Below, one piece after another: positions 1-60,942 of a stretch of 60,942 nucleotides of DNA. The stretch spans positions 1-60,942 of the forward strand of contig QEVT01000003.1 of the NCBI GenBank assembly GCA_003576755.1, given 5' to 3'. A program made the translations under genes and the position numbers. Positions within the stretch are counted from its first letter, which is position 1. Each line of letters opens with the position of its first letter. Source of the stretch: a bacterium (GTDB lineage: Bacteria > Chloroflexota > Anaerolineae > Epilineales > Epilineaceae). Under the pieces are notes generated by a model, which searched no databases, was not told the DNA's origin, and was given only the letters and a program-made list of their open reading frames with translations.

Positions 1-93
<93 letters not shown>

Positions 94-218
94 GGGAGCG
101 ACCATCGCGCGGCCATGCGCCGAGCGATGCACCTCCAACCTGTCGTACCCGATCCTCGCGATCGCTCTCGTCCTCTTTCCTGGTGTCAAGGAAGCCTCGG
201 CACAGGGGCATGTCTCGT

Positions 219-290
219 TGCGGGGTGGAGCAGTGGCAGCTCGTCGGGCTCATAACCCGAAGGTCACAGGTTCGAGTCCTGTCCCCGCTA
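219..290 (+). tRNA. tRNA-Met(CAT), initiator type; CCA not encoded
   Basis: Cloverleaf with GGG-CT-CAT-AA-CCC anticodon arm (three G:C pairs), unpaired 1:72 (T:T), GTTCGAGTCC T-arm. Confidence 0.95.
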
Positions 291-291
291 T

Positions 292-534
292 GATCACGGA
301 TGGACATGGATGGCGCGGATGTCACGGATGACGGGAGTGGGGTGAGGCGGTGGTGTTCGCCGTCGACCGATCCGCTCTCTTCGGATCCGGATTCCGCGCC
401 ATCCGTGCGCATGGCTCAGTGCGCCGTTCCCTGTCCTCTCTTGCCCACACCGCCTCCGCTGCCTTCCGGCCTTCCGTCGTCGCCGCCAGTCCCGCCTTCC
501 GTGTCCTCCGCGCCATCCGTGCCCGTCCGTGATC
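292..534. repeat. REP/MITE-like element bounded by 37-bp imperfect inverted repeats (292-328 / 498-534) with an internal 16-bp third copy (393-408)
   Basis: GATCACGGATGGACATGGATGGCGCGGATGTCACGGA matches the reverse complement of 498-534 at 32/37; built from ~9-nt CACGGATG-like units. Confidence 0.7.
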
Positions 535-1326
535 CTGGCGATCGACGTCGGCAACAGCCAGGTCACCCTCGGGCTCGGTGACGCGTCCGGCTGGCGCGCG
601 AGCTGGCGCCTGGCGACCGACGCGCGCCGCACGGCCGACGAGTACGGGGTCCAGCTCGCGGCGCTGCTGGCGCTCGACGGGTTCCCCATGCAGGCCGTCA
701 CGGACGCCGTGGTCAGCAGCGTGGTGCCGAGCGTCACCCCGGTGATCACGGCCACCTGCATGCGGCTGTTCGGGCAGCCGCCGCTGGTGATCGAGCCCGG
801 CACGCGGACCGGCATGCCGGTGCGCTACACGCCGCCCGGCACGCTCGGCACCGATCGGCTGATCGACGCGGTCGCCGCCGTTGCGCAGTTCGGTGCCCCG
901 GTGGTGGTGGTCGACTTCGGCACCGCGACCACGTTCAACGTCGTGGACGCGGACGGCGTGTTCATCGGCGGCGCGATCGCGCCCGGCGTCGGGGTATCGG
1001 CCGAGGCGCTCGCCCGAGCCGGCGCCCGGCTGAGCCGGATCGACCTCGGCCCGCCGGCGGACTTGCCGCCGCTCATCGGGCGCAACACCGAACAGGCCAT
1101 GCGCTCCGGCGTGCTGTACGGCTATGCCGGGATCGTCGAAGGGGTGTTGGGGCGCATCGACGCCGAGCTCGGGCCGACACCGACCGGGACACGCCCTCCC
1201 GTGGTTGCCACCGGCGGCATGGCCGCCCACGTCGCACCGCTGGTCGGGCGGTTCACGGCGATCGTGCCCGACCTCATCCTCGACGGGTTGCGGCTGGTCC
1301 TCGCGCGCCAGCGAGGCGTGCCGTGA
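529..1326 (+). CDS. coaX: Type III pantothenate kinase
   Basis: AIDVGNS, LGTDR, VDFGTATT, GGAIAPG, ATGG motifs; overlaps coaBC start. Confidence 0.93.
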   Translation: MILAIDVGNSQVTLGLGDASGWRASWRLATDARRTADEYGVQLAALLALDGFPMQAVTDAVVSSVVPSVTPVITATCMRLFGQPPLVIEPGTRTGMPVRYTPPGTLGTDRLIDAVAAVAQFGAPVVVVDFGTATTFNVVDADGVFIGGAIAPGVGVSAEALARAGARLSRIDLGPPADLPPLIGRNTEQAMRSGVLYGYAGIVEGVLGRIDAELGPTPTGTRPPVVATGGMAAHVAPLVGRFTAIVPDLILDGLRLVLARQRGVP

Positions 1327-2588
1327 CCTCGGCGAACGTGCCTCTCCAGGCGCCGGGCCACGACGGCGACGGCCTGTGCGGCCGGCGCATCGTGCTGGGC
1401 GTCTCGGGATCGATCGCGGCCTACAAGGCGCTGGCGATCGCCAGCGAGATGGCCGCTGCCGGGGCGCTCATCGACGTCGTCCTGACGGATGCCGCCGCCG
1501 CGCTCGTGACGCCGCTGGCATTCCAGGCGATCGTGCACCGACCGGTCGTCCACCGTCTGGGAGACCCTTCGGGCCCGATGGGCATGGACCACGTCGCCCA
1601 CGCCCACACGGCCGAGGCGCTGGTGGTGGCCCCGGCGACGGCGCACGTCATCGCGCGCCTGGCCCTGGGGCTGGCCGACGACGCGCTGACGACCACGGCG
1701 CTGGCGTGCCGGGCCCCGCTTGTCGTCGCCCCCGCCATGGAGCCCGACATGTGGACGCACCCCGCCACGCAGGCGCACGTGGCGACGTTGACGGCCCGCG
1801 GCGCCGTGTTCGTCGGCCCGGACGACGGGCGAATGGCTTCGGGCAAGCACGGCCAAGGGCGGCTGGCCGACCCTGCCGTCGTGGTGGACCACGTCCGGGC
1901 CGTGCTCGGGCACGGCGGGCCACTCACAGGGCGGAAGGTCGTGGTTTCGGCGGGACCCACCCGGGAACCCATAGATCCGGTGCGGTACCTGTCCAACCAT
2001 TCCAGCGGCCGGATGGGCTACGCCGTGGCGCGCGCCGTGCGCGACCGCGGCGCCGACGTCGTGCTCATCAGCGGGCCGGTCGACCTGGCACCGCCTGCGG
2101 CGATGACGGTGGTGGCGGTGGAGACAGCGCGCGACATGCTCGATGCCGTGCTGACACACGCCGCGACGGCCGACGCCGTGGTGATGTCTGCCGCTGTGGC
2201 GGACCACCGCCCGATCGAGGCCGCTGCCATCAAGCTCAAGCGCTCCGCCGCGGACCTGGCGTTGGCACTGACCCCCAACCCCGACATCCTCATCGCCCTG
2301 GGCGCCGAGTTCCCCCGATGGAGCGAGGACAAGCGCGGTCGCCCGTACGTGCGGGTCGGGTTCGCCGCCGAGACGCACGACCTGGTCGCGCACGCCCGCG
2401 ACAAGCTGGCACGCAAGAGCGTCGACCTCATCGTGGCCAACCCGGTTCCCGAAACGTTCGGCGGCCGCAACAGCAGCGCGACGTTCGTCACGCCCGACGC
2501 GGTCGCACCGCTGGGCGAGCGGAGCAAGGACGGCGTCGCAAGCGCCATCGCGGATTGGATTGCCCAGCGCCTCGCTGATATGCTTTGA
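1323..2588 (+). CDS. coaBC: Bifunctional phosphopantothenoylcysteine decarboxylase/ligase
   Basis: GVSGSIAAYK, APATA, AGPTREPIDPVRYLSNHSSGRMG, GFAAET motifs. Confidence 0.95.
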   Translation: MTSANVPLQAPGHDGDGLCGRRIVLGVSGSIAAYKALAIASEMAAAGALIDVVLTDAAAALVTPLAFQAIVHRPVVHRLGDPSGPMGMDHVAHAHTAEALVVAPATAHVIARLALGLADDALTTTALACRAPLVVAPAMEPDMWTHPATQAHVATLTARGAVFVGPDDGRMASGKHGQGRLADPAVVVDHVRAVLGHGGPLTGRKVVVSAGPTREPIDPVRYLSNHSSGRMGYAVARAVRDRGADVVLISGPVDLAPPAAMTVVAVETARDMLDAVLTHAATADAVVMSAAVADHRPIEAAAIKLKRSAADLALALTPNPDILIALGAEFPRWSEDKRGRPYVRVGFAAETHDLVAHARDKLARKSVDLIVANPVPETFGGRNSSATFVTPDAVAPLGERSKDGVASAIADWIAQRLADML

Positions 2589-2591
2589 CGC

Positions 2592-4943
2592 ATGCCGCCC
2601 GCATCGTCCTTCGACCGGGTCCGGCCATGGGTCGAGCGAGCACGCGGCGCGGCCCGGGCCGCTGCCGATCGCGCCGCGCCGTTGGCCGGCGCGCTGCGGC
2701 CCGTCGGGAATGACTTGGCGTTGCGCGTCCGCCCTGGCATGCGGGCCGCGCGCACGTGGCTCGCCGTACCCGCCAACCTGCGGCGCGTGGGGCGTGTGGC
2801 GCTGCCGCTCCTCGTCGGCGCCGGCCTGCTCCTCCCTCCGATCTCGCTGTGGACCCGCCTGACCACGCTGGGCTACGGCAAGCTCCGCCCCGGACAGGAT
2901 GCGTCGGTCGCCGCCGACATCGACGGCGTCTTCTTCGAAGCCCGCGGACGGAGCATCTATCGCGCCGCGCGCGTCGACGTGTCCGCCGCCGGCGGCATGC
3001 CCCGCGGCGTGGGGCCGCTGCCCGTCGGCCGCGTCCAACTGACGCCGGTGCTGACCCTCGACATCCGCGGCCCGGCGCCGCGTGAAGCATGGATCGCGGC
3101 CCTGGTCGACGTCGGACCGGGCGGGCAGGCGTTCGTCGATCCGTACGGATGGGACGGCCAGGCCTGGCAATGGCTCCCGTTCCAGTTCGACGTCGCCAAC
3201 CGCATCCGGGTGCGCCTGCCGCTGCAGCGCTTCGTACCCCGCCACATCGTCATCACCCAGGCGGCGCGCGGAGCCACCGAGGTTTCGGCCGGCCTCTTGC
3301 CGCCCCCGGCCGCCCCGCCCGCCGCCATCGCGGAGATCCCGATCCTCGAGATGCGCGCCTACGGCATCGAGACGGACGACGGGCACGTCGTCGGGCAGCG
3401 GTTCCCGATCCCATCCCGCCGGGCACGGGTCTACGGCGTCGTCGACAACCTCGAGGGGCTGCGGGTGCGCAGCGACCTCGTCAACAACCTGCTGATGCAG
3501 CGCGAGGCGCGGCAGCGGCATCGCGACGCCCTCGTCAACCTCGTCCGCCGCGACGGGCTCGCCGGCATCGTGCTGGACTACCGCGGCATCGACGGCATGC
3601 TGCAGTCGGTCTACGCGGACTGGCTGAGGCGGCTGTCGTCCGACGTGCACCGGGCCGGCGGCGAGGTGTTCGTCACCGTGCCGATGCCCCGCCGCACGAG
3701 CACGGCCTGGGACGGCAGCCCGTACGCGTGGCATCTGCTGGCGCCCGAGGTCGACGGCGTCCGCGTGCTCCTGCCGATCGATGCCCCTCTGGAGACCGAA
3801 GCGCTGGATGCCATGGTCCGCTGGGCCCTCGGCTCGGTGCCGCGCGACAAGCTGCAGCTCGCGCTGCCCGTCCAGGGGCGCGACATCGTCGACGACACGG
3901 TCGCGCTCATCGGCTATGGCGATGCCCTGGCCAAGATCCTCGACATGGCGCGCTCGGACGCGCCCGGGCGCATCGACCCCGACGCCACGTCGGTCGTCGA
4001 GCTGCCGACCCTGCGGGCCGCGCAGCTCGGGCGAGATCCCGCCACCGGCATGTGGCGGTTCTACTATTGGGACGACAACCGGCGGCAGCACACCGTATGG
4101 CTCAACGATGCCGCCGGGCTCCAGCCGGCCTTCGAGATCGCCCGGACGTTTCACCTGAGCCGGATCGTCCTCGACGGCGTCGAAGCCGGCCTCGATCCGA
4201 ACCTCTGGCAGATGACCCAGGCGTTCATCGCCGACGGCGGGGCGGTGGCCCCCGCCGTCGACTATCACCTGCGGTGGCAGCTCGTCGACCAGGATGGCCA
4301 GGTCGTGCAGCAGGCCAGCCAATCGCTCGACCTGACCGCGTTCGAGCTCAAGGCGCCGAGCCGGCAGGGCATCTACCGCCTCAGCGTCAACCTCGTCACC
4401 ACCGACGATCGACTGGCCGCCGTCGGCGCATCCTCGGAGGTCAACATCGCCCCTGCGCCGCCTGTGGCAAGGGCCACACCCAACGTGCTGATCATCGTGC
4501 CCACACCGATGCCGGTCATCACGGCGCCGGCGCCCGCCGACGAGAGCCGGATCGACCGTGCGCCGGTGCGCATCGAGGACACGCCGTTGGAGGCCACCGC
4601 CGAGGCCGGGGCGCGCGTGGCGGCGGCCGAGGCGCCGTTGCGCTCAGAGCCGAGCGTGGACGGCGACATCCTCTCGACGCTGCGCATCGGCGAGTCGCTC
4701 GAGGTGATCGGCGAATCGCCGGACGGCGACTGGCTCGAGGTCAAGGTCATCGCCACCGGCATCCAGGGCTGGGTGCTCGGCGAGCTCATCGCGCTCGGCG
4801 GGGCCGCGTCCGACACGGGCGCCCTTCCGGACGACGCCCCGGCCGGCCGGACCGGCGCGGTGGGCACCGCGGAGCCGGCGCCCACCGCCCGCGCGACCGC
4901 GTCCCCTACCCCCGGTGGGCGCTCGGGAGATAGACCCGGCTGA
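2592..4943 (+). CDS. Membrane-anchored GH18-like TIM-barrel protein with C-terminal SH3b domain (probably non-catalytic)
   Basis: N-terminal hydrophobic segment; 'DGLAGIVLDYRG' at the GH18 DxxDxDxE site; 'VPRDKLQLALP' and 'HTVWLNDA' typical of GH18 spore-hydrolase-like proteins; 'LRSEPS...GDWLEV...GWV' SH3b. Confidence 0.6.
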   Translation: MPPASSFDRVRPWVERARGAARAAADRAAPLAGALRPVGNDLALRVRPGMRAARTWLAVPANLRRVGRVALPLLVGAGLLLPPISLWTRLTTLGYGKLRPGQDASVAADIDGVFFEARGRSIYRAARVDVSAAGGMPRGVGPLPVGRVQLTPVLTLDIRGPAPREAWIAALVDVGPGGQAFVDPYGWDGQAWQWLPFQFDVANRIRVRLPLQRFVPRHIVITQAARGATEVSAGLLPPPAAPPAAIAEIPILEMRAYGIETDDGHVVGQRFPIPSRRARVYGVVDNLEGLRVRSDLVNNLLMQREARQRHRDALVNLVRRDGLAGIVLDYRGIDGMLQSVYADWLRRLSSDVHRAGGEVFVTVPMPRRTSTAWDGSPYAWHLLAPEVDGVRVLLPIDAPLETEALDAMVRWALGSVPRDKLQLALPVQGRDIVDDTVALIGYGDALAKILDMARSDAPGRIDPDATSVVELPTLRAAQLGRDPATGMWRFYYWDDNRRQHTVWLNDAAGLQPAFEIARTFHLSRIVLDGVEAGLDPNLWQMTQAFIADGGAVAPAVDYHLRWQLVDQDGQVVQQASQSLDLTAFELKAPSRQGIYRLSVNLVTTDDRLAAVGASSEVNIAPAPPVARATPNVLIIVPTPMPVITAPAPADESRIDRAPVRIEDTPLEATAEAGARVAAAEAPLRSEPSVDGDILSTLRIGESLEVIGESPDGDWLEVKVIATGIQGWVLGELIALGGAASDTGALPDDAPAGRTGAVGTAEPAPTARATASPTPGGRSGDRPG

Positions 4944-6744
4944 CGCGTTCGACGATCCGGATGCGCAGGTCGAGCTTGACCGTCGGCGAGGCCGCCTGCA
5001 TGGCCGGGTTGTCGCGGTTCACCGCGCGCAGGACCACCGTAGGGGTGACCGAGCTGCCGGCCATCAGCGCGCCCCGGTCGCGCCGCATGCCATCGACGTC
5101 GACCTGCAGGCTCATCAGCGAGCTTGCGCCGGGGATCTGCGGCAGCGGCGTGCCCGTCAACCACGCTTCGTCGGACACCACTTCCCAGTTTCCCTGATTG
5201 AGGTGCGGGTTGCTGAGGAGCGCACGCGTCGACACCTCGGTGCCGTCGATCATCTGCTCCACCGGGTTGGGGGTCACGCGCATCACCCACGGCATGTTCT
5301 CGACCGCACGCTCGAAGTCCACGGCGCCGCATCCGAAGCGGTCGTTGCGGGGATAGCCGTGAGCGGTGCGGCCGTCGAACGCCGGCACCAGCGGCGGCAG
5401 CGACCGGTTGGCCGTCTCGCACAGCTTGTCCTCGATGTCCCAGACCGAGAGCGTCGGGTTGAGCGATCGCATGACCGCCACCACCCCGGCAACGTGGGCG
5501 GCGGCCAGCTCCGAGGGCACGCGGAACGCGCTGTTGATCTCCTTGTACTCACCGTCGGCGGTCAACCAGGTCGTCGAGAAGTCCTCGCCAGGCGCGGCGA
5601 TGTCGACCCAGTCCCCCCAGCTGGCATACGGTCGCATCTGGTACTGCGAGGCGAACGACTGGACCCCGATGACGTCGTCGAACGCCGCGGGGAACGCCGG
5701 TGGGTTGACGCCAAAGGTGTTCTTGTCGGGGCAGAACCACGCGGCCTGGCCGCACTCGCCGGCGCCGGCGACCACCGGCACGCCCTTGCGGCGCGCATAG
5801 GTGATGGCGTCCTGCATCCGCTGCAGGCCTGCGCTCGCGCCGTCGCGGTTGTAGAGCATGAAGCCGCCGATGACGATCACCTGCGCGCCGTTGTTCGCCG
5901 CGTAGCAGATCGCCCGGTTCAGGTACTCGCGCCGTCCGCCGATGCCCCAGTAGCCACCGTTGTGGTCGGGGTCGAGCTGCGGGTCCGGCCCAGGCAGCGG
6001 CACCCAAGCCCGGTACACGATCTTGAGCGGCATGATCCGGGCCCGCCACGACACCCCGGCGATCCCCCGGCCGTTGTTGGTCTCGGCCGCGGCGATGCCC
6101 GCCATGGCCGTTCCGCTCGGCGGCGCCGGAACGTCGAGCTGCGAAGGCGGCACCGGATTCGGATCGGCGTCGTCTGCGCCGAAGTCCCACCCGGCAACGT
6201 CGTCGACGAAGCCGTTCCGGTCGTCGTCGACCCCGTTGCCCGGCACCTCACCGGGATTCCGCCAGATCTTGCCCGCGAGGTCGGGGTGCGCGGTCTCGAC
6301 CCCGTCGGCGATGATCGCGATCGCCACATCGTCGCTGCCGAAGCTCGTTTCCCAAGCTTGCAGGGCGCCGATGGTCTGAAGGCTGGCCCGCTGGTATCGC
6401 CAGCGGAACAGCGTGTCGTTGGGCTGCGTGATGGACTGGATGCCGGCATCCAAGGGTCCGTCGTCGCCATCCACCGCGTCGAACGCGGCGGGTCCGTCCC
6501 CGCTCCCACCATCCACCCCGGTAGCGGGCGCCGGGGCTGCGGTGAAGGTATCGCTACGGCGAGCATCGCCCTGCTCCAGCCAGCCGGGCGAGCACACCGC
6601 GTCGTCGGTCGCCGACGGCGCGCCTCCCGGGGTCTCCGCCATCACCGTGGTCAGCGACAGCGCCAATAGGGTGCCCGCGCCGGCGGCGACCATGCGCCGG
6701 CCCGGGATCGACAAACCGCCAAACAAGCTCTCAACACACGACAT
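4906..6744 (-). CDS. Secreted S8 (subtilase) family protein with degenerate catalytic triad; C-terminal YLP tag
   Basis: AGAGGA SD before ATG 6744; signal peptide; HPDL, 'NPGEVPGNGVDDDRNGFVDDVAGWDF', 'NNGRGIAGV', 'VDIAAPG' subtilase hallmarks. Confidence 0.85.
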   Translation of the reverse strand: MSCVESLFGGLSIPGRRMVAAGAGTLLALSLTTVMAETPGGAPSATDDAVCSPGWLEQGDARRSDTFTAAPAPATGVDGGSGDGPAAFDAVDGDDGPLDAGIQSITQPNDTLFRWRYQRASLQTIGALQAWETSFGSDDVAIAIIADGVETAHPDLAGKIWRNPGEVPGNGVDDDRNGFVDDVAGWDFGADDADPNPVPPSQLDVPAPPSGTAMAGIAAAETNNGRGIAGVSWRARIMPLKIVYRAWVPLPGPDPQLDPDHNGGYWGIGGRREYLNRAICYAANNGAQVIVIGGFMLYNRDGASAGLQRMQDAITYARRKGVPVVAGAGECGQAAWFCPDKNTFGVNPPAFPAAFDDVIGVQSFASQYQMRPYASWGDWVDIAAPGEDFSTTWLTADGEYKEINSAFRVPSELAAAHVAGVVAVMRSLNPTLSVWDIEDKLCETANRSLPPLVPAFDGRTAHGYPRNDRFGCGAVDFERAVENMPWVMRVTPNPVEQMIDGTEVSTRALLSNPHLNQGNWEVVSDEAWLTGTPLPQIPGASSLMSLQVDVDGMRRDRGALMAGSSVTPTVVLRAVNRDNPAMQAASPTVKLDLRIRIVERVSRVYLPSAHRG

Positions 6745-7071
6745 GCAGGCGTCCTCTGGTAGAAACGGATCGCACGGGGGTGAAAGGTCACAGGGGGCGT
6801 GCTTCGGTCGGCAATCCATAGTACTAGACGCGACCCGCCGGCGATTGGATACGCCGGGATACGCCGGTGGCCGCACGGAGTTAACACGCACGCACGCGAT
6901 CACACGCGGCCGGCCGGTGCGCCAACGATCGTGTCGACCGGCGCCGCGTGCGGGCCGCCGCCGGGCTGGCGCCAGGGGCCGTTCTGTGCTAACGTGTCCC
7001 GCCGCGCGGCGCGAGGACGCCGCGGGCGGGGCCGGCGTCCCGATCCGTTCAGACACCGTCAGAGGCCTGCT

Positions 7072-7857
7072 GTGAACACCGTCGTGCTGATCAAACAAGT
7101 GCCCGACACGGCGACGCGCATTCAGGACCGCACGGCCAAGGGCCGGGTCGACCTGAGCGGCGTCACGTGGGTCGTCAACCCCTACGACGAGTATGCGGTC
7201 GAGGAAGCGCTGAGGATCAAGGCCGCCCACGGCGGCACGGTCACCCTGATCGCGCTCGGGCCCGAGCGCGTCGCCAGCGCGCTCAAGGACATGCTGGCGC
7301 TCGGCGCCGACGAGGCCGTGCAGATCGTCGACCCGGCTTTCGACGACCTCGGCGCGCAGGGCACCGCGGCGGTGCTCGCCGCCGCCATCGGCAAGCTCCC
7401 CGCACCCCCCGATATGATCTGGGCCGGGTGGAAGGGCGTCGACGACGACCAGGGGCTCGTGCCGATCTACCTCGCGCATGCCCTCGGCCTGCCACACGTG
7501 TCGTTCGTCGTCCAGGTCGCCATCGACGGCGGCCGGGCGATCGTCCAGCGCGAGGTCGAAGGCGGCAAGGAAACCGTTACCACGCCGCTGCCGGCCGTGT
7601 TCACCGCGCAAAAGGGCCTGAACGAGGTGCGCTACGCCAGCTTGAAGGGGATCATGGCGGTCAAGCGCAAGGAGATCCCGGCGTGGGACGCGGCGGCGAT
7701 CGGCGTCGATCCGGCCTCGATCGCCCCGAGGGCGGTCGAGACCACCGAGATCACGCCGCCCCCGGAACGGCCGTCCGGTCGAATCCTGGGAGGCGCCCCG
7801 TCCGATGCGGCCCGCGAGCTCGTGCGGCTCCTGCACGAAGAGGCAAAGGTGATCTGA
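7072..7857 (+). CDS. etfB: Electron transfer flavoprotein beta subunit
   Basis: IKQVPD, NPYDEYAVEEAL, LNEVRYASLKGIM motifs; GTG start. Confidence 0.93.
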   Translation: MNTVVLIKQVPDTATRIQDRTAKGRVDLSGVTWVVNPYDEYAVEEALRIKAAHGGTVTLIALGPERVASALKDMLALGADEAVQIVDPAFDDLGAQGTAAVLAAAIGKLPAPPDMIWAGWKGVDDDQGLVPIYLAHALGLPHVSFVVQVAIDGGRAIVQREVEGGKETVTTPLPAVFTAQKGLNEVRYASLKGIMAVKRKEIPAWDAAAIGVDPASIAPRAVETTEITPPPERPSGRILGGAPSDAARELVRLLHEEAKVI

Positions 7858-8825
7858 TGCATATCTGGGTGCTGGCCGAGGCGCGGGACGGGCAGGTCAA
7901 GCGCATCTCGTACGAGCTGGTGACGGCGGCGCGCGCGCTGGATGACAGCGCCGACGTCACCGCCGTGCTGGTCGGATCCGGCGTCGGTCCGTTGGCGGGC
8001 GATCTCGCCGCGCACGGGGCCGACCGCGTGCTGCTGGTCGACGATGTGCGGGCCGCGCAGTACTCCCCCGACGGATGGGGCAACCTGCTGGCGCGGTTGG
8101 CGCGCGAGGATCGGCCCGACGTCATCCTGGGCGGTGCCACGGCGCGCGGGCGGGACCTGACCCCGCGGATCGCCGCCGGCCTCGGTGTCGGCGTGGCGTC
8201 GGATGCGGTCGAGGTCGGCATGGCAGCGGGCCGCTTGACGGCCGTCCGCCCGATCTACGCCGGCAAGGCGCTGGCCCGCGTCGTGGTGCACAGCGACCCC
8301 CAGATCGCGACGATCCGCCCGAACAGCTATCCGCCGTGCGAGAGGCCGGCGGCCGGGACCGTCGTGGCGGCCGACGCGGGCGACTACGTGGCCGGCGCCG
8401 TCGTCACCCACCTCGAGGCCGCGGCTTCCACGCGACCCGACGTCGCCGAGGCCGACATCATCGTCAGCGGCGGGCGCGGGATGGCGGGTCCCGAGCACTT
8501 CGCGCTCATCGAGGCGCTGGCCGACACGCTCGGGGCGGCCGTCGGCGCCAGCCGTGCGGTCGTGGATGCCGGCTGGCGCCCCCACGGCGACCAGGTCGGC
8601 CAGACCGGCAAGACCGTCTCGCCGTCGCTCTACATCGCGTGCGGCATCAGTGGCGCGGTCCAGCACCTGGCAGGCATGAAGACCTCGAAGTACATCGTCG
8701 CCATCAACAAGGATCCAGAGGCGCCCATCTTTTCGGTGGCCGACTACGGGATCGTCGGCGACGTTTTCGAGGTCGTCCCCGCCGTCACCGAGGCCGTCCG
8801 GGCGCTGCGCGCGGCCAACGGTTGA
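7857..8825 (+). CDS. etfA: Electron transfer flavoprotein alpha subunit
   Basis: [40 protein letters not shown] motifs; TGATG coupling to etfB. Confidence 0.95.
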
Positions 8826-8848
8826 GGGCCGGGTGGACGGTTCGTAGG

Positions 8849-9586
8849 ATGACGGGGTTGAGGCGCTCTTGCGCCGGCCTGGGCTTGGCGGTGCTGGCCG
8901 GTGTGGCGATGGCGGTGCCGACGCCCACGCTGGCCCAGCCGGGCTGCGGCAACGTCGCCCTGCGCTCCCCCTACCGGGGCGAGGTGGTCCAAGGCGCTGT
9001 CGCGATCCTCGGCAGCGCCCGGATCGAACGCTTCCAGTTCTATAAGCTGGAGTGGGCGCCGGTGGACGACGGCGAGCGTTGGAGCGCCGTGAGCGACACG
9101 GTCGATCAGCCGATGGTCAACGGCCTCCTGGACATGTGGGACACCACGGGCTTGCCCGACGGCGCGTACCGCCTGAAGCTCACGGTCGTCGACACCGACT
9201 ACCAGGAACGCTGTCGGGTCACCGTGGAGAACGTCGTCGTCGCCAACATCGGCACGCCAGCCGCCACCGAAACCCCCACGGCCACCGTCACGCCGGAGCC
9301 CTCGGCCGCGCCGACCGACATGCCGACCGACATGCCGACCGACGCGCCGGCCGAGATCACGGCCGGCGCGCCCGACGCAGCCGCAACGGCCGTGGAGCGC
9401 GCCGGGGACGACGGGGGCGAGGCCGCGGGGTCGGCCCCCACGCTCCAGCCGGTGGCCATGGAACCGCTCGATGCGCCGGCCGACACGGGCCTCGGCATCG
9501 GCGCGTTGGCCGCGGCGTTCGCGACCGGCTTCGCCGGCGCCCTCGGGCTGGCCGCCGTCGCGTGGTACGCCCTGGCGCGGAAGTAG
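8849..9586 (+). CDS. Secreted/membrane-anchored protein: signal peptide, Ig-like beta domain, P/T linker, C-terminal TM helix
   Basis: Hydrophobic N-terminus, 'WDTTGLPDGAYRLKLTVVD', PTDM repeats, C-terminal TM + RK. Confidence 0.7.
   Translation: MTGLRRSCAGLGLAVLAGVAMAVPTPTLAQPGCGNVALRSPYRGEVVQGAVAILGSARIERFQFYKLEWAPVDDGERWSAVSDTVDQPMVNGLLDMWDTTGLPDGAYRLKLTVVDTDYQERCRVTVENVVVANIGTPAATETPTATVTPEPSAAPTDMPTDMPTDAPAEITAGAPDAAATAVERAGDDGGEAAGSAPTLQPVAMEPLDAPADTGLGIGALAAAFATGFAGALGLAAVAWYALARK
9311..9343 (+). repeat. 12-bp coding tandem repeat (CCGACCGACATG) x~2.75
   Basis: ccgaccgacatg ccgaccgacatg ccgaccgac, encoding PTDM-PTDM-PTD. Confidence 0.8.
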
Positions 9587-9589
9587 CCC

Positions 9590-10213
9590 ATGCGCGGCTG
9601 GCCCCTCGCGGTGCGTCGCGACCCCGCGCGCGACAGCGAGCCCGCAGGCTGGCTGGTGGTCGGGCTCGGCAACCCCGGTGCGCGGTATGCTGACACCCGC
9701 CACAACGTCGGCCGCCGCGTCGTCGAACGACTGGCGCACCGCCATGGGGCGACGCTGACCGACGCCAAGTTCAACGCGCGCTTCGGTCGAATCGACCTCG
9801 GTGGGCAGCGTGTGTGCCTCTGTGCGCCGATGACCTACATGAACGAGTCCGGGCGCGCCGTGGTGCCGCTGGCGGGCTTCTTCAAGATCCCCCCGGAGCG
9901 TGTCCTGGTGGTCTACGACGACCTCGACCTGCCGTTTGGCCAGATCCGGGTGCGGGCCGACGGCGGCGCAGGCGGGCACAACGGCATGCACAGCCTGATC
10001 GGGGCGTTCGGGACACCCGCGTTTCCCCGCGTCCGCATCGGCATCGGCCGCCCTCCTCCCGGCTGGGACGCGGCCGACTTCGTGCTGGCACGCTTCGGCA
10101 GCGACGAGGCGCCGCGCGTCGACGTCACGGTCGACGAGGCGGCGGACATCGTCGAGGCGGTGGTCCGGGACGGCGTCGACGCGGCGATGAACACCTTCAA
10201 CCGCCGCGCGTGA
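9590..10213 (+). CDS. pth: Peptidyl-tRNA hydrolase
   Basis: VGLGNPG, TRHNVG, TYMNESG, YDDLD, GGHNG, RIGIGRP. Confidence 0.96.
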   Translation: MRGWPLAVRRDPARDSEPAGWLVVGLGNPGARYADTRHNVGRRVVERLAHRHGATLTDAKFNARFGRIDLGGQRVCLCAPMTYMNESGRAVVPLAGFFKIPPERVLVVYDDLDLPFGQIRVRADGGAGGHNGMHSLIGAFGTPAFPRVRIGIGRPPPGWDAADFVLARFGSDEAPRVDVTVDEAADIVEAVVRDGVDAAMNTFNRRA

Positions 10214-10224
10214 GGCACAGGGCG

Positions 10225-11355
10225 ATGCGCATCCTGCACGTCTACAAGGATTATCCACCGGTGATCGGCGGCATCGAGCACCACGTGCGCGACCTGGCCG
10301 AGGCCCAGGCGGCCGGCGGACACGACGTCAGCGTGCTGTGCACGCGCCCGGGCCATGGGCCGACCATCGAGGCCGTCGAGCACGGCGTGCGGGTGGTCCG
10401 GGCCCATCGGCTGGCCACCATCGCGTCGACGCCGCTGAGCCTGGACCTCGTACGGCGCCTCCGCACCGCCGCACCCGACATCACCCATCTGCAGAGCCCG
10501 TACCCCATGGGCGAGCTGGCGTGGCTGGCGGCCGGCCGGCGGCCGCTGGTGGTGTCGTATCAGAGCGACATCGTGCGCCAGCGGCTGCTCGGCGCATTGT
10601 GGGCGCCGGGCCTGCGCCTCGTGCTCGCCCGCGCGGACCGCGTGATCGCGTCCAGCCCGCCTTATGTCGCCTCGTCGCCGTTTTTGCGGCGTGTCCGAGG
10701 GAAGGTCGCCGTCGTGCCCATCGGGATCGACGTCGCGCGGTTCGCGCAAGGCGATCGGGCCGCGGGCCGGGCGCGCTTCGGCGAGCGGCCGACGGTGGTC
10801 TTCGTCGGGCGGCTGCGGTATTACAAGGGCCTCCCCGTCCTGCTGGAGTCGCTGCGCCTGCTGCCGGGCGTGCAGCTCGTGGTGGTCGGCACCGGTCCGG
10901 GGATGCGCGCGCTGGCCGAGCGGTCGCTCGACCTCGGTGTCGCCGATCGGGTGAAGTGGGTCGGCGACGCGACCGAGGAGGACCTGCTCGACGTGCTCGC
11001 GGCCGGCGACGTGTTCGTGCTGCCGAGCACGCATCGCAGCGAGGCTTACGGCATCGCCCTCGTCGAGGCGATGGCGGCCGGCCTGCCGGCCGTCACGACC
11101 GAGCTCGGCACCGGCACGTCGTGGATCAACCAGGACGGGCACACCGGTCGGGTGGTCGCACCCGGCGACGCGGCCGCCCTGGCCGCCGCGCTCCGCGAGA
11201 TCCTGGGCGACGACGCCCGACGGGCGGCGATGGCGGCTGCCGCCCGCGCTCGGGCACAGTCGGTGTTCAGCCGCGACGCCATGGTCGCCGCCGTGATGGA
11301 CGTGTACGCCGCGGCCGCCGCGGCGGCCGCCCGCCACGCGGGGGACGCCGCATGA
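10225..11355 (+). CDS. Glycosyltransferase family 4
   Basis: MRILHVYKDY-GGIE, FVGRLRYYKG, EAYGIALVEAMAAG (ExxxxxxxE). Confidence 0.92.
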   Translation: MRILHVYKDYPPVIGGIEHHVRDLAEAQAAGGHDVSVLCTRPGHGPTIEAVEHGVRVVRAHRLATIASTPLSLDLVRRLRTAAPDITHLQSPYPMGELAWLAAGRRPLVVSYQSDIVRQRLLGALWAPGLRLVLARADRVIASSPPYVASSPFLRRVRGKVAVVPIGIDVARFAQGDRAAGRARFGERPTVVFVGRLRYYKGLPVLLESLRLLPGVQLVVVGTGPGMRALAERSLDLGVADRVKWVGDATEEDLLDVLAAGDVFVLPSTHRSEAYGIALVEAMAAGLPAVTTELGTGTSWINQDGHTGRVVAPGDAAALAAALREILGDDARRAAMAAAARARAQSVFSRDAMVAAVMDVYAAAAAAAARHAGDAA

Positions 11356-12323
11356 ACGTCGTGGTCACGGGCGGGGCCGGCTTCATCGGGTCGCACCTGG
11401 TGGACCGTCTTCTGGCCGACGGGCATGCGGTGACCGTGCTCGACAACCTCAGCACGGGGCGCGCGGCGAACCTCGCCGCTCACCTCGGCCACCCTCGCCT
11501 GCGGTTCCTGCGCGGCAGCATCCTCGATGCGACGCTGGTCGACGCCGTCATGTCCGGTACCGACGTGGTGTATCACCTCGCAGCCGCGGTGGGCGTCGGG
11601 CACGTCGTCAAGGACCCCCTGTGGACGGCGGTGACCAACGCGCACGGCACCGAGATCGTCCTCGAGCATGCGCGCGCGCGGGGGGCACGGGTCGTGTTTG
11701 CCAGCACGTCCGAGATCTACGGGACGAGCGACGCGCTGCCGTACCGCGAGGACGGACCGCGCGTCCTCGGGCCGACGTGGATTCACCGCTGGAGCTACAG
11801 CACGGCCAAGGCGCTCGGCGAGCACCTGTGCTTCGCCCACGCCGAGCGCGGGCTGGCCGTCAGCATCGTTCGCTACTTCAACACCTATGGCCCGCGCATG
11901 GACCCGGCCGGCTACGGCAGCGTCGTCGCGCGGTTCGTCAGCCAGGCGCTCGACGGAGCGCCGTTGACCGTCCACGGCGACGGCGCGCAGGCCCGGTGCT
12001 TCACGTTCGTCTCGGAGACCGTCGACGCGACCGTCCGCGCCGGTACCCTGGACGCGGCGATCGGGCAGGTCTTCAACGTCGGCAGCCCTTTCCACTCCAC
12101 GATCGGCGACCTCGCCCGCCTGATCATCGAGCTGACCGGGTCGGGCTCGACCGTGACCCACATCGATCATGCCGCCGTGTACGGCGAGGGCTTCGCCGAC
12201 ACACGCACCCGCGTCCCGGACGTGTCGAAGATCGCGGCGCGGCTGGGCTGGCAACCGACGATCCCGCTGCGCGAGGGGCTTGCCCGCGTGATCGCAGAAC
12301 GCCGCGCATCGGAGGCACGATGA
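11352..12323 (+). CDS. NAD-dependent epimerase/dehydratase (extended SDR)
   Basis: TGGAGFIG, ASTSEIYG, YSTAK. Confidence 0.92.
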   Translation: MNVVVTGGAGFIGSHLVDRLLADGHAVTVLDNLSTGRAANLAAHLGHPRLRFLRGSILDATLVDAVMSGTDVVYHLAAAVGVGHVVKDPLWTAVTNAHGTEIVLEHARARGARVVFASTSEIYGTSDALPYREDGPRVLGPTWIHRWSYSTAKALGEHLCFAHAERGLAVSIVRYFNTYGPRMDPAGYGSVVARFVSQALDGAPLTVHGDGAQARCFTFVSETVDATVRAGTLDAAIGQVFNVGSPFHSTIGDLARLIIELTGSGSTVTHIDHAAVYGEGFADTRTRVPDVSKIAARLGWQPTIPLREGLARVIAERRASEAR

Positions 12324-13249
12324 GGACGTTGATCACCGGCGGCGCGGGCTTTCTCGGCGTCGCGCTTGCCAACCGCCTCGCCGCCGAAGGGCACGCGGTC
12401 TACGTGCTCGATGACCTGACGGCCGGCGACCGCGACCGGCTGGACCCGCGCGTGCTGTTCACCCGCGGCGACGTACGCGACGTTCCTCGGCTATGGTCGC
12501 TGTTGGCGGGCGTCCAGGTCGTCTACCACCTGGCCGCCCGTGTGAGCGTGCCGGAGTCCATCCTCTACCCCGTGGACTACAACGCCGTCAACACCGGCGG
12601 GACCGTCAGCGTGATGAGCGCCGCGCGCGACGCCGGCGTCCGCCGCGTCGTGTTCACATCGTCGGGCACCATCTACGGCGAGCAGACGACCCAGCCCATC
12701 GTCGAGGGCGCCCAGCCGCGCCCGTCCAACCCGTATGCGGTCAGCAAGCTCGCCGCCGAGCACTACGTGCGGGCCATCGGCGACCTCTACCGGATCGAGA
12801 CGGTCATCCTGCGCATCTTCAACGCCTATGGGCCCGGCCAGGCGGTGCCGCCCGCCCACCCGCCGGTGATCCCACACTTCGTCCGACAGATCACGGCGGG
12901 TGGGAGCGTGGTGCTGCACGGCAACCCGCCCGGCGGCCAGACCCGGGACTTCGTCCACGTCGACGACGTCGTCGAAGCGCTTTGCCGTGCCGGGGCGACC
13001 GGTGGTGTGACGGGCGCCACGCTCAACATCGGCAGCGGCGTCGAGACCTCGCTGGCCGACCTCATCGCCGCCATCGAGCGGGCCACGGGCCGGGAGGCAC
13101 AGGTCCTGGCCTCGCCCGAGCAGAGCGGGGGTGTGGCCCGCATGTGCGCCGACATCCGCGCCGCGCGCACGGCGCTGGACTGGTCGCCGTCCGTCGCGCT
13201 CGCCGACGGGCTCGCCGGGTTGGCCGCGCTTGCCCGGGGCGGCCGCTGA
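12320..13249 (+). CDS. NAD-dependent epimerase/dehydratase (GalE/WbpP-like)
   Basis: TGGAGFLG, SSGTIYG, YAVSK, TRDFVHV. Confidence 0.92.
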   Translation: MRTLITGGAGFLGVALANRLAAEGHAVYVLDDLTAGDRDRLDPRVLFTRGDVRDVPRLWSLLAGVQVVYHLAARVSVPESILYPVDYNAVNTGGTVSVMSAARDAGVRRVVFTSSGTIYGEQTTQPIVEGAQPRPSNPYAVSKLAAEHYVRAIGDLYRIETVILRIFNAYGPGQAVPPAHPPVIPHFVRQITAGGSVVLHGNPPGGQTRDFVHVDDVVEALCRAGATGGVTGATLNIGSGVETSLADLIAAIERATGREAQVLASPEQSGGVARMCADIRAARTALDWSPSVALADGLAGLAALARGGR

Positions 13250-13488
13250 AGCCGCCCGGGCACGGCTGACACCTGGACGCGCAGGGCCAGCGCGCTTTGG
13301 CCCGGCATCGAGCGGCAACGGGCGATTGCCCCTGGGGCCGCGGGCTTTCAGCCGGCCAGGGCGCGGCAGGTGGCAGGTCTGCGACCCCCGGTCGGTCCTG
13401 GAGCGCGCGCGCCTTGTCTGGATTTGGCGTTCGGGGCCGGGAGTCGGTATTATTTTCGTTCGGCACTTTCATCGGCAGGAGCATCTTC

Positions 13489-13797
13489 ATGTACGCGATC
13501 GTACAAAGTGGCGGCCACCAGTACCGGGTGACCGAGGGGCAGACGATCCGCGTCCAGCGGCTGGAAGCGGCCGCGGGCGACAAGGTCACGCTGGATCAGG
13601 TGTTGATGGTCGGCGGCGCCGCCACCCGCGTCGGCACCCCGCTGCTGGAGGGGGCGAGCGTGCATGCCACGGTGGTGGGCGACGTCAAGGGCGACAAGCT
13701 GACGGTCTTCAAGTACAAGCGCAAGAACCGCTACCGGATCAAGACTGGCCATCGCCAGCAGTACACCGAGCTCAAGATCGACGCGATCAAGGGTTGA
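13489..13797 (+). CDS. rplU: 50S ribosomal protein L21
   Basis: [14 protein letters not shown]...GHRQQYT; AGGAG SD. Confidence 0.97.
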
Positions 13798-13810
13798 CAG
13801 GAGTCCAGTC

Positions 13811-14080
13811 ATGGCACACAAAAAGGGCGGCGGAAGCACCAAGAACATGCGCGACTCGGGCCCGCAGTACCGCGGGGTCAAGCGCTTCGACGGCGAGTTC
13901 GTCCAGTCCGGCAACATCCTCGTTCGCCAGTGCGGCACCAAGATCCACCCCGGCCACAACGTCGGCCTGGGGCGCGACTTCACGATCTTCGCGACGATGG
14001 ATGGTTACGTCAAGTTCGAGCCGCGCCCCGGTGGCAAGAAGCGGGTCAGCGTCTACGACACGCATCCCAACCGAAGCTGA
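13811..14080 (+). CDS. rpmA: 50S ribosomal protein L27
   Basis: [16 protein letters not shown]...GNILVRQ. Confidence 0.97.
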
Positions 14081-14165
14081 TCGCCGACGATCGGCGATCC
14101 TACCCGCAAGACGCGTCGCGGAACGCGGCCTCGACAGGCCGACGACCGGACGTGCGAGGGAGACG

Positions 14166-14591
14166 ATGAAGACCAACATCCACCCGAAGTGGTATCCTCA
14201 GGCGAAGGTCGTCTGCAGTTGCGGCAACACCTTCACCGTCGGTGCGACGCTGCCGGAGATCCACACCGAGATCTGCGGCAACTGCCATCCGTTCTTCACC
14301 GGCGAGCAGCGCATCGTCGACACCGCCGGCCAGGTCGAGCGCTTCATGCGCCGGCTCGAGGTCGGGGCCACGCAACGCGAAACCGTCGTCCAGTCGGCCG
14401 AGGCGCGCCGCCAGGCCGAGATCGAGGCCCGGCGCAAGCGGCGCGGGCTGACGCCGCTGTCGAGCCGACAGCCTGCGGCGCCTCCCGCGAATGCCGAAGA
14501 CCAGGCCGAGGCACCGTCGGCGGAGGCCGCCGAGGCGAAGCCGAAGGCTCCGCGGCGCGCCAAGCCCGCCAAGCCCGCCGGAGAAGGCTGA
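14166..14591 (+). CDS. rpmE: 50S ribosomal protein L31 (Zn-binding type) with long C-terminal extension
   Basis: MKTNIHP, CSCG, CGNCHPFFTG, DTAGQVERF. Confidence 0.95.
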   Translation: MKTNIHPKWYPQAKVVCSCGNTFTVGATLPEIHTEICGNCHPFFTGEQRIVDTAGQVERFMRRLEVGATQRETVVQSAEARRQAEIEARRKRRGLTPLSSRQPAAPPANAEDQAEAPSAEAAEAKPKAPRRAKPAKPAGEG

Positions 14592-14626
14592 GCCCGGCGG
14601 CCGTCAACCCGTGCGAAGGCATGACG

Positions 14627-14661
14627 ACGAGGGCACGGAGCCGCTTGCTCCGTGCCCTCGT
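14627..14661. terminator. Strong hairpin after rpmE (likely terminator)
   Basis: Perfect 15-bp stem ACGAGGGCACGGAGC / GCTCCGTGCCCTCGT with 5-nt loop; weak U tract. Confidence 0.6.
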
Positions 14662-14702
14662 TCGTCACGCGGATCGTTCGCCGTGTGTGCATACCGGAGG
14701 CA

Positions 14703-15491
14703 ATGCCCTTGGAACTCGGACCCGCGAACGTCGCCGATGCCTCGACACCCCCTCCGACGGGGACCGATCCTCGCCAGACGCACGCCGAGACGTGGTTCGA
14801 GACGGTGCTCGACCACGGCTTCGTCGAGCTGATCGACGTCATCGGCGACGACCGTCGCTGCGTGGCCGCGGCCCGCGTGTCGCTGCGGCGCGAACAGCTC
14901 AGCCTTGCGGACCATGGCGCGGAGCAGGTCGAGCGCGACAAGGGACTGCTCGCACGGCTGGTGCGCGACCGCCACACCTCGCCGTTCGAGCACGCGGTCT
15001 TCCAGTTCCGCGTCCGGGCGCCGATCTTCGTCGTGCGCCAGTGGTTCCGCCACCGCTTCGCCTCGTACAACGAGGAGAGCGCCCGCTACACCAAGCTCGA
15101 GGACGAGTTCCACCTGCCCGCTCACTTGCGCATCCGGGTGGGCAAGGCGATGGACTACCGCTACGAGGCCATGCCCGAGCCCGAGAACGCGGCGCTGCTG
15201 GCTGCCATCCAGGCCGTGTACGACGACGCCCGGCAGCTGTACGAGCGGCTGCTCGAACGCGGCGTCGCGCGTGAGCACGCCCGGTTGGTGCTCCCGGTCG
15301 CCCAGTTCACGACGTTCTTCTGGACAGTCAACGCCCTGAGCCTGATGAACTTCCTCAACCTGCGCAACGCGCCGCATGCCCAGGCGGAGATCCAGGCCTA
15401 CGCCGAAGTCATCGAGGCGATGTTCCGCGACCGCATGCCGTGGACCCACGCGGCCTTCCGGGCCCATTGGGGGCCGGGAAGCATCGGCTAG
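14703..15491 (+). CDS. thyX: FAD-dependent thymidylate synthase
   Basis: HTSPFEH, RQWFRHRFASYNEESARY (RHRx7S), AREHARLVLP, HAQAEI. Confidence 0.95.
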   Translation: MPLELGPANVADASTPPPTGTDPRQTHAETWFETVLDHGFVELIDVIGDDRRCVAAARVSLRREQLSLADHGAEQVERDKGLLARLVRDRHTSPFEHAVFQFRVRAPIFVVRQWFRHRFASYNEESARYTKLEDEFHLPAHLRIRVGKAMDYRYEAMPEPENAALLAAIQAVYDDARQLYERLLERGVAREHARLVLPVAQFTTFFWTVNALSLMNFLNLRNAPHAQAEIQAYAEVIEAMFRDRMPWTHAAFRAHWGPGSIG

Positions 15492-15503
15492 AGGAGGCAG
15501 ACG

Positions 15504-16073
15504 ATGGTCTTGAGCGATCGGGAGATCGCCGAACGCGCGCGGTCGATGGGCATGATCGAGCCGTTCGTCGACCAGCAGGTGAGCGAAGGGGTGGTCTCGT
15601 ACGGCCTGTCGAGCTACGGCTACGACTTTCGGGTGGCCAACGAGTTCAAGATCTTCAGCAACGTCAACTACACGGCGGTGGACCCGAAGGAATTCGACGC
15701 CAACGCGTTCGTCGACGTCGTGACCGACGGCTGCTGCATCGTCCCCCCCAACTCGTTCGCGCTGGCGCGGACGGTCGAGTACTTCCGGATCCCGCGCGAC
15801 ATCATCACGGTGTGCCTCGGCAAGTCGACGTACGCCCGCTGCGGGATCATCCTGAACGTCACGCCGTTCGAACCGGGTTGGGAAGGCCACGCGACGCTGG
15901 AAATCTCCAACACCACCCCGCTCCCGGCCAAGATCTACGCCAACGAGGGCATCGGGCAGGTCCTCTTCCTGCGCGGGTCGCAGGAATGCCTCGTCTCGTA
16001 CAAGGACCGCAAGGGCAAGTACGACAAGCAGTTCGGCATCGTCACCCCGCGCATCGTGAGGCCCGGGGGCTGA
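15504..16073 (+). CDS. dcd: dCTP deaminase
   Basis: [37 protein letters not shown]. Confidence 0.95.
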
Positions 16074-16154
16074 TGGGTCTCCGCAGGGAGACATGAGGTT
16101 GCGGCAGCTGCGCGCCCGTTCGCCCCACGTGCAGCCAGCCGCGAGGCACGACGG

Positions 16155-16967
16155 ATGAACGGGCTCCTCGCCATCGACGTCGGCAACACCCACACGTCGC
16201 TCGCCCTCTGGCCGGCCGGAGCGTCGGGCAGGGCGGACCCCGCTCCGCCGTCCTCGCCGCACCACTGGCAGGTGGCCAGCGCGCCGTCGCGCACCGTCGA
16301 CGAGCTCCGACTGCTCGTGACCCAGCTCCTCGCGTCGTGCGGCCTTGCGCCGGGCGACGTCGGCGCCTGCGTCATCGGCTGCGTGGTGCCCGAGCTGCAC
16401 GGCACGGTCGTTGCGGCATGCCGGCAGCTGTTCGGGGTTGCACCGCTCGTCGTCGGCCCCGGCGTGCGCAGCGGCTTGCGGATCCGGGCCGAGTCGCCCA
16501 GGGAGGTCGGCGCCGACCGGATCGCCAACGCGGTCGCCGCCGTCGCCCGCTTCGGGAGCCCGGTCATCGTGCTGGACTTCAGCACGGCGGTCACGCTCGA
16601 CGTGATCGGCAACGACGGCGAGTACCTCGGCGCCATCATCGCGCCCGGCATCGACATCGCGGCCGCGGCGCTCGCGCGCCGCACCGCGCGGCTGCACCGC
16701 TTCGACATCGCCCCGCCGGCGAAGGCCATCGCCAGCGACACCGAGTCCGCCGTCCGATCCGGGCTGTTCTTCGGGCATGTCGGGCTCATCGAGGGCTTGG
16801 TCGCGCGCCTGCAGGCCGACGTCGGCCCGGCGGCCGTCGTCGCCACCGGCGAAGCCGTGTGGCTGCCCGCGGTGCTGGCGCACACCCACGTGATCGACGC
16901 CTACGAACCGCTCCTTACCCTCGACGGTCTCCGACGCATCCACGCGCGCCACACCGCCGGGACCTGA
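16155..16967 (+). CDS. coaX: Type III pantothenate kinase, second paralogue
   Basis: AIDVGNT, VGADRIAN, LDFSTAVT, GAIIAPG, LTLDGL. Confidence 0.88.
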   Translation: MNGLLAIDVGNTHTSLALWPAGASGRADPAPPSSPHHWQVASAPSRTVDELRLLVTQLLASCGLAPGDVGACVIGCVVPELHGTVVAACRQLFGVAPLVVGPGVRSGLRIRAESPREVGADRIANAVAAVARFGSPVIVLDFSTAVTLDVIGNDGEYLGAIIAPGIDIAAAALARRTARLHRFDIAPPAKAIASDTESAVRSGLFFGHVGLIEGLVARLQADVGPAAVVATGEAVWLPAVLAHTHVIDAYEPLLTLDGLRRIHARHTAGT

Positions 16968-17099
16968 CGGCACGCGGCGGCCCACCGTCGGCGGCGACCC
17001 GGTTCCGCCATCGAACGTTCGCTCCGGCCGCAGCGTTATACGACCCAGGGCGCCGACGTCCCGCGGCACCCCGATCCGCACACCCGCACCGGCAAGGAG

Positions 17100-19118
17100 A
17101 TGGCGATGGGAACGAATCACAAGCTGGCCGTGCTCGGCGCCATGGTCACGGCGGCGTGCCTCGGCATGTGGCAGGGTGCCGGCCCGGCGGCGGCGCAGCG
17201 CGCGACGCCCATGCCCACCCCCGACCCGCAGACGCTCCTTCGCCGGTACGGCACGCGCTTCAGCCTGCCGATGGTCGATGCGCCCGGCGGTGGTTCGGCG
17301 ACGGTGGCGCTCGATGTCGCCAGCAGCGGCTGGCGGACGACCGACGTCCTGGTGGTCGAGCTCGACGCCACGCGCGCCGCGGGCTGCGACACGCCGTTCG
17401 ACGCCGCGCGGATCAAACGCGTCACGTGTGTCCGGGGGATCGGGCGCCTGCATGCGGCGACCGTGCCGCTCGCCGGCGCCGCCGAGAGCGCCATCGTCTA
17501 CAGCCTCGATCCGGCGAAGGTGGCCGACGCCTGCGCGACGTTCGACGCCGTGCGGACCGGCCGTCAGACGATGGCCGCCTGGGAGCAGCAGGTGTGGATG
17601 CAAGGCCACGGAGAACCCATCGCCGTCAAGGTCGCGGCCCAGACCGCGGACGCCATGACCGCGCTCTCGGGTCAGACGTCGCTCGCCACCGGGCGGCCCG
17701 GCGCGATGCGCGATGCCGGGCGCGTCATCCGATCGCTGCCGGTGCTCTGGGCCGGCGGGGCGGGCGGTCGCGCGCGTCTGCTCAACCCGTCGGCGCAGTG
17801 CCTTGCGGCCAATGCCGCCGTGGGCGGGAGCGGCCCGGACGGCGGGTGTGGGCCGCGCGCCGACCACCGTCTGGCCGTCCCCCCGCACGGCGCCGTCAGC
17901 GTTCCGGCGCCGGCCGCCGCCGTGGCGGTGGGCAGCCTGACCCTCGGCGCCGCCGCGCAGCAGCCGTCGGGCAACGTGCAGGACGCGGCGGCGGCGGCCG
18001 ACGTTCTCGATGCCCGCGGCTGGATGAGCATCAACGACGCGAGCATGACGGCGGCCAGCCAGTATGGGCCCGCGTTCCCGATCGCCGTCGCGCCCTTCCC
18101 CGGCCTGACCAGCGAGCTGTGGGTGACCAACAACCATGTCACCGCGACCGTCAACGTGGCGCTGGTGATGTTCAGCGGCAACCTCGCGGTGCATGCCACG
18201 CACAACGACCCCGTGCCGCTGTGCCCGGGTGGCACGCGCCGCTACGACGTCCAGGCCATCGCCGGCGAGATCCCGCCGACCCAGCCACGCGAGAACGGGC
18301 CGGTCGGCGCGCCGCTGCTGTCGCTGCGCATCGAGGCGACGAGCCCGCAGCTCCCGACCTTTCCGCCCGTCTCGGGCGTGATGGTCCTGCGCGGCGACCA
18401 CGGCGTCACCGCGTACACCGGGCTCGCGGCGCCGCCAGAGCTCCAGGCCCTGCGCGGCCGGCCGGGGGCCGGCGGGGTCGACGTCGCGCCGGTGACGGTG
18501 ATCCCGAACGTCAAGAAGCTCGCCGGCGACGCCCGGCTCTCGACGTACATCGGCGCGATGGTCCTCGGCAACCCCCAGGCCGAGAACGGCATCGCGGTGG
18601 ACTTCTATGACGCCGACGGCAAGCCCGTGGTGGTCGGGTTCCAGCGGGCGCTGGGCAATGGCCCCGCGGCGATGTTCGACCTGCGCGAGGTCGTCGCCCG
18701 TGGGCGCGACGGTACCGCCATGCGGCTGCCGGACGGGTTCGTCGGCACCGCCGTCGTCCGCGGCGGCCAGAACCGCGGCATGCTGGGCGTCGTGGCCATC
18801 GACCGCCCCGGTGACCCCGTCCGCCCCGACGCGCCACGCCCGCTGGCCGACGGCCCGGCGCAGGCACCGGCCACCGACCGGATGTCGAGCCACACCGGCG
18901 TGATCCTGCCCCAGTGGCCCGACCCGGACGTGCCAACCCCGACCCCGCTGCCGACGCGCGTGCCGAGCACGCCGACGCCGACCGGCCCGCCGCCAACCCA
19001 GGTGCCCACCGCCGTGGCCCCGAGCGCGACGCCCGAGGTGACGCCGACGGCCCAAGCGACGCCTGCCGCCGGCCGGTGGCGCGCTTGTCTGCCATGGCTG
19101 AACAACGGCTTGCCGTAA
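17100..19118 (+). CDS. Secreted beta-rich hypothetical protein with P/T linker and C-terminal LP tag
   Basis: AAGGAG SD, signal peptide (AAA-Q), PT-rich tail ending RWRACLPWLNNGLP. Confidence 0.75.
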   Translation: MAMGTNHKLAVLGAMVTAACLGMWQGAGPAAAQRATPMPTPDPQTLLRRYGTRFSLPMVDAPGGGSATVALDVASSGWRTTDVLVVELDATRAAGCDTPFDAARIKRVTCVRGIGRLHAATVPLAGAAESAIVYSLDPAKVADACATFDAVRTGRQTMAAWEQQVWMQGHGEPIAVKVAAQTADAMTALSGQTSLATGRPGAMRDAGRVIRSLPVLWAGGAGGRARLLNPSAQCLAANAAVGGSGPDGGCGPRADHRLAVPPHGAVSVPAPAAAVAVGSLTLGAAAQQPSGNVQDAAAAADVLDARGWMSINDASMTAASQYGPAFPIAVAPFPGLTSELWVTNNHVTATVNVALVMFSGNLAVHATHNDPVPLCPGGTRRYDVQAIAGEIPPTQPRENGPVGAPLLSLRIEATSPQLPTFPPVSGVMVLRGDHGVTAYTGLAAPPELQALRGRPGAGGVDVAPVTVIPNVKKLAGDARLSTYIGAMVLGNPQAENGIAVDFYDADGKPVVVGFQRALGNGPAAMFDLREVVARGRDGTAMRLPDGFVGTAVVRGGQNRGMLGVVAIDRPGDPVRPDAPRPLADGPAQAPATDRMSSHTGVILPQWPDPDVPTPTPLPTRVPSTPTPTGPPPTQVPTAVAPSATPEVTPTAQATPAAGRWRACLPWLNNGLP

Positions 19119-19234
19119 GGTCACCCACCGCAAGGCCCGGCGTGCGGCCGACGCCATCCGCTCGGCACCGGCCCCGCCGGCGGGTGGGCCGGGCCTTGGT
19201 CTGACGTCCACGGCGTGGCAGAATTGCCGGATCC

Positions 19235-19930
19235 ATGCAAGCGCCTCACGTCACCGCCTCGCGCCGGTCACTGCTGCGCCGCGCCGTCGCGTTCTTCGAC
19301 CCCGCCGAGCCCGGCTTCCTCCGGCGCATGGGGCGCCTCGCGCTGGCGGCTCTGGGGCTCGGCCTGTGCGGCCTGTGCGCTGCGACGGTGGCCTGGACGC
19401 AGACGGTCACCGGCCGCTACTGGACCGCGGTGGTGTGGATCGAGACCGAGCGCTACGATTGGGCGGTGTCGGTGGCCGAGGGGCTGGTGCGCGACGAGCC
19501 GCGGCGGAGCTACGCCTACTATCGCCTCCTGGCCACCGCGCTGCGGCGCAGCGGACGGCCCGAAGCGCAGCTCGCCGTCTACGACGAGGCCGTCGAGCAG
19601 TTCCCCGACCACTCGCTCGCGCACGGCCACCGCTGCTGGTACGGCACGCTGTTCGGCGACCCCCGGACCGTCATCGACAGCTGTGATCGCGCGATCGAGA
19701 TCGGCGAGGGGACCTCTGGCTCGGCCCATGCCCGCCGTGCCGTCGCCCGCGCCCTCACCGGCGACCGTCCGGGCGCCATCGCCGACCTCGAGGCGGCCCT
19801 GGCGATCTGGGACCGGCGCGACTTCCGCGGCCGCACCTACGACACCCGCGCCGCATGGCTCGAGGCCCTGCGCGACGGGCGAGACCCGTTCGACGACGCG
19901 ACGCTCGAGCAGCTGCGGCGGGAGTTCTGA
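19235..19930 (+). CDS. TPR-containing membrane/secreted protein
   Basis: Hydrophobic segment then helical TPR-like repeats (YDEAVEQFP, CDRAIE, AIADLEAAL). Confidence 0.7.
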   Translation: MQAPHVTASRRSLLRRAVAFFDPAEPGFLRRMGRLALAALGLGLCGLCAATVAWTQTVTGRYWTAVVWIETERYDWAVSVAEGLVRDEPRRSYAYYRLLATALRRSGRPEAQLAVYDEAVEQFPDHSLAHGHRCWYGTLFGDPRTVIDSCDRAIEIGEGTSGSAHARRAVARALTGDRPGAIADLEAALAIWDRRDFRGRTYDTRAAWLEALRDGRDPFDDATLEQLRREF

Positions 19931-20039
19931 AGGTCGGCGCGATCCGCAGCGCCGTCGCGCGCAAGTCGGGCCGTCGGCCGCGCGGCTTTGGGAATCATGC
20001 CTCGCATGGTAAAATTGTGTTTCGCCGCGTGGCGAACAC

Positions 20040-20130
20040 GGAGGGGTCGCATAGTCTGGTCGAGTGCGCGCGTCTCGAAAACGCGTAGGGGTTCTGCTCC
20101 TCGTGGGTTCAAATCCCACCCCCTCCGCCA
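20040..20130 (+). tRNA. tRNA-Ser(CGA)
   Basis: GGAGGGG/CCCCTCC acceptor stem, CGCGT-CT-CGA-AA-ACGCG anticodon arm, long variable arm, encoded CCA; TAAAAT -10 upstream. Confidence 0.95.
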
Positions 20131-20135
20131 CACGC

Positions 20136-20173
20136 GCAACAACGCCCGGAACCTCGGTTCCGGGCGTTGTTGC
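20136..20173. terminator. Bidirectional hairpin terminator between tRNA-Ser and convergent gene
   Basis: Perfect inverted repeat GCAACAACGCCCGGAACC / GGTTCCGGGCGTTGTTGC. Confidence 0.75.
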
Positions 20174-20227
20174 TTCGACGCGCCGCCGCGTCGGCCGGGC
20201 GGCTGGCGCCGCGGCCGCGTCGCTCGA

Positions 20228-22057
20228 TCATTGTCGGGTGGTCTGCACAACCGCGGGCAGGTGCACCTTTTCCGTGAGCGTCGCGGGATCGACCACCACC
20301 ACCGCGATCGGCGGCGGGTCCGGATAGGCGCCGACGTTGCCCGCGGTGTCGCGGGCGCGGGCGCGGAACCGGTACGACTCACCCCATTCGCCGGTGAACA
20401 GCCGGCTCGTCTCCCGGCCGTTGGTCACCCAGTCGGTCCACGCACCGCCGACGCCCCGCTTGTACTGGACGTCGTAGCCGGTGACGCCGCCGCAGTTGTC
20501 CTGACCTTGCCAGCTCACCGTGAAGTCGCGCTTGCCGATCGGCAACGTGGACCGCATCGTCACCACCGGTGCGACCCCGTCGACGGTGGTCTGGGCTTCG
20601 AAGGCGCCGAACGGCTCGACGTTGCCCGCCTTGTCCTTGGCCGCCACCCGGAACTGATACTGGTTGCACTGCGCGGCCTGACCGAAGCGCACGCTGGTCT
20701 CCTTGATGCCGTAGCCGAGGAGCCCCCAGCTCGTGCCGCCGATGTTGTACTGCACCTCGTAGCTGTCGAGGCCGCTGTTGACCAGGCCGGGGTCGTTCGG
20801 CAGGTCCTGGGCGGTCCACCGAAGGTCGAACGGGCCCGGCACCCAGGCCGGCAGCGGGTTCATGGTGGCGATCGGAGCCGACCAGTCGACCAGCGTCGAC
20901 GCATCCGGCGCCTTGCCGGGCTGCACGTTGCCCGCCTGGTCGTACGGGTAGACGTTGAACTCGTAGAGATGGCCGTTCCTGCCGAAGTAGCTGCCGCCGA
21001 ATGTCTGGAGCTTGGCCCCGAGCACCTGGAACTGGCCGCCGTTGTCGCGCACGAAGGCCTGGAAGTAGTCGATGCCGGTATACGGCTCGGGATCGTCGCC
21101 CGCCCACGCCAGCCGGATGGTGACCTGGTTCGGGTTGCCGCCGTCGGGGGCGTTGATGTACTGCGGCAACGGGCTCATCGTGGCCACCGGCGGCTTGGTG
21201 TCGGTGGCGTGCTCGACCACGAGGTTGGGCTCGTTGGAGCCCTCCGACGAGTCGAAGCCGCGGAACGACCCGCCGGTCTCGTAACCCTGGAGGTAGATGC
21301 CGCCGTTGCACCAATGGTCCGGCCACCACTCGGCCAACCGCCAGCGCTGCACGAGCTCGGTCACGTCCCACTCGTAGGTGTCGCGGGTGGTGCCGATCTT
21401 GGTCCGGTCCAGATCGTCGTCGTCGTAGTCGGGAAACTTGTCCCACGTCGGGTCGTCCTCGTCCCACGCTTCCTTGCACCGCCGGTCCTTGTCGCGCGCC
21501 AGCTTCACCCGCCGGATGACGATGTCGCGCCCGGGGTCGCCGGTGGGCCCGGCCTCGCGCAGGTACAGCTCGACGGCGGCGTCCTTCACCGCCTGGTTCT
21601 TGGGCAGCTCGCCGACGGCATCCCACCAGACAAGCCCGCGGGTGGCACCGTAGCTGGGGTGTTCACCGACGAAGATCCGGCTCTCGCCGCCATAGTGGCT
21701 GCCGCGGTTGCGGAACGACACGAACGTATCGCGTTCGCTCTCGATTCGCGACACCGCCATCGGCCCGTCGCCGGACAGCCCTGCGAAGCCCGGGAGCGCG
21801 AACCGTCGGGCCGCGCCACCCGCAGCGCCGGCTGCGTCATGGGGCCGGCTGGCCTGCGGCCGGCCGTCGCCACGCGTCGCGGGCGATGGATCCGCGACGA
21901 ACGACCCAGCGGGGGCCGGCACGCTGTCCTCGATGGCCAGCGGGGCCGTGCCCTCGTCCGCCCGAACCACCGTCGGCGCGGTCCGCATCCCCCCCCACGC
22001 GCTCGCCATCCCCGTCAGCCCGACGGCCAGCGCCATCGTCGGTAGCACCCGTCGCAT
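20228..22057 (-). CDS. Secreted protein with DNRLRE/CBM96-like domain and three FN3-like repeats; C-terminal LP tag
   Basis: AGGAGG SD; signal peptide; 'DTFVS..A.VELY..WDVTELVQRW..FDSSEG..PNLVV'; repeats ending 'F..(A)KD.AGNV'; ends KVHLPAVV. Confidence 0.8.
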   Translation of the reverse strand: MRRVLPTMALAVGLTGMASAWGGMRTAPTVVRADEGTAPLAIEDSVPAPAGSFVADPSPATRGDGRPQASRPHDAAGAAGGAARRFALPGFAGLSGDGPMAVSRIESERDTFVSFRNRGSHYGGESRIFVGEHPSYGATRGLVWWDAVGELPKNQAVKDAAVELYLREAGPTGDPGRDIVIRRVKLARDKDRRCKEAWDEDDPTWDKFPDYDDDDLDRTKIGTTRDTYEWDVTELVQRWRLAEWWPDHWCNGGIYLQGYETGGSFRGFDSSEGSNEPNLVVEHATDTKPPVATMSPLPQYINAPDGGNPNQVTIRLAWAGDDPEPYTGIDYFQAFVRDNGGQFQVLGAKLQTFGGSYFGRNGHLYEFNVYPYDQAGNVQPGKAPDASTLVDWSAPIATMNPLPAWVPGPFDLRWTAQDLPNDPGLVNSGLDSYEVQYNIGGTSWGLLGYGIKETSVRFGQAAQCNQYQFRVAAKDKAGNVEPFGAFEAQTTVDGVAPVVTMRSTLPIGKRDFTVSWQGQDNCGGVTGYDVQYKRGVGGAWTDWVTNGRETSRLFTGEWGESYRFRARARDTAGNVGAYPDPPPIAVVVVDPATLTEKVHLPAVVQTTRQ

Positions 22058-22092
22058 ACGTCGCCTCCTCGTTGTCGGTGTGGTTGTCGACC

Positions 22093-23457
22093 TCAGTCGA
22101 GGCCCCAGGCCTTGAGCAGCGTCGGCAGATAGATGTGTCGCCGCCCGGGCGGCATCGTCGCCGTGGCCGTCGGCGTCGCGGTCGGTGGAACCTGGGATGC
22201 CGTCGGCGTGGCCTCGGCCGTCGCCGTCGGTGTCGCCGTCGCAGGCGCCGCGGTGCGGGTCGCGGTCGGCGACGGCCGGGCGGTGGCGGTTTCGGTGGGC
22301 GGCGCCCCGCCGAGCACCGTGATGTCGGGGTTCGGCAGGTCGCGCTGCCCGGGCGACCCGTCGCTGTAGACGACGTTGAGCGTGCTGAGGTCGGACACGG
22401 GATACGTCTCGTCGGCGTAGATCATCCGGGCATCGTACTCGATGGTCAAGCCGCCGGCCGGGATGGCGCCGAAGGCCCATTGCGGCTCGCGGATCGTCCC
22501 GCCGGTCGGCGGCGGCGAGGCGGTGCTGTCGAGGAACACGGCGCCCGAGTGCATCCGCTCGAAGACGTCCACCCGTGTGATCTTGATCGGCCGCAGGAGG
22601 CGGGTGATCAACATCGCCATGCGCGACTTCATGGTCGAATCGGCCGAGCAGGCGGTGACGGCTTCATCGCAAACCGGCCACGACCAGCGCCGCCCGGTGA
22701 TGCCGCCCCACTGCGTGCACTGCGCGTCGGTGTCGGCGCACACGCTCGACGCCTCGACGTAGTGCGTGTAGCGCGACTCGTACTGGCCGCGGCCGGTGGC
22801 GTCGTACCACAGCATGAACGCGAACTTGACGCCGGCGTTCTTGGCGGCCTGCGTGACCGTCGGCAGGTTGACCAGCGCGCCGTTGACGTCCGGGCCGGCG
22901 ACGACGATGATCACCATCTTCTCGTTGCCCGGGGTGCCGTCGTTGTCGAGCTTCTGCGTCGCGGTGCGGATGGCGGCCGAGAGCCCGCGGACGTCGTTTT
23001 CCTGCTCTTTGCGCATGGCCTGGATGGCAGCGAGCAGCCGGGTCCGATCGGCAGAGAGGTTGACCTTGACCGACTCCTCGGCCGCGTAGGTGATGAGGCC
23101 GGCCTTGCTGGTCGCGAAGTCCATCTGGTTGACGAAGTCGTTGAGGCCCGAGCGGGTGGCGCGGATCAGCTCGAGGTTCTCGAACATCGTGATGGAGTTG
23201 TCGACGACGAAGAACACGTCGGCCGCGCGCGACGCGCCGGCGCACGCGCCGGCATTGCCGCCGGCGACGGTGATCTTCACGCGGACCTTCTGGTCGACAT
23301 AGATCTGCGACGGCGACACGGTCCGATCGTAGGTCACGCCGCACGGCAGCGGCGGCGGCGCCTGGCCGGCGGCCGGTCGGGCAGGATCGGCCGCAAGGAT
23401 GACCGCCAGCCCAACGGCCGCCGCGACCACGGGAATCAGGCCCCAGCGTGAACGCAT
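22093..23457 (-). CDS. Secreted VWA-domain protein with P/T linker and C-terminal YLP tag
   Basis: Signal peptide; ADVFFVVDNSITM VWA strand; ends RHIYLPTLLK. Confidence 0.82.
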   Translation of the reverse strand: MRSRWGLIPVVAAAVGLAVILAADPARPAAGQAPPPLPCGVTYDRTVSPSQIYVDQKVRVKITVAGGNAGACAGASRAADVFFVVDNSITMFENLELIRATRSGLNDFVNQMDFATSKAGLITYAAEESVKVNLSADRTRLLAAIQAMRKEQENDVRGLSAAIRTATQKLDNDGTPGNEKMVIIVVAGPDVNGALVNLPTVTQAAKNAGVKFAFMLWYDATGRGQYESRYTHYVEASSVCADTDAQCTQWGGITGRRWSWPVCDEAVTACSADSTMKSRMAMLITRLLRPIKITRVDVFERMHSGAVFLDSTASPPPTGGTIREPQWAFGAIPAGGLTIEYDARMIYADETYPVSDLSTLNVVYSDGSPGQRDLPNPDITVLGGAPPTETATARPSPTATRTAAPATATPTATAEATPTASQVPPTATPTATATMPPGRRHIYLPTLLKAWGLD

Positions 23458-23566
23458 GTGCGCACCCCTTTCGGATGGCCGGTCGTCGGCCGGCCTCGGT
23501 TGATCAGCCCCTGGCGGGCACCGGCATGCCCGGACCGTCTTGCCGCCCGCGTCCGCCGAAAACGCG

Positions 23567-23594
23567 CACGGGGGGCGCACCTGCACCCCCCGTG
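23567..23594 (-). terminator. Hairpin between VWA genes (possible terminator)
   Basis: CACGGGGGG / CCCCCCGTG stem followed on minus strand by CGCGTTTT. Confidence 0.45.
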
Positions 23595-23664
23595 ACATCG
23601 CTCGAGGTCGCCATCGCGTCGCGATCACCATCCGCCGGGCAACCGCGGTCCGGGGCCGTCGGCC

Positions 23665-25062
23665 TTATCCCTGGAAGCCGCTGCCGTTCAGCAGCGCCGG
23701 CAGGAAGATCCCGGGCCGCGGCGTGGCCGTGGGCGGCGGGACGGCGGTCGGCGTGTCCGTCGGCGGCGGCACGTCGGTGGCCGTCGGCGTGTCGGTGGCC
23801 GCCGGGACCGGCGTGTCGGTCGGCGTCGGCGTCGGCGGGTCGGTCGGCGGCGCGGTGGGCGCGGTGGGCGTGGGGGTCTCGAGCGGCGGCGGCGCCGTCG
23901 GTGTCAGCGCCCGGATGAACGCGCCGCAGTCCTGCTGCTCACGGCCCTTCCGGTAGATGCAGACCTCGGGGTTGTCGAGGTAGATCTCGCTGAGGCTGTT
24001 GTCGGAGTACAGCATCGACAACCGCGCGTCGATGGACAACGGCTGGATCTCGGGTGCGAAGCCCGGCATCGTCACCACGTCGTACTCGATGGTGAACCCT
24101 CCCGGCGGCTTGCTCGACGTCGCGGAGTTCCACGTGATCTCGGACCCGAGGATGCTGGTGGGCTCTCTCGGCTGCCCGGAGCGGGTGACATACTCGAAAT
24201 AGCTCGACTGCAGGTAGTCGGAGTACTCGGAGTTCTTCGCCTGCTTGCCGCGCAGCACGGCGTCGGCGACGTCGCGGAAGATCTGCGGCAGGTCGGGGGC
24301 CTTGTCGCCCGAGCTGGCGTAGTAGCCGGCGCTGGCGCACGTCACCATCCGGCCCTGCGAGTCCTCGTGGCCGACCACCACCACCGGCACCTTGGCGCGG
24401 CGGGCGCGCTGGCAGCCCTCGTCGCGGGTCACCGGGGGCTCGGGGTTGCTGCCCGTGGTCTCCGGCGCCCCGCGGTCGAAGATGATGATGACGTTGTAGT
24501 CCTCGTCGGCCACGTTGGTCGGCAGGCGCCCGACGGCGTCGTTGATGGCCTGCCCGAAGCCGGCCGAGCCGCCGATCGGCTCGAGGCTGATCTGCTCGAT
24601 CTGGCGCAGGAGCTCGGTCTTGCCCTCGCGGCCGCCGCGCAGCGGCATGCGGATGGTGTACTGGTCACCGACCAGCACGAGGCTCCCCGTCGAGCCGTTC
24701 TCGAAGTCGACGACGTTGACGAACGACTTCAGGCCTTCCTTGAGGTTGCGCAGGAGGTCGGCACGCACCACGCCGCTCGAGCGCACCGTGGTCTCGACGA
24801 TGAGGATGAAGTTGATCCGCCGCGTCTTGCTGACGCAGTTGAAGTCGTAGTGCACCTTCACGTGGACCTTCGCGCCTTCTTCGACGACCCGCGGCGACAC
24901 CTCGCGCGTTCCCACGGGGTCGCATGGGACCAACGACTGCTGCGGGCCCGCCGGTGCGAGCGGCGCGGCACCGCCCGGCACGGCCGACAGGACCACGAAG
25001 GCGCACGCCACCGCCGCGGCGGCCATTCGCGTGCCGATCGAGCACCGAACAAATCGCGACAT
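23665..25062 (-). CDS. Secreted divergent VWA-domain protein with P/T linker and C-terminal FLP tag
   Basis: GAGGAGG SD; signal peptide; paralogous to 22093-23457 (FVN.VDF, PPGGFTIEYD vs PAGGLTIEYD); ends GIFLPALLNG. Confidence 0.8.
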   Translation of the reverse strand: MSRFVRCSIGTRMAAAAVACAFVVLSAVPGGAAPLAPAGPQQSLVPCDPVGTREVSPRVVEEGAKVHVKVHYDFNCVSKTRRINFILIVETTVRSSGVVRADLLRNLKEGLKSFVNVVDFENGSTGSLVLVGDQYTIRMPLRGGREGKTELLRQIEQISLEPIGGSAGFGQAINDAVGRLPTNVADEDYNVIIIFDRGAPETTGSNPEPPVTRDEGCQRARRAKVPVVVVGHEDSQGRMVTCASAGYYASSGDKAPDLPQIFRDVADAVLRGKQAKNSEYSDYLQSSYFEYVTRSGQPREPTSILGSEITWNSATSSKPPGGFTIEYDVVTMPGFAPEIQPLSIDARLSMLYSDNSLSEIYLDNPEVCIYRKGREQQDCGAFIRALTPTAPPPLETPTPTAPTAPPTDPPTPTPTDTPVPAATDTPTATDVPPPTDTPTAVPPPTATPRPGIFLPALLNGSGFQG

Positions 25063-25289
25063 GACAGACCACCTCCTCAGGAGTTCCTCGCTTGGCGGCG
25101 GCGCACCCACGACCGGGAACCGCCAGCAACCTCGGCAAGCCGCGCGATCGAACGCATCCCCACTGCCGGCTCGGCCGCGGACGACGTGGACAAAAGCGAC
25201 AAACCCGCCCGCGCCACCCTCTCGGGCCGACGATCCTTGGCAGAAAAAGGATACATCAATGCCCGGTGCGGCGCAATCCGCCAACCCAC

Positions 25290-27119
25290 CTACGGCGCCG
25301 CACACCCGGCCATGCGCGCGATATCGAGGTAGATGCCGCGGAGATCGGCCCCGTCGGGGCTGTGGAAGTACCGGCTCGGGGCCCCGGCCATGTCGCGCAG
25401 CACGGCCTCGTCCACCGTCTCGCCGAGACCGACGGCATAGAGCGTGATGCCGGCGTCGCGCGCCGCGGCGGCCGCACGGCGTGCGGCGGCCGGGTCGCCG
25501 GTGAGCCCGTCGGTCAGCACGACGATCACCGGGACGCTGGCGGCCGGCCGATCGGGCGCGCCCAGGAGCCCGCGCGCCACGTCCAGCCCGCGCTCGAGCC
25601 GGCTGCCGTAGCGCACGTGGTGGAAGAGGCGCGCCAGCGCGAGCTGCAGCGAAAGCCGGTCGCCGGACAGGGGTTGCAGCACGTCGGACCGGCTGCTGAC
25701 CGCGACGACGGCCGCCCGATCGGCGGGCAGGTCGAGGGCGTCGACGAACGCGCTCGCCGCGTCGAGCGCGAGCTGGAGCTTGACCTCGCCCGCCGCACCG
25801 GTCGCCAGCATGCTCGACGACGTGTCGAGCACCATGGCGACGTCGGCATGCCGGGTCGGCACGCAGTGCGACTTCCACAAGGCCGGCAGATACGCGGCGG
25901 CGGGGGGCGTGGGCGACGCGGTGGCGGTGGCGGTGGCGGTTGCCGGCGGGGTGGCCGTGGCCGTGGCCGACGGCGCCGGGGTGACGGAGGGGGTCGGCGT
26001 GACCGTCGGAGGTGTCACGCACGCGATCTCCGGCGCCGCGAAGGCGTAGGTCTGCGGGGCGCCGCGGTCGAACTGCAGCTCGACCGCGGCGGAAACATGG
26101 GCGGCATGTCGGCCGATGGCGCCGCACGTCACCTGGTACGTGATGGTCAGCCCGCCGGCCGGCCATACCGCGTAGCGCCACGCGAGGTCGTTGCCGCGGA
26201 CGCGCGGGGCCGGCACGCCCGAGCCCCACACGTAGCCCAGCGCGTCCGGCAGGCTGTCGGTCACCTGCGCGCCCGTCAGGTGGACGACCGTGAGGTTGGT
26301 CACGATCTCGCGCATGAGCGACGGGAACCGGTCGCCCAGCGTCTCGGCGAAGAAGAGGGCGGGCACGGAGGCCATGGCCTCGAGGAGCGTGAAGTTGGCC
26401 AGGCCGTTGGCGCCGACCGTGGCCACCAGGATCCCGGCATCCTTCGCCGCCTTCGCCTCGGCCAACACCACGTCGTCGGCCTGGTCGGCCGGGCCGGCCA
26501 CCCACACCACGAGCACGTCGGTCGCCGCCGGTGCGCCGGGCTGCTGGCGCGCCTGCTCGATCATCTGGCGCCCGGCGCGCACGCCCATCACCAGGTTGTG
26601 GCCCTGGCGCGGGAAGAAGCGGCGGCTGGCCTCGGCGATCGCCACCGGGTCGCGGGTAAGGCCCGTGAGGATCTCGGCCTGGGCGTGGAAGGCGATGACG
26701 CCGATCTCCGACCGCGACAGGTCGACGAGGTCGGGCAGGCCGGCGACGGCGCGCTTCAGCCCGTCCATCCGCAGCCCGCCCATGTCCACCGAGTTGTCGG
26801 CGACGACGACGAGGCGCAGCGGCGCCTGCGAGTGGGAGCAATCCGCCTGCACCGTGAGGGTGAGCTGTACCGGCGCGCCCAACGACACGGTCGCCGCCGA
26901 GGCGTGCTTGGCAGCGCGGACGGCGCAGCCGTCTTGGGCTCTCGCCAACGGCGACGGCGCGCGCGCGAGCACGACCATCGGCAGGGCGCCGAGCACGGCC
27001 GCTGCGAGCCCCGACCACAGCCACCGCCTCCGTGGGGAGGGGACGGCGGGGGGAAGGGCGCCGCCCCGCGGGCAGGCCGCGAGGTGCTTGAGGGCCGTGA
27101 GCGGTCGAAGGGGGCGCAT
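25290..27119 (-). CDS. Secreted double-VWA protein with internal YLP tag
   Basis: Signal peptide; VWA1 'VADNSVDM', P/T linker, AAYLPALWK, VWA2 with intact MIDAS 'LDTSSSM...LTDG'; TATACT -10 upstream. Confidence 0.82.
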   Translation of the reverse strand: MRPLRPLTALKHLAACPRGGALPPAVPSPRRRWLWSGLAAAVLGALPMVVLARAPSPLARAQDGCAVRAAKHASAATVSLGAPVQLTLTVQADCSHSQAPLRLVVVADNSVDMGGLRMDGLKRAVAGLPDLVDLSRSEIGVIAFHAQAEILTGLTRDPVAIAEASRRFFPRQGHNLVMGVRAGRQMIEQARQQPGAPAATDVLVVWVAGPADQADDVVLAEAKAAKDAGILVATVGANGLANFTLLEAMASVPALFFAETLGDRFPSLMREIVTNLTVVHLTGAQVTDSLPDALGYVWGSGVPAPRVRGNDLAWRYAVWPAGGLTITYQVTCGAIGRHAAHVSAAVELQFDRGAPQTYAFAAPEIACVTPPTVTPTPSVTPAPSATATATPPATATATATASPTPPAAAYLPALWKSHCVPTRHADVAMVLDTSSSMLATGAAGEVKLQLALDAASAFVDALDLPADRAAVVAVSSRSDVLQPLSGDRLSLQLALARLFHHVRYGSRLERGLDVARGLLGAPDRPAASVPVIVVLTDGLTGDPAAARRAAAAARDAGITLYAVGLGETVDEAVLRDMAGAPSRYFHSPDGADLRGIYLDIARMAGCAAP

Positions 27120-27204
27120 GGGTGTCGGCACCAGTATACGGTGGGGCGGAAGGCCGGTCAACGGCGATTCACCGCCGGTGCCGTTCGCGATCGTGACGGC
27201 GAAC

Positions 27205-27238
27205 GAAATGAGAAAGGCGCGTCCCGCTCGACGCGCCT
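27205..27238 (-). terminator. Intrinsic terminator
   Basis: Minus strand AGGCGCGTC-GAGCGG-GACGCGCCT followed by TTCTCATTT. Confidence 0.65.
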
Positions 27239-27380
27239 CCCTCTAACCCCTGCCCCTGTAGGGGTCGCCAAATGGCCAAATGTGCCAAGCCACCGGCTGC
27301 CCGGGGAGCGCGATGAGAGCGACGATGGAAACCCCCCTGCCGGCATATGGCCTGACATTACATTGAGACGCGCATGCCGG
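27205..27380 (-). ncRNA. Candidate structured ncRNA (6S-like size) or attenuated leader
   Basis: ORF-poor, lower-GC interval with TATCCT -10-like box at 27387-27392 (minus), nested long-range helices, and a terminal hairpin plus U-rich tract. Confidence 0.35.
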
Positions 27381-27520
27381 GCCGGAGGATACGGCCGACA
27401 TCGGCGCACGCCGCCCGCCGCCCATCGCTTGAAGCAGCCGGTCGACGGTGCTAGCATTGGCCCCGCCAGTCGGCGGGCGGTCCCTCGGGTCGCAGCCTGC
27501 GCGTCCGCCGATGCGCACGG

Positions 27521-27607
27521 GGAGAGGTCGCATAGCCCGGCTTATTGCGCGCGCCTGGAAAGCGCGTTTCCCGCAAGGGATCGCGGGTTCGAATCCCGCC
27601 CTCTCCG
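27521..27607 (+). tRNA. tRNA-Ser(GGA); CCA not encoded
   Basis: GGAGAGG/CCTCTCC acceptor, CGCGC-CT-GGA-AA-GCGCG anticodon arm, long variable arm, GGTTCGAATCCC. Confidence 0.94.
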
Positions 27608-27681
27608 CCTCTGACCCCGCGGCCTCCCCGGTCCGGTCGCCGTCTTGTCGTGACGTCTCGGCATCGGAGTCGCCGCCCATC

Positions 27682-28875
27682 TCACACCGTCCCGGGCGCG
27701 CCGTCTTCTTCGGCCGGCACCGTCACGTGGAACACGGTGCCCCCGCCCGGCCGGCTCTCGAACCAGAGGCGTCCCCCGTGTAGCTCGACCACCGCACGGG
27801 CGATATGGAGGCCGAGGCCGGTGCCGCCGACCTCGCGGCGGCGGGCCTCGCCGCCGCGAAAGAACCGGCGGAAGACGTGCTCGCGGTCGTCGGCCGGGAT
27901 GCCGATGCCGCGGTCCGCCACGGTCAGCTCGAGGAGCCCTGGTTCGGCAGCGCGCCGCAGGTCGACGTCGATGCGGGTGCCGTTCGGCGAGTACTTCTGC
28001 GCGTTGTCGACCACGTTGGCCATGGCCTGCACGATCCGCTCGGGATCGCACAGTGCGGCGGGCAGATCGGGTGCGCACGTCAGCACCAGCGACTGTCCGC
28101 GCTCGGCCAGGCGGGGGCGGATCTCGTCGGCGACCGACCGGAGCACGGCCGACATGTCCACCGGCTGCAGCTCGAGGTCGAGTCGGCCGGACTCGAGCCG
28201 CGCGAGGTCGAGGAACGTGTCGGTCAGCCGGATCAGCCGCTCCGCGCTTCCCTGCACCACGCGCAGCGCGCCGGCCTGGGCATCGCTGAGCGGTCCGTAC
28301 GCCCCGTCTGCGAGCAGCTCGAGGTAAGCCAGGATCGACGCCAGCGGCGAGCGCAGCTCGTGGGCGGCCACCGATACGAACAGCGTCTTCATCTCGGCCA
28401 TCCGGCGACCTTCGGCGTTGGCCGCCGCGAGCGCCAGGTTCTGGCGCGCCAGGTGGTCCTTGAGGAGCTGCAGCTCGTTGCGCTGCTGCTGGACGCGCTG
28501 CTCGCGGCGACCCCGCTGGGTGGCGTCCTCGACGACCACCAGGATACCGTTCGGCTCGCCCGCGGTGGTCGGCCACGCCAGCAGCGTGAGGTCGACGTAC
28601 GCGAGCCCCGCGGCATCGCCGTCGGGCACGGACGGCCGATTGACGAGGCTCAGCTGGTACCTCGGCAGGTCTCCGCGCATGATCTCGGCCAACACCGCCT
28701 CGCAGCCCGTCAGCTCGGGCACGACGTCGAGGAGACGGTCGCCCGCGACCGGCAGCTGCCGACCCGCGAAGGCAGAGAACCGACCGCCGCTGTCGGTCAC
28801 CCTGAGAGCGGCGTCGCCGACCACGTAACCCACGCCGCGCTCGGCCATGACCGCTTCGGCCACGTCGAGGCGCAT
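27682..28875 (-). CDS. Cytoplasmic PAS-like sensor histidine kinase
   Basis: H-box AAHELRSPL, N-box NVVDNAQKYS, G1 DRGIGI, F-box FRRFFR, G2 GGTGLGL; no TM helix. Confidence 0.93.
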   Translation of the reverse strand: MRLDVAEAVMAERGVGYVVGDAALRVTDSGGRFSAFAGRQLPVAGDRLLDVVPELTGCEAVLAEIMRGDLPRYQLSLVNRPSVPDGDAAGLAYVDLTLLAWPTTAGEPNGILVVVEDATQRGRREQRVQQQRNELQLLKDHLARQNLALAAANAEGRRMAEMKTLFVSVAAHELRSPLASILAYLELLADGAYGPLSDAQAGALRVVQGSAERLIRLTDTFLDLARLESGRLDLELQPVDMSAVLRSVADEIRPRLAERGQSLVLTCAPDLPAALCDPERIVQAMANVVDNAQKYSPNGTRIDVDLRRAAEPGLLELTVADRGIGIPADDREHVFRRFFRGGEARRREVGGTGLGLHIARAVVELHGGRLWFESRPGGGTVFHVTVPAEEDGAPGTV

Positions 28876-29406
28876 CTACCCCTCGCCTGCGAGGCGCTCC
28901 GCGAGGTTGCGGAACAGGTCCTCCACCGCGTCGCCGCGTTTGGCGCTCGTCGGCACGATCGGGGCGCCCAGCCGCGCCGCCATGGCATTGGCCTCGGCGA
29001 GCACGGTCGCCGGATCGGCCACGAGGTCGACCTTGTTGGCGGCGATGGCCAACGGGGCGGCAGGCGAGGTCTGCCGAATCTGCGCGGCGTAGGCCGGCAG
29101 GCGTTCCAGCGTCTCGGGCCGGCTCAGGTCGAACACCAGCAGCGCGCCGGCGGCCCCGCGCAGGTAGCTGGCGCGCACGGCGCCGAACTCCTCGCTGCCC
29201 GCCAGGTCCCACACGATGAGCGCCACCTCGACCACGCGGTCGGCCCGCGGCACCATCACCACCTTGCGGCTGACCTTGACGCCGATGGTGCTGATGTAGG
29301 TGTCGTCGAAACGGTCGTACACGAACCGGCGCGCGAGGCTCGTCTTGCCGACGGCGAAGTCGCCGAGGAGGCACACCTTGCGGCCGAGCACGAGCGGGGT
29401 GGTCAT
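28876..29406 (-). CDS. Rab-like small GTPase (prokaryotic Ras-superfamily, Rup-type)
   Basis: G1 GDFAVGKT, G2 YISTIG, G3 WDLAGSE, G4 NKVD, G5 TSAK; ~176 aa stand-alone. Confidence 0.92.
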   Translation of the reverse strand: MTTPLVLGRKVCLLGDFAVGKTSLARRFVYDRFDDTYISTIGVKVSRKVVMVPRADRVVEVALIVWDLAGSEEFGAVRASYLRGAAGALLVFDLSRPETLERLPAYAAQIRQTSPAAPLAIAANKVDLVADPATVLAEANAMAARLGAPIVPTSAKRGDAVEDLFRNLAERLAGEG

Positions 29407-29410
29407 GGGA

Positions 29411-30757
29411 TCATCCACCTGTCTTTGGGGTCGGGGTCGCCGAGTCCCGTGCCTCGGCCGCCGCGGCGCGTTGGATCCATGGGCCGTCGGCCATCCAGCC
29501 CTCGACCGCGCTGCCGTCGGGGAGCACGGCACGAACCCGCAGCCAGTCGCCCTCGGCACCCAGGACCCACACGCGCGTGCCTCGGACCGCGACGCCGAAC
29601 GCCGCCTCGGCGGTCGACGGCGCCCGTCGGATCCAGGCGTTGCCGGCCATGACGCCTTCGGACGGGGCTGGGGTGGCGCCGGCCATCGGCGTCGACCGCG
29701 GCGTGGGGACGCTCGTCGCCATGACCACCGGCGGTGCGGCCGTCGGCGGGGCGGTCGCCGCGGGCGCTCGCCAGGCGCGCCACAACCAGCCGGCCACGAG
29801 CACGGCGCCGACGACGACGGCGAGGCCCGCGGCGCCGATGCCCGCCAGCAAGAGCTTCTGCGCGCGCCCCAGCGGCCTGGGCTGGCCGATGACGAGCATC
29901 TCGCCGAGCAGCGGTCCCGCCGGCGCCAGCACCGTCGCATCGCCTTCGTAGTCCTCGAGCGTGGCCCGGAAGCGACGCTCGATCTGCGCCAGGCGGTCGC
30001 GCATCGCCGGCCGGAGCTCGGGCGGCTCGATGCCGTCGACGATGACGGCGAGGTACGCCAGCCGCCCCCCCTCGAGCAAGATGCGCTGCTGACCGTGCTG
30101 GATCTCCTCGAGCTCGTCGCCGGCCTGCCCGGGCAACGTCGTGGCGGCGAAGTCGCGAATCGCCGTGAGCATGCCGCTGACCACGTCGGCATCGCCGTCG
30201 ATGCCGCCCGAGCCGCGGGGACGGCGCGTGACGTGGTGCAGGAGCAGCCCGGTGGCGCGGTGGATGAGGAGGACGTCCTCGACCTCGAACGGCAGCATCG
30301 CGCGCAGCACCGTGGCATCGCCGGGCGCCCCGCCCAGCCGCGCCCGGAGGCGCCACCACGCCAGCCGGGGGTTCAACCCTCCCCGCATCCGCGCGTCGAC
30401 CTGCCGTGCCAGGTCGCGCATGGCCTCGGCGACGGCACGCCCGATGAGGGCGCCGATGATCGGATAGAGGGCCTCGACCATCTCCTCGCGCGCCTCGCGG
30501 ATCTGCCGGCCGATCGCCGCTTGCATCAACGGCGCGATGGCGTCCATGAGGGCGGTGTCGTCGCCGAGGCGGGACTCGATGGTGTCGACGCGCGCGGTCA
30601 GGTCGGTGACGACGCTGCGCTCGGGGCCGACGAGGATCTGGCGGAGGCTCTCGATGGCGAGATCCTGCGCCGGATCTGGCGGAGGCACGCCGGCCGCCGC
30701 GATGGACACGGCCCCGGGCGGCGACGCGTCCACGCCCGGCCCGGCGCCATCGATCAC
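29411..30757 (-). CDS. Single-pass membrane protein: helical region, putative longin-like domain, TM helix, extracellular SH3b
   Basis: 'IESLRQILVGPE', 'VLLIHRATGLLL...SGMLTAIRDF...ILLEGGRLAYLAVIVDG', TM 'LLLAGIGAAGLAVVVGAVLVAGWLW', 'IRRAPS...GDWLRV...EGWM'. Confidence 0.75.
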   Translation of the reverse strand: MIDGAGPGVDASPPGAVSIAAAGVPPPDPAQDLAIESLRQILVGPERSVVTDLTARVDTIESRLGDDTALMDAIAPLMQAAIGRQIREAREEMVEALYPIIGALIGRAVAEAMRDLARQVDARMRGGLNPRLAWWRLRARLGGAPGDATVLRAMLPFEVEDVLLIHRATGLLLHHVTRRPRGSGGIDGDADVVSGMLTAIRDFAATTLPGQAGDELEEIQHGQQRILLEGGRLAYLAVIVDGIEPPELRPAMRDRLAQIERRFRATLEDYEGDATVLAPAGPLLGEMLVIGQPRPLGRAQKLLLAGIGAAGLAVVVGAVLVAGWLWRAWRAPAATAPPTAAPPVVMATSVPTPRSTPMAGATPAPSEGVMAGNAWIRRAPSTAEAAFGVAVRGTRVWVLGAEGDWLRVRAVLPDGSAVEGWMADGPWIQRAAAAEARDSATPTPKTGG

Positions 30758-31182
30758 CGCGGCGCCGCCTGGTCGGAGGGTTGCGCCTGGATGAGCTGGC
30801 TCAGCCCGGCGAGCACGCCCGGCGCGGTCGCGCCCTGCTTGAGCTGCGTCCCGAGCTGGACCAGCAGGTCGCCGAGGTTGAGGCGATCGACCTTCTCGGC
30901 CGTCAGCTTCTCGGTCGACTGCCGCAACTCCGCCCGCAGCCGCTCGTCATCCTCGCGCGCCTCGGCGCGAAGCGCCTGCACGCGCCGGGCGGTGTCGGCC
31001 TCGAGCTCGGCGTGCGCTGTCCGCAGGCGTTCCAGCTGCTGCTGGAGGCGCTCGACGTCGGCCAGCAAGTTCTGGAACCGCTGGTCGTAATCCCGCATCT
31101 GCGGCCCGAAGATGATGTCACGGATCCGCTCGACGTCCGGGTCGGCCGCGGGCACCCCCGGGTCGTTGCCGCGTGCTGCCAT
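30754..31182 (-). CDS. Small coiled-coil protein
   Basis: 'VERIRDIIFGPQMRDYDQRF' then heptad-rich helix, 'KVDRLNLGDLL'; GTGA overlap with next gene. Confidence 0.8.
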   Translation of the reverse strand: MAARGNDPGVPAADPDVERIRDIIFGPQMRDYDQRFQNLLADVERLQQQLERLRTAHAELEADTARRVQALRAEAREDDERLRAELRQSTEKLTAEKVDRLNLGDLLVQLGTQLKQGATAPGVLAGLSQLIQAQPSDQAAPR

Positions 31183-31307
31183 GTCCCCCCCTGTGGTCAT
31201 CGTGCAGGCGATGGCGGTGGTTCGCGCCGACGCCGGCCGCACGCCGAAAGGTGCTCTGTACGGGCAGGCGCCGCGCAGGTCGGCGCGCGCACAACGTCGG
31301 CGTGCGT

Positions 31308-31349
31308 ATTGTACACCAGCTTGGCCGGGCGGCATCGCCACCCCATAAT
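31308..31349. promoter_or_regulatory. Divergent -10 elements (TACAAT minus 31308-31313; CATAAT plus 31344-31349)
   Basis: AT-rich hexamers in an otherwise GC-rich divergent intergenic region. Confidence 0.5.
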
Positions 31350-31356
31350 ACCCGGC

Positions 31357-32703
31357 ATGGGCCACCTTCCCCACGCCGCCGCGGGTGTCGACGGGTGTCG
31401 GGCGCGCGCAGCCGCGACCCCGGAGCCGCGCAGCTTCGCGCCGCCGTCGGCGGGCGCGCCGCTGGGGCTCTACGTGCACATCCCGTTCTGCGCCCGCAAG
31501 TGCCCGTACTGCGACTTCAACACGTACGCCGACCTCGACGACGTGTTCGAGGCCTACGTGGCGGCGCTGTGCCGCGAGATCGCGGCATGGGCTCCGCGGC
31601 TGGCGGGCCGCACCGTGGACACGGTCTTCGTCGGCGGCGGCACGCCGACCGTGCTCACGCTCGACCAGCTCGCGCGCGTCCTCGGCACGGCGCGCCGGTC
31701 GTTCGCCATCGCCGCCGATGCCGAGGTCACCTGCGAGGCCAACCCGGGCACCGTCGACCGCGACCGGTTCGCCGGGCTGCGCGATCTCGGGGTCAACCGC
31801 CTCAGCATGGGCGTGCAGAGCTTCCACGACGACGAGCTGCGGTTCCTCGGCCGAGTCCACGGCGTCGACGACGTCTACCGCGCCTTCGGCGCCGCCAGGG
31901 CGGCGGGGTTCGACAACGTCAACCTCGACTTCATGTTCGGCCTGCCCGAGCAGTCGCCGCAGGCGTGGGCGAGGACGCTCGACGCGGCGCTCGCGCTCGC
32001 GCCCGAACACCTCAGCCTCTACAGCTTGATCGTGGAACCCAACACGCCGCTGCACGGCTGGGTGCAGACCGGGCGGGTGGCGGCGCCCGACGACGACGCC
32101 GCCGCCGAGCTCTACGAGCACGCGCTCGACCGGCTTGGCGGAGCAGGCTATCGACACTACGAGGTGTCGAACTGGGCCCGGGGCGAGCCGGCGCCGGCCG
32201 CGGGCCGGGGGGCGCAAGCCGGCGCGGTGGCCGAGGACGGGGCCGGCGAGCCGACCCGCGGCGTCATGCCGCGCCTGGCTTGCCGGCACAACCTCGTCTA
32301 CTGGCGCAACCAGGAGTATCTCGGCGTCGGCCCCGGCGCCCACAGCCACCTGCGGTCACCGGCGCCGGGCGGCAGTGCGGACCGCCGCTGGGGCAACCTC
32401 CGCCCGGTCCCGGCCTACATCCGGCGCGTGACGGACGGCATGCCGCTCGAGGCGTTCAGCGAGGACGTCGATGCCGCGACGGCCATGGGCGAGACGATGA
32501 TGCTCGGCCTGCGCCTGGTCGACGAAGGCGTGGGGTTCGACCGCTTCGCGGCACTGCACGGCCGGGATCTGCGGGTGGTCTTCGCCGAACCGCTCCGCGA
32601 TCTCGAGGACTGGGAGCTCGTCGAGCGCGACGCAGGCTGCGTCCGCCTGACGCCCCGCGGGCTGATGGTCGGCAACCGGGTGTTCGAGCGGTTCTTGCCG
32701 TGA
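31357..32703 (+). CDS. hemW: Radical SAM heme chaperone HemW (HemN-like)
   Basis: LYVHIPFCARKCPYCDF, GGGTPT, YEVSNW, HNLVYW. Confidence 0.9.
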   Translation: MGHLPHAAAGVDGCRARAAATPEPRSFAPPSAGAPLGLYVHIPFCARKCPYCDFNTYADLDDVFEAYVAALCREIAAWAPRLAGRTVDTVFVGGGTPTVLTLDQLARVLGTARRSFAIAADAEVTCEANPGTVDRDRFAGLRDLGVNRLSMGVQSFHDDELRFLGRVHGVDDVYRAFGAARAAGFDNVNLDFMFGLPEQSPQAWARTLDAALALAPEHLSLYSLIVEPNTPLHGWVQTGRVAAPDDDAAAELYEHALDRLGGAGYRHYEVSNWARGEPAPAAGRGAQAGAVAEDGAGEPTRGVMPRLACRHNLVYWRNQEYLGVGPGAHSHLRSPAPGGSADRRWGNLRPVPAYIRRVTDGMPLEAFSEDVDAATAMGETMMLGLRLVDEGVGFDRFAALHGRDLRVVFAEPLRDLEDWELVERDAGCVRLTPRGLMVGNRVFERFLP

Positions 32704-32808
32704 TCGCGGCGCCGCCGCGGTCGGACGGCCCGTGGGCCGAGCGTCGTGCCCGCCGCCCCGCCGTCTCGCACGTGAGCGTCGTGCGGAACCTCCGCACCCG
32801 CCGCGGCC

Positions 32809-33411
32809 TCAACCGAGCAGCGACCGGCTCCGATCGACCTCGCGGCGAACGAGGTCGACCATGCGGCCGAGGTGGTCGCGGTCGACCAGGACGACGGGAT
32901 AGCGGGCGCGGGCGGCCTGCGCCACGGCCGCAGGGGTAAAGTACGACTGCGTGACCACCGCCGCGACATGGCAGCCGTAGTAGTCGCAGCCCGCCAGCAC
33001 CTGCTGCACGGCCGCGTTGCCGACGTGGCCCTCGTAGCGCTTGGTCTGCACGCCGACGGGCACGCCCTGCACGACGGCGACCACGTCGACCCCGAAATCG
33101 CCGCGGTCGCGGATGTTCCGGCAGCGATGGCCGTCGGCCTGGAACATGGCGATGGCCCACCGTTCGAACGCGAACCCGTCCATGGCGTCGATCTCGGCCA
33201 ACCCGACGCGGGGGCGGGCGCGCTTGATGCGCTCGAGGTACAGGATCAGCCAGCCCAGGAAGAACGCCAGCGTCAACAGGAACGCCAGGCCACTGTCGCG
33301 CCGGTGGTCGGGCCAGGCCCGGGCGGCCGTCGCCGCGGCGATGGCGAGGACGAGCCAGGGGATGGGGGACAACAGCCCGGCTTCGATGAGGTGTTTGAGG
33401 CGGGACGCCAT
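32809..33411 (-). CDS. Mrr-type restriction endonuclease catalytic domain with two N-terminal TM helices
   Basis: 'MDGFAFE', 'GDFGVDVVA', 'VQTKRY', 'AVQQV', 'VVTQSYFT..A', 'LVDRDHL'. Confidence 0.82.
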   Translation of the reverse strand: MASRLKHLIEAGLLSPIPWLVLAIAAATAARAWPDHRRDSGLAFLLTLAFFLGWLILYLERIKRARPRVGLAEIDAMDGFAFERWAIAMFQADGHRCRNIRDRGDFGVDVVAVVQGVPVGVQTKRYEGHVGNAAVQQVLAGCDYYGCHVAAVVTQSYFTPAAVAQAARARYPVVLVDRDHLGRMVDLVRREVDRSRSLLG

Positions 33412-33593
33412 GGGGCGATTGTATGGACGGCCGCCCACGTGTCCAAGCACGGTCGTGGGGCCGCGCGATGCGCGGATCGCGGGGCGCCTGGCCGCTTGTC
33501 GGCACCCACCCGGCGCCCACCCGGCGGGCAGCCGCGCCGCGCCGGCGGACGAACGCCCTGAGCAGCGACCGCCTTACCGCTTATAATAGCCGC

Positions 33594-36332
33594 ATGCTCC
33601 CGACGCGCTTCCGCCGCTCCTCCAACCATCGCCCGCGCCTTTGCCGCCGGCGGGTGCGGATCGCGGGCATCGCCGTCGTCGCCGGAGTCGTGGCGCTCGC
33701 CGTCGCCGCCCGGTGGCTCGTCGCCGACCTCCCCGCCCCGGGGGCCCTGGTCACCCGCGGCTCGCCCGACACCACCAAGATCTACGACCGCCACGGCACG
33801 CTGCTCTTCGAGGTGCTCGACCCGCACGCCGGGCGGCGGACGCGCGTGGCCTTGGAAGACCTGCCCCCGCACGTGGTGGGCGCCGTCATCGCGGTCGAAG
33901 ACGCCGGGTACTACCGGCACCCCGGCGTCGACGTGCGTGGCGTGGCCCGCGCGGCGTGGCATCTGCTGCGGCACCGCCGGATCGTCTCGGGCGGGAGCAC
34001 CATCACCCAACAGCTTGCGCGCGAGCTGTTGATGGACCCGGCCGAGCAGTCGGAGCGCTCGGCCCGGCGCAAGGCACGCGAGATGGTGCTGGCGCTGCGC
34101 ATCACACGCGCCTTCGACAAGGATGCGATTCTTGAGATGTACCTCAACGAGGTGTACTTCGGCCAGCTCGCGTACGGCATCGAGGCGGCGGCGGCGACCT
34201 ATTTCGGCAAGCCCGCCCGCGAGCTCGACCTCGCCGAGGCCGCGCTCTTGGCCGGCCTGATCCAGTCGCCGGCAGCCTACAACCCGCTCGTCGACGTCGA
34301 CGCGGCGCGCGCGCGCCAGCGCGTCGTGCTCGACCTGATGGTCAGGCACGGCCGGGCCGGACGCGAGGCAGCACACCTGGCTGCGGCCGAGCCGCTGCGG
34401 TTCACGGGGGACGGGGCGCCGCTCGTGGCGCCGCACTTCGTCACGTGGGTGCGCGAACAGCTCGAGGCGCGGTACGGCCCCCAGGCCGTGCACGCGGGCG
34501 GCCTGCACGTCGTCACGTCGCTCGACCTCGACCTGCAGCGGCGGGCCGAGGCCATCGTCGCCACCCGGATGGCCGAGCTGCAGCGGCCGGCGCCCGGCAA
34601 GCCCGACCACCACGCGTCGAGCGCCGCCCTGGTCGCCCTCGACCCCTCCTCGGGGCAGGTGTGGGCGATGGTCGGCAGCGCCGACTACGGCGACGCCGCG
34701 ATCGACGGCGCGGTCAACGTCGCGCTGGCGCGCCGCCAGCCCGGCTCGTCGATCAAGCCCATCACGTACGCGGCCGCCTTCGGTGCGAGGCGGCCGGACG
34801 CGGCGGATCGCGGCGGAGACGCGGGCAGCGTCCCCGACGACCGGGGGGGCGGCGCCGCAGGCCCGGACACGGCGGCCGACCCCCTCCCCTTCACACCGGC
34901 CACCGTCCTCTCCGACGTGCCGACCGCATTCCTGACCCGCGAGGGCGAGCCGTACCAACCGATGAACTACGACCGGATGTGGCACGGCCCGATCAGCCTG
35001 CGCCGTGCGCTGGCCACGTCGTCGAACCTGGTCGCGGTCAAGGTCCTGGACGCCGTCGGGCTCGAGGCCACGATCGACACGGCCGAGGCGCTCGGCATCA
35101 CCACGCTCGGCGACCGCGACCGCTATGGCCTGGCCCTGACGCTCGGCGGCGGCGAGGTCCGCCTGATCGAGCTGACGGCCGCCTTCGGGGGGCTTGCCAA
35201 CGGCGGGCGCCGCGTCATGCCCAACCCCATCCTCGCCGTGCTGGACGCCGAGGGCTTCCGTCGCGCACGGGCGGACGGAGGCGCCGGGCTGGCCGCGCTG
35301 GCGAACGTCCGGACCATCGGCGATGCACCGGTCGTCGACCCGCGCGTCGCCTGGCTGGTCACCGACATCCTGGCCGACGACCAGGCGCGGCTGCCGGCGT
35401 TCGGCGAGGGCAGCGTGCTGGCCATCGGCCGGCCGGCGGCGGCCAAGACCGGCACGACGACCGACTTTCGCGACAACTGGACCGTCGGGTACACGCCCGA
35501 CCTGGCCGTCGGCGTGTGGGTCGGCAACGCCGACAACAGCCCCATGGCGTACATCAGCGGCATCACCGGCGCGGGCCCGATCTGGCACGACGTCATGCAG
35601 GCCGCGCACCGCGGCCGCCCCGCCCGACCGTTCGTCCGGCCCGACGGCCTCGTGCGCGTCGAGGTGTGCACGACCAGCGGTCGCCTGCCGACAAGCGCCT
35701 GCCAGCGGCGCGCGCCCGAGTGGTTCATCGCGGGTACCGAGCCGCGCACCTTCGACACCTCCTACCGATCCGTCGCGATCGACGCCGCCACCGGGCTGGC
35801 ATGGGCCGCGGGCTGTGCCGGCCCGCGCGTCGAGCGGGTCTTCCGAAGCCTGCCGCCGGACGCTCAGGACTGGGGGCGCCAGGCCGGCATCCGCCCGCCG
35901 CCGGACGAGACATGCCTCGGGCAGGCGGTGGCCGAGGCGAGCGTGGACATCGGGCGCGGAGCCGGCCCCCGGTTCGGCGACGACGCCGGCGACCCGGATC
36001 GCGACACCGGCGCCGCGCCGGCCCTCGTCGTGACCCGGCCGGCGCCCCGCAGCACGTTCGCGCTGACCGCGCAGCTCCCGGGACGGTTCCAGCGGATCGA
36101 GCTGGCCGCTCGCCCCGACCGCGCCGTGCGCCTGCGTCACGTCGAGCTGTGGGTCGACGGGCGGCCCATCGCCACGGTGCGCCGCCCTCCGTACCGCGCG
36201 TTGTGGCCGCTCGCCCTGGGCGACCACACCGTGGAGGCCGTCGGGACGACGCTCGACGGGCGGCAAGTGCGCAGCGCGGCGGTCGAGATCACCGTGCATC
36301 CCGATGCCATCGCTCAGGCTGCGCCACCGTGA
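33594..36332 (+). CDS. pbpC: Penicillin-binding protein 1C-like (transglycosylase + transpeptidase + C-terminal Ig)
   Basis: VEDAGYYRH, GGSTITQQL, RKARE; SSIK (SxxK), SSN, KTG; directly upstream of alpha-2-macroglobulin; TATAAT at 33582-33587. Confidence 0.88.
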   Translation: MLPTRFRRSSNHRPRLCRRRVRIAGIAVVAGVVALAVAARWLVADLPAPGALVTRGSPDTTKIYDRHGTLLFEVLDPHAGRRTRVALEDLPPHVVGAVIAVEDAGYYRHPGVDVRGVARAAWHLLRHRRIVSGGSTITQQLARELLMDPAEQSERSARRKAREMVLALRITRAFDKDAILEMYLNEVYFGQLAYGIEAAAATYFGKPARELDLAEAALLAGLIQSPAAYNPLVDVDAARARQRVVLDLMVRHGRAGREAAHLAAAEPLRFTGDGAPLVAPHFVTWVREQLEARYGPQAVHAGGLHVVTSLDLDLQRRAEAIVATRMAELQRPAPGKPDHHASSAALVALDPSSGQVWAMVGSADYGDAAIDGAVNVALARRQPGSSIKPITYAAAFGARRPDAADRGGDAGSVPDDRGGGAAGPDTAADPLPFTPATVLSDVPTAFLTREGEPYQPMNYDRMWHGPISLRRALATSSNLVAVKVLDAVGLEATIDTAEALGITTLGDRDRYGLALTLGGGEVRLIELTAAFGGLANGGRRVMPNPILAVLDAEGFRRARADGGAGLAALANVRTIGDAPVVDPRVAWLVTDILADDQARLPAFGEGSVLAIGRPAAAKTGTTTDFRDNWTVGYTPDLAVGVWVGNADNSPMAYISGITGAGPIWHDVMQAAHRGRPARPFVRPDGLVRVEVCTTSGRLPTSACQRRAPEWFIAGTEPRTFDTSYRSVAIDAATGLAWAAGCAGPRVERVFRSLPPDAQDWGRQAGIRPPPDETCLGQAVAEASVDIGRGAGPRFGDDAGDPDRDTGAAPALVVTRPAPRSTFALTAQLPGRFQRIELAARPDRAVRLRHVELWVDGRPIATVRRPPYRALWPLALGDHTVEAVGTTLDGRQVRSAAVEITVHPDAIAQAAPP

Positions 36333-36448
36333 CGCCCCGGATCACGGGTCGCGCGCGCGACCCCGACCCCGGCTGCCCCCGGCCCGTACCGCCAGGTCCA
36401 GACCGCCCCACGCGGCCGCCGCCCGGCCACCCACGAGGAGAGGACGCC

Positions 36449-39400
36449 ATGAACATCCAGCCCAGCCGAACGCCCGGCCTCCCCGGCCGCCCCTTCCGCG
36501 GTCTCGCGCTCGCCGCCGCGCTCGCGGCCATCCTCGCCCCGCTGGCGGCGTGCGGGCCGAAGGCGCGCGTCAACGAGTCGACGCTCCCGGTCGATGCCGA
36601 CGGGGTCATGATCGCCAGCCGGCCCGACCTTCCGGAGCGCGGCGTGGGCGTGGCGTCATTGGCCGTGTTCCCGCAGGTCGACACCCCGCTGGCGGTCACG
36701 CAGACCCAGCCCGAGGATGGCGCGGACGGCGTCGCGGGCGGCAAGGACGAAGCGCGCATCGTCGTGCAGTTCAACCACCCCGTCGTCCCGCTGGTGTCGG
36801 TCGACGACCAGGCCGGCCTGCCCGCGGCCGCGACGGTCACGCCGGCCATCGCCGGCAAGGGCGAGTGGCTCAACACGTCGACGTGGATCCTGACGCCGGA
36901 CGGCGACCTGCCGCCCGCGACGCGGTTCACGGTGTCGGTCGACGCGGACCTGACCGACATCCTGGGCGGCAAGCTCGCCGAGCCCGTCCGGTTCAGCTTC
37001 GTCACCGCCGCCCCGGCCGTCGTGCGGACGTACCCCGAGGACGGCAGCGTCGATGCCGGGGCCACACAGCCCATCACGGTCACGTTCAGCCAGGCGATGG
37101 ACCGGGCCTCGGCCGAGGGAGCGTTCCGCGTGCATCCGGCCGACCGGCCCGGCGAGACCGTGCCGGGCACGTTCCGATGGTCGGGCAACGACATGGGCTT
37201 CCTGCCGGGCCGCGCCCTGGCGCGCGGCGCCGCGCACGTGGCCACCGTCGCCGCCGGCGCCCGCGCGGCCACCGGCGAGGCCGGCCTGGCCGCGGACCAC
37301 GCGTGGCGCTTCACGACCGCGCCGCTGCCCGTCCTGGTCCGGACCACCCCGGCGGACGGCACCCAGAAGTCGCCCCACCTTCGCCACGAGTCGCTCAAGC
37401 TCGTCTTCAACACCCCGATGCGCACCGACGGCGTCACGGTCACGGTGCAGCCGACGATCACCAACCTCTCGGTCTACGCCTACGACGGCCGGGAAGCCTC
37501 GGTCAACGGGGGCTGGCTGGCCTCCACCGCCTACACCGTGACGGTCAAGGCCGAGTCGGAATCACGCTTCGGCGACGCGCTCGGCGAGGACCGCGTGATC
37601 CGGTTCACCACCGCCGAGATCGAGCCGTCGCTGTGGCTCAAGTCCACCGGGCGGTTCAGCGTCTACGACGCCGCGCGCCCGCCGCTGGCCTTCGTCGATG
37701 CCATCAACGTCGAAGCGGCCGATGTCGCCGTGTACAACGTCGACCGCGCGGCCTTCCTCCGGATGACGACGACCTCGGACCGCTGGAGCGCCTGGGACTC
37801 GTATCGGCCCGCCGAGGGCAACCTCGTCCGCCGGTGGACGGCGAGCACGCAGGCGCCGCTCGACACGGCGCGGCGCATCTCGGTGACGCTCGGCGCGGGC
37901 GCCGGCGGCGCCATCGAGCCGGGGCTGTACTACGTCCGGGTCACGTCCGACGCCGCGGCGGACCGCGACAACCGCATGATCTTCCTGGCCACCGCCGTCA
38001 ACCTGACCATCAAGCACAGCTGGGACGAGATCCTGGTGTGGGCGACCGACCTGCGCACCGGCAAGCCGGTGGCCGGCCTGCCGATCGACCTGTACGACCA
38101 GGACACCGAGCCGCTCGCCAGCGGCCGGACCGACCGCGACGGCGTGTACCGCGCCGGGGTGTCGGAGAAGGACGGCGACGCCGCGCTCGTCGCCGTCAGC
38201 GAGTCGGGCGGCCGCATCGTGGCCGCCGCCAGCGCCGAGTGGACCGAAGGGATCGACCCGTGGGCGTTCAACCTGCCCTACAGCGGCTACCGCCAGCCCC
38301 GCTACGCCGCGCTCTACACCGACCGGCCGATCTACCGCACCGGCCAGACCATCTACTACCGCGGCGTCGTGCGCGACGACGATGACGCCGTCTACGCGCT
38401 GCCGAACGTCGACGAGGTGTTCGTGACGGTGCGCGACCCGAACTACGAGGAGGTGCTCAAGACGACGCTGCGCGTCGGGGACTTCGGCACGGTGGCCGGC
38501 GAGATCCCGCTGGCGCCCGGCGCGCGGCTGGGGGCCTACACCATCGACATGGCGGTGCGCCGGGACGACGACCCCGAGGCGTACGACAGCATCGCCAGCG
38601 TCTCGTTCACGGTCGCGGCGTACCGCAAGCCCGAGTTCCAGGTGACCGTGTCGACCGACCAGCCCGACTACGCCAACGGCGAGACCGTCAAGGTCACGGC
38701 CGACGCCGCCTACTTCTTCGGCGGGCCCGTGGCGGGCGCCGCGGTCCAGTGGCGGCTCTTGACCGACGACTACTTCTTCAACCCGCCCGACGTCGAGGGT
38801 TGGTGGGACTGGATCGACTACGACCTGACCGAGCAGCGCTACTACGACGCCCAGGGCGAGGTGGTGCGCGAGGGCGAGGGCACGCTCGATGCCGACGGCA
38901 AGCTGACGTTCGAGATCCCGGCCGACCTCGGCGAGGCGCCGCTCAGCCAGGTGTTCACCATCGACGTCGAGATCACCGACATCAACCACCAGGCCGTGGC
39001 GGGGCGGACGAGCGCGGTGGTCCACAAGGGCAACGTGTACGTCGGGCTGCGGCCCGCGCGCTACGTCAGCGGGCGCGGCGAGCCGGCAGCCTTCGACGTC
39101 CTGGCCGTCGACCCCGACGGCCGGCCGGTGCCCGGCCAGGCCGTCGACCTCGCGTTCCAGCAGCGCACGTGGTACAGCGTCAAGGAGAAGCGCGAGAACG
39201 GCGAGTTCTACTGGACCAGCGCCTACACCGACACGCTGGTCTCCGAGGCCACCGTGACCACCGACGACGACGGCGCGGCGACGGCGTCGTTCACCCCAGC
39301 GGAGGGCGGCGTGCACCGGCTGGTCGCGGTCGCGCGCGACGCCGCCGGCAACGAGGTCCGGAGCGCCACCTACGCGTGGATCACCAGCGGCCGCTTCGTC

Positions 39401-42244
39401 AACTGGCGCCAGGAGAACAACGACCGGATCGCGCTCGTCGCCGACAAGAAGCTGTACGCGGTCGGCGACGTCGCCAAGGTGCTGGTGCCCGCGCCGTTCG
39501 CCGGCGCGGAGGCGCTGGTCACCGTCGAGCGGGGCAAGCTCCGCGACGTGCGACGGGTGGCGCTGCCCGGCAACAGCGAGACCCTCGAGATCCCGATCCG
39601 CCCGGACTACACGCCCAACGTCTACGTGTCGGTGGTCCTGGTCAAGGGCGTCGGGCCCGACAGCCCGCTGCCGCAGCTCAAGGTCGGCTACACCAACCTG
39701 CAGGTGTCGACCGACACCAAGATCCTGGACATCGCCATCCGCCCCGACAGGGACGAGCCCTACCGCCCGCGCGACACCGTGCGGTACGCCGTCGACGTGA
39801 CCGACCACACCGGCAAGCCCGTGCGCGCCGAGCTGTCGGCGGCGCTGGTCGACAAGGCGATCCTGTCGCTGGCCCCGGACCCGTCGACATCGCTGGTGAA
39901 CGCCTTCTACGGCCAGCGGATGCTCGGGGTGGGCACCGGCGCGTCGCTGACGGAGTTCGCCGACCGGCTCAACCAGGAGCTGGCGGCCGAGAAGAAGGGC
40001 GGCGGGGGCGGCCCCGCCGATGCCGAGGGCACCGTGCGGCGGCTGTTCCGCGACACGGCGTTCTGGAGCCCGTCCGTGGTCACCGGGGCCGACGGCAAGG
40101 CCTCGCTCGAGGTCGAGCTGCCCGACAACCTGACGACGTGGAACCTCAACCTGCGCGGCGTCACCGGGGCCGACACGCTGGTGGGCACGGGGGTCAACGA
40201 GATCGTGAGCACCCGGCCCGTGCTCGTGCGGCCGGTCGTGCCGCGCTTCTTCGTCGTCGGCGACGCCGCGCAGATCGAGACCGTGGTCAACAACGCCAGC
40301 GGGGCGGCGGTCGACGTGGCGGTGTCGCTGGCTGCCACCGGCCTGGGCATCGCCGACCCCGCGCCGCAGGACCTCTCGATTCCGGACGGCGGCCGGGCCA
40401 AGGTCGTCTGGCAGGTCGAGGTGCCCGCCACGGGCCTCAACCCTCCCACCGTGCCGGATGCGTTCGGCTCGGTGACCGTGCAGATGGGCGCCACCGGCGG
40501 CGGCCACACCGACAGCGTCGAGCTGCAGATCCCGGTGTACCAGTTCAGCGAGCCACAGGTGGTGGCCACGGCGGGCGAGGTCGGCACGGGCGAGACGCGG
40601 GTGACCGAACGCATCCAGCTCCCCGAACGGGTCGACACGTCGCAGGGCGACCTGTCGGTGCGGCTCGCGCCGTCGCTGGCGGCGGCGAGCATCGCCACGA
40701 TCGAGTGGCTGGAGCCGCACCCCCAGGAGTGCCCGGGCGGCGCCGTCAGCCGCCTGGTGCCGAACGTGGCCACGCTTCTGGCGCTCCAGAAGCTCGACGT
40801 GGCCGGCGACCGGCGCGCGGCGCTGAAGGCAGCGCTCGACGCCGACGTGCCCGAAACGCTGCAGAAGCTCTACGCCTGGCAGAACAACGACGGCGGCTGG
40901 GCGTGGTGCGGGGCGGATCGGAGCAACGCGTGGATCACGGCCTACGCGCTCCTGGGCCTTCAGCTGGCGCGCGACGCGGGCTTCGAGCTGGGCGACGAGA
41001 CGCGCGCACGGGCGGCGGACTTCTTGCAGCAGGAGCTCAACCGCGCCGTCGACGTCGAGGAGGGCTGGGACCTCGACCAGCGGGCGTTCATCGTGTGGGT
41101 GCTGGCACGCCAGGACGACGTGCCGGCCAGCCGGGCCGTGACGCTGTACGAGCGCCGGGCCGGGCTGAAGCTCTATGCCCGGGCGTTCCTGGCGCTGGCG
41201 CTGGCCGAGATCGACGCGGCCGGCCAGAAGAGCCGGATCGACACGCTGCTGGCCGACCTCGGCGGCAAGGCCGTGGTCAGCGCCACGGGCACGGCCTGGG
41301 AGGAGGACGAGCCGAGCCACCGCGACATGAGCACCGACCTGCGCACCTCGGCCATCGTCGTCATGGCCCTGAGCCAGCTCGACCCCGGGAACCCCAACCT
41401 CGTCAACGGCGTCCGCTGGCTGATGGCGCAGCGCGTCGAGGACCACTGGGCCACGCGGCAAGAGGACGCCTGGGCCGTGCTGGCCCTGACGGCCTACATG
41501 CAGGCCACCGGCGAGCTCGAGGGTCGCTACGCGTACCACGTCGAGCTGAACGCCGCCGAGCTCGGCAAGGGCGAGGTCGACGCGCGCAACATCGACGTCC
41601 CGGTCACGCTGCGGGCGCCGGTGGCCGACATGAAGGTCGGCGGTGCCAACGACCTCGTCCTGCGCCGCGACGGCCCGGGCGTGCTGTACTACGCCACCCA
41701 CCTGCGGCTGTGGCAGCCGGTCGACGCGCTCGAGCCGGTGGCGCGCGGCATCGTCCTCGGTCGGCAGTACTTCGCGGTGGACCGCAAGACGTTCAAGGCG
41801 ACCGGGGATGCCGTGGACACGGCGAACATCGGCGACATCGTGCAGGTCAAGCTGACGCTGATCGCCGAGAGCCCGCTGCATTACGTCAAGGTCGAGGACC
41901 CGATCCCCGCCGGATTCGAGATCGTCGACACGTCGCTGCAGACGACGAGCGCGGCGGCCACCGGCCCTCGAATGGAGGAGGTGGCCGATGACGGGGCGGA
42001 TGCCGAGGACCGGCCGTGGTGGGCCCGCTGGTGGTGGTCGTACTGGGTGGACAGCCAGCTCCTCGACCACAAGGCGGTGCTCTTCGCGTCGCACCTCGAG
42101 CCCGGCACGTACGAGTACACCTACCTCCTGCGCGCCAGCACCGCGGGCAACTACCACGCCATCCCGGCCATGGCCGAGCAGGAGAGCTTCCCCGAGGTGT
42201 TCGGACGCAGCGCGGGAGGGGTCTTCACGATCGAAGGAGAGTGA
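36449..42244 (+). CDS. Bacterial alpha-2-macroglobulin family lipoprotein with N-terminal Ig-like repeats
   Basis: AGGAG SD; lipobox LAAC; TDRPIYR, AYRKPEF, VRRLFRDTAFW, LPDNLTTW, QNNDGGW, PEVFGRS. Confidence 0.92.
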   Translation: MNIQPSRTPGLPGRPFRGLALAAALAAILAPLAACGPKARVNESTLPVDADGVMIASRPDLPERGVGVASLAVFPQVDTPLAVTQTQPEDGADGVAGGKDEARIVVQFNHPVVPLVSVDDQAGLPAAATVTPAIAGKGEWLNTSTWILTPDGDLPPATRFTVSVDADLTDILGGKLAEPVRFSFVTAAPAVVRTYPEDGSVDAGATQPITVTFSQAMDRASAEGAFRVHPADRPGETVPGTFRWSGNDMGFLPGRALARGAAHVATVAAGARAATGEAGLAADHAWRFTTAPLPVLVRTTPADGTQKSPHLRHESLKLVFNTPMRTDGVTVTVQPTITNLSVYAYDGREASVNGGWLASTAYTVTVKAESESRFGDALGEDRVIRFTTAEIEPSLWLKSTGRFSVYDAARPPLAFVDAINVEAADVAVYNVDRAAFLRMTTTSDRWSAWDSYRPAEGNLVRRWTASTQAPLDTARRISVTLGAGAGGAIEPGLYYVRVTSDAAADRDNRMIFLATAVNLTIKHSWDEILVWATDLRTGKPVAGLPIDLYDQDTEPLASGRTDRDGVYRAGVSEKDGDAALVAVSESGGRIVAAASAEWTEGIDPWAFNLPYSGYRQPRYAALYTDRPIYRTGQTIYYRGVVRDDDDAVYALPNVDEVFVTVRDPNYEEVLKTTLRVGDFGTVAGEIPLAPGARLGAYTIDMAVRRDDDPEAYDSIASVSFTVAAYRKPEFQVTVSTDQPDYANGETVKVTADAAYFFGGPVAGAAVQWRLLTDDYFFNPPDVEGWWDWIDYDLTEQRYYDAQGEVVREGEGTLDADGKLTFEIPADLGEAPLSQVFTIDVEITDINHQAVAGRTSAVVHKGNVYVGLRPARYVSGRGEPAAFDVLAVDPDGRPVPGQAVDLAFQQRTWYSVKEKRENGEFYWTSAYTDTLVSEATVTTDDDGAATASFTPAEGGVHRLVAVARDAAGNEVRSATYAWITSGRFVNWRQENNDRIALVADKKLYAVGDVAKVLVPAPFAGAEALVTVERGKLRDVRRVALPGNSETLEIPIRPDYTPNVYVSVVLVKGVGPDSPLPQLKVGYTNLQVSTDTKILDIAIRPDRDEPYRPRDTVRYAVDVTDHTGKPVRAELSAALVDKAILSLAPDPSTSLVNAFYGQRMLGVGTGASLTEFADRLNQELAAEKKGGGGGPADAEGTVRRLFRDTAFWSPSVVTGADGKASLEVELPDNLTTWNLNLRGVTGADTLVGTGVNEIVSTRPVLVRPVVPRFFVVGDAAQIETVVNNASGAAVDVAVSLAATGLGIADPAPQDLSIPDGGRAKVVWQVEVPATGLNPPTVPDAFGSVTVQMGATGGGHTDSVELQIPVYQFSEPQVVATAGEVGTGETRVTERIQLPERVDTSQGDLSVRLAPSLAAASIATIEWLEPHPQECPGGAVSRLVPNVATLLALQKLDVAGDRRAALKAALDADVPETLQKLYAWQNNDGGWAWCGADRSNAWITAYALLGLQLARDAGFELGDETRARAADFLQQELNRAVDVEEGWDLDQRAFIVWVLARQDDVPASRAVTLYERRAGLKLYARAFLALALAEIDAAGQKSRIDTLLADLGGKAVVSATGTAWEEDEPSHRDMSTDLRTSAIVVMALSQLDPGNPNLVNGVRWLMAQRVEDHWATRQEDAWAVLALTAYMQATGELEGRYAYHVELNAAELGKGEVDARNIDVPVTLRAPVADMKVGGANDLVLRRDGPGVLYYATHLRLWQPVDALEPVARGIVLGRQYFAVDRKTFKATGDAVDTANIGDIVQVKLTLIAESPLHYVKVEDPIPAGFEIVDTSLQTTSAAATGPRMEEVADDGADAEDRPWWARWWWSYWVDSQLLDHKAVLFASHLEPGTYEYTYLLRASTAGNYHAIPAMAEQESFPEVFGRSAGGVFTIEGE

Positions 42245-42270
42245 GGCGCGGGTGACGCGATCATCGGCGT

Positions 42271-42301
42271 GGAGGTGAGGCCCGCACCGGACCTCACCTC
42301 C
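42271..42301. terminator. Hairpin between convergent genes
   Basis: GGAGGTGAGG / CCTCACCTCC stem. Confidence 0.5.
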
Positions 42302-42323
42302 CGCACATGCTCGACAAACCGTC

Positions 42324-42836
42324 TCAGAACGGGTAGCCGCGCAGCCCCTGCACGCCCTTGAGCGCCGAGATCTCGCCGGTGTGGGCGAAGGTGTTGCCCA
42401 GGAGCATCCCGGTCAGGACGTAGCCGAGCTTGACCGTCCCGATGCCCATTGCGCTGAGGTCGACGTCGCGGTCGAGGTCGTCCGGTCGCAGTCCGGACAG
42501 GAACGCCTCGGTGTTGGCGTACACCGCCTGGCCGTAGTCGGCGAGGTCGCCCGGCTGGCATCGGAAGGCCCGGGCCACCTCGGGATCCTGCCGCATCACC
42601 ATCGGGAGGCCCAGCCGCTCGCCCCAACCGTCGCGCACCCAGAGCGGCGGCTGGCCCTGCAGCATGTTGACGATCCCGTCTTCCGATTGCAGGATGTGCG
42701 CGGCCAGCTCGCCGATCGGGTGGGCGGTCCCTGGCGGAACGAAGTTGGCCTGGGCCTCGGTGAGGCCGTCGACCGTTCCCAGGTACCATCGGTGCGATGC
42801 GTCGAGGGCCGTCTTGAGCAGTGCGATCGAATCCAC
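42324..42836 (-). CDS. DinB/YfiT-superfamily protein
   Basis: AGGAG SD + GTG; 'PIGELAAHI..SED', 'HTGEISALKG..GLRGYPF'. Confidence 0.8.
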   Translation of the reverse strand: MDSIALLKTALDASHRWYLGTVDGLTEAQANFVPPGTAHPIGELAAHILQSEDGIVNMLQGQPPLWVRDGWGERLGLPMVMRQDPEVARAFRCQPGDLADYGQAVYANTEAFLSGLRPDDLDRDVDLSAMGIGTVKLGYVLTGMLLGNTFAHTGEISALKGVQGLRGYPF

Positions 42837-43007
42837 GGTTGACTCCTGTGTCGAAGGGGGGCCCGCCGTCGGGTCACGCCCGGTGAGCGGGTGAGCATAG
42901 CGAGCCGGTCGACAGGGGTCAACCGGCTCGCGGGCCGTCACACGACGCCAGCGGCGCATGCAAGCCCGCAGCGTCCGGATGCATCCAAGAGGGCGGAGGT
43001 CAGACGC

Positions 43008-46000
43008 ATGCACCAGGACTCGACCGGTCGAATCGACGGCAGCCTCGCGATCCGCCTTGGCCGCATGTGCCCGAGCGGGCCGCCGCGCCGCGGCTCTCGC
43101 TTCCCGTGGTTGGCGGCGCTGCTCATGGCGGTCGTTGCCTCGCCGTTCATCGCACCGGCAAGGCCGGGCCACGGCCAGCCGGGCACGGCACCATCGGCCG
43201 ACCGGCCGGCATCGACCGGCGCTGCGCGCGTCGCCTACCTGCCTCTGGCCTTCAACCACGGGTTGCTCGGCGTCGTCGGCCCGGTCCGGGCCAACCGTGC
43301 CCGCGGCCTGCACGACGCACCGTTCGACCTCGTCCTTTCGTCCAACACCGCCGGCGCCACGATTCGCTACACGCTCGACGGAAGCCTGCCAACCGAGGCC
43401 CACGGCCAACGCTACACCGGCCCGATCACGATCGACCGCACGACCACGCTCCGCGCCGCGGCGTTCGCCCCCGGCTACGCGCCCAGCCCGATCGAAACAC
43501 GCTCGTTTCTGTTCCCGACCGACGTCGCGGCGCAATCGAACGAGGTCGCGCTTTCGGCCGGGCTGCCGCTCACCTGGGGCATCGTCCCGGACGGCCGCTG
43601 GGCGGGACAGGCGGTGCCGTCGGACTACGGTGTGCGCGCGGAGATCATCGCGCGCCATGGCGACACGCTGGCCGCCGCCCTGCGGTCGCTGCCGAGCGTC
43701 AGCATCGCGATGGACCCTGACGACCTGTTCGACCCGGCGACCGGGATCTACAGCAACCCGACGCGGTTCGGCGACGCCTGGGAGCGGCCGGCGTCGATCG
43801 AGTGGCTCGGCGTCGACGGCGGGCCTGACCTGCAGATCGACGCCGGCGTGCGCATCGCGGGCGGCTACAGCCGGCGGCCGGAGGCGACGCCCAAACACTC
43901 GCTCTCGCTGCGCTTCCGGTCGCGGTATGGCGCCTCGCGCCTGCGATACCCCGTGTTCAAGGACTCGGCGGTGCAGTCGTTCGACACGCTGCGCCTGCGC
44001 GCGGGCCAGGCCGACCACTTCAACTTCGCGGCGCACAAGGCGCAGTACCTCCACGACCAGTGGGGACGCGACACCCAGGCCGACATGGGGTGGCCCACCG
44101 CCCACGGCGCGTTCGTCCACGTCTACCTGAACGGCCTGTACTGGGGCATCTACAACGTCGCCGAGGAACCGACGGCGGCGTTCGCCGCGAGCCATCTCGG
44201 CGGCGACGAGGACGACTGGGACGTCGTGCGCGACGGCGAGCTCGTCGACGGCCGGTGGTCGGTGGCGGTCGAGGACGGCGACGCGCGTGCGTTCGAGGCG
44301 ATGCTCGACGTGGCCCGGCAGGCGCCCGAGCCGGATCCGATGGACCGGGCCCGCTTCGAGCAGTTGGCCCGCTGGCTGGACCTCCCGCAGTTCATCGACT
44401 ACCACCTGATCCAGATCCATGCCGCCAACTGGGACTGGCCCAACAAGAACTGGCGCGCGGCCCGCAACCGCGATCTCGGCAACGGCTTCCAGTTCTTCGT
44501 CTGGGACATGGAGCACACGACGGCGCTGCGCGACGACCCCGACGACAAGCTGTGCGTCTCGGTGCGCGATCCACGCACCGGCGCCTGCGGCTTCAAGGCC
44601 GACACGCTCGGCGTGCAGGACCTGCACGGCTGGCTCATGCACTTCCCGGACTACCGCATCGCGTTCGCGGACCGTGTCCAGCGGCACTTCTTCGCCCCGA
44701 CCGTGGCCTCCGCCGACGCGCGCTACGCCGGCGCGCTGGCGCCCGCCGCGACCACCCGGCGCTACGCGCGCCTGGCCGACATGATCGAGCCCGCCATCGT
44801 CGCCGAGTCCGCCCGCTGGTCGACGGCCGACCCCACCGCCTTGCACGCCATCGACTTCCCGAAGGTGTGGGAGCGCTACCACGACCGCTGGCCCTACGGC
44901 CCGCAAACCCCCGACCACTGGCGGCTCGAGCGCGACCGCGTGCTCACGCGCCACTTCCCCGATCGCACCGCGGTGGTGCTCCAGCAGCTCTGCGACGAGG
45001 GCCTCTTCCCGCCGGTCGCGCCGCCGGCCCTCACCGTCGACGGCGACCCGCTCGAGCCGCAGCAGATGGCGCTGACGCCGAGCGCGGTCGGCTGCCGCGA
45101 GACCATCGTCGGCACCGCCGTGTACTACACGCTCGACGGCAGCGACCCCCGCACCCCTTGGTCGGGCGATCCCGCCGTGCCGTGGTCTGGCGAGCCCAGC
45201 CCGACCGCCGCTGCCTATCGGGGCACGGTCAAGCTCCCGGGCTACGCGCATGTGCGCGCCCGCGCCGCCGTGCACGTCGACGGCCGCTGGCGGTGGAGCG
45301 CGCAGGTCGAGGCACGGCTCGGGCATCCCCGGCTCGCGGTGTCCGAGATCATGTACCACCCTGAGGCCGGCGGCGTGGAGTTCATCGAATTGCACAACCG
45401 CGAGCCGGCCACCGTCGACATCTCGGGGCTGCGCGTCTCGGATGCGGTGCGCTTCACAGCGCCCGAGGGAGCGACGGTGGCGCCCGGCGGGCGGTTCGTG
45501 ATCACCGCCGACGCGACGGCATTCCGGGCACGTTACCCCGGGATCACGCCCGACGGCGTGTTCGACGGCAAGCTCGACAACGCTGGCGAGACCATCGTGG
45601 TCACCGACGCCGGCGGTCTCCGGCTCGCCGAGGTGACGTATCGCAGCGACGGCCTCTGGCCCCGCGCGCCGGACGGCTGGGGGTGGTCGCTGGTCCCCCG
45701 CGGCTACGACGTCGATCTGGACGACCCCGAGGCGTGGCGCGCCAGCGTCGGGCGCGGCGGCGCGCCGGGGGCGGCCGACCCCGACCCCATGGCACCCGAA
45801 GTCGTCGTCAACGAGGTCCTGGCGGACAGCACCGAGCCCCTCGAGGACGCCATCGAGCTGCACAACCTCGGCGTCCGACCGGCGGACATCGGCGGATGGT
45901 TCCTCAGCGACGACGCGTCGTCACCGCTGAAGTTTCGGATCCCCGCAGGGACGGTCGTGGCGCCGGGAGGCTACACGGTCTTCTACGAGGGCGAGTTCGG

Positions 46001-46802
46001 CACGGGGGCACGCCGGTTCGCGCTCAGCGCCGACGGCGAGTCGGTCGTGCTCACGGCTGTCGATGCCGGCGGCGCGCTCACGGGCGTCATGCGCGGGGTG
46101 GATTTCGGGGCCGCTGCCGAGGGGGTCTCGCTGGGTCGACAGCCCACGAGCGCCGGGGTGGACTTCGTGCGGCTGGCACGCCGCTCGTTCGGCGTCGACG
46201 CCCCCGCGACGGTGGCCGACTTCCGCCGCGGGACCGGGGCGCCGAACGCCCCGGCCCATGTCGGGCCGATCGTCATCAACGAGCTGATGGTGGATCCGGC
46301 CCCGAGCGACATGGAGTACGTCGAGCTGCACAACCGCACCGACGCCCCGGTGGACCTGTCCGACACCGACGGGTTCGGCCGATGGCGGCTGCAGGACGGG
46401 ATCACCCTCACGCTGCCGGCCGGCCTGGTCCTGCCGGCCGGCGGCTTTGCGCTCGTCGTCGGCGGCGATCCCGACCGGTTCCGGCAGCTCCATGCCGTGC
46501 CGCCTGACGTCGCCGTGCTCGGCCCCTTCGACGGCAAGCTGGGCAACGACGGCGACACGGTGGTGTTGGCGCGCGTGGCCGACGACGACACGTGGCGCGC
46601 CGAGGACCGCGTCCGCTACCGCACCCGGCTCCCATGGCCCGTGGCGCCTGCGCGGGCCGGCACGGCGCTCGAGAGGCTCGCCCCCGACGGCTACGGAAAC
46701 GAACCGCACAACTGGGCAGCCCGGCGTGTGGGCGGCACGCCCGGGAGACCCAACACCCGGCTCACGTGGGCCTTCCTGCCGTGGGTGCGTGCCGGGGAGT
46801 GA
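43008..46802 (+). CDS. Secreted CotH-family kinase with FN3-associated domains and three lamin-tail-like domains; LP tags at both ends
   Basis: IRYTLDGS.P; VYLNGLYWGIY; NWDWPNKNW; WDME; repeated 'V.E.M..P...E.IELHN...D.SG'; RVAYLPLAF and WAFLPWV. Confidence 0.85.
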   Translation: MHQDSTGRIDGSLAIRLGRMCPSGPPRRGSRFPWLAALLMAVVASPFIAPARPGHGQPGTAPSADRPASTGAARVAYLPLAFNHGLLGVVGPVRANRARGLHDAPFDLVLSSNTAGATIRYTLDGSLPTEAHGQRYTGPITIDRTTTLRAAAFAPGYAPSPIETRSFLFPTDVAAQSNEVALSAGLPLTWGIVPDGRWAGQAVPSDYGVRAEIIARHGDTLAAALRSLPSVSIAMDPDDLFDPATGIYSNPTRFGDAWERPASIEWLGVDGGPDLQIDAGVRIAGGYSRRPEATPKHSLSLRFRSRYGASRLRYPVFKDSAVQSFDTLRLRAGQADHFNFAAHKAQYLHDQWGRDTQADMGWPTAHGAFVHVYLNGLYWGIYNVAEEPTAAFAASHLGGDEDDWDVVRDGELVDGRWSVAVEDGDARAFEAMLDVARQAPEPDPMDRARFEQLARWLDLPQFIDYHLIQIHAANWDWPNKNWRAARNRDLGNGFQFFVWDMEHTTALRDDPDDKLCVSVRDPRTGACGFKADTLGVQDLHGWLMHFPDYRIAFADRVQRHFFAPTVASADARYAGALAPAATTRRYARLADMIEPAIVAESARWSTADPTALHAIDFPKVWERYHDRWPYGPQTPDHWRLERDRVLTRHFPDRTAVVLQQLCDEGLFPPVAPPALTVDGDPLEPQQMALTPSAVGCRETIVGTAVYYTLDGSDPRTPWSGDPAVPWSGEPSPTAAAYRGTVKLPGYAHVRARAAVHVDGRWRWSAQVEARLGHPRLAVSEIMYHPEAGGVEFIELHNREPATVDISGLRVSDAVRFTAPEGATVAPGGRFVITADATAFRARYPGITPDGVFDGKLDNAGETIVVTDAGGLRLAEVTYRSDGLWPRAPDGWGWSLVPRGYDVDLDDPEAWRASVGRGGAPGAADPDPMAPEVVVNEVLADSTEPLEDAIELHNLGVRPADIGGWFLSDDASSPLKFRIPAGTVVAPGGYTVFYEGEFGTGARRFALSADGESVVLTAVDAGGALTGVMRGVDFGAAAEGVSLGRQPTSAGVDFVRLARRSFGVDAPATVADFRRGTGAPNAPAHVGPIVINELMVDPAPSDMEYVELHNRTDAPVDLSDTDGFGRWRLQDGITLTLPAGLVLPAGGFALVVGGDPDRFRQLHAVPPDVAVLGPFDGKLGNDGDTVVLARVADDDTWRAEDRVRYRTRLPWPVAPARAGTALERLAPDGYGNEPHNWAARRVGGTPGRPNTRLTWAFLPWVRAGE

Positions 46803-46931
46803 ACCACGCGGCCGCACGGTGAGCTTCCCGGAGCGCATGCCGCTGCATCCTTCGTGGGCCTGACATCTCCCCACATTCCGACGTGCAGAGGCGTCAGCCA
46901 GCGACGGCCAGGCGTCATGCTGGCGGCATCC

Positions 46932-46996
46932 GTCAGTCAGGTGTCAGGCTGAAGTCAGATTCCCGTCGAGCATCGCCGGCCGAAGTCGGCTAGACT
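46932..46996 (+). promoter_or_regulatory. 11-bp-phased direct repeats (GTCAG x3 + GTCGA) upstream of a TAGACT -10 element
   Basis: GTCAG at 46932, 46943, 46954; GTCGA at 46965; TAGACT at 46991-46996. Confidence 0.55.
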
Positions 46997-47013
46997 GGTG
47001 CACGGATCCGACC

Positions 47014-48996
47014 ATGCCACCGACCGCCTCACCGCTCGCCCGCCCCCCCGACCCCGTCGACGGCCTTCCGCCGCCCCAACGGCCGTCACGGCCGCCCAAC
47101 CCGTACATCCTGACGCCGCTGACCGAGGGCGTGGGCTTCTTCGGGCGCGAGAGCGTGCTGCAGTTCGTGCGCAACACGCTCAGCTCGCCGTTCCAAAACG
47201 TCGTCGTGCTCTTCGGTCAGCGACGGATCGGCAAGACGAGCCTGCTCTACCAGCTCATGCGGCCCGGGTCGACGCCTCCAGGCTTCCGTCCGGTCTACTT
47301 CGACCTGCAAGGCCGCGCCGAGCACCGCCTCGAGCAGGTGCTCTACGGCCTGGCGCGCGAGATCGCGCGCGCGCTCGGCATCGACGTGCCTCCGCGCGAA
47401 GCCTTCCACGAGGAGTCGTACTTCCAGTACGTGTTCCTGCCCCGCGCCTATGCGGTGCTCGGCGACGAGCGGCTCCTGGTGCTGGTGGACGAGTTCGACG
47501 TCCTCGGCGGCGAGGAGGTGACGAGCGAAGCCGCGTACCATGTGCTCTTCAACTACCTGCAGGACCTCCTGATCGACGAGCAGCGTCACCTCACGTTCGC
47601 CTTTGTCGTGGGGCGGCGCATCGACGAGCTGCCCAGCCGCATCAAGGCCACGTTCAAGAGCGCCCAGTGCAAGCTGATCTCGGTGCTCGACCGGGCGTCG
47701 GCCGTGCAGCTCATCACCCAACCGTCCCGTGGGGTGGTGACGTTCGACGACACGGCAGTCGAGACGCTGCTCGACCTGACGGCCGGACACCCGTACTTCC
47801 TCCAGCTCCTGTGCTACGGCCTCTTCGAGCGGGCGACGCGGGCCGGGCGCCCGGCCATCACGGTGGCCGACATCGACGACGACGTCCTCACCACCGCGAT
47901 GGAGCTGGGCATGGGCGGCCTCAGCTGGTTCTGGGACGAGTTCCCCCCGGCCGAGCGCTTCATCCTGGCGGCGATGGCGCACATCATCGACACGGACCCG
48001 CGGCAGACGGCGACGCTCCGACAGATCGGCGATACGCTCCGCGAGCACGGCGTGCGGCTGCAGGGCATGGAGCTGTCGACCGCGCCCGAGGTCCTGGCCG
48101 AGTGGGAGATCATCGAGCGCGCGGGCCGCGACACCTATCGCTTCCGGGTGGACTTCCTGCGCCGCTGGATCCTGACCAAGCACTCGCTCGAGCAGGCGAA
48201 GCGCGAGCTCGAGCAGGTCAGCGAACGCGCGGTGGTGTTGTTCGAGTCGGCCCGCCGCATGCACCGCCGCGGCGAGCTCAACCTGGCGATCATGGAGTAC
48301 CGCCGGGCCCTCGCGGCCAACCCCAACCACGCCCGCGCCCAGCTCGGCGTGGCGCAGGCGCTGTACGAGAGCAACCGGCTCGAGCCGGCAGCCGATGCGT
48401 TCGAACGCGCCTACCGGCTCGATCCCGAGAGCGCCCGCGACGGGCTCATCGCGGCCCAGCGCGACCTCGGCACGCAGCTCGAGAACGAGGGCCGCTTCGA
48501 CCGCGCGCGCCCGCACTTCCAGCGGGTGCTCGACATCAACGCGGCCGACCAGGGCGCGCGGGTGCACCTGAGGGACAGCTGGCGCGCAACCGCCGGCGCG
48601 CACCTCGCCAACGGTCGGTGGGACAAGGCCATCGAGGCGTACCGCGAGGCCCTGCGCTACATGCCGGACGACGAGTACCTCATCCAGGCCGTGGCCACGC
48701 TCGAACAGCGGCACGTCGAGGCGGAGGCGCTGCAGCGGCGGCGCCAGCAGATCGAACGCGCCGTGCTCGAAGCGCGGCTCAAGGACGAGCAGGGCCGGCG
48801 CGAAACCCTCGAAGCCAGCTTCCGGCGGGCGCTGGTCACGGTGTTCGGCGCCGGCGCGGGCGCCATCGCCGGCACCGCGCTGGCCGTGGCCGCGGCGACC
48901 GGCTCGCTCGGCCACCCGTTGTGGGCGACGGCCGCCGGCATCGGGCTGGCCGTCCTCTACGGAGCCTACGCGTGGGCGGCCCGGAAGGCCCCGTGA
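47014..48996 (+). CDS. STAND-type P-loop ATPase with TPR repeats, coiled coil and two C-terminal TM helices
   Basis: NPY...FFGRE, Walker A GQRRIGKT, Walker B VLVDEFD, GHPY; TPRs; C-terminal hydrophobic hairpin. Confidence 0.85.
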   Translation: MPPTASPLARPPDPVDGLPPPQRPSRPPNPYILTPLTEGVGFFGRESVLQFVRNTLSSPFQNVVVLFGQRRIGKTSLLYQLMRPGSTPPGFRPVYFDLQGRAEHRLEQVLYGLAREIARALGIDVPPREAFHEESYFQYVFLPRAYAVLGDERLLVLVDEFDVLGGEEVTSEAAYHVLFNYLQDLLIDEQRHLTFAFVVGRRIDELPSRIKATFKSAQCKLISVLDRASAVQLITQPSRGVVTFDDTAVETLLDLTAGHPYFLQLLCYGLFERATRAGRPAITVADIDDDVLTTAMELGMGGLSWFWDEFPPAERFILAAMAHIIDTDPRQTATLRQIGDTLREHGVRLQGMELSTAPEVLAEWEIIERAGRDTYRFRVDFLRRWILTKHSLEQAKRELEQVSERAVVLFESARRMHRRGELNLAIMEYRRALAANPNHARAQLGVAQALYESNRLEPAADAFERAYRLDPESARDGLIAAQRDLGTQLENEGRFDRARPHFQRVLDINAADQGARVHLRDSWRATAGAHLANGRWDKAIEAYREALRYMPDDEYLIQAVATLEQRHVEAEALQRRRQQIERAVLEARLKDEQGRRETLEASFRRALVTVFGAGAGAIAGTALAVAAATGSLGHPLWATAAGIGLAVLYGAYAWAARKAP

Positions 48997-49090
48997 CGCG
49001 CGCCGGGGCCACCGCCCGGTGGGCAGGGCGTGCAGCAGCGTCCCGCACCCGACGACGCGGCACGCAGACCAAGTGAGGAGCACACCATCG

Positions 49091-50350
49091 ATGATCGGCA
49101 ACCCTTTCGCACCGCATTCCCCGGCGCCGTCCGAGGCGTTCGTCAACCGCGAACGCGAGATCGACCTGATCTTCGGGCACATCCAGGCCGTGCAGCGCGG
49201 CAACGTCGCCATCAACGGCCCGCTGGGCATCGGCAAGACGAGCCTCCTGCGCCACGTGGCCGCCCCCGCCACCGCGGCGGCCTACGGCGCCAGTCCGCCG
49301 GTGTACGCCCTGGTGTACGTCGACGTCCAATCGGTCTCGCCGTTCAACGCCGACCGCTTCTGGCGCCGCGTGGCGCAGCTCGTGGCGCGCCTGCCGGGCG
49401 TCGACCTGCAGGCGCCGATCGAGCAGCTCCTGGCGCGACCGGTGCTCGACGTCATCGACATCGAGGAGCTGCTCGACGCCGTGGTCGACCGGCGGATGGC
49501 GCTGGTGCTGCTGCTCGACGAGTTCGAATGGGCGCTGCAGGCCGACACCCCCGACGCCGAGGCCGAGAGCCGCAACTTCCTGGCGCAGATGGCATCGCTG
49601 GCGCGCCGCACGCCCAAGGTCCTGTCGCTGGTCGTCAGCACCGAGGCGCCACTGTTCGAGGCGACCCGCGTCATCGAGTCGTGGCGCGGTTCGCCGTTCG
49701 CCACCATCTTCACGTCGGTGACGCTGAAGCCGTTGACGCCGGCCGACGCCAACGAGCTGCTGGACCGAGCCCTGGCCAACGGAACGGTGTCGTTCAACGA
49801 CGACGACCGCCGGCGGCTGTACAAGCTCTCGGCGGGCCAACCCGCCGCCCTGCAGGCGGCAGCGTTCAGCCTGTACCATGGCCTTCAGCAAAGCCGTGGG
49901 CACGCGCAGCTTTGGGAGGCGGCCCAGCACGCCGCGCTGCAAGCCCTCGCGTTCCTCAACGTGTCGCCCCCCACCGAAGGCACGGCCGCGCCACCGATGA
50001 TGCCGCCGGCGGCGACGGCCTCGGTCTCGGCGCCGCCGGGCACGCCCCCGTCGCCGCACGGGCTGTGGATCGACCCGAAGCTCGGCGAGGTGACGGTCAA
50101 CGGCCGGCGGGTCGAAAGCCTGACGGCGCTGGAGTACAGCCTCTTGCGGCTGCTCTACGGTCAGTCCGGCCGGTTGTGCAGCAAGGAGGAGATCATCCGC
50201 CAGGTCTGGGGCGAGGAGTTCATGGGGGGCGACGACGACTCGCGCGTCGAGAAGCTGATCAGCCGGCTGCGCCGCAAGATCGAGCCGGTCCCGAATCGGC
50301 CGCAGTACCTGCGGACGGTGCGCGGCCGGGGCTATCGCTACGTGCCGTGA
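49091..50350 (+). CDS. STAND-type ATPase fused to OmpR/PhoB winged-helix DNA-binding domain
   Basis: GAGGAG SD; NPF...FVNRE, GPLGIGKT, LLLDEFE, GQP; LTALEYSLL...ISRLRRKIE..P.YLRTVRGRGY. Confidence 0.87.
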   Translation: MIGNPFAPHSPAPSEAFVNREREIDLIFGHIQAVQRGNVAINGPLGIGKTSLLRHVAAPATAAAYGASPPVYALVYVDVQSVSPFNADRFWRRVAQLVARLPGVDLQAPIEQLLARPVLDVIDIEELLDAVVDRRMALVLLLDEFEWALQADTPDAEAESRNFLAQMASLARRTPKVLSLVVSTEAPLFEATRVIESWRGSPFATIFTSVTLKPLTPADANELLDRALANGTVSFNDDDRRRLYKLSAGQPAALQAAAFSLYHGLQQSRGHAQLWEAAQHAALQALAFLNVSPPTEGTAAPPMMPPAATASVSAPPGTPPSPHGLWIDPKLGEVTVNGRRVESLTALEYSLLRLLYGQSGRLCSKEEIIRQVWGEEFMGGDDDSRVEKLISRLRRKIEPVPNRPQYLRTVRGRGYRYVP

Positions 50351-50428
50351 CGCCGGCAGGCCGCCGGTCGCCTTGCCCCCCGCCTCGAACACGCCGCCCC
50401 GGACGCGCAAGGGCCGGCGCCGGTGCGG

Positions 50429-51244
50429 TTACCGAGGCGCCTCCTCGGCCCGCCACCGCCAGAAGTGGTCGACCGGCCCGTGGCCCGCTCCCACGCCACG
50501 CCGGGCGCCGGCTCGGATGGCGCCGGTGACGTAGTCCTTGGCCGCGGCGACGGCCTCGGGCACACGCGACCCGAGGGCCAGCCCGGCGGCCACGGCGCTC
50601 GCGAAGGTGCAGCCCGTCCCGTGGGTGTTCGGCGAGTCGATGCGCGGCGCCCGAAAGGCCTGGAACGACGTGCCGTCGAACAAGACGTCGATGCTTTCGC
50701 GGGCGTCTTCGAGGTGGCCGCCCTTGACGACGACGTGGGTCGGGCCCATGCCGTGGATCGCCCGCGCGGCCGCGTACATGTCGTCGAGCGTCCGGACCGG
50801 ACCGCCGACGAGCACCCCCGCCTCGTGGAGGTTGGGCGTGACCACCCGGGCCAGCGGCAGCAATCGGGCGACGAGCGCGCCGCGGGCATCGGCGGCGAGC
50901 AGCGGGTCGCCGCCCTTGGCGACCATCACCGGGTCGACGACGAGCCGGCGCACGCCGTGCGCGCTCAGCCGCTCGGCGACAACCGCGATGATCGGAACGC
51001 TGGCGAGCATGCCGGTCTTGACGGCGTCGGCGCCGATATCGGTCAGAACGCTGTCGATCTGGAGCGCGACGAACGCCGGCGGCAGCTCGAAGACGCCCTG
51101 CACGCCGAGCGTGTTCTGCGCGGTCACGGCCGTGACGGCGCTGGTGCCGAAGACGCCGTTGGCCTCGAAGGTCTTGAGGTCGGCCTGGATGCCGGCACCG
51201 CCGCCCGAGTCCGAGCCGGCGATGGTCAATGCCCTGGGAATCAT
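50429..51244 (-). CDS. thiD: Hydroxymethylpyrimidine/phosphomethylpyrimidine kinase
   Basis: [36 protein letters not shown]. Confidence 0.96.
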
Positions 51245-51267
51245 CGGGGAAGCTCTCCTTGGCGGTG

Positions 51268-51966
51268 TCAGGCCGCGCGCGTCCACGTCACGTAGGCCGC
51301 CGCCAAGGCCGTGCCGGCGGCGAGCAACGCCCAGTCGACGGCGCCGAGGCGATAGCGGCGCTCGAACGTCCGACCCGGCCGGCGGAAGCCACGGGTCTCG
51401 AGCGCCTCGGCGAGGTCGTCGGCCAGCCGGAAGCTCTGGTAGAACACCGGCAGCACCAACGTGGGGACGTGGCGGGCCGACCGCCAGCCGGCGTCCAGCA
51501 CGATGCCGCGCGCACGCGCCGCGTCGCGCACGGATTGGGCGCGCCGGAGGATCACGGGCACGAAGTGGGCGGCGGTGATCACGACGAACGCGGCCTGGTA
51601 CGGCACGCCGCCCGCGACGAGCGCGTTGCCGAGATCCTCCGGCGGCACCGCCCGAAACACCAGCGCGGCCACGGCGACGATGGCCATCAGCCGCAGGACG
51701 GCCGCGAGCGCGGTGTCCCAGCCGGCCGATCCGCCGAGCACGAACACCAGCACGGCCGCCGGCATGGCCAGCCGCAGCGCGCGCGCCACGGCAGGCAACG
51801 CGCCGCCCAGCCCCGCGGCGATCAACACCGCCGCCAGGCCTGCGGCCAGGCGATTCACCTCGGTGGTGGCCGCCAGCACGATGACCGCAGCGAGCAAGAG
51901 CCCGAGATGCGTGCGCGGGTCCAGCCGCGTCCGCCGCGGCGCGGGGCTCGGGTGCGTGTCGGTCAC
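51268..51966 (-). CDS. ecfT: ECF transporter transmembrane T component
   Basis: LDPRT start, hydrophobic, ARARG and ETRGF motifs. Confidence 0.85.
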
Positions 51967-53615
51967 CCCACCCTCCCGGCCACCGACAGCACCTGGCGCA
52001 GCCAGGTCCACCCGCCGGGCCGCAGCCCGGCGGCGCGAAACGCCTCGATGTCGGCCATCACGGCCGCCGGCGGCCCGACGGCGTCCAACCGCCCGTCGGC
52101 CAGCACGGCCCACCGTGATGCCGCCGCGTCGGCCAGCTCGACGTCGTGCGTGGCCATCGCGACCGCGCAGCCCGACTGCGCGAGGTCGGACAGCAACGCG
52201 ACGAGCGCCTCGCGGAAGGGCTCGTCCTGGCCGGTGGTGGGCTCGTCGAGGACGGCGAGCCGCGGGCGTGCGGCCAGCGCGGCGGCAAACGTCACCCGCT
52301 TCTTCTGCCCTTCGCTGAGGCGGAACGGCGACCGATCGAGGAGCGGTCCGAGGTCGAGCCGCTCGACGAGAGCGTCCACCCAACGGGGGTCGTGCCGGCC
52401 CAGGGCCTGCGGCGCGACGGTGAGCTCGTCGCGCACGGTGGGTCGGAAGATCTGGTCGTTGGGGTTCTGGAACACGAAGCCGACGTCCCGCGCCCAGGCG
52501 CTGACCGGCCGCGCGGTGGTGGCGACGCCGGCGACCCGCACGGTGCCCCGTGCGGGTCGCCGCAAGCCGTTGCAGTGCTTGAGCAGCGTCGTCTTGCCCA
52601 CGCCGTTGCGCCCGAGGAATGCCATCACCTCGCCGGGGGCCACGGCAAGGTCGAGCCCGTGCACGAGCGGGCCGCACGGGCCGTGCAGCGTCGCCGCATC
52701 GAACGCGAGCGCCGGCACGTCAGCGGTGGAAGGGAGGGCGGCCGCGGGGCGAGGCGGCGGGAGGAAAGCATCGGCGACCGGCACGTCGAGGCCGGCGAGC
52801 GCCGCCGGCGTCAGGCGCGACACCAACGCGTCGAGCGACAACGGCAGCGGCTGCAGCCCGATGCCCCGTGCCACCCGCACCGCCAACGGCACGTTGAGCC
52901 CGTGCCGGCGTACGTCGGCGGTCATGACGGTGGCGGGCGCGGCATCGTGGACGACCCGCCCGGCATTCAGCACCACCAGACGATCGGCGTGCGGGAGCAG
53001 CAGGCCGAGACGGTGTTCAGCGACCACGACCGTGATGCCGGATGCGGCCAGCCGGGCCAGGACGTCGACCAGGATCTCGCCCATCTCGGGGTCGAGGTGC
53101 GCGAACGGCTCGTCGAGCGCCAGGACCGCCGGCCGGGCCGCCAGAACGGCCGCGACGAGCAGCCGCTGCTGCTCGCCCCCCGACAAGGCATGCGGCGGGC
53201 GACCCAGCGTCTCCTCCAGCCCGACCTGTGCTGCGGCGGCGTGCACCCGTGACGCGATCTCGCCCGCGGGCACGCCGAGGCTCTCGAGCCCGAACGCGAT
53301 CTCGCGCGCGACGGTGCTGTTGAACAGGGATCCCGCGGGGTTCTGCGGGACCAGCCCGACTGCCTCCATCATGGCGGCCGGGGGATGGCGCAGCACGTCG
53401 CGGCCGGCCACGCGGACCTCGCCCGAGACCTGACCAGCGTAGAAGTGCGGGACGAGCCCGTTGAGGCAGCGCAGGAGCGTGCTCTTGCCCGAGCCGCTCG
53501 GACCGGCGACGAGCACGAGCTCGCCGGTGTCGACCGCGAGATCGACGCCGTCGAGGCTAGGGTCCTGCGCGGGGTACGCGTAGCGCAGGCCCCGGATCTC
53601 GATCACGCCAGGCAC
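51963..53615 (-). CDS. ECF transporter fused double ATPase (A-A')
   Basis: Two ABC cassettes: [20 protein letters not shown] and [20 protein letters not shown]; start approximate. Confidence 0.9.
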
Positions 53616-53643
53616 GGCGGGCTCGCGCCGGAGGCCGGAGCCG

Positions 53644-54279
53644 TCAATCCGTCGGCCGGCCGAGGTCGGGGCCGGCCGCGAGGTCGAGGTCCACGACGCG
53701 GGCACGCCGCAGCGCCGACAGGACGGCCAGCCCGAGGGCGTTGCCGCCGATCGAGCTCAGCGCGAACGCGATGACGAGCCCGGCCACGGCCACCGGCCGC
53801 CCGAGGATCACCGGCGCCACCACCCACACGCTGACCAGCGCCGCGACGACACCGGTTCCGACCACCTCGCCGAGCGCGGCCGCGGCCGGCCGGCGCGTCG
53901 CCCGCCACGCCACGCCGGCCAGGAACGCGCCGATCATGCCGCCCGGGAATGCGAACAGCGTGCCGGTGCCGGTGGCGTTGCGGACGACGGCGGCGACGAA
54001 CGCGACGAGCGTCGCCCACCACGGCCCGAGCAGGACGGCGGCGATGAGGTTGACCATGTGCTGGGCCGGCGCCACCTTGGCCATGCCGACCGGGACCGAG
54101 AGCTGGCCGAGCGCCACCGCGATGGCGACGAGCACGACCGCGTAGGCGACGGTGCGCGTCGAGGCCGAGCGGTACGAGTCGCGCGCCGCGCGCCACAGCG
54201 CCACGAGGGCGGCGGCGGCCACGACGAGGGCAAACGCCGCCTGGGTGGGGGTCCAGCCGGCCGGGCGCCAGAGATCCAC
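53644..54279 (-). CDS. thiW: ECF S component, ThiW family (thiazole uptake)
   Basis: 'P.QHMVNLIAAVLLGPW', 'R...GTGTLFAFPGGMIGA', 'GEVVGTG'. Confidence 0.85.
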   Translation of the reverse strand: MDLWRPAGWTPTQAAFALVVAAAALVALWRAARDSYRSASTRTVAYAVVLVAIAVALGQLSVPVGMAKVAPAQHMVNLIAAVLLGPWWATLVAFVAAVVRNATGTGTLFAFPGGMIGAFLAGVAWRATRRPAAAALGEVVGTGVVAALVSVWVVAPVILGRPVAVAGLVIAFALSSIGGNALGLAVLSALRRARVVDLDLAAGPDLGRPTD

Positions 54280-54285
54280 GCCGCG

Positions 54286-54975
54286 TCAGCTCGATCGTGC
54301 CCGGTCGACGGCCGCCCGGAGGGCGCGCGCGGCGGCCTCGACGTCGGCGGCGAGCGTCACGGCCGAGATGACGGCGACGCCGGCCGCACCGGCCCGGATG
54401 GCCGCCGCGGCGTTCGACGGCGTCACGCCGCCGATGGCGACCACCGGCAGCGGCGTGGCGGCGGCGACCGCCGCCAGGCCGTCGATCCCGATCGGCACGT
54501 CGGCATCCGGCTTCGAGACGGTGCCGAACACGTCGCCGACGCCGAGGTAGTCGGCGCCGCCATCGGCGGCACGGACGGCGCCCGCGACGGTGGCCGCGGA
54601 ACAGCCGAGCCACGCGTCCGCCCCGAGGAGGGCGCGCGCCGCGGCGGCCGGCAGGTCGTCGTCGCCGACGTGCGCGCCGTCGGCCGCGGCGGCGACCGCC
54701 ACGTCGACCCGGTCGTTGACGAGGACCGGCACGCCGGCGGGGCGTGCGACGCCGAGCACCGCGTCGGTGAGGGCCAGGAGGTCGCGGGTGCTCGCGCGCT
54801 TGGCGCGCACCTGCAGGAGGGTCGCGCCGCCGCGCAGCGCGGCCGCGGCCACGTCGGCGGGCGCGCGGCCGCGCAGGTGCTCCGGGTCGATCAGCACGTA
54901 CAACCGCGGATCGAGCGCGGCGCGGCGGCGGGGCGCGGGCTCAAGGACACGAGGTGCGCGGGTGGAGTGGTCCAT
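54286..54975 (-). CDS. thiE: Thiamine-phosphate synthase
   Basis: QVRAK, VNDRVDVA, GAHVGDDD, VAIGGV. Confidence 0.93.
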   Translation of the reverse strand: MDHSTRAPRVLEPAPRRRAALDPRLYVLIDPEHLRGRAPADVAAAALRGGATLLQVRAKRASTRDLLALTDAVLGVARPAGVPVLVNDRVDVAVAAAADGAHVGDDDLPAAAARALLGADAWLGCSAATVAGAVRAADGGADYLGVGDVFGTVSKPDADVPIGIDGLAAVAAATPLPVVAIGGVTPSNAAAAIRAGAAGVAVISAVTLAADVEAAARALRAAVDRARSS

Positions 54976-54999
54976 GCGATCGACCGGGAGTATAGCGCC

Positions 55000-56028
55000 T
55001 CAGCCGAAATGCCGCCACCCCCCGGCCAGGGGCTGCACCGAGCCGTCGGCACGCGCGAGCACGGTGTCGGGACCGTCGGTGACCATGCCGATCCGCGTCA
55101 CCGGCACGCCGGTGGCGGCGGCGACGCGGGCCGCGAGGTCGTCGGCGGCCGCGGGTCGGGCGGTGAAGAGCAGCTCGTAGTCCTCGCCGCCGGCCACCGC
55201 CCACTGCAGCGGGTCGACACCGAGGGCGACCGCGACCCGGCGGGTGGCCTCGGACACGGGCAGGCGGGCGGCCTCGATCCGCAGCCCGACGCCGCTGCGG
55301 CGGGCGATGTGCCCGGCATCCGCCGCCAGCCCGTCGCTGACGTCGATGGCGGCGGTCGCCCCGGCCCGGCCGAGGAGCGGTGCCACGTCGAGTCGGGGCG
55401 ACGGCCATTGCTGGCGCCGGACCACGGCGTCGCGGTCGTGGGGGGGCGCGGCGACGGTGCGCCCGTCGGCCTCGGCCAGCAGCACCGCCAGCCCGGCGGC
55501 GGCGGCGCCGAGGTCGCCCGTGACCATGACGGCATCGCCGGGCCGTGCGCCGGAGCGGAGGAGCAGGTCGGCGGCATTGACCTCGCCGAGGAGCGCGACG
55601 TCCAGCATCAGGGCCGGGCCGCGGGTCAGGTTCCCGCCGACGAGGTCGGCCCCCCAGCGGGCCAGCTCGGCGGCGAGGCCGTCGACGATGGCGAGCGCGA
55701 AGTCGGCCGGCGTGTCGGGCGGCGCGGCCAGGACGGCCAGGGCGTGCGTGGCGGCGCCGCCCATGGCCGCGATGTCGCTCAGGTTGATCGCGGCGGCTTT
55801 GCGGCCGATCCACGCGGGCGGGGTGCGGTCGGGGAGAAAGTGGACGCCGGCGACCTGGCTGTCGGCGGTGGCGAGCTGGAGGCGCCCGCCGGGGAGGCGC
55901 AGCACCGCCGTGTCGTCGGGCCCGGCGCCGACGACGGTGTCGGGCCGGCTCGGCCCGAGGCGGGCGACGATGCGGTCGATGAACGGGAACTCGCCGACGC
56001 TGCCGATGGTCTCGACGTCCACTGCCAC
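55000..56028 (-). CDS. thiL: Thiamine-monophosphate kinase
   Basis: GEFPFI, DDTAV, NLSDIAAMG, IDVSDGL, GGEDYELLF. Confidence 0.94.
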   Translation of the reverse strand: MAVDVETIGSVGEFPFIDRIVARLGPSRPDTVVGAGPDDTAVLRLPGGRLQLATADSQVAGVHFLPDRTPPAWIGRKAAAINLSDIAAMGGAATHALAVLAAPPDTPADFALAIVDGLAAELARWGADLVGGNLTRGPALMLDVALLGEVNAADLLLRSGARPGDAVMVTGDLGAAAAGLAVLLAEADGRTVAAPPHDRDAVVRRQQWPSPRLDVAPLLGRAGATAAIDVSDGLAADAGHIARRSGVGLRIEAARLPVSEATRRVAVALGVDPLQWAVAGGEDYELLFTARPAAADDLAARVAAATGVPVTRIGMVTDGPDTVLARADGSVQPLAGGWRHFG

Positions 56029-56090
56029 GCTCCAGGCTTGCGGCTCGCCGGCGGTCGCCCCCGACCGACGACGGCCGGCGACATCCGGGC

Positions 56091-56130
56091 AAAGAAGAAG
56101 GGGAGGGCACCCCCAAGGATGCCCTCCCCT
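56091..56130 (-). terminator. Intrinsic terminator after lipoprotein gene
   Basis: Minus strand AGGGGAGGGCA...TGCCCTCCCCT followed by TCTTCTTT. Confidence 0.8.
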
Positions 56131-56184
56131 CGACGTCTGTTCAAACCATGCGACGGGGTTCCGCCGTTGCCGGCGTGCCGTCGA

Positions 56185-57108
56185 TCAGCCCAGGCCCTCG
56201 GCCAGCTCGACGAGCGCGGCCGCGGCGTCGGCGGCCGACACCGACTCGCCCTTGACCAGCGCCTCGATCGTGTCGGAGTGGGTCGCGCCAGCCGGCGGGT
56301 TCTTCATCGCCTCCTCGAGCGCGTCGGCCACCGCCTCGCCCGACTCGCCCTTGTCGGCGAAGGCGTCGCGGATGTCCTCCCACGTCACCGTGCCGTCGGT
56401 GTCCGCGGCGATCGCGGTCGTCACCTCGGCCACGATCTCGTCCATCGCCGCCACCGGGGCCGGCTCGGCGCTGTTGGCGCCACCGGCAGCCGACATCGCC
56501 TCGAGGGCGGCCAGCACGTCCTTGGCCTGCGGGAACGTCGCCGGGAAGGTGCCGCTCGACTTCATCGACGCCGACCGGGTGTTGTAGAGCAGGTTCGCGA
56601 CCGCGTCGGTGCAGCCGGTCTTCTGCGGGCAGATGGTCTGCAGGTACGTCTCGAAGTTCGCGACGGTCTCGGGGCACGTGCTGTTGGGATCACAGGCGTC
56701 CTCGATGCCCGCCCAGTCCACGCGCTGCGTCGGCGAGAGCGAGTTCAGGTAGTCGGCCGGATCCGCATAGCCCTGCGAGCCCGTGCTGCCGCCGCCCGTC
56801 GTGCCGCCGCCCGTCGACCCGCCGCTCGGGTTGATCGGCTCGCCCGGCTTCGCGCCGGCGCCCGGCTGCTCGCCGCCGCCGCCCGCCGGCTGCTCGGCAC
56901 CGCCGCCACCGGGCTGCTCGCCACCGCTGCCACCAGGCTGCTCGCCACCCGACGGCTCTTCGCCGCCCTGCCCCGGCTGCTCGGGCTGGACCGGCTCACC
57001 GCCGGTCACCGCCGAGCCCGACATGTCGTCGCTCGAGGTGCTGCACGCCACGGCGGTCAGGGTCGCGGTCGCCAGCAGCATGGCCACCATCAAACGAGTG
57101 TAACGCAT
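56185..57108 (-). CDS. Lipoprotein with GGEQP repeats and Cys-containing acidic helical domain
   Basis: AAGGAG SD; lipobox AVAC; EQP(G/A)GGGG repeats; CDPNSTC and CPQKTGC. Confidence 0.8.
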   Translation of the reverse strand: MRYTRLMVAMLLATATLTAVACSTSSDDMSGSAVTGGEPVQPEQPGQGGEEPSGGEQPGGSGGEQPGGGGAEQPAGGGGEQPGAGAKPGEPINPSGGSTGGGTTGGGSTGSQGYADPADYLNSLSPTQRVDWAGIEDACDPNSTCPETVANFETYLQTICPQKTGCTDAVANLLYNTRSASMKSSGTFPATFPQAKDVLAALEAMSAAGGANSAEPAPVAAMDEIVAEVTTAIAADTDGTVTWEDIRDAFADKGESGEAVADALEEAMKNPPAGATHSDTIEALVKGESVSAADAAAALVELAEGLG

Positions 57109-57397
57109 TGTCGATCTCTCCTTGTGGTTGTTGTTAAGGTACCGGTCGTTGGATGCTGTATCGGTCATCGCCCACGAGGTGGGCCGCCATTCGCGATGGG
57201 ACGGTTGCGTCACCTTCTTCAAAGGCCTGCCTCCTTTCCCCCTCTGCCATCGGCGCCGCGGGTGTCCCGCTCCGCCGATCGATCGATCCTGCCCTTGTCT
57301 GGCCTTTTATACACGTGGTCGGCCGGAATGTTCCCGAAGTTCGCCCCGTCTGTCAACCTCGTGCGATTTGGGTCTGTGCGGCCGGCCGCGCCAGGGG

Positions 57398-59641
57398 TCA
57401 CGAAACCCGGTCCGCAGCGGCGTCCAGGGTCTCGGCGATCGCCGTGCCGCGCTCGCGCAGCGCGCGCTCGATCGCCTGCCAGAGCGACCGCTCGGCGAGC
57501 GGCGCACGCTCGGCCGCGGGATCCAGCAGCGCCGACACCTCGGCGAGGTCGCGCAGGTCGTGGGATGCCGCCGCATCGAGGCCGGGCTCGGGGCTCCCTG
57601 GCGGGCTGGCAGGCCCTCGGCCGCCTGCCGTGCGATCCGCCTCGAGCTTCCGGTATGCCTCGATGCCTTGCCGGAGCCACGGGATGGCGGCCTGCTCGTC
57701 GCCGGTGGACGACAGCATGGCACCGAGGCCGAAGAGCGCCATCGCGCGTGCCGGGGTGGGCTCGGCGGAGGCCTCGCGCAGCGCGCGCTCGGCACGGGTC
57801 AGCCCCTCGGCGACGTGCGACCGATGCAGCCAGTGCCGCCAGAGGGCCGCGCACAGCCGCTGCCCGGACGCGGCGTCGCCGTCGCGGTCGGCACGGTCGA
57901 GCGCGGCGCGCAGGTTGTCGCGCTCGGCGTCGAGGCGCGCGACCCACGCGTCCTGCTCGGGGCCGGCGAGGCGGCTGGCGGCGACCTCGGCGAGGGCGAC
58001 GAAGTAGCGCCCGTGGCGCGCGCGGACGGCCGTGTGCTCGCCGGCGGCGATGCACCGGGCGCGGGCATACGCGCGCACGGTCTCGAGGAAGCGGTAGCGC
58101 CCGGTCTCGTCGGCGTCGACGTAGACGACGAGGCTCTTGTCGACCAGTCGGGCGAGGACGTCGAGCAGGTCGTCGTCGCCGAGGGGGTCGCCGGCGCAGA
58201 CGGCGTCCATGGCCTCGAGCGTCCAACCGCCGCGGAACACCGACAGGCGGCGAAAGAGCGCGGCTTCGCGGGGATCGAGCAGGTCGTGGCTCCAGTCGAG
58301 CGCCGCGGCCAGGGTCCGTTGGCGGCGGGCGGACGTGCGCCGGCCGGCGCCGGGCCGGTCGAACCGCGGGTGGAGGCGGGCGAGGATCTGCTCGGGCGGG
58401 AGGTGCGCGACGCGCGCGGCGGCCAGCTCGATGGCGAGCGGGATGCCGTCGAGCCGGCGGCAGATGTCGGCGACGGCGGCCGCGTTGACGGGGGTGAGCG
58501 CGAAGTCGGGCCGGACGGCGGCGGCGCGGTCGACGAACAGCCGCACGGCGGCGCGGCGGGCGACGATGCGCGGGTCGGCGGCCTCGGCGCCCGGGCGCGG
58601 CGCGGGGGGCACGTCGAGCGGCGGCACGGGCCACACGGTCTCGCCGCCGACGGCCAGGGGCTCGCGGCTGGTGGCCAGCATGACGGCGTGCGGGGCGGCG
58701 CGCAGGACGTCGGCGGCGACGGCGGCGGCGGCGTCGACGACGTGCTCGCAGTTGTCGAGGACGAGGAGCACACGCTGGCGGCGGACGTGGTCGACGAGCG
58801 TGGCGGCGGCGGGCCGGCCGGGCTGCTCGCGGATGCCGGCGGCGGCGGCGACGGTGGACGCGACGAGGCCGGGGTCGACGACGGGCGCGAGGTCGGCGAA
58901 CCAGACGCCGTCGGGGAAGGCGTCGAGCACCTCGGCGGCGGCCTGCAGGGCGAGCCGGGTCTTGCCGGCGCCGCCGATGCCGGTCAGCGTCAACAACCGG
59001 CTGGCGGCCAGCCGGGCCTTGACGGCGGCGAGCTCGCGGCGGCGGCCGACGAACGAGGTCGACTGCAGGGGCAGGTTGTTGGGCCGGCTGGTGAGCGTCC
59101 GCAACGGTGGGAACGCGGGGGGGAGGCCGTCGGCGGTGGCCTGGTAGATCCGTTCGGCGCGCAGGAGGTCTTTGAGGCGGTGCTCGCCGAGGTCGACGAG
59201 GGCGATGCCGGGCGGCAGGATGTCGCGGACGAGCTGTTCGGTGGCGTGGGAGAGGAGGACCTGCCCGCCGTGGCCGGCGGCGAGGACGCGGGCGACGCGG
59301 TTGAGGGGCAACCCGAAGTAGTCGCCGTCGCGCTGCTCGGCGGCGCCGGTGTGCAGGGCGATGCGGACGCGGACATCGGTCAGCCCGTCGTCGGCGGCGA
59401 GGGCGCGCTGGGCGGAGACGGCGGCGGCGAGGGCGTCGTGGGCCTGGCCGAAGGCGGCGTAGCACGCGTCGCCGACGGTCTTGAACAGGCACCCGCCTTG
59501 GGCGGCGACGGCGGACCGGATGATGGCTTCCTGCCGGGCGACGACGGTCATCATGGCGGCGCGGCCCTTCTCCCAGCGGGGGGTCGAGCCCTCGACGTCG
59601 GTGAAGAGGAACGTCACGGTGCCGCCGGGGAGATCAGGCAT
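57398..59641 (-). CDS. Class III adenylate cyclase + NB-ARC/STAND ATPase with short TPR tail (Rv0386-like architecture)
   Basis: LFTDVEGST, FKTVGDA, RIALHTG, GDYFG..LNRVAR; GIGGAGKT, VLDNCEH, LDGIPLAIELAAA. Confidence 0.88.
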   Translation of the reverse strand: MPDLPGGTVTFLFTDVEGSTPRWEKGRAAMMTVVARQEAIIRSAVAAQGGCLFKTVGDACYAAFGQAHDALAAAVSAQRALAADDGLTDVRVRIALHTGAAEQRDGDYFGLPLNRVARVLAAGHGGQVLLSHATEQLVRDILPPGIALVDLGEHRLKDLLRAERIYQATADGLPPAFPPLRTLTSRPNNLPLQSTSFVGRRRELAAVKARLAASRLLTLTGIGGAGKTRLALQAAAEVLDAFPDGVWFADLAPVVDPGLVASTVAAAAGIREQPGRPAAATLVDHVRRQRVLLVLDNCEHVVDAAAAVAADVLRAAPHAVMLATSREPLAVGGETVWPVPPLDVPPAPRPGAEAADPRIVARRAAVRLFVDRAAAVRPDFALTPVNAAAVADICRRLDGIPLAIELAAARVAHLPPEQILARLHPRFDRPGAGRRTSARRQRTLAAALDWSHDLLDPREAALFRRLSVFRGGWTLEAMDAVCAGDPLGDDDLLDVLARLVDKSLVVYVDADETGRYRFLETVRAYARARCIAAGEHTAVRARHGRYFVALAEVAASRLAGPEQDAWVARLDAERDNLRAALDRADRDGDAASGQRLCAALWRHWLHRSHVAEGLTRAERALREASAEPTPARAMALFGLGAMLSSTGDEQAAIPWLRQGIEAYRKLEADRTAGGRGPASPPGSPEPGLDAAASHDLRDLAEVSALLDPAAERAPLAERSLWQAIERALRERGTAIAETLDAAADRVS

Positions 59642-60942
59642 CGCCGTCCTCCAACGCGTACGCCACAGCCGCGTCGGCGTCCATCGCCCATCCCTCGGCA
59701 TGGGCGGCGTCGAACGCAGCGTCGCCGAGGGCGGCGCGCGTCGTCGCAATGGCACGGGCGTGGCGGCGGCCGCCAAGCTTGGTTTCGAACGTCAAGTCGA
59801 TGTTGTCGTAGAGCCGCTCCCCGGCGCCGATCAACCGCGCGGACCTCGCCCACTGGGCCCGTGCGGCGGCGAGCCACGCAAAGCGAGCGACCTGTTCAGG
59901 CAACCGATAGCGAATATTGTAAGCGACGCACACGGCGAGCGCTGTCCGATAGCGCATCTCGGCTTGGCTCAGCCTCCCGATCTCGAGGAGCACATCGCCG
60001 CTGTTGCCATTGCCGACGATCCGGGCCTGGGCGCTTTGAGACACTTCCTGGGCCGTTGCCGGGGAAGAGCCAGCATCGCACATCGCCAGGGCTTCGTCGT
60101 AGCATGCCTCCGCCGCTGTCCAATTGCCCCGCACCTCCGCGATGTACCCGAGGTTCTCGAGGGACAAGGCTTGATCGACGACGCTCGACACCTCGCGCTT
60201 GATCGCCAAGCTGGCCGAGAGATACGTTTCCGCTACATCGATGTCCTCTCGTTCAACGGACAAAATGCCGAGATCGTTGAGGCACCAAGCCTCGCCAAGG
60301 CGTTCGCCAATGGCTTGAAACGACTCGATCGCCATATGGTAGCGCGCATCGACAGCCGGATCCCGAAGATACAAGGAGATCAAGCTCAGGCCGTAGTGCG
60401 CGAAGCTCCGGGCACGCGGGTTGCTGTCGCCGTTCAACGCCAACGCGCGTTCGAGGTATCGGCGACCCGTCGAGAGCTGGCCGCCATCCAGCCAGTACCG
60501 CCACAGCCCCGCCCCCAACCGCACCGCGGTCGCCGCGTTCCCCGAATCGCACGCCCAGTCCACGGCCGCCCGGAGGTTCTCGTTGTCCGCCCGCATCCGC
60601 GCCAGCGCGCGCCCCGCATCCCCCTCGGGGTCGTCGCCGCCCGCGTCCTCGACCTCCCCGAGCGCCGCCACCCGCGTGACGAAGTGCGCCACATGCCGCT
60701 CGCGATACGCCTCGCGCTCGCCCGCCGCGATCAGCCGCTCGCGGGCGTACTCCCGCACCGTCTCGAGGAACCGGTACCGCGCCGCGCCTGACTGCTCCCC
60801 GGCGACGACGAGGCTCTTGTCGACCAGCCGCAGCAGCACGTCCACGACCTCCCAATCCTCCACCGGCTCCCCGCCGCACACCGCCTCCGCCGCCTCCAGC
60901 GTCCACCCCCCGCGGAACACCGCCAGCCGCCGGAACACCGCC
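59634..60942 (-). CDS. C-terminal part of a paralogous STAND (wHTH + TPR) protein; 5' end outside window
   Basis: FRRLAVFRGGWTLEA, LVDKSLV, RYRFLETVR shared with the downstream paralogue; TPRs; stop overlaps next start. Confidence 0.85.
   Translation of the reverse strand, partial: AVFRRLAVFRGGWTLEAAEAVCGGEPVEDWEVVDVLLRLVDKSLVVAGEQSGAARYRFLETVREYARERLIAAGEREAYRERHVAHFVTRVAALGEVEDAGGDDPEGDAGRALARMRADNENLRAAVDWACDSGNAATAVRLGAGLWRYWLDGGQLSTGRRYLERALALNGDSNPRARSFAHYGLSLISLYLRDPAVDARYHMAIESFQAIGERLGEAWCLNDLGILSVEREDIDVAETYLSASLAIKREVSSVVDQALSLENLGYIAEVRGNWTAAEACYDEALAMCDAGSSPATAQEVSQSAQARIVGNGNSGDVLLEIGRLSQAEMRYRTALAVCVAYNIRYRLPEQVARFAWLAAARAQWARSARLIGAGERLYDNIDLTFETKLGGRRHARAIATTRAALGDAAFDAAHAEGWAMDADAAVAYALEDGDA

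Follow-up and report, generated by a model that had tools for sequence, protein, structure and literature searches.

A recurrent nine-residue C-terminal motif on exported proteins of Chloroflexota looks like an undescribed surface-address tag

The receptors of dockerin, SLH, LysM and WxL anchors are known, and the anchors themselves are folded domains 45-160 residues long; T9SS involves PorU and requires an outer membrane. The T9SS CTD is described as a folded beta-sandwich, ~80-100 residues long, and its cleavage as sortase-like (PMC4560394). The signals of the PEP-CTERM/exosortase, PGF-CTERM/archaeosortase, GlyGly-CTERM/rhombosortase and MYXO-CTERM/myxosortase systems are described as tripartite, comprising a signature, a TM helix and a basic cluster (10.1101/2023.06.07.544157; PMC11980579). 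In the window (the whole 60,942-nucleotide stretch of DNA analysed here) we examined a short linear motif of nine residues with the consensus [R/K]-Φ-[Y/F/W/H]-L-P-Φ-Φ-x-[R/K/Q/N] (Table 1). It resembles the dockerin-cohesin (cellulosome), SLH, LysM and WxL systems, in which a single type of terminal module, placed behind a P/T linker, plugs diverse enzymes into a common scaffold, but the tag is a linear peptide only. Its position is equivalent to that of the T9SS CTD on homologous S8 proteases of other phyla, which end in T9SS-CTD-like domains or TM tails, and like the CTD it is devoid of a TM helix; however, it spans only about 9 residues, and the C-termini of the seven window proteins gave no Pfam or NCBIfam match, including those of the Por_Secre_tail/TIGR04183 type. 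With the four CTERM systems it shares a many-to-one, lineage-restricted and C-terminal arrangement, a tiny Pro-containing signature and overlapping cargo families such as DNRLRE, whereas their TM helix is absent from the motif tails.

Like LPXTG/sortase signals, the motif is C-terminal, has an L-P core and is borne by numerous exported surface proteins unrelated to one another, with a P/T-rich wall-spanning linker often lying before it. Unlike those signals, the motif comes without the T-G (neither this nor an equivalent forms a pattern at positions 4-5 of 126 tails), the hydrophobic TM stretch or the retention tail, it also occurs internally and N-terminally, and sortase homologues seem not to track it among the six genomes compared. 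The preliminary description had claimed that the TM helix and basic tail are lacking, and this holds beyond the annotated ends: no hidden TM segment was found downstream of the tails, a hydrophobic open frame following the stop in 4/117 tagged genes as against 158/2344 others. The genome does encode classic LPPTG/LPATG and VPEP substrates, equipped with a TM helix and an RRR tail, as a separate set (the clear ones being two of LPXTG type and one of PEP-CTERM type, the latter with VPEP, TM and RRRSR); the motif is therefore no tripartite signal of the sortase or exosortase type.

All eight tag strings previously reported in the window were recovered by translation at their respective genes. The seven proteins, then called unrelated, are not all so: a VWA domain is shared by the products of genes 22093-23430 and 25290-26996 according to Pfam and by that of gene 23665-25026, whose N-terminal domain matches our own VWA model and no Pfam family. 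The protein labeled FN3 does contain fn3, though its full identity is CBM96/DNRLRE plus fn3, and the signal peptides ascribed to all seven are plausible by eye, the only measure applied being a crude heuristic. The product of gene 17100-19118 (672 aa, exported) matched no Pfam or NCBIfam family. The subtilase tag lies directly behind a beta-rich segment without a P/T linker, and the N-terminal motif of the CotH/LTD protein is found ~30 residues past the hydrophobic signal segment. The VHLP tail of gene 20228-22036 scores slightly under the threshold of 14, and the same-genus orthologue has Q at the aromatic position.

Table 1. Occurrences of the motif and the associated VWA module in the window, with the ends of orthologous proteins
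Feature	Position	Strand	Gene and context	PSSM score or model	Orthologue end
Tag SRVYLPSAHRG	4909..4941	-	Peptidase_S8 subtilase (Pfam S8), gene 4906-6693	23.4	IYLPSVQRRG (same genus)
Tag WRACLPWLNNGLP	19077..19115	+	Gene 17100-19118, after P/T linker	24.5	ACLPWLTNGSP
Tag EKVHLPAVVQTTRQ (weak instance)	20231..20272	-	CBM96/DNRLRE + fn3 protein, gene 20228-22036	13.2	KIQLPIVGQNRR
Tag RHIYLPTLLKAWGLD	22096..22140	-	VWA protein (Pfam), gene 22093-23430, after P/T linker	19.8	VYMPALLKTWGLD
Tag PGIFLPALLNGSGFQG	23668..23715	-	Gene 23665-25026, after P/T linker	21.5	IFMPALLNQGGF
Internal motif AAYLPALWK	25872..25898	-	P/T linker end, double-VWA protein, gene 25290-26996	18.9	
C-terminal module (linker end, motif, Cys, VWA with intact MIDAS, C-terminal Cys)	25293..25937	-		own HMM	
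N-terminal motif RVAYLPLAF	43227..43253	+	CotH/LTD protein, gene 43008-46802	15.9	
Tag TWAFLPWVRAGE	46764..46799	+	CotH/LTD protein, C-terminus	15.4	RIYLPVAAQR

Genome-wide, using home-made gene calls on an assembly of 489 contigs and 82% completeness, we worked with two sets of tails: one of 126 defined by a regular expression, in which L and P are fixed by construction, and one defined by a PSSM score of at least 14. Tails of the latter kind terminate 120/2581 called genes but only 3/16745 decoy (non-coding-frame) ORFs of the same genome, and the internal rate predicts 2.1 carriers against the 121 proteins observed at this score. The simple pattern [FYWHC]LP starts 8-16 residues before the C-terminus 115 times among 2742 called genes with a stop; the counts at successive positions from 8 to 16 are 21, 20, 11, 15, 12, 9, 11, 9 and 7, versus about 2 per position expected from the internal density, and the corresponding profile in the decoy ORFs is flat. 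The recurrent tail is thus genuine, and with carriers amounting to about 4-6% of called genes it is far more widespread than the seven proteins first noticed. In the 126 tails the aromatic position is occupied by Y (53), F (37), W (20), H (13) and C (3), so that H and C in the (Y/F/H/C)LP formula originally given are minority states. The Leu position also accommodates V or M in PSSM-defined tails and orthologues, while offset +4 favors A (48), L (31) and V (20) over T (6) and G (6), and offset +5 shows R (19), G (18), L (13) and A (13). The distance from the aromatic residue to the C-terminus is 8-18 residues, with lengths decaying from 8 upward. About 9-13 residues of the tail are conserved; the extension past the motif, G/R/A/P-rich, is short, variable and compositionally unconstrained, and in most cases no functional element of the chain follows the motif.

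Several observations show that the motif is under selection at the protein level, with the constraint acting on the protein rather than the DNA. DNA similarity of any kind was detected in only 44/7140 pairs of tail regions; synonymous codons vary at the motif, and an excess of CTG-CCG mostly reflects a general Leu-Pro dicodon bias. The same-genus orthologues keep the tail in 6/6 cases with the remaining tail residues changed, and 6/6 Herpetosiphon-type orthologues end in [I/V]YLPWASK behind a variable linker.

The carriers are exported, heterogeneous extracytoplasmic proteins that belong to many unrelated types. With a crude heuristic whose background is 38%, a signal-peptide-like N-terminus was assigned to 68/91 tagged versus 820/2163 other proteins. 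The notion of a recurrent tag on exported proteins is borne out. In a random draw of 20 carriers, 13 had Pfam matches, every one extracytoplasmic in kind: cupredoxin, M14, PD40, LVIVD, Big_9, VWA, CBM_4_9, SBBP, cohesin, PETase-like and FG-GAP. A P/T-rich stretch lies upstream in 38/126 tagged proteins as opposed to 50/2579 overall. As a separate observation, four carriers have the tag behind a CTD-like 'YFYRLEVVN' segment.

The motif was also said to occur internally and N-terminally, and the genome agrees: at a score of at least 16 there are 43 internal matches against 0-6 in five shuffles, and 11 matches fall within the first 130 residues, several of them behind a signal peptide. It can precede a Cys and a further folded domain, either a C-terminal VWA module or a CARDB-like one; motif and Cys stand before 51/55 C-terminal VWA domains but only 6/67 other VWA domains. 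The window's module matches Pfam VWA with E=1.9e-27. In our alignment of 46 sequences (A1), P18, C25, D32, D38, S40, M43, L90, D143, G172 and C212 are invariant; of the MIDAS DxSxS, D38, S40 and D143 are among these and S42 is at least 90% conserved, and an intact MIDAS and the conserved Cys pair are seen in 46/46 copies. An AF2 model of the module (mean pLDDT 92.9) has strands alternating with helices, as in the Rossmann-like VWA fold with its DxSxS MIDAS. Most of the domain reaches pLDDT 94-98, while residues 11-30, the motif stretch, show 65-74 and no secondary structure; hence the motif is predicted to lie outside the VWA fold. The module recurs in the 16 other genomes of the window's own family with 35-98+ matches per genome, and this burst is a striking expansion by itself.

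Across samples of the phylum Chloroflexota the tag is patchy. Named cultured carriers are found among Herpetosiphon and Oscillochloris records, which bears out the earlier statement that similar tails exist in Chloroflexota, and 1.24 Mb of DNA from other phyla yielded no instance. The motif is covered by no Pfam or NCBIfam model, and our literature search found no description of it.

As the best explanation, held at somewhat less than even confidence, we propose that the motif acts as a linear docking label which an envelope receptor recognizes whatever its position in the chain. On proteins that leave by Sec or Tat, in part of the phylum, it would mark where a stalk or linker ends, the P/T linker serving as a spacer; after export, one conserved envelope component would read it outside the cytoplasm and tether the carrier to the multilayered Chloroflexota envelope by binding the extended peptide non-covalently. 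In the window's own family the label appears coupled to the massively expanded, disulfide-closed VWA module, which might serve as an extra adhesive head beside the tether rather than as the receptor. Consistent with such a label are the protein-level selection on the motif and its exported cargo, its position independence in internal matches, N-terminal regions and C-terminal VWA domains, the absence of a retention element after it, its unconstrained extension, its placement outside the VWA fold, and the known anchors that S8 homologues of other phyla bear where the tag sits. As context, a member of the Caldilineae is described as having a multilayered envelope whose layers include a proteinaceous one and an outermost one (PMC13319060). 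The earlier argument from position independence to non-covalent docking is reasonable but indirect. On the other side, no candidate receptor or enzyme emerged in this analysis, and we know of no non-covalent bacterial surface anchor as short as ~9 residues. Invariant two-residue cores like LP typify enzyme recognition sites (LPXTG, PEP, PGF), and the kinds of cargo, together with a many-to-one pattern on this scale, match processed sorting signals. Furthermore, about 120 tails stand against about 60-70 other placements, an extreme C-terminal preference that pure docking would not need.

It is somewhat less probable that the motif is instead the recognition and cleavage site of a dedicated extracytoplasmic endopeptidase or transpeptidase, a sorting signal minus the membrane anchor. 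The part after LP (the short basic tail, the VWA domain or the remainder of the chain) would then be a leaving group, and the upstream part would be released, matured or ligated to an envelope acceptor. The very short and nearly invariant core, its resemblance to an LPXTG with two or three hydrophobic residues and then a base behind it, and the more than 100 heterogeneous substrates per genome are in line with known sorting signals, and S8 homologues elsewhere bear cleaved sorting domains at the equivalent place; moreover, this genome encodes three sortase (PF04203) homologues and one exosortase homologue for just the few clear substrates listed above. However, neither a TM segment nor any other element would retain the substrate at a membrane enzyme, cleavage at N-terminal motifs would cut the entire protein loose from a short spacer, and the VWA "leaving group" looks functional because its MIDAS is intact and its Cys pair conserved throughout. 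PF04203 has 3-4 matches in each of five other genomes, including one whose 400-kb sample had no tails, and no tagged gene is consistently adjacent to a sortase or exosortase gene.

A generic interfacial anchor is improbable, although it would account for some features of the tails: their hydrophobic/aromatic six-residue core with basic flanks might partition into the outer leaflet of the membrane or stick to an anionic wall polymer without a specific protein partner. Aromatic residues indeed occupy position 0 and W position +3 (31/126), basic residues are enriched at -4, -2, +6 and +7, the net charge of the tail is at least 0 in 104/126, and the final residue is R in 50/126 versus 529/2742 overall. 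Yet such an anchor would not need the invariant Pro and near-invariant Leu that are kept across classes of the phylum, and six hydrophobic residues around a central Pro bind membrane weakly.

The motif is very unlikely to be devoid of any targeting role, as a mere N-terminal cap or linker terminator of the next domain with the tails as truncated motif-VWA remnants. That it opens the VWA-module model in 51/55 C-terminal copies fits this reading, as do the window's tail-only VWA genes, which adjoin the full-module gene and include an LPALLNGSG resembling its LPALWKSHC. Nevertheless, tails are present in module-poor lineages (2 weak matches per genome in f33, the Herpetosiphon-type, and 3-4 in f17), are conserved across orthologues and outnumber the modules about two to one, and the motif stretch lacks confident packing on the domain. 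Finally, an artefact of chance, of high G+C content, of some DNA repeat placed at gene ends or of erroneous gene calls has a negligible probability of explaining the tails: the calls are home-made, and L, P, R and A are common because the genome is 72% G+C, but these artefacts are refuted by the decoy ORFs, by 1 match in 4658 ORFs of 80 loci mostly from other phyla (that one in a close relative), by the scarcity of DNA similarity between tail pairs and by the identical tail type in genomes of 52-59% G+C.

A tag on about 4-6% of the called genes of this genome would be the main handle on how Chloroflexota organize their unusual envelope. It would predict which proteins are surface-displayed, provide a peptide usable as bait for its receptor or enzyme, and be testable in Herpetosiphon and Oscillochloris cultures. 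It would also extend the C-terminal sorting or anchoring tags by a kind that is absent from current Pfam and NCBIfam models, a point of importance for annotating many soil, mat and wastewater MAGs. More speculatively, and with considerable doubt, Chloroflexota might possess a surface coat of their own, in which a TM-less nine-residue label, located at either terminus or between domains, plugs hundreds of exoproteins into one conserved envelope receptor and one family adds an adhesive VWA module with 35-98+ matches per genome, as a cellulosome-like but peptide-based display. If true, such a display would be without counterpart among the known sortase, exosortase, T9SS and dockerin systems.

The tag is a nine-residue motif, [R/K]-Φ-[Y/F/W/H]-L-P-Φ-Φ-x-[R/K/Q/N], found mostly at the C-terminus of exported proteins. 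Across 126 tails of the genome to which the window belongs, the sequence logo runs from a P/T/A-rich region through R(-4), x, R/K(-2) and V/A/L/I(-1) to the aromatic position 0 (Y53/F37/W20/H13/C3), L and P, and thence to W/A/L/V(+3), A/L/V(+4), x, R/Q/N/K(+6) and G/R(+7), with another zero to ~10 residues beyond +7. The final residue is R in 50/126 tails versus 529/2742 genes overall, and a stretch with P+T >40% lies immediately upstream in 38/126 tagged genes versus 50/2579 overall. The assembly (4.41 Mb in 489 contigs, 72% G+C, 82% complete) has Anaerolineae/Anaerolineales MAGs as its closest named records (79% identity for the dCTP deaminase at database locus L001, 89% for the subtilase at L081). 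Our own gene calls, based on a codon log-odds model that learned from the same genome, number 3096 (2742 with a stop codon) and cover 88% of its bases; because the assembly is fragmented, the tag counts are lower bounds.

The string [FYWHC]LP starts 8-16 residues before the end in 115 cases among the 2742 complete genes, where ~2 per position are expected. Our iterated score matrix (PSSM; offsets -5 to +7, cut-off ≥14 for tails) marks 121 proteins versus 2.1 expected from the internal match rate, and 120/2581 called genes versus 3/16745 ORFs in the non-coding frames. An origin by chance, composition or gene-call artefact is excluded. Codon bias can be rejected as the source, since all synonymous codons of the tag are used and the CTG-CCG excess mostly tracks the general Leu-Pro dicodon preference of the genome; so can a repeat DNA cassette, since DNA similarity of any kind is seen between only 44/7140 pairs of tail regions. 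A TM segment hidden by frameshift or readthrough is likewise rejected, a hydrophobic frame continuing beyond the stop in 4/117 tagged versus 158/2344 other genes, as is odd stop-codon usage, which is ordinary in tagged genes. Selection on the tag acts at the level of the protein and not of the DNA.

All eight strings (six C-terminal, one internal and one N-terminal) that the preliminary description had placed on seven secreted proteins are present letter for letter in the translated window. By Pfam and NCBIfam their carriers are an S8 subtilase, a protein without any family, a CBM96/DNRLRE plus fn3 protein, a VWA protein, a second protein without a family, whose N-terminal domain matches our VWA model, a double-VWA protein bearing the internal motif, and a CotH/LTD/Fn3-associated protein; no model of either database touched the tails in these scans. 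The link to secretion extends to the genome as a whole: a crude heuristic of our own, in its final version extended upstream to tolerate start-codon errors, finds signal-peptide-like N-termini in 68/91 tagged proteins with complete 5' ends versus 820/2163 others (odds ratio 4.8). A first, Kyte-Doolittle version that was too crude gave 43/94 versus 473/2160, and a second, which lost n-regions to start calls, 49/91 versus 691/2163. In a random draw of 20 carriers, 13 had Pfam matches, every one of an extracytoplasmic kind. Among 71 S8 homologues of other phyla whose frame reaches a stop, ~22, tallied by eye without a model, end in a T9SS-CTD-like segment (G-x-Y-F-x-R-L ... V-V-L-x-R), and four from Heimdallarchaeota finish with a TM tail; the tag therefore occupies the site of the recognised sorting domains of its relatives.

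Several further features of the window and the genome accompany these carriers (table). Four proteins on contigs C466, C351, C142 and C438 contain a T9SS-CTD/FlgD-Ig-like segment (YFYRLEVVN..G....GP) followed by a YLP tail, and three of them have an anti-sigma-factor-like N-terminus in place of a signal peptide. In the window, the alpha-2-macroglobulin is without a YLP tail; with the gene just upstream it would make what we take to be the usual pbpC-A2M pair. The two right-end regions suggest STAND-type regulators.

Features of the window and of other contigs of the same genome
Location	Strand	Feature
25293-25937	-	Motif-VWA module, in gene 25290-26996
27682-31200	-	Run of cytoplasmic-looking regulators adjoining four tagged VWA/fn3 genes (translations, by eye)
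27682-28875	-	Histidine-kinase-like ATPase (by eye)
28876-29406	-	Small Ras/MglA-like GTPase (by eye)
33654-36332	+	892-aa gene, PBP1C-type penicillin-binding protein as judged by eye
36449-42244	+	1931-aa bacterial alpha-2-macroglobulin with MG, bait-region, TED and MG10 domains
47014-50350	+	Right-end region; ATPase_2 plus TPR protein at 47014-48996
57398-60941	-	Right-end region; gene 57398-59641 with an N-terminus like an adenylate-cyclase start (TFLFTDVEGS)
Contig C362, 2544-5588	+	Two motif copies, one at the end and one 89 residues before, with a P/T/A-rich stretch between
Contig C109, 2448-4292	+	614-aa ORF with one of the three sortase homologues and a C-terminal stretch resembling a BTAD/SARP-type transcriptional activator; may be a fusion or two genes called as one

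The preliminary description had also reported the motif in internal and N-terminal positions, and both are borne out. Internal matches scoring ≥16 number 43 in the genome versus 0, 6, 0, 1 and 1 in five window-shuffled proteomes. Most lie 195-204 residues before the end, and the R-E-x-C ... D-V-V-L-V-L-D that comes after them belongs to a C-terminal VWA domain. Our HMM finds 129 VWA domains in 84 proteins, and [YFWH][LIVMF]P plus Cys precedes 51/55 C-terminal copies versus 6/67 others. In an alignment of 46 modules, drawn from genome loci as a length-matched homologue search gave only one match, the motif Pro, a Cys seven residues on, a Cys at the domain end and the MIDAS residues show little or no variation. 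AlphaFold2 modelled the module with a mean pLDDT of 92.9; the motif stretch reached only 65-74 and had no secondary structure, so the motif is predicted to be a linear element flanking the VWA fold rather than part of it. The C-terminal module appears disulfide-closed and is hugely expanded in this family; many of its carriers, ~1100 aa long, have N-terminal parts like a beta-propeller and a further VWA domain inside the chain. Another 11 matches fall within the first 130 residues, several of them ~20-30 residues after the signal peptide (including that of the CotH protein), and in some of the 11 the motif again precedes a Cys and an initial beta strand resembling C-x-T-W-I-x-V-Q-N-x-G.

The motif-VWA module, which comprises the linker end, motif, Cys and VWA domain, gives at least 35-98 six-frame matches per genome in 16/16 other genomes of the family, 0-6 across 14 genomes of four sister families and 0-4, all weak, in a phylum-wide sample of 60 genomes; in two matches flagged for an internal TAG, this codon is the natural gene end. 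For the tails, PSSM scans covered 180-400 kb from one genome per family, a thin taxon sampling. Samples of 400 kb contained 11 tails and 11 motif-VWA junctions in a same-family genome, 2-3 tails in a sister family, none in a same-class genome of 54% G+C (which is not evidence of absence from that genome) and two (VYLPLVARS, IYLPVVLR) in an other-class genome of 59% G+C; one 180-kb contig of a 52% G+C genome held 6-8 (among them IYLPWASK, IFLPIAMKGE and VYLPVVGRN). A rough motif HMM, used as a rough guide only and with one tally covering 61 genomes, gave 15-53 matches per genome in the family, 3-16 in sister families, 8-13 in part of the genomes from four further Chloroflexota families and 0-5 elsewhere, which is at its noise level of ~1-5 per genome; it undercounts, with three matches where 400 kb held two clear tails and 11 where 180 kb held 6-8. 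Same-genus orthologues keep 6/6 window tails; swaps, for instance Q for H at position 0 and M for L at +1, leave the Pro intact. Similar tails exist in other Chloroflexota proteins, as the preliminary description had stated: one Chloroflexia MAG and five Herpetosiphon records, H. aurantiacus DSM 785 among them, share an orthologue ending in [I/V]YLPWASK after a variable P/T linker, and a tail IYLPVVLR occurs in Oscillochloris trichoides DG6, with degenerate forms in three relatives. The orthologues in these relatives (loci L347-L349) end in IYLLVVFR, YLYPMIPVGR and YLYPMILMNQVMP, and judging from these sequences the tag may be drifting, or may have a second dialect, in Chloroflexales. Around S8 homologues mostly of other phyla (80 loci, 1.25 Mb, 4658 ORFs), the sole tail match came from a close relative.

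The closest functional likeness of the YLP tag is to C-terminal sorting tags (LPXTG, PEP-CTERM and related ones). Unlike these signals, and as noted at the outset, it has no TM helix plus basic tail, nor a T-G. The genome encodes three sortase homologues and one exosortase homologue along with separate classic substrates, in which LPPTG or LPATG precedes a TM helix and RRRAR, or VPEP precedes a TM helix and RRRSR. Sortases and exosortases are disfavoured as readers of the tag, since their genes in this genome show no consistent adjacency to tagged genes and their distribution does not discriminate, with 3-4 sortase homologues per genome in five other genomes, including the one whose 400-kb sample gave no tails. 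By its sequence architecture, then, the tag does not appear to be a sortase or exosortase signal.

Together the tag is a lineage-restricted, position-flexible, protein-level linear motif on exported proteins, which usually ends the chain after a linker and comes without a membrane-retention element. Its reader would be a conserved factor located outside the cytoplasm; neither a receptor nor an enzyme for the tag was found in this analysis. We tentatively favour non-covalent docking, as initially proposed, because the motif is used at either terminus as well as between domains, because what comes after it varies (a functional-looking VWA domain, a beta-sandwich domain or nothing at all) and because the extension past +7 looks unconstrained. 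The expanded VWA module is an unlikely candidate for the general receptor, since tails exist where it is nearly absent and the motif in cis is not confidently docked. A processing or transpeptidation site, a serious rival though somewhat less likely, would fit the tiny invariant core, similar to that of enzyme sites, and a many-to-one pattern and cargo that mirror known sorting signals. A generic interfacial anchor seems improbable; slightly more improbable still is that the motif merely caps a linker or is left over from a module. Under the docking reading, the tag would be a miniature version of a dockerin, without its folded domain. Full-text literature searches, judged from their listings, returned no description of such a tag, and passages of a preprint cataloguing sorting signals (10.1101/2023.06.07.544157) do not mention Chloroflexota (Chloroflex*). 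We regard it as a realistic, though less than even, possibility that the YLP tag constitutes a categorically new, peptide-based surface display system.
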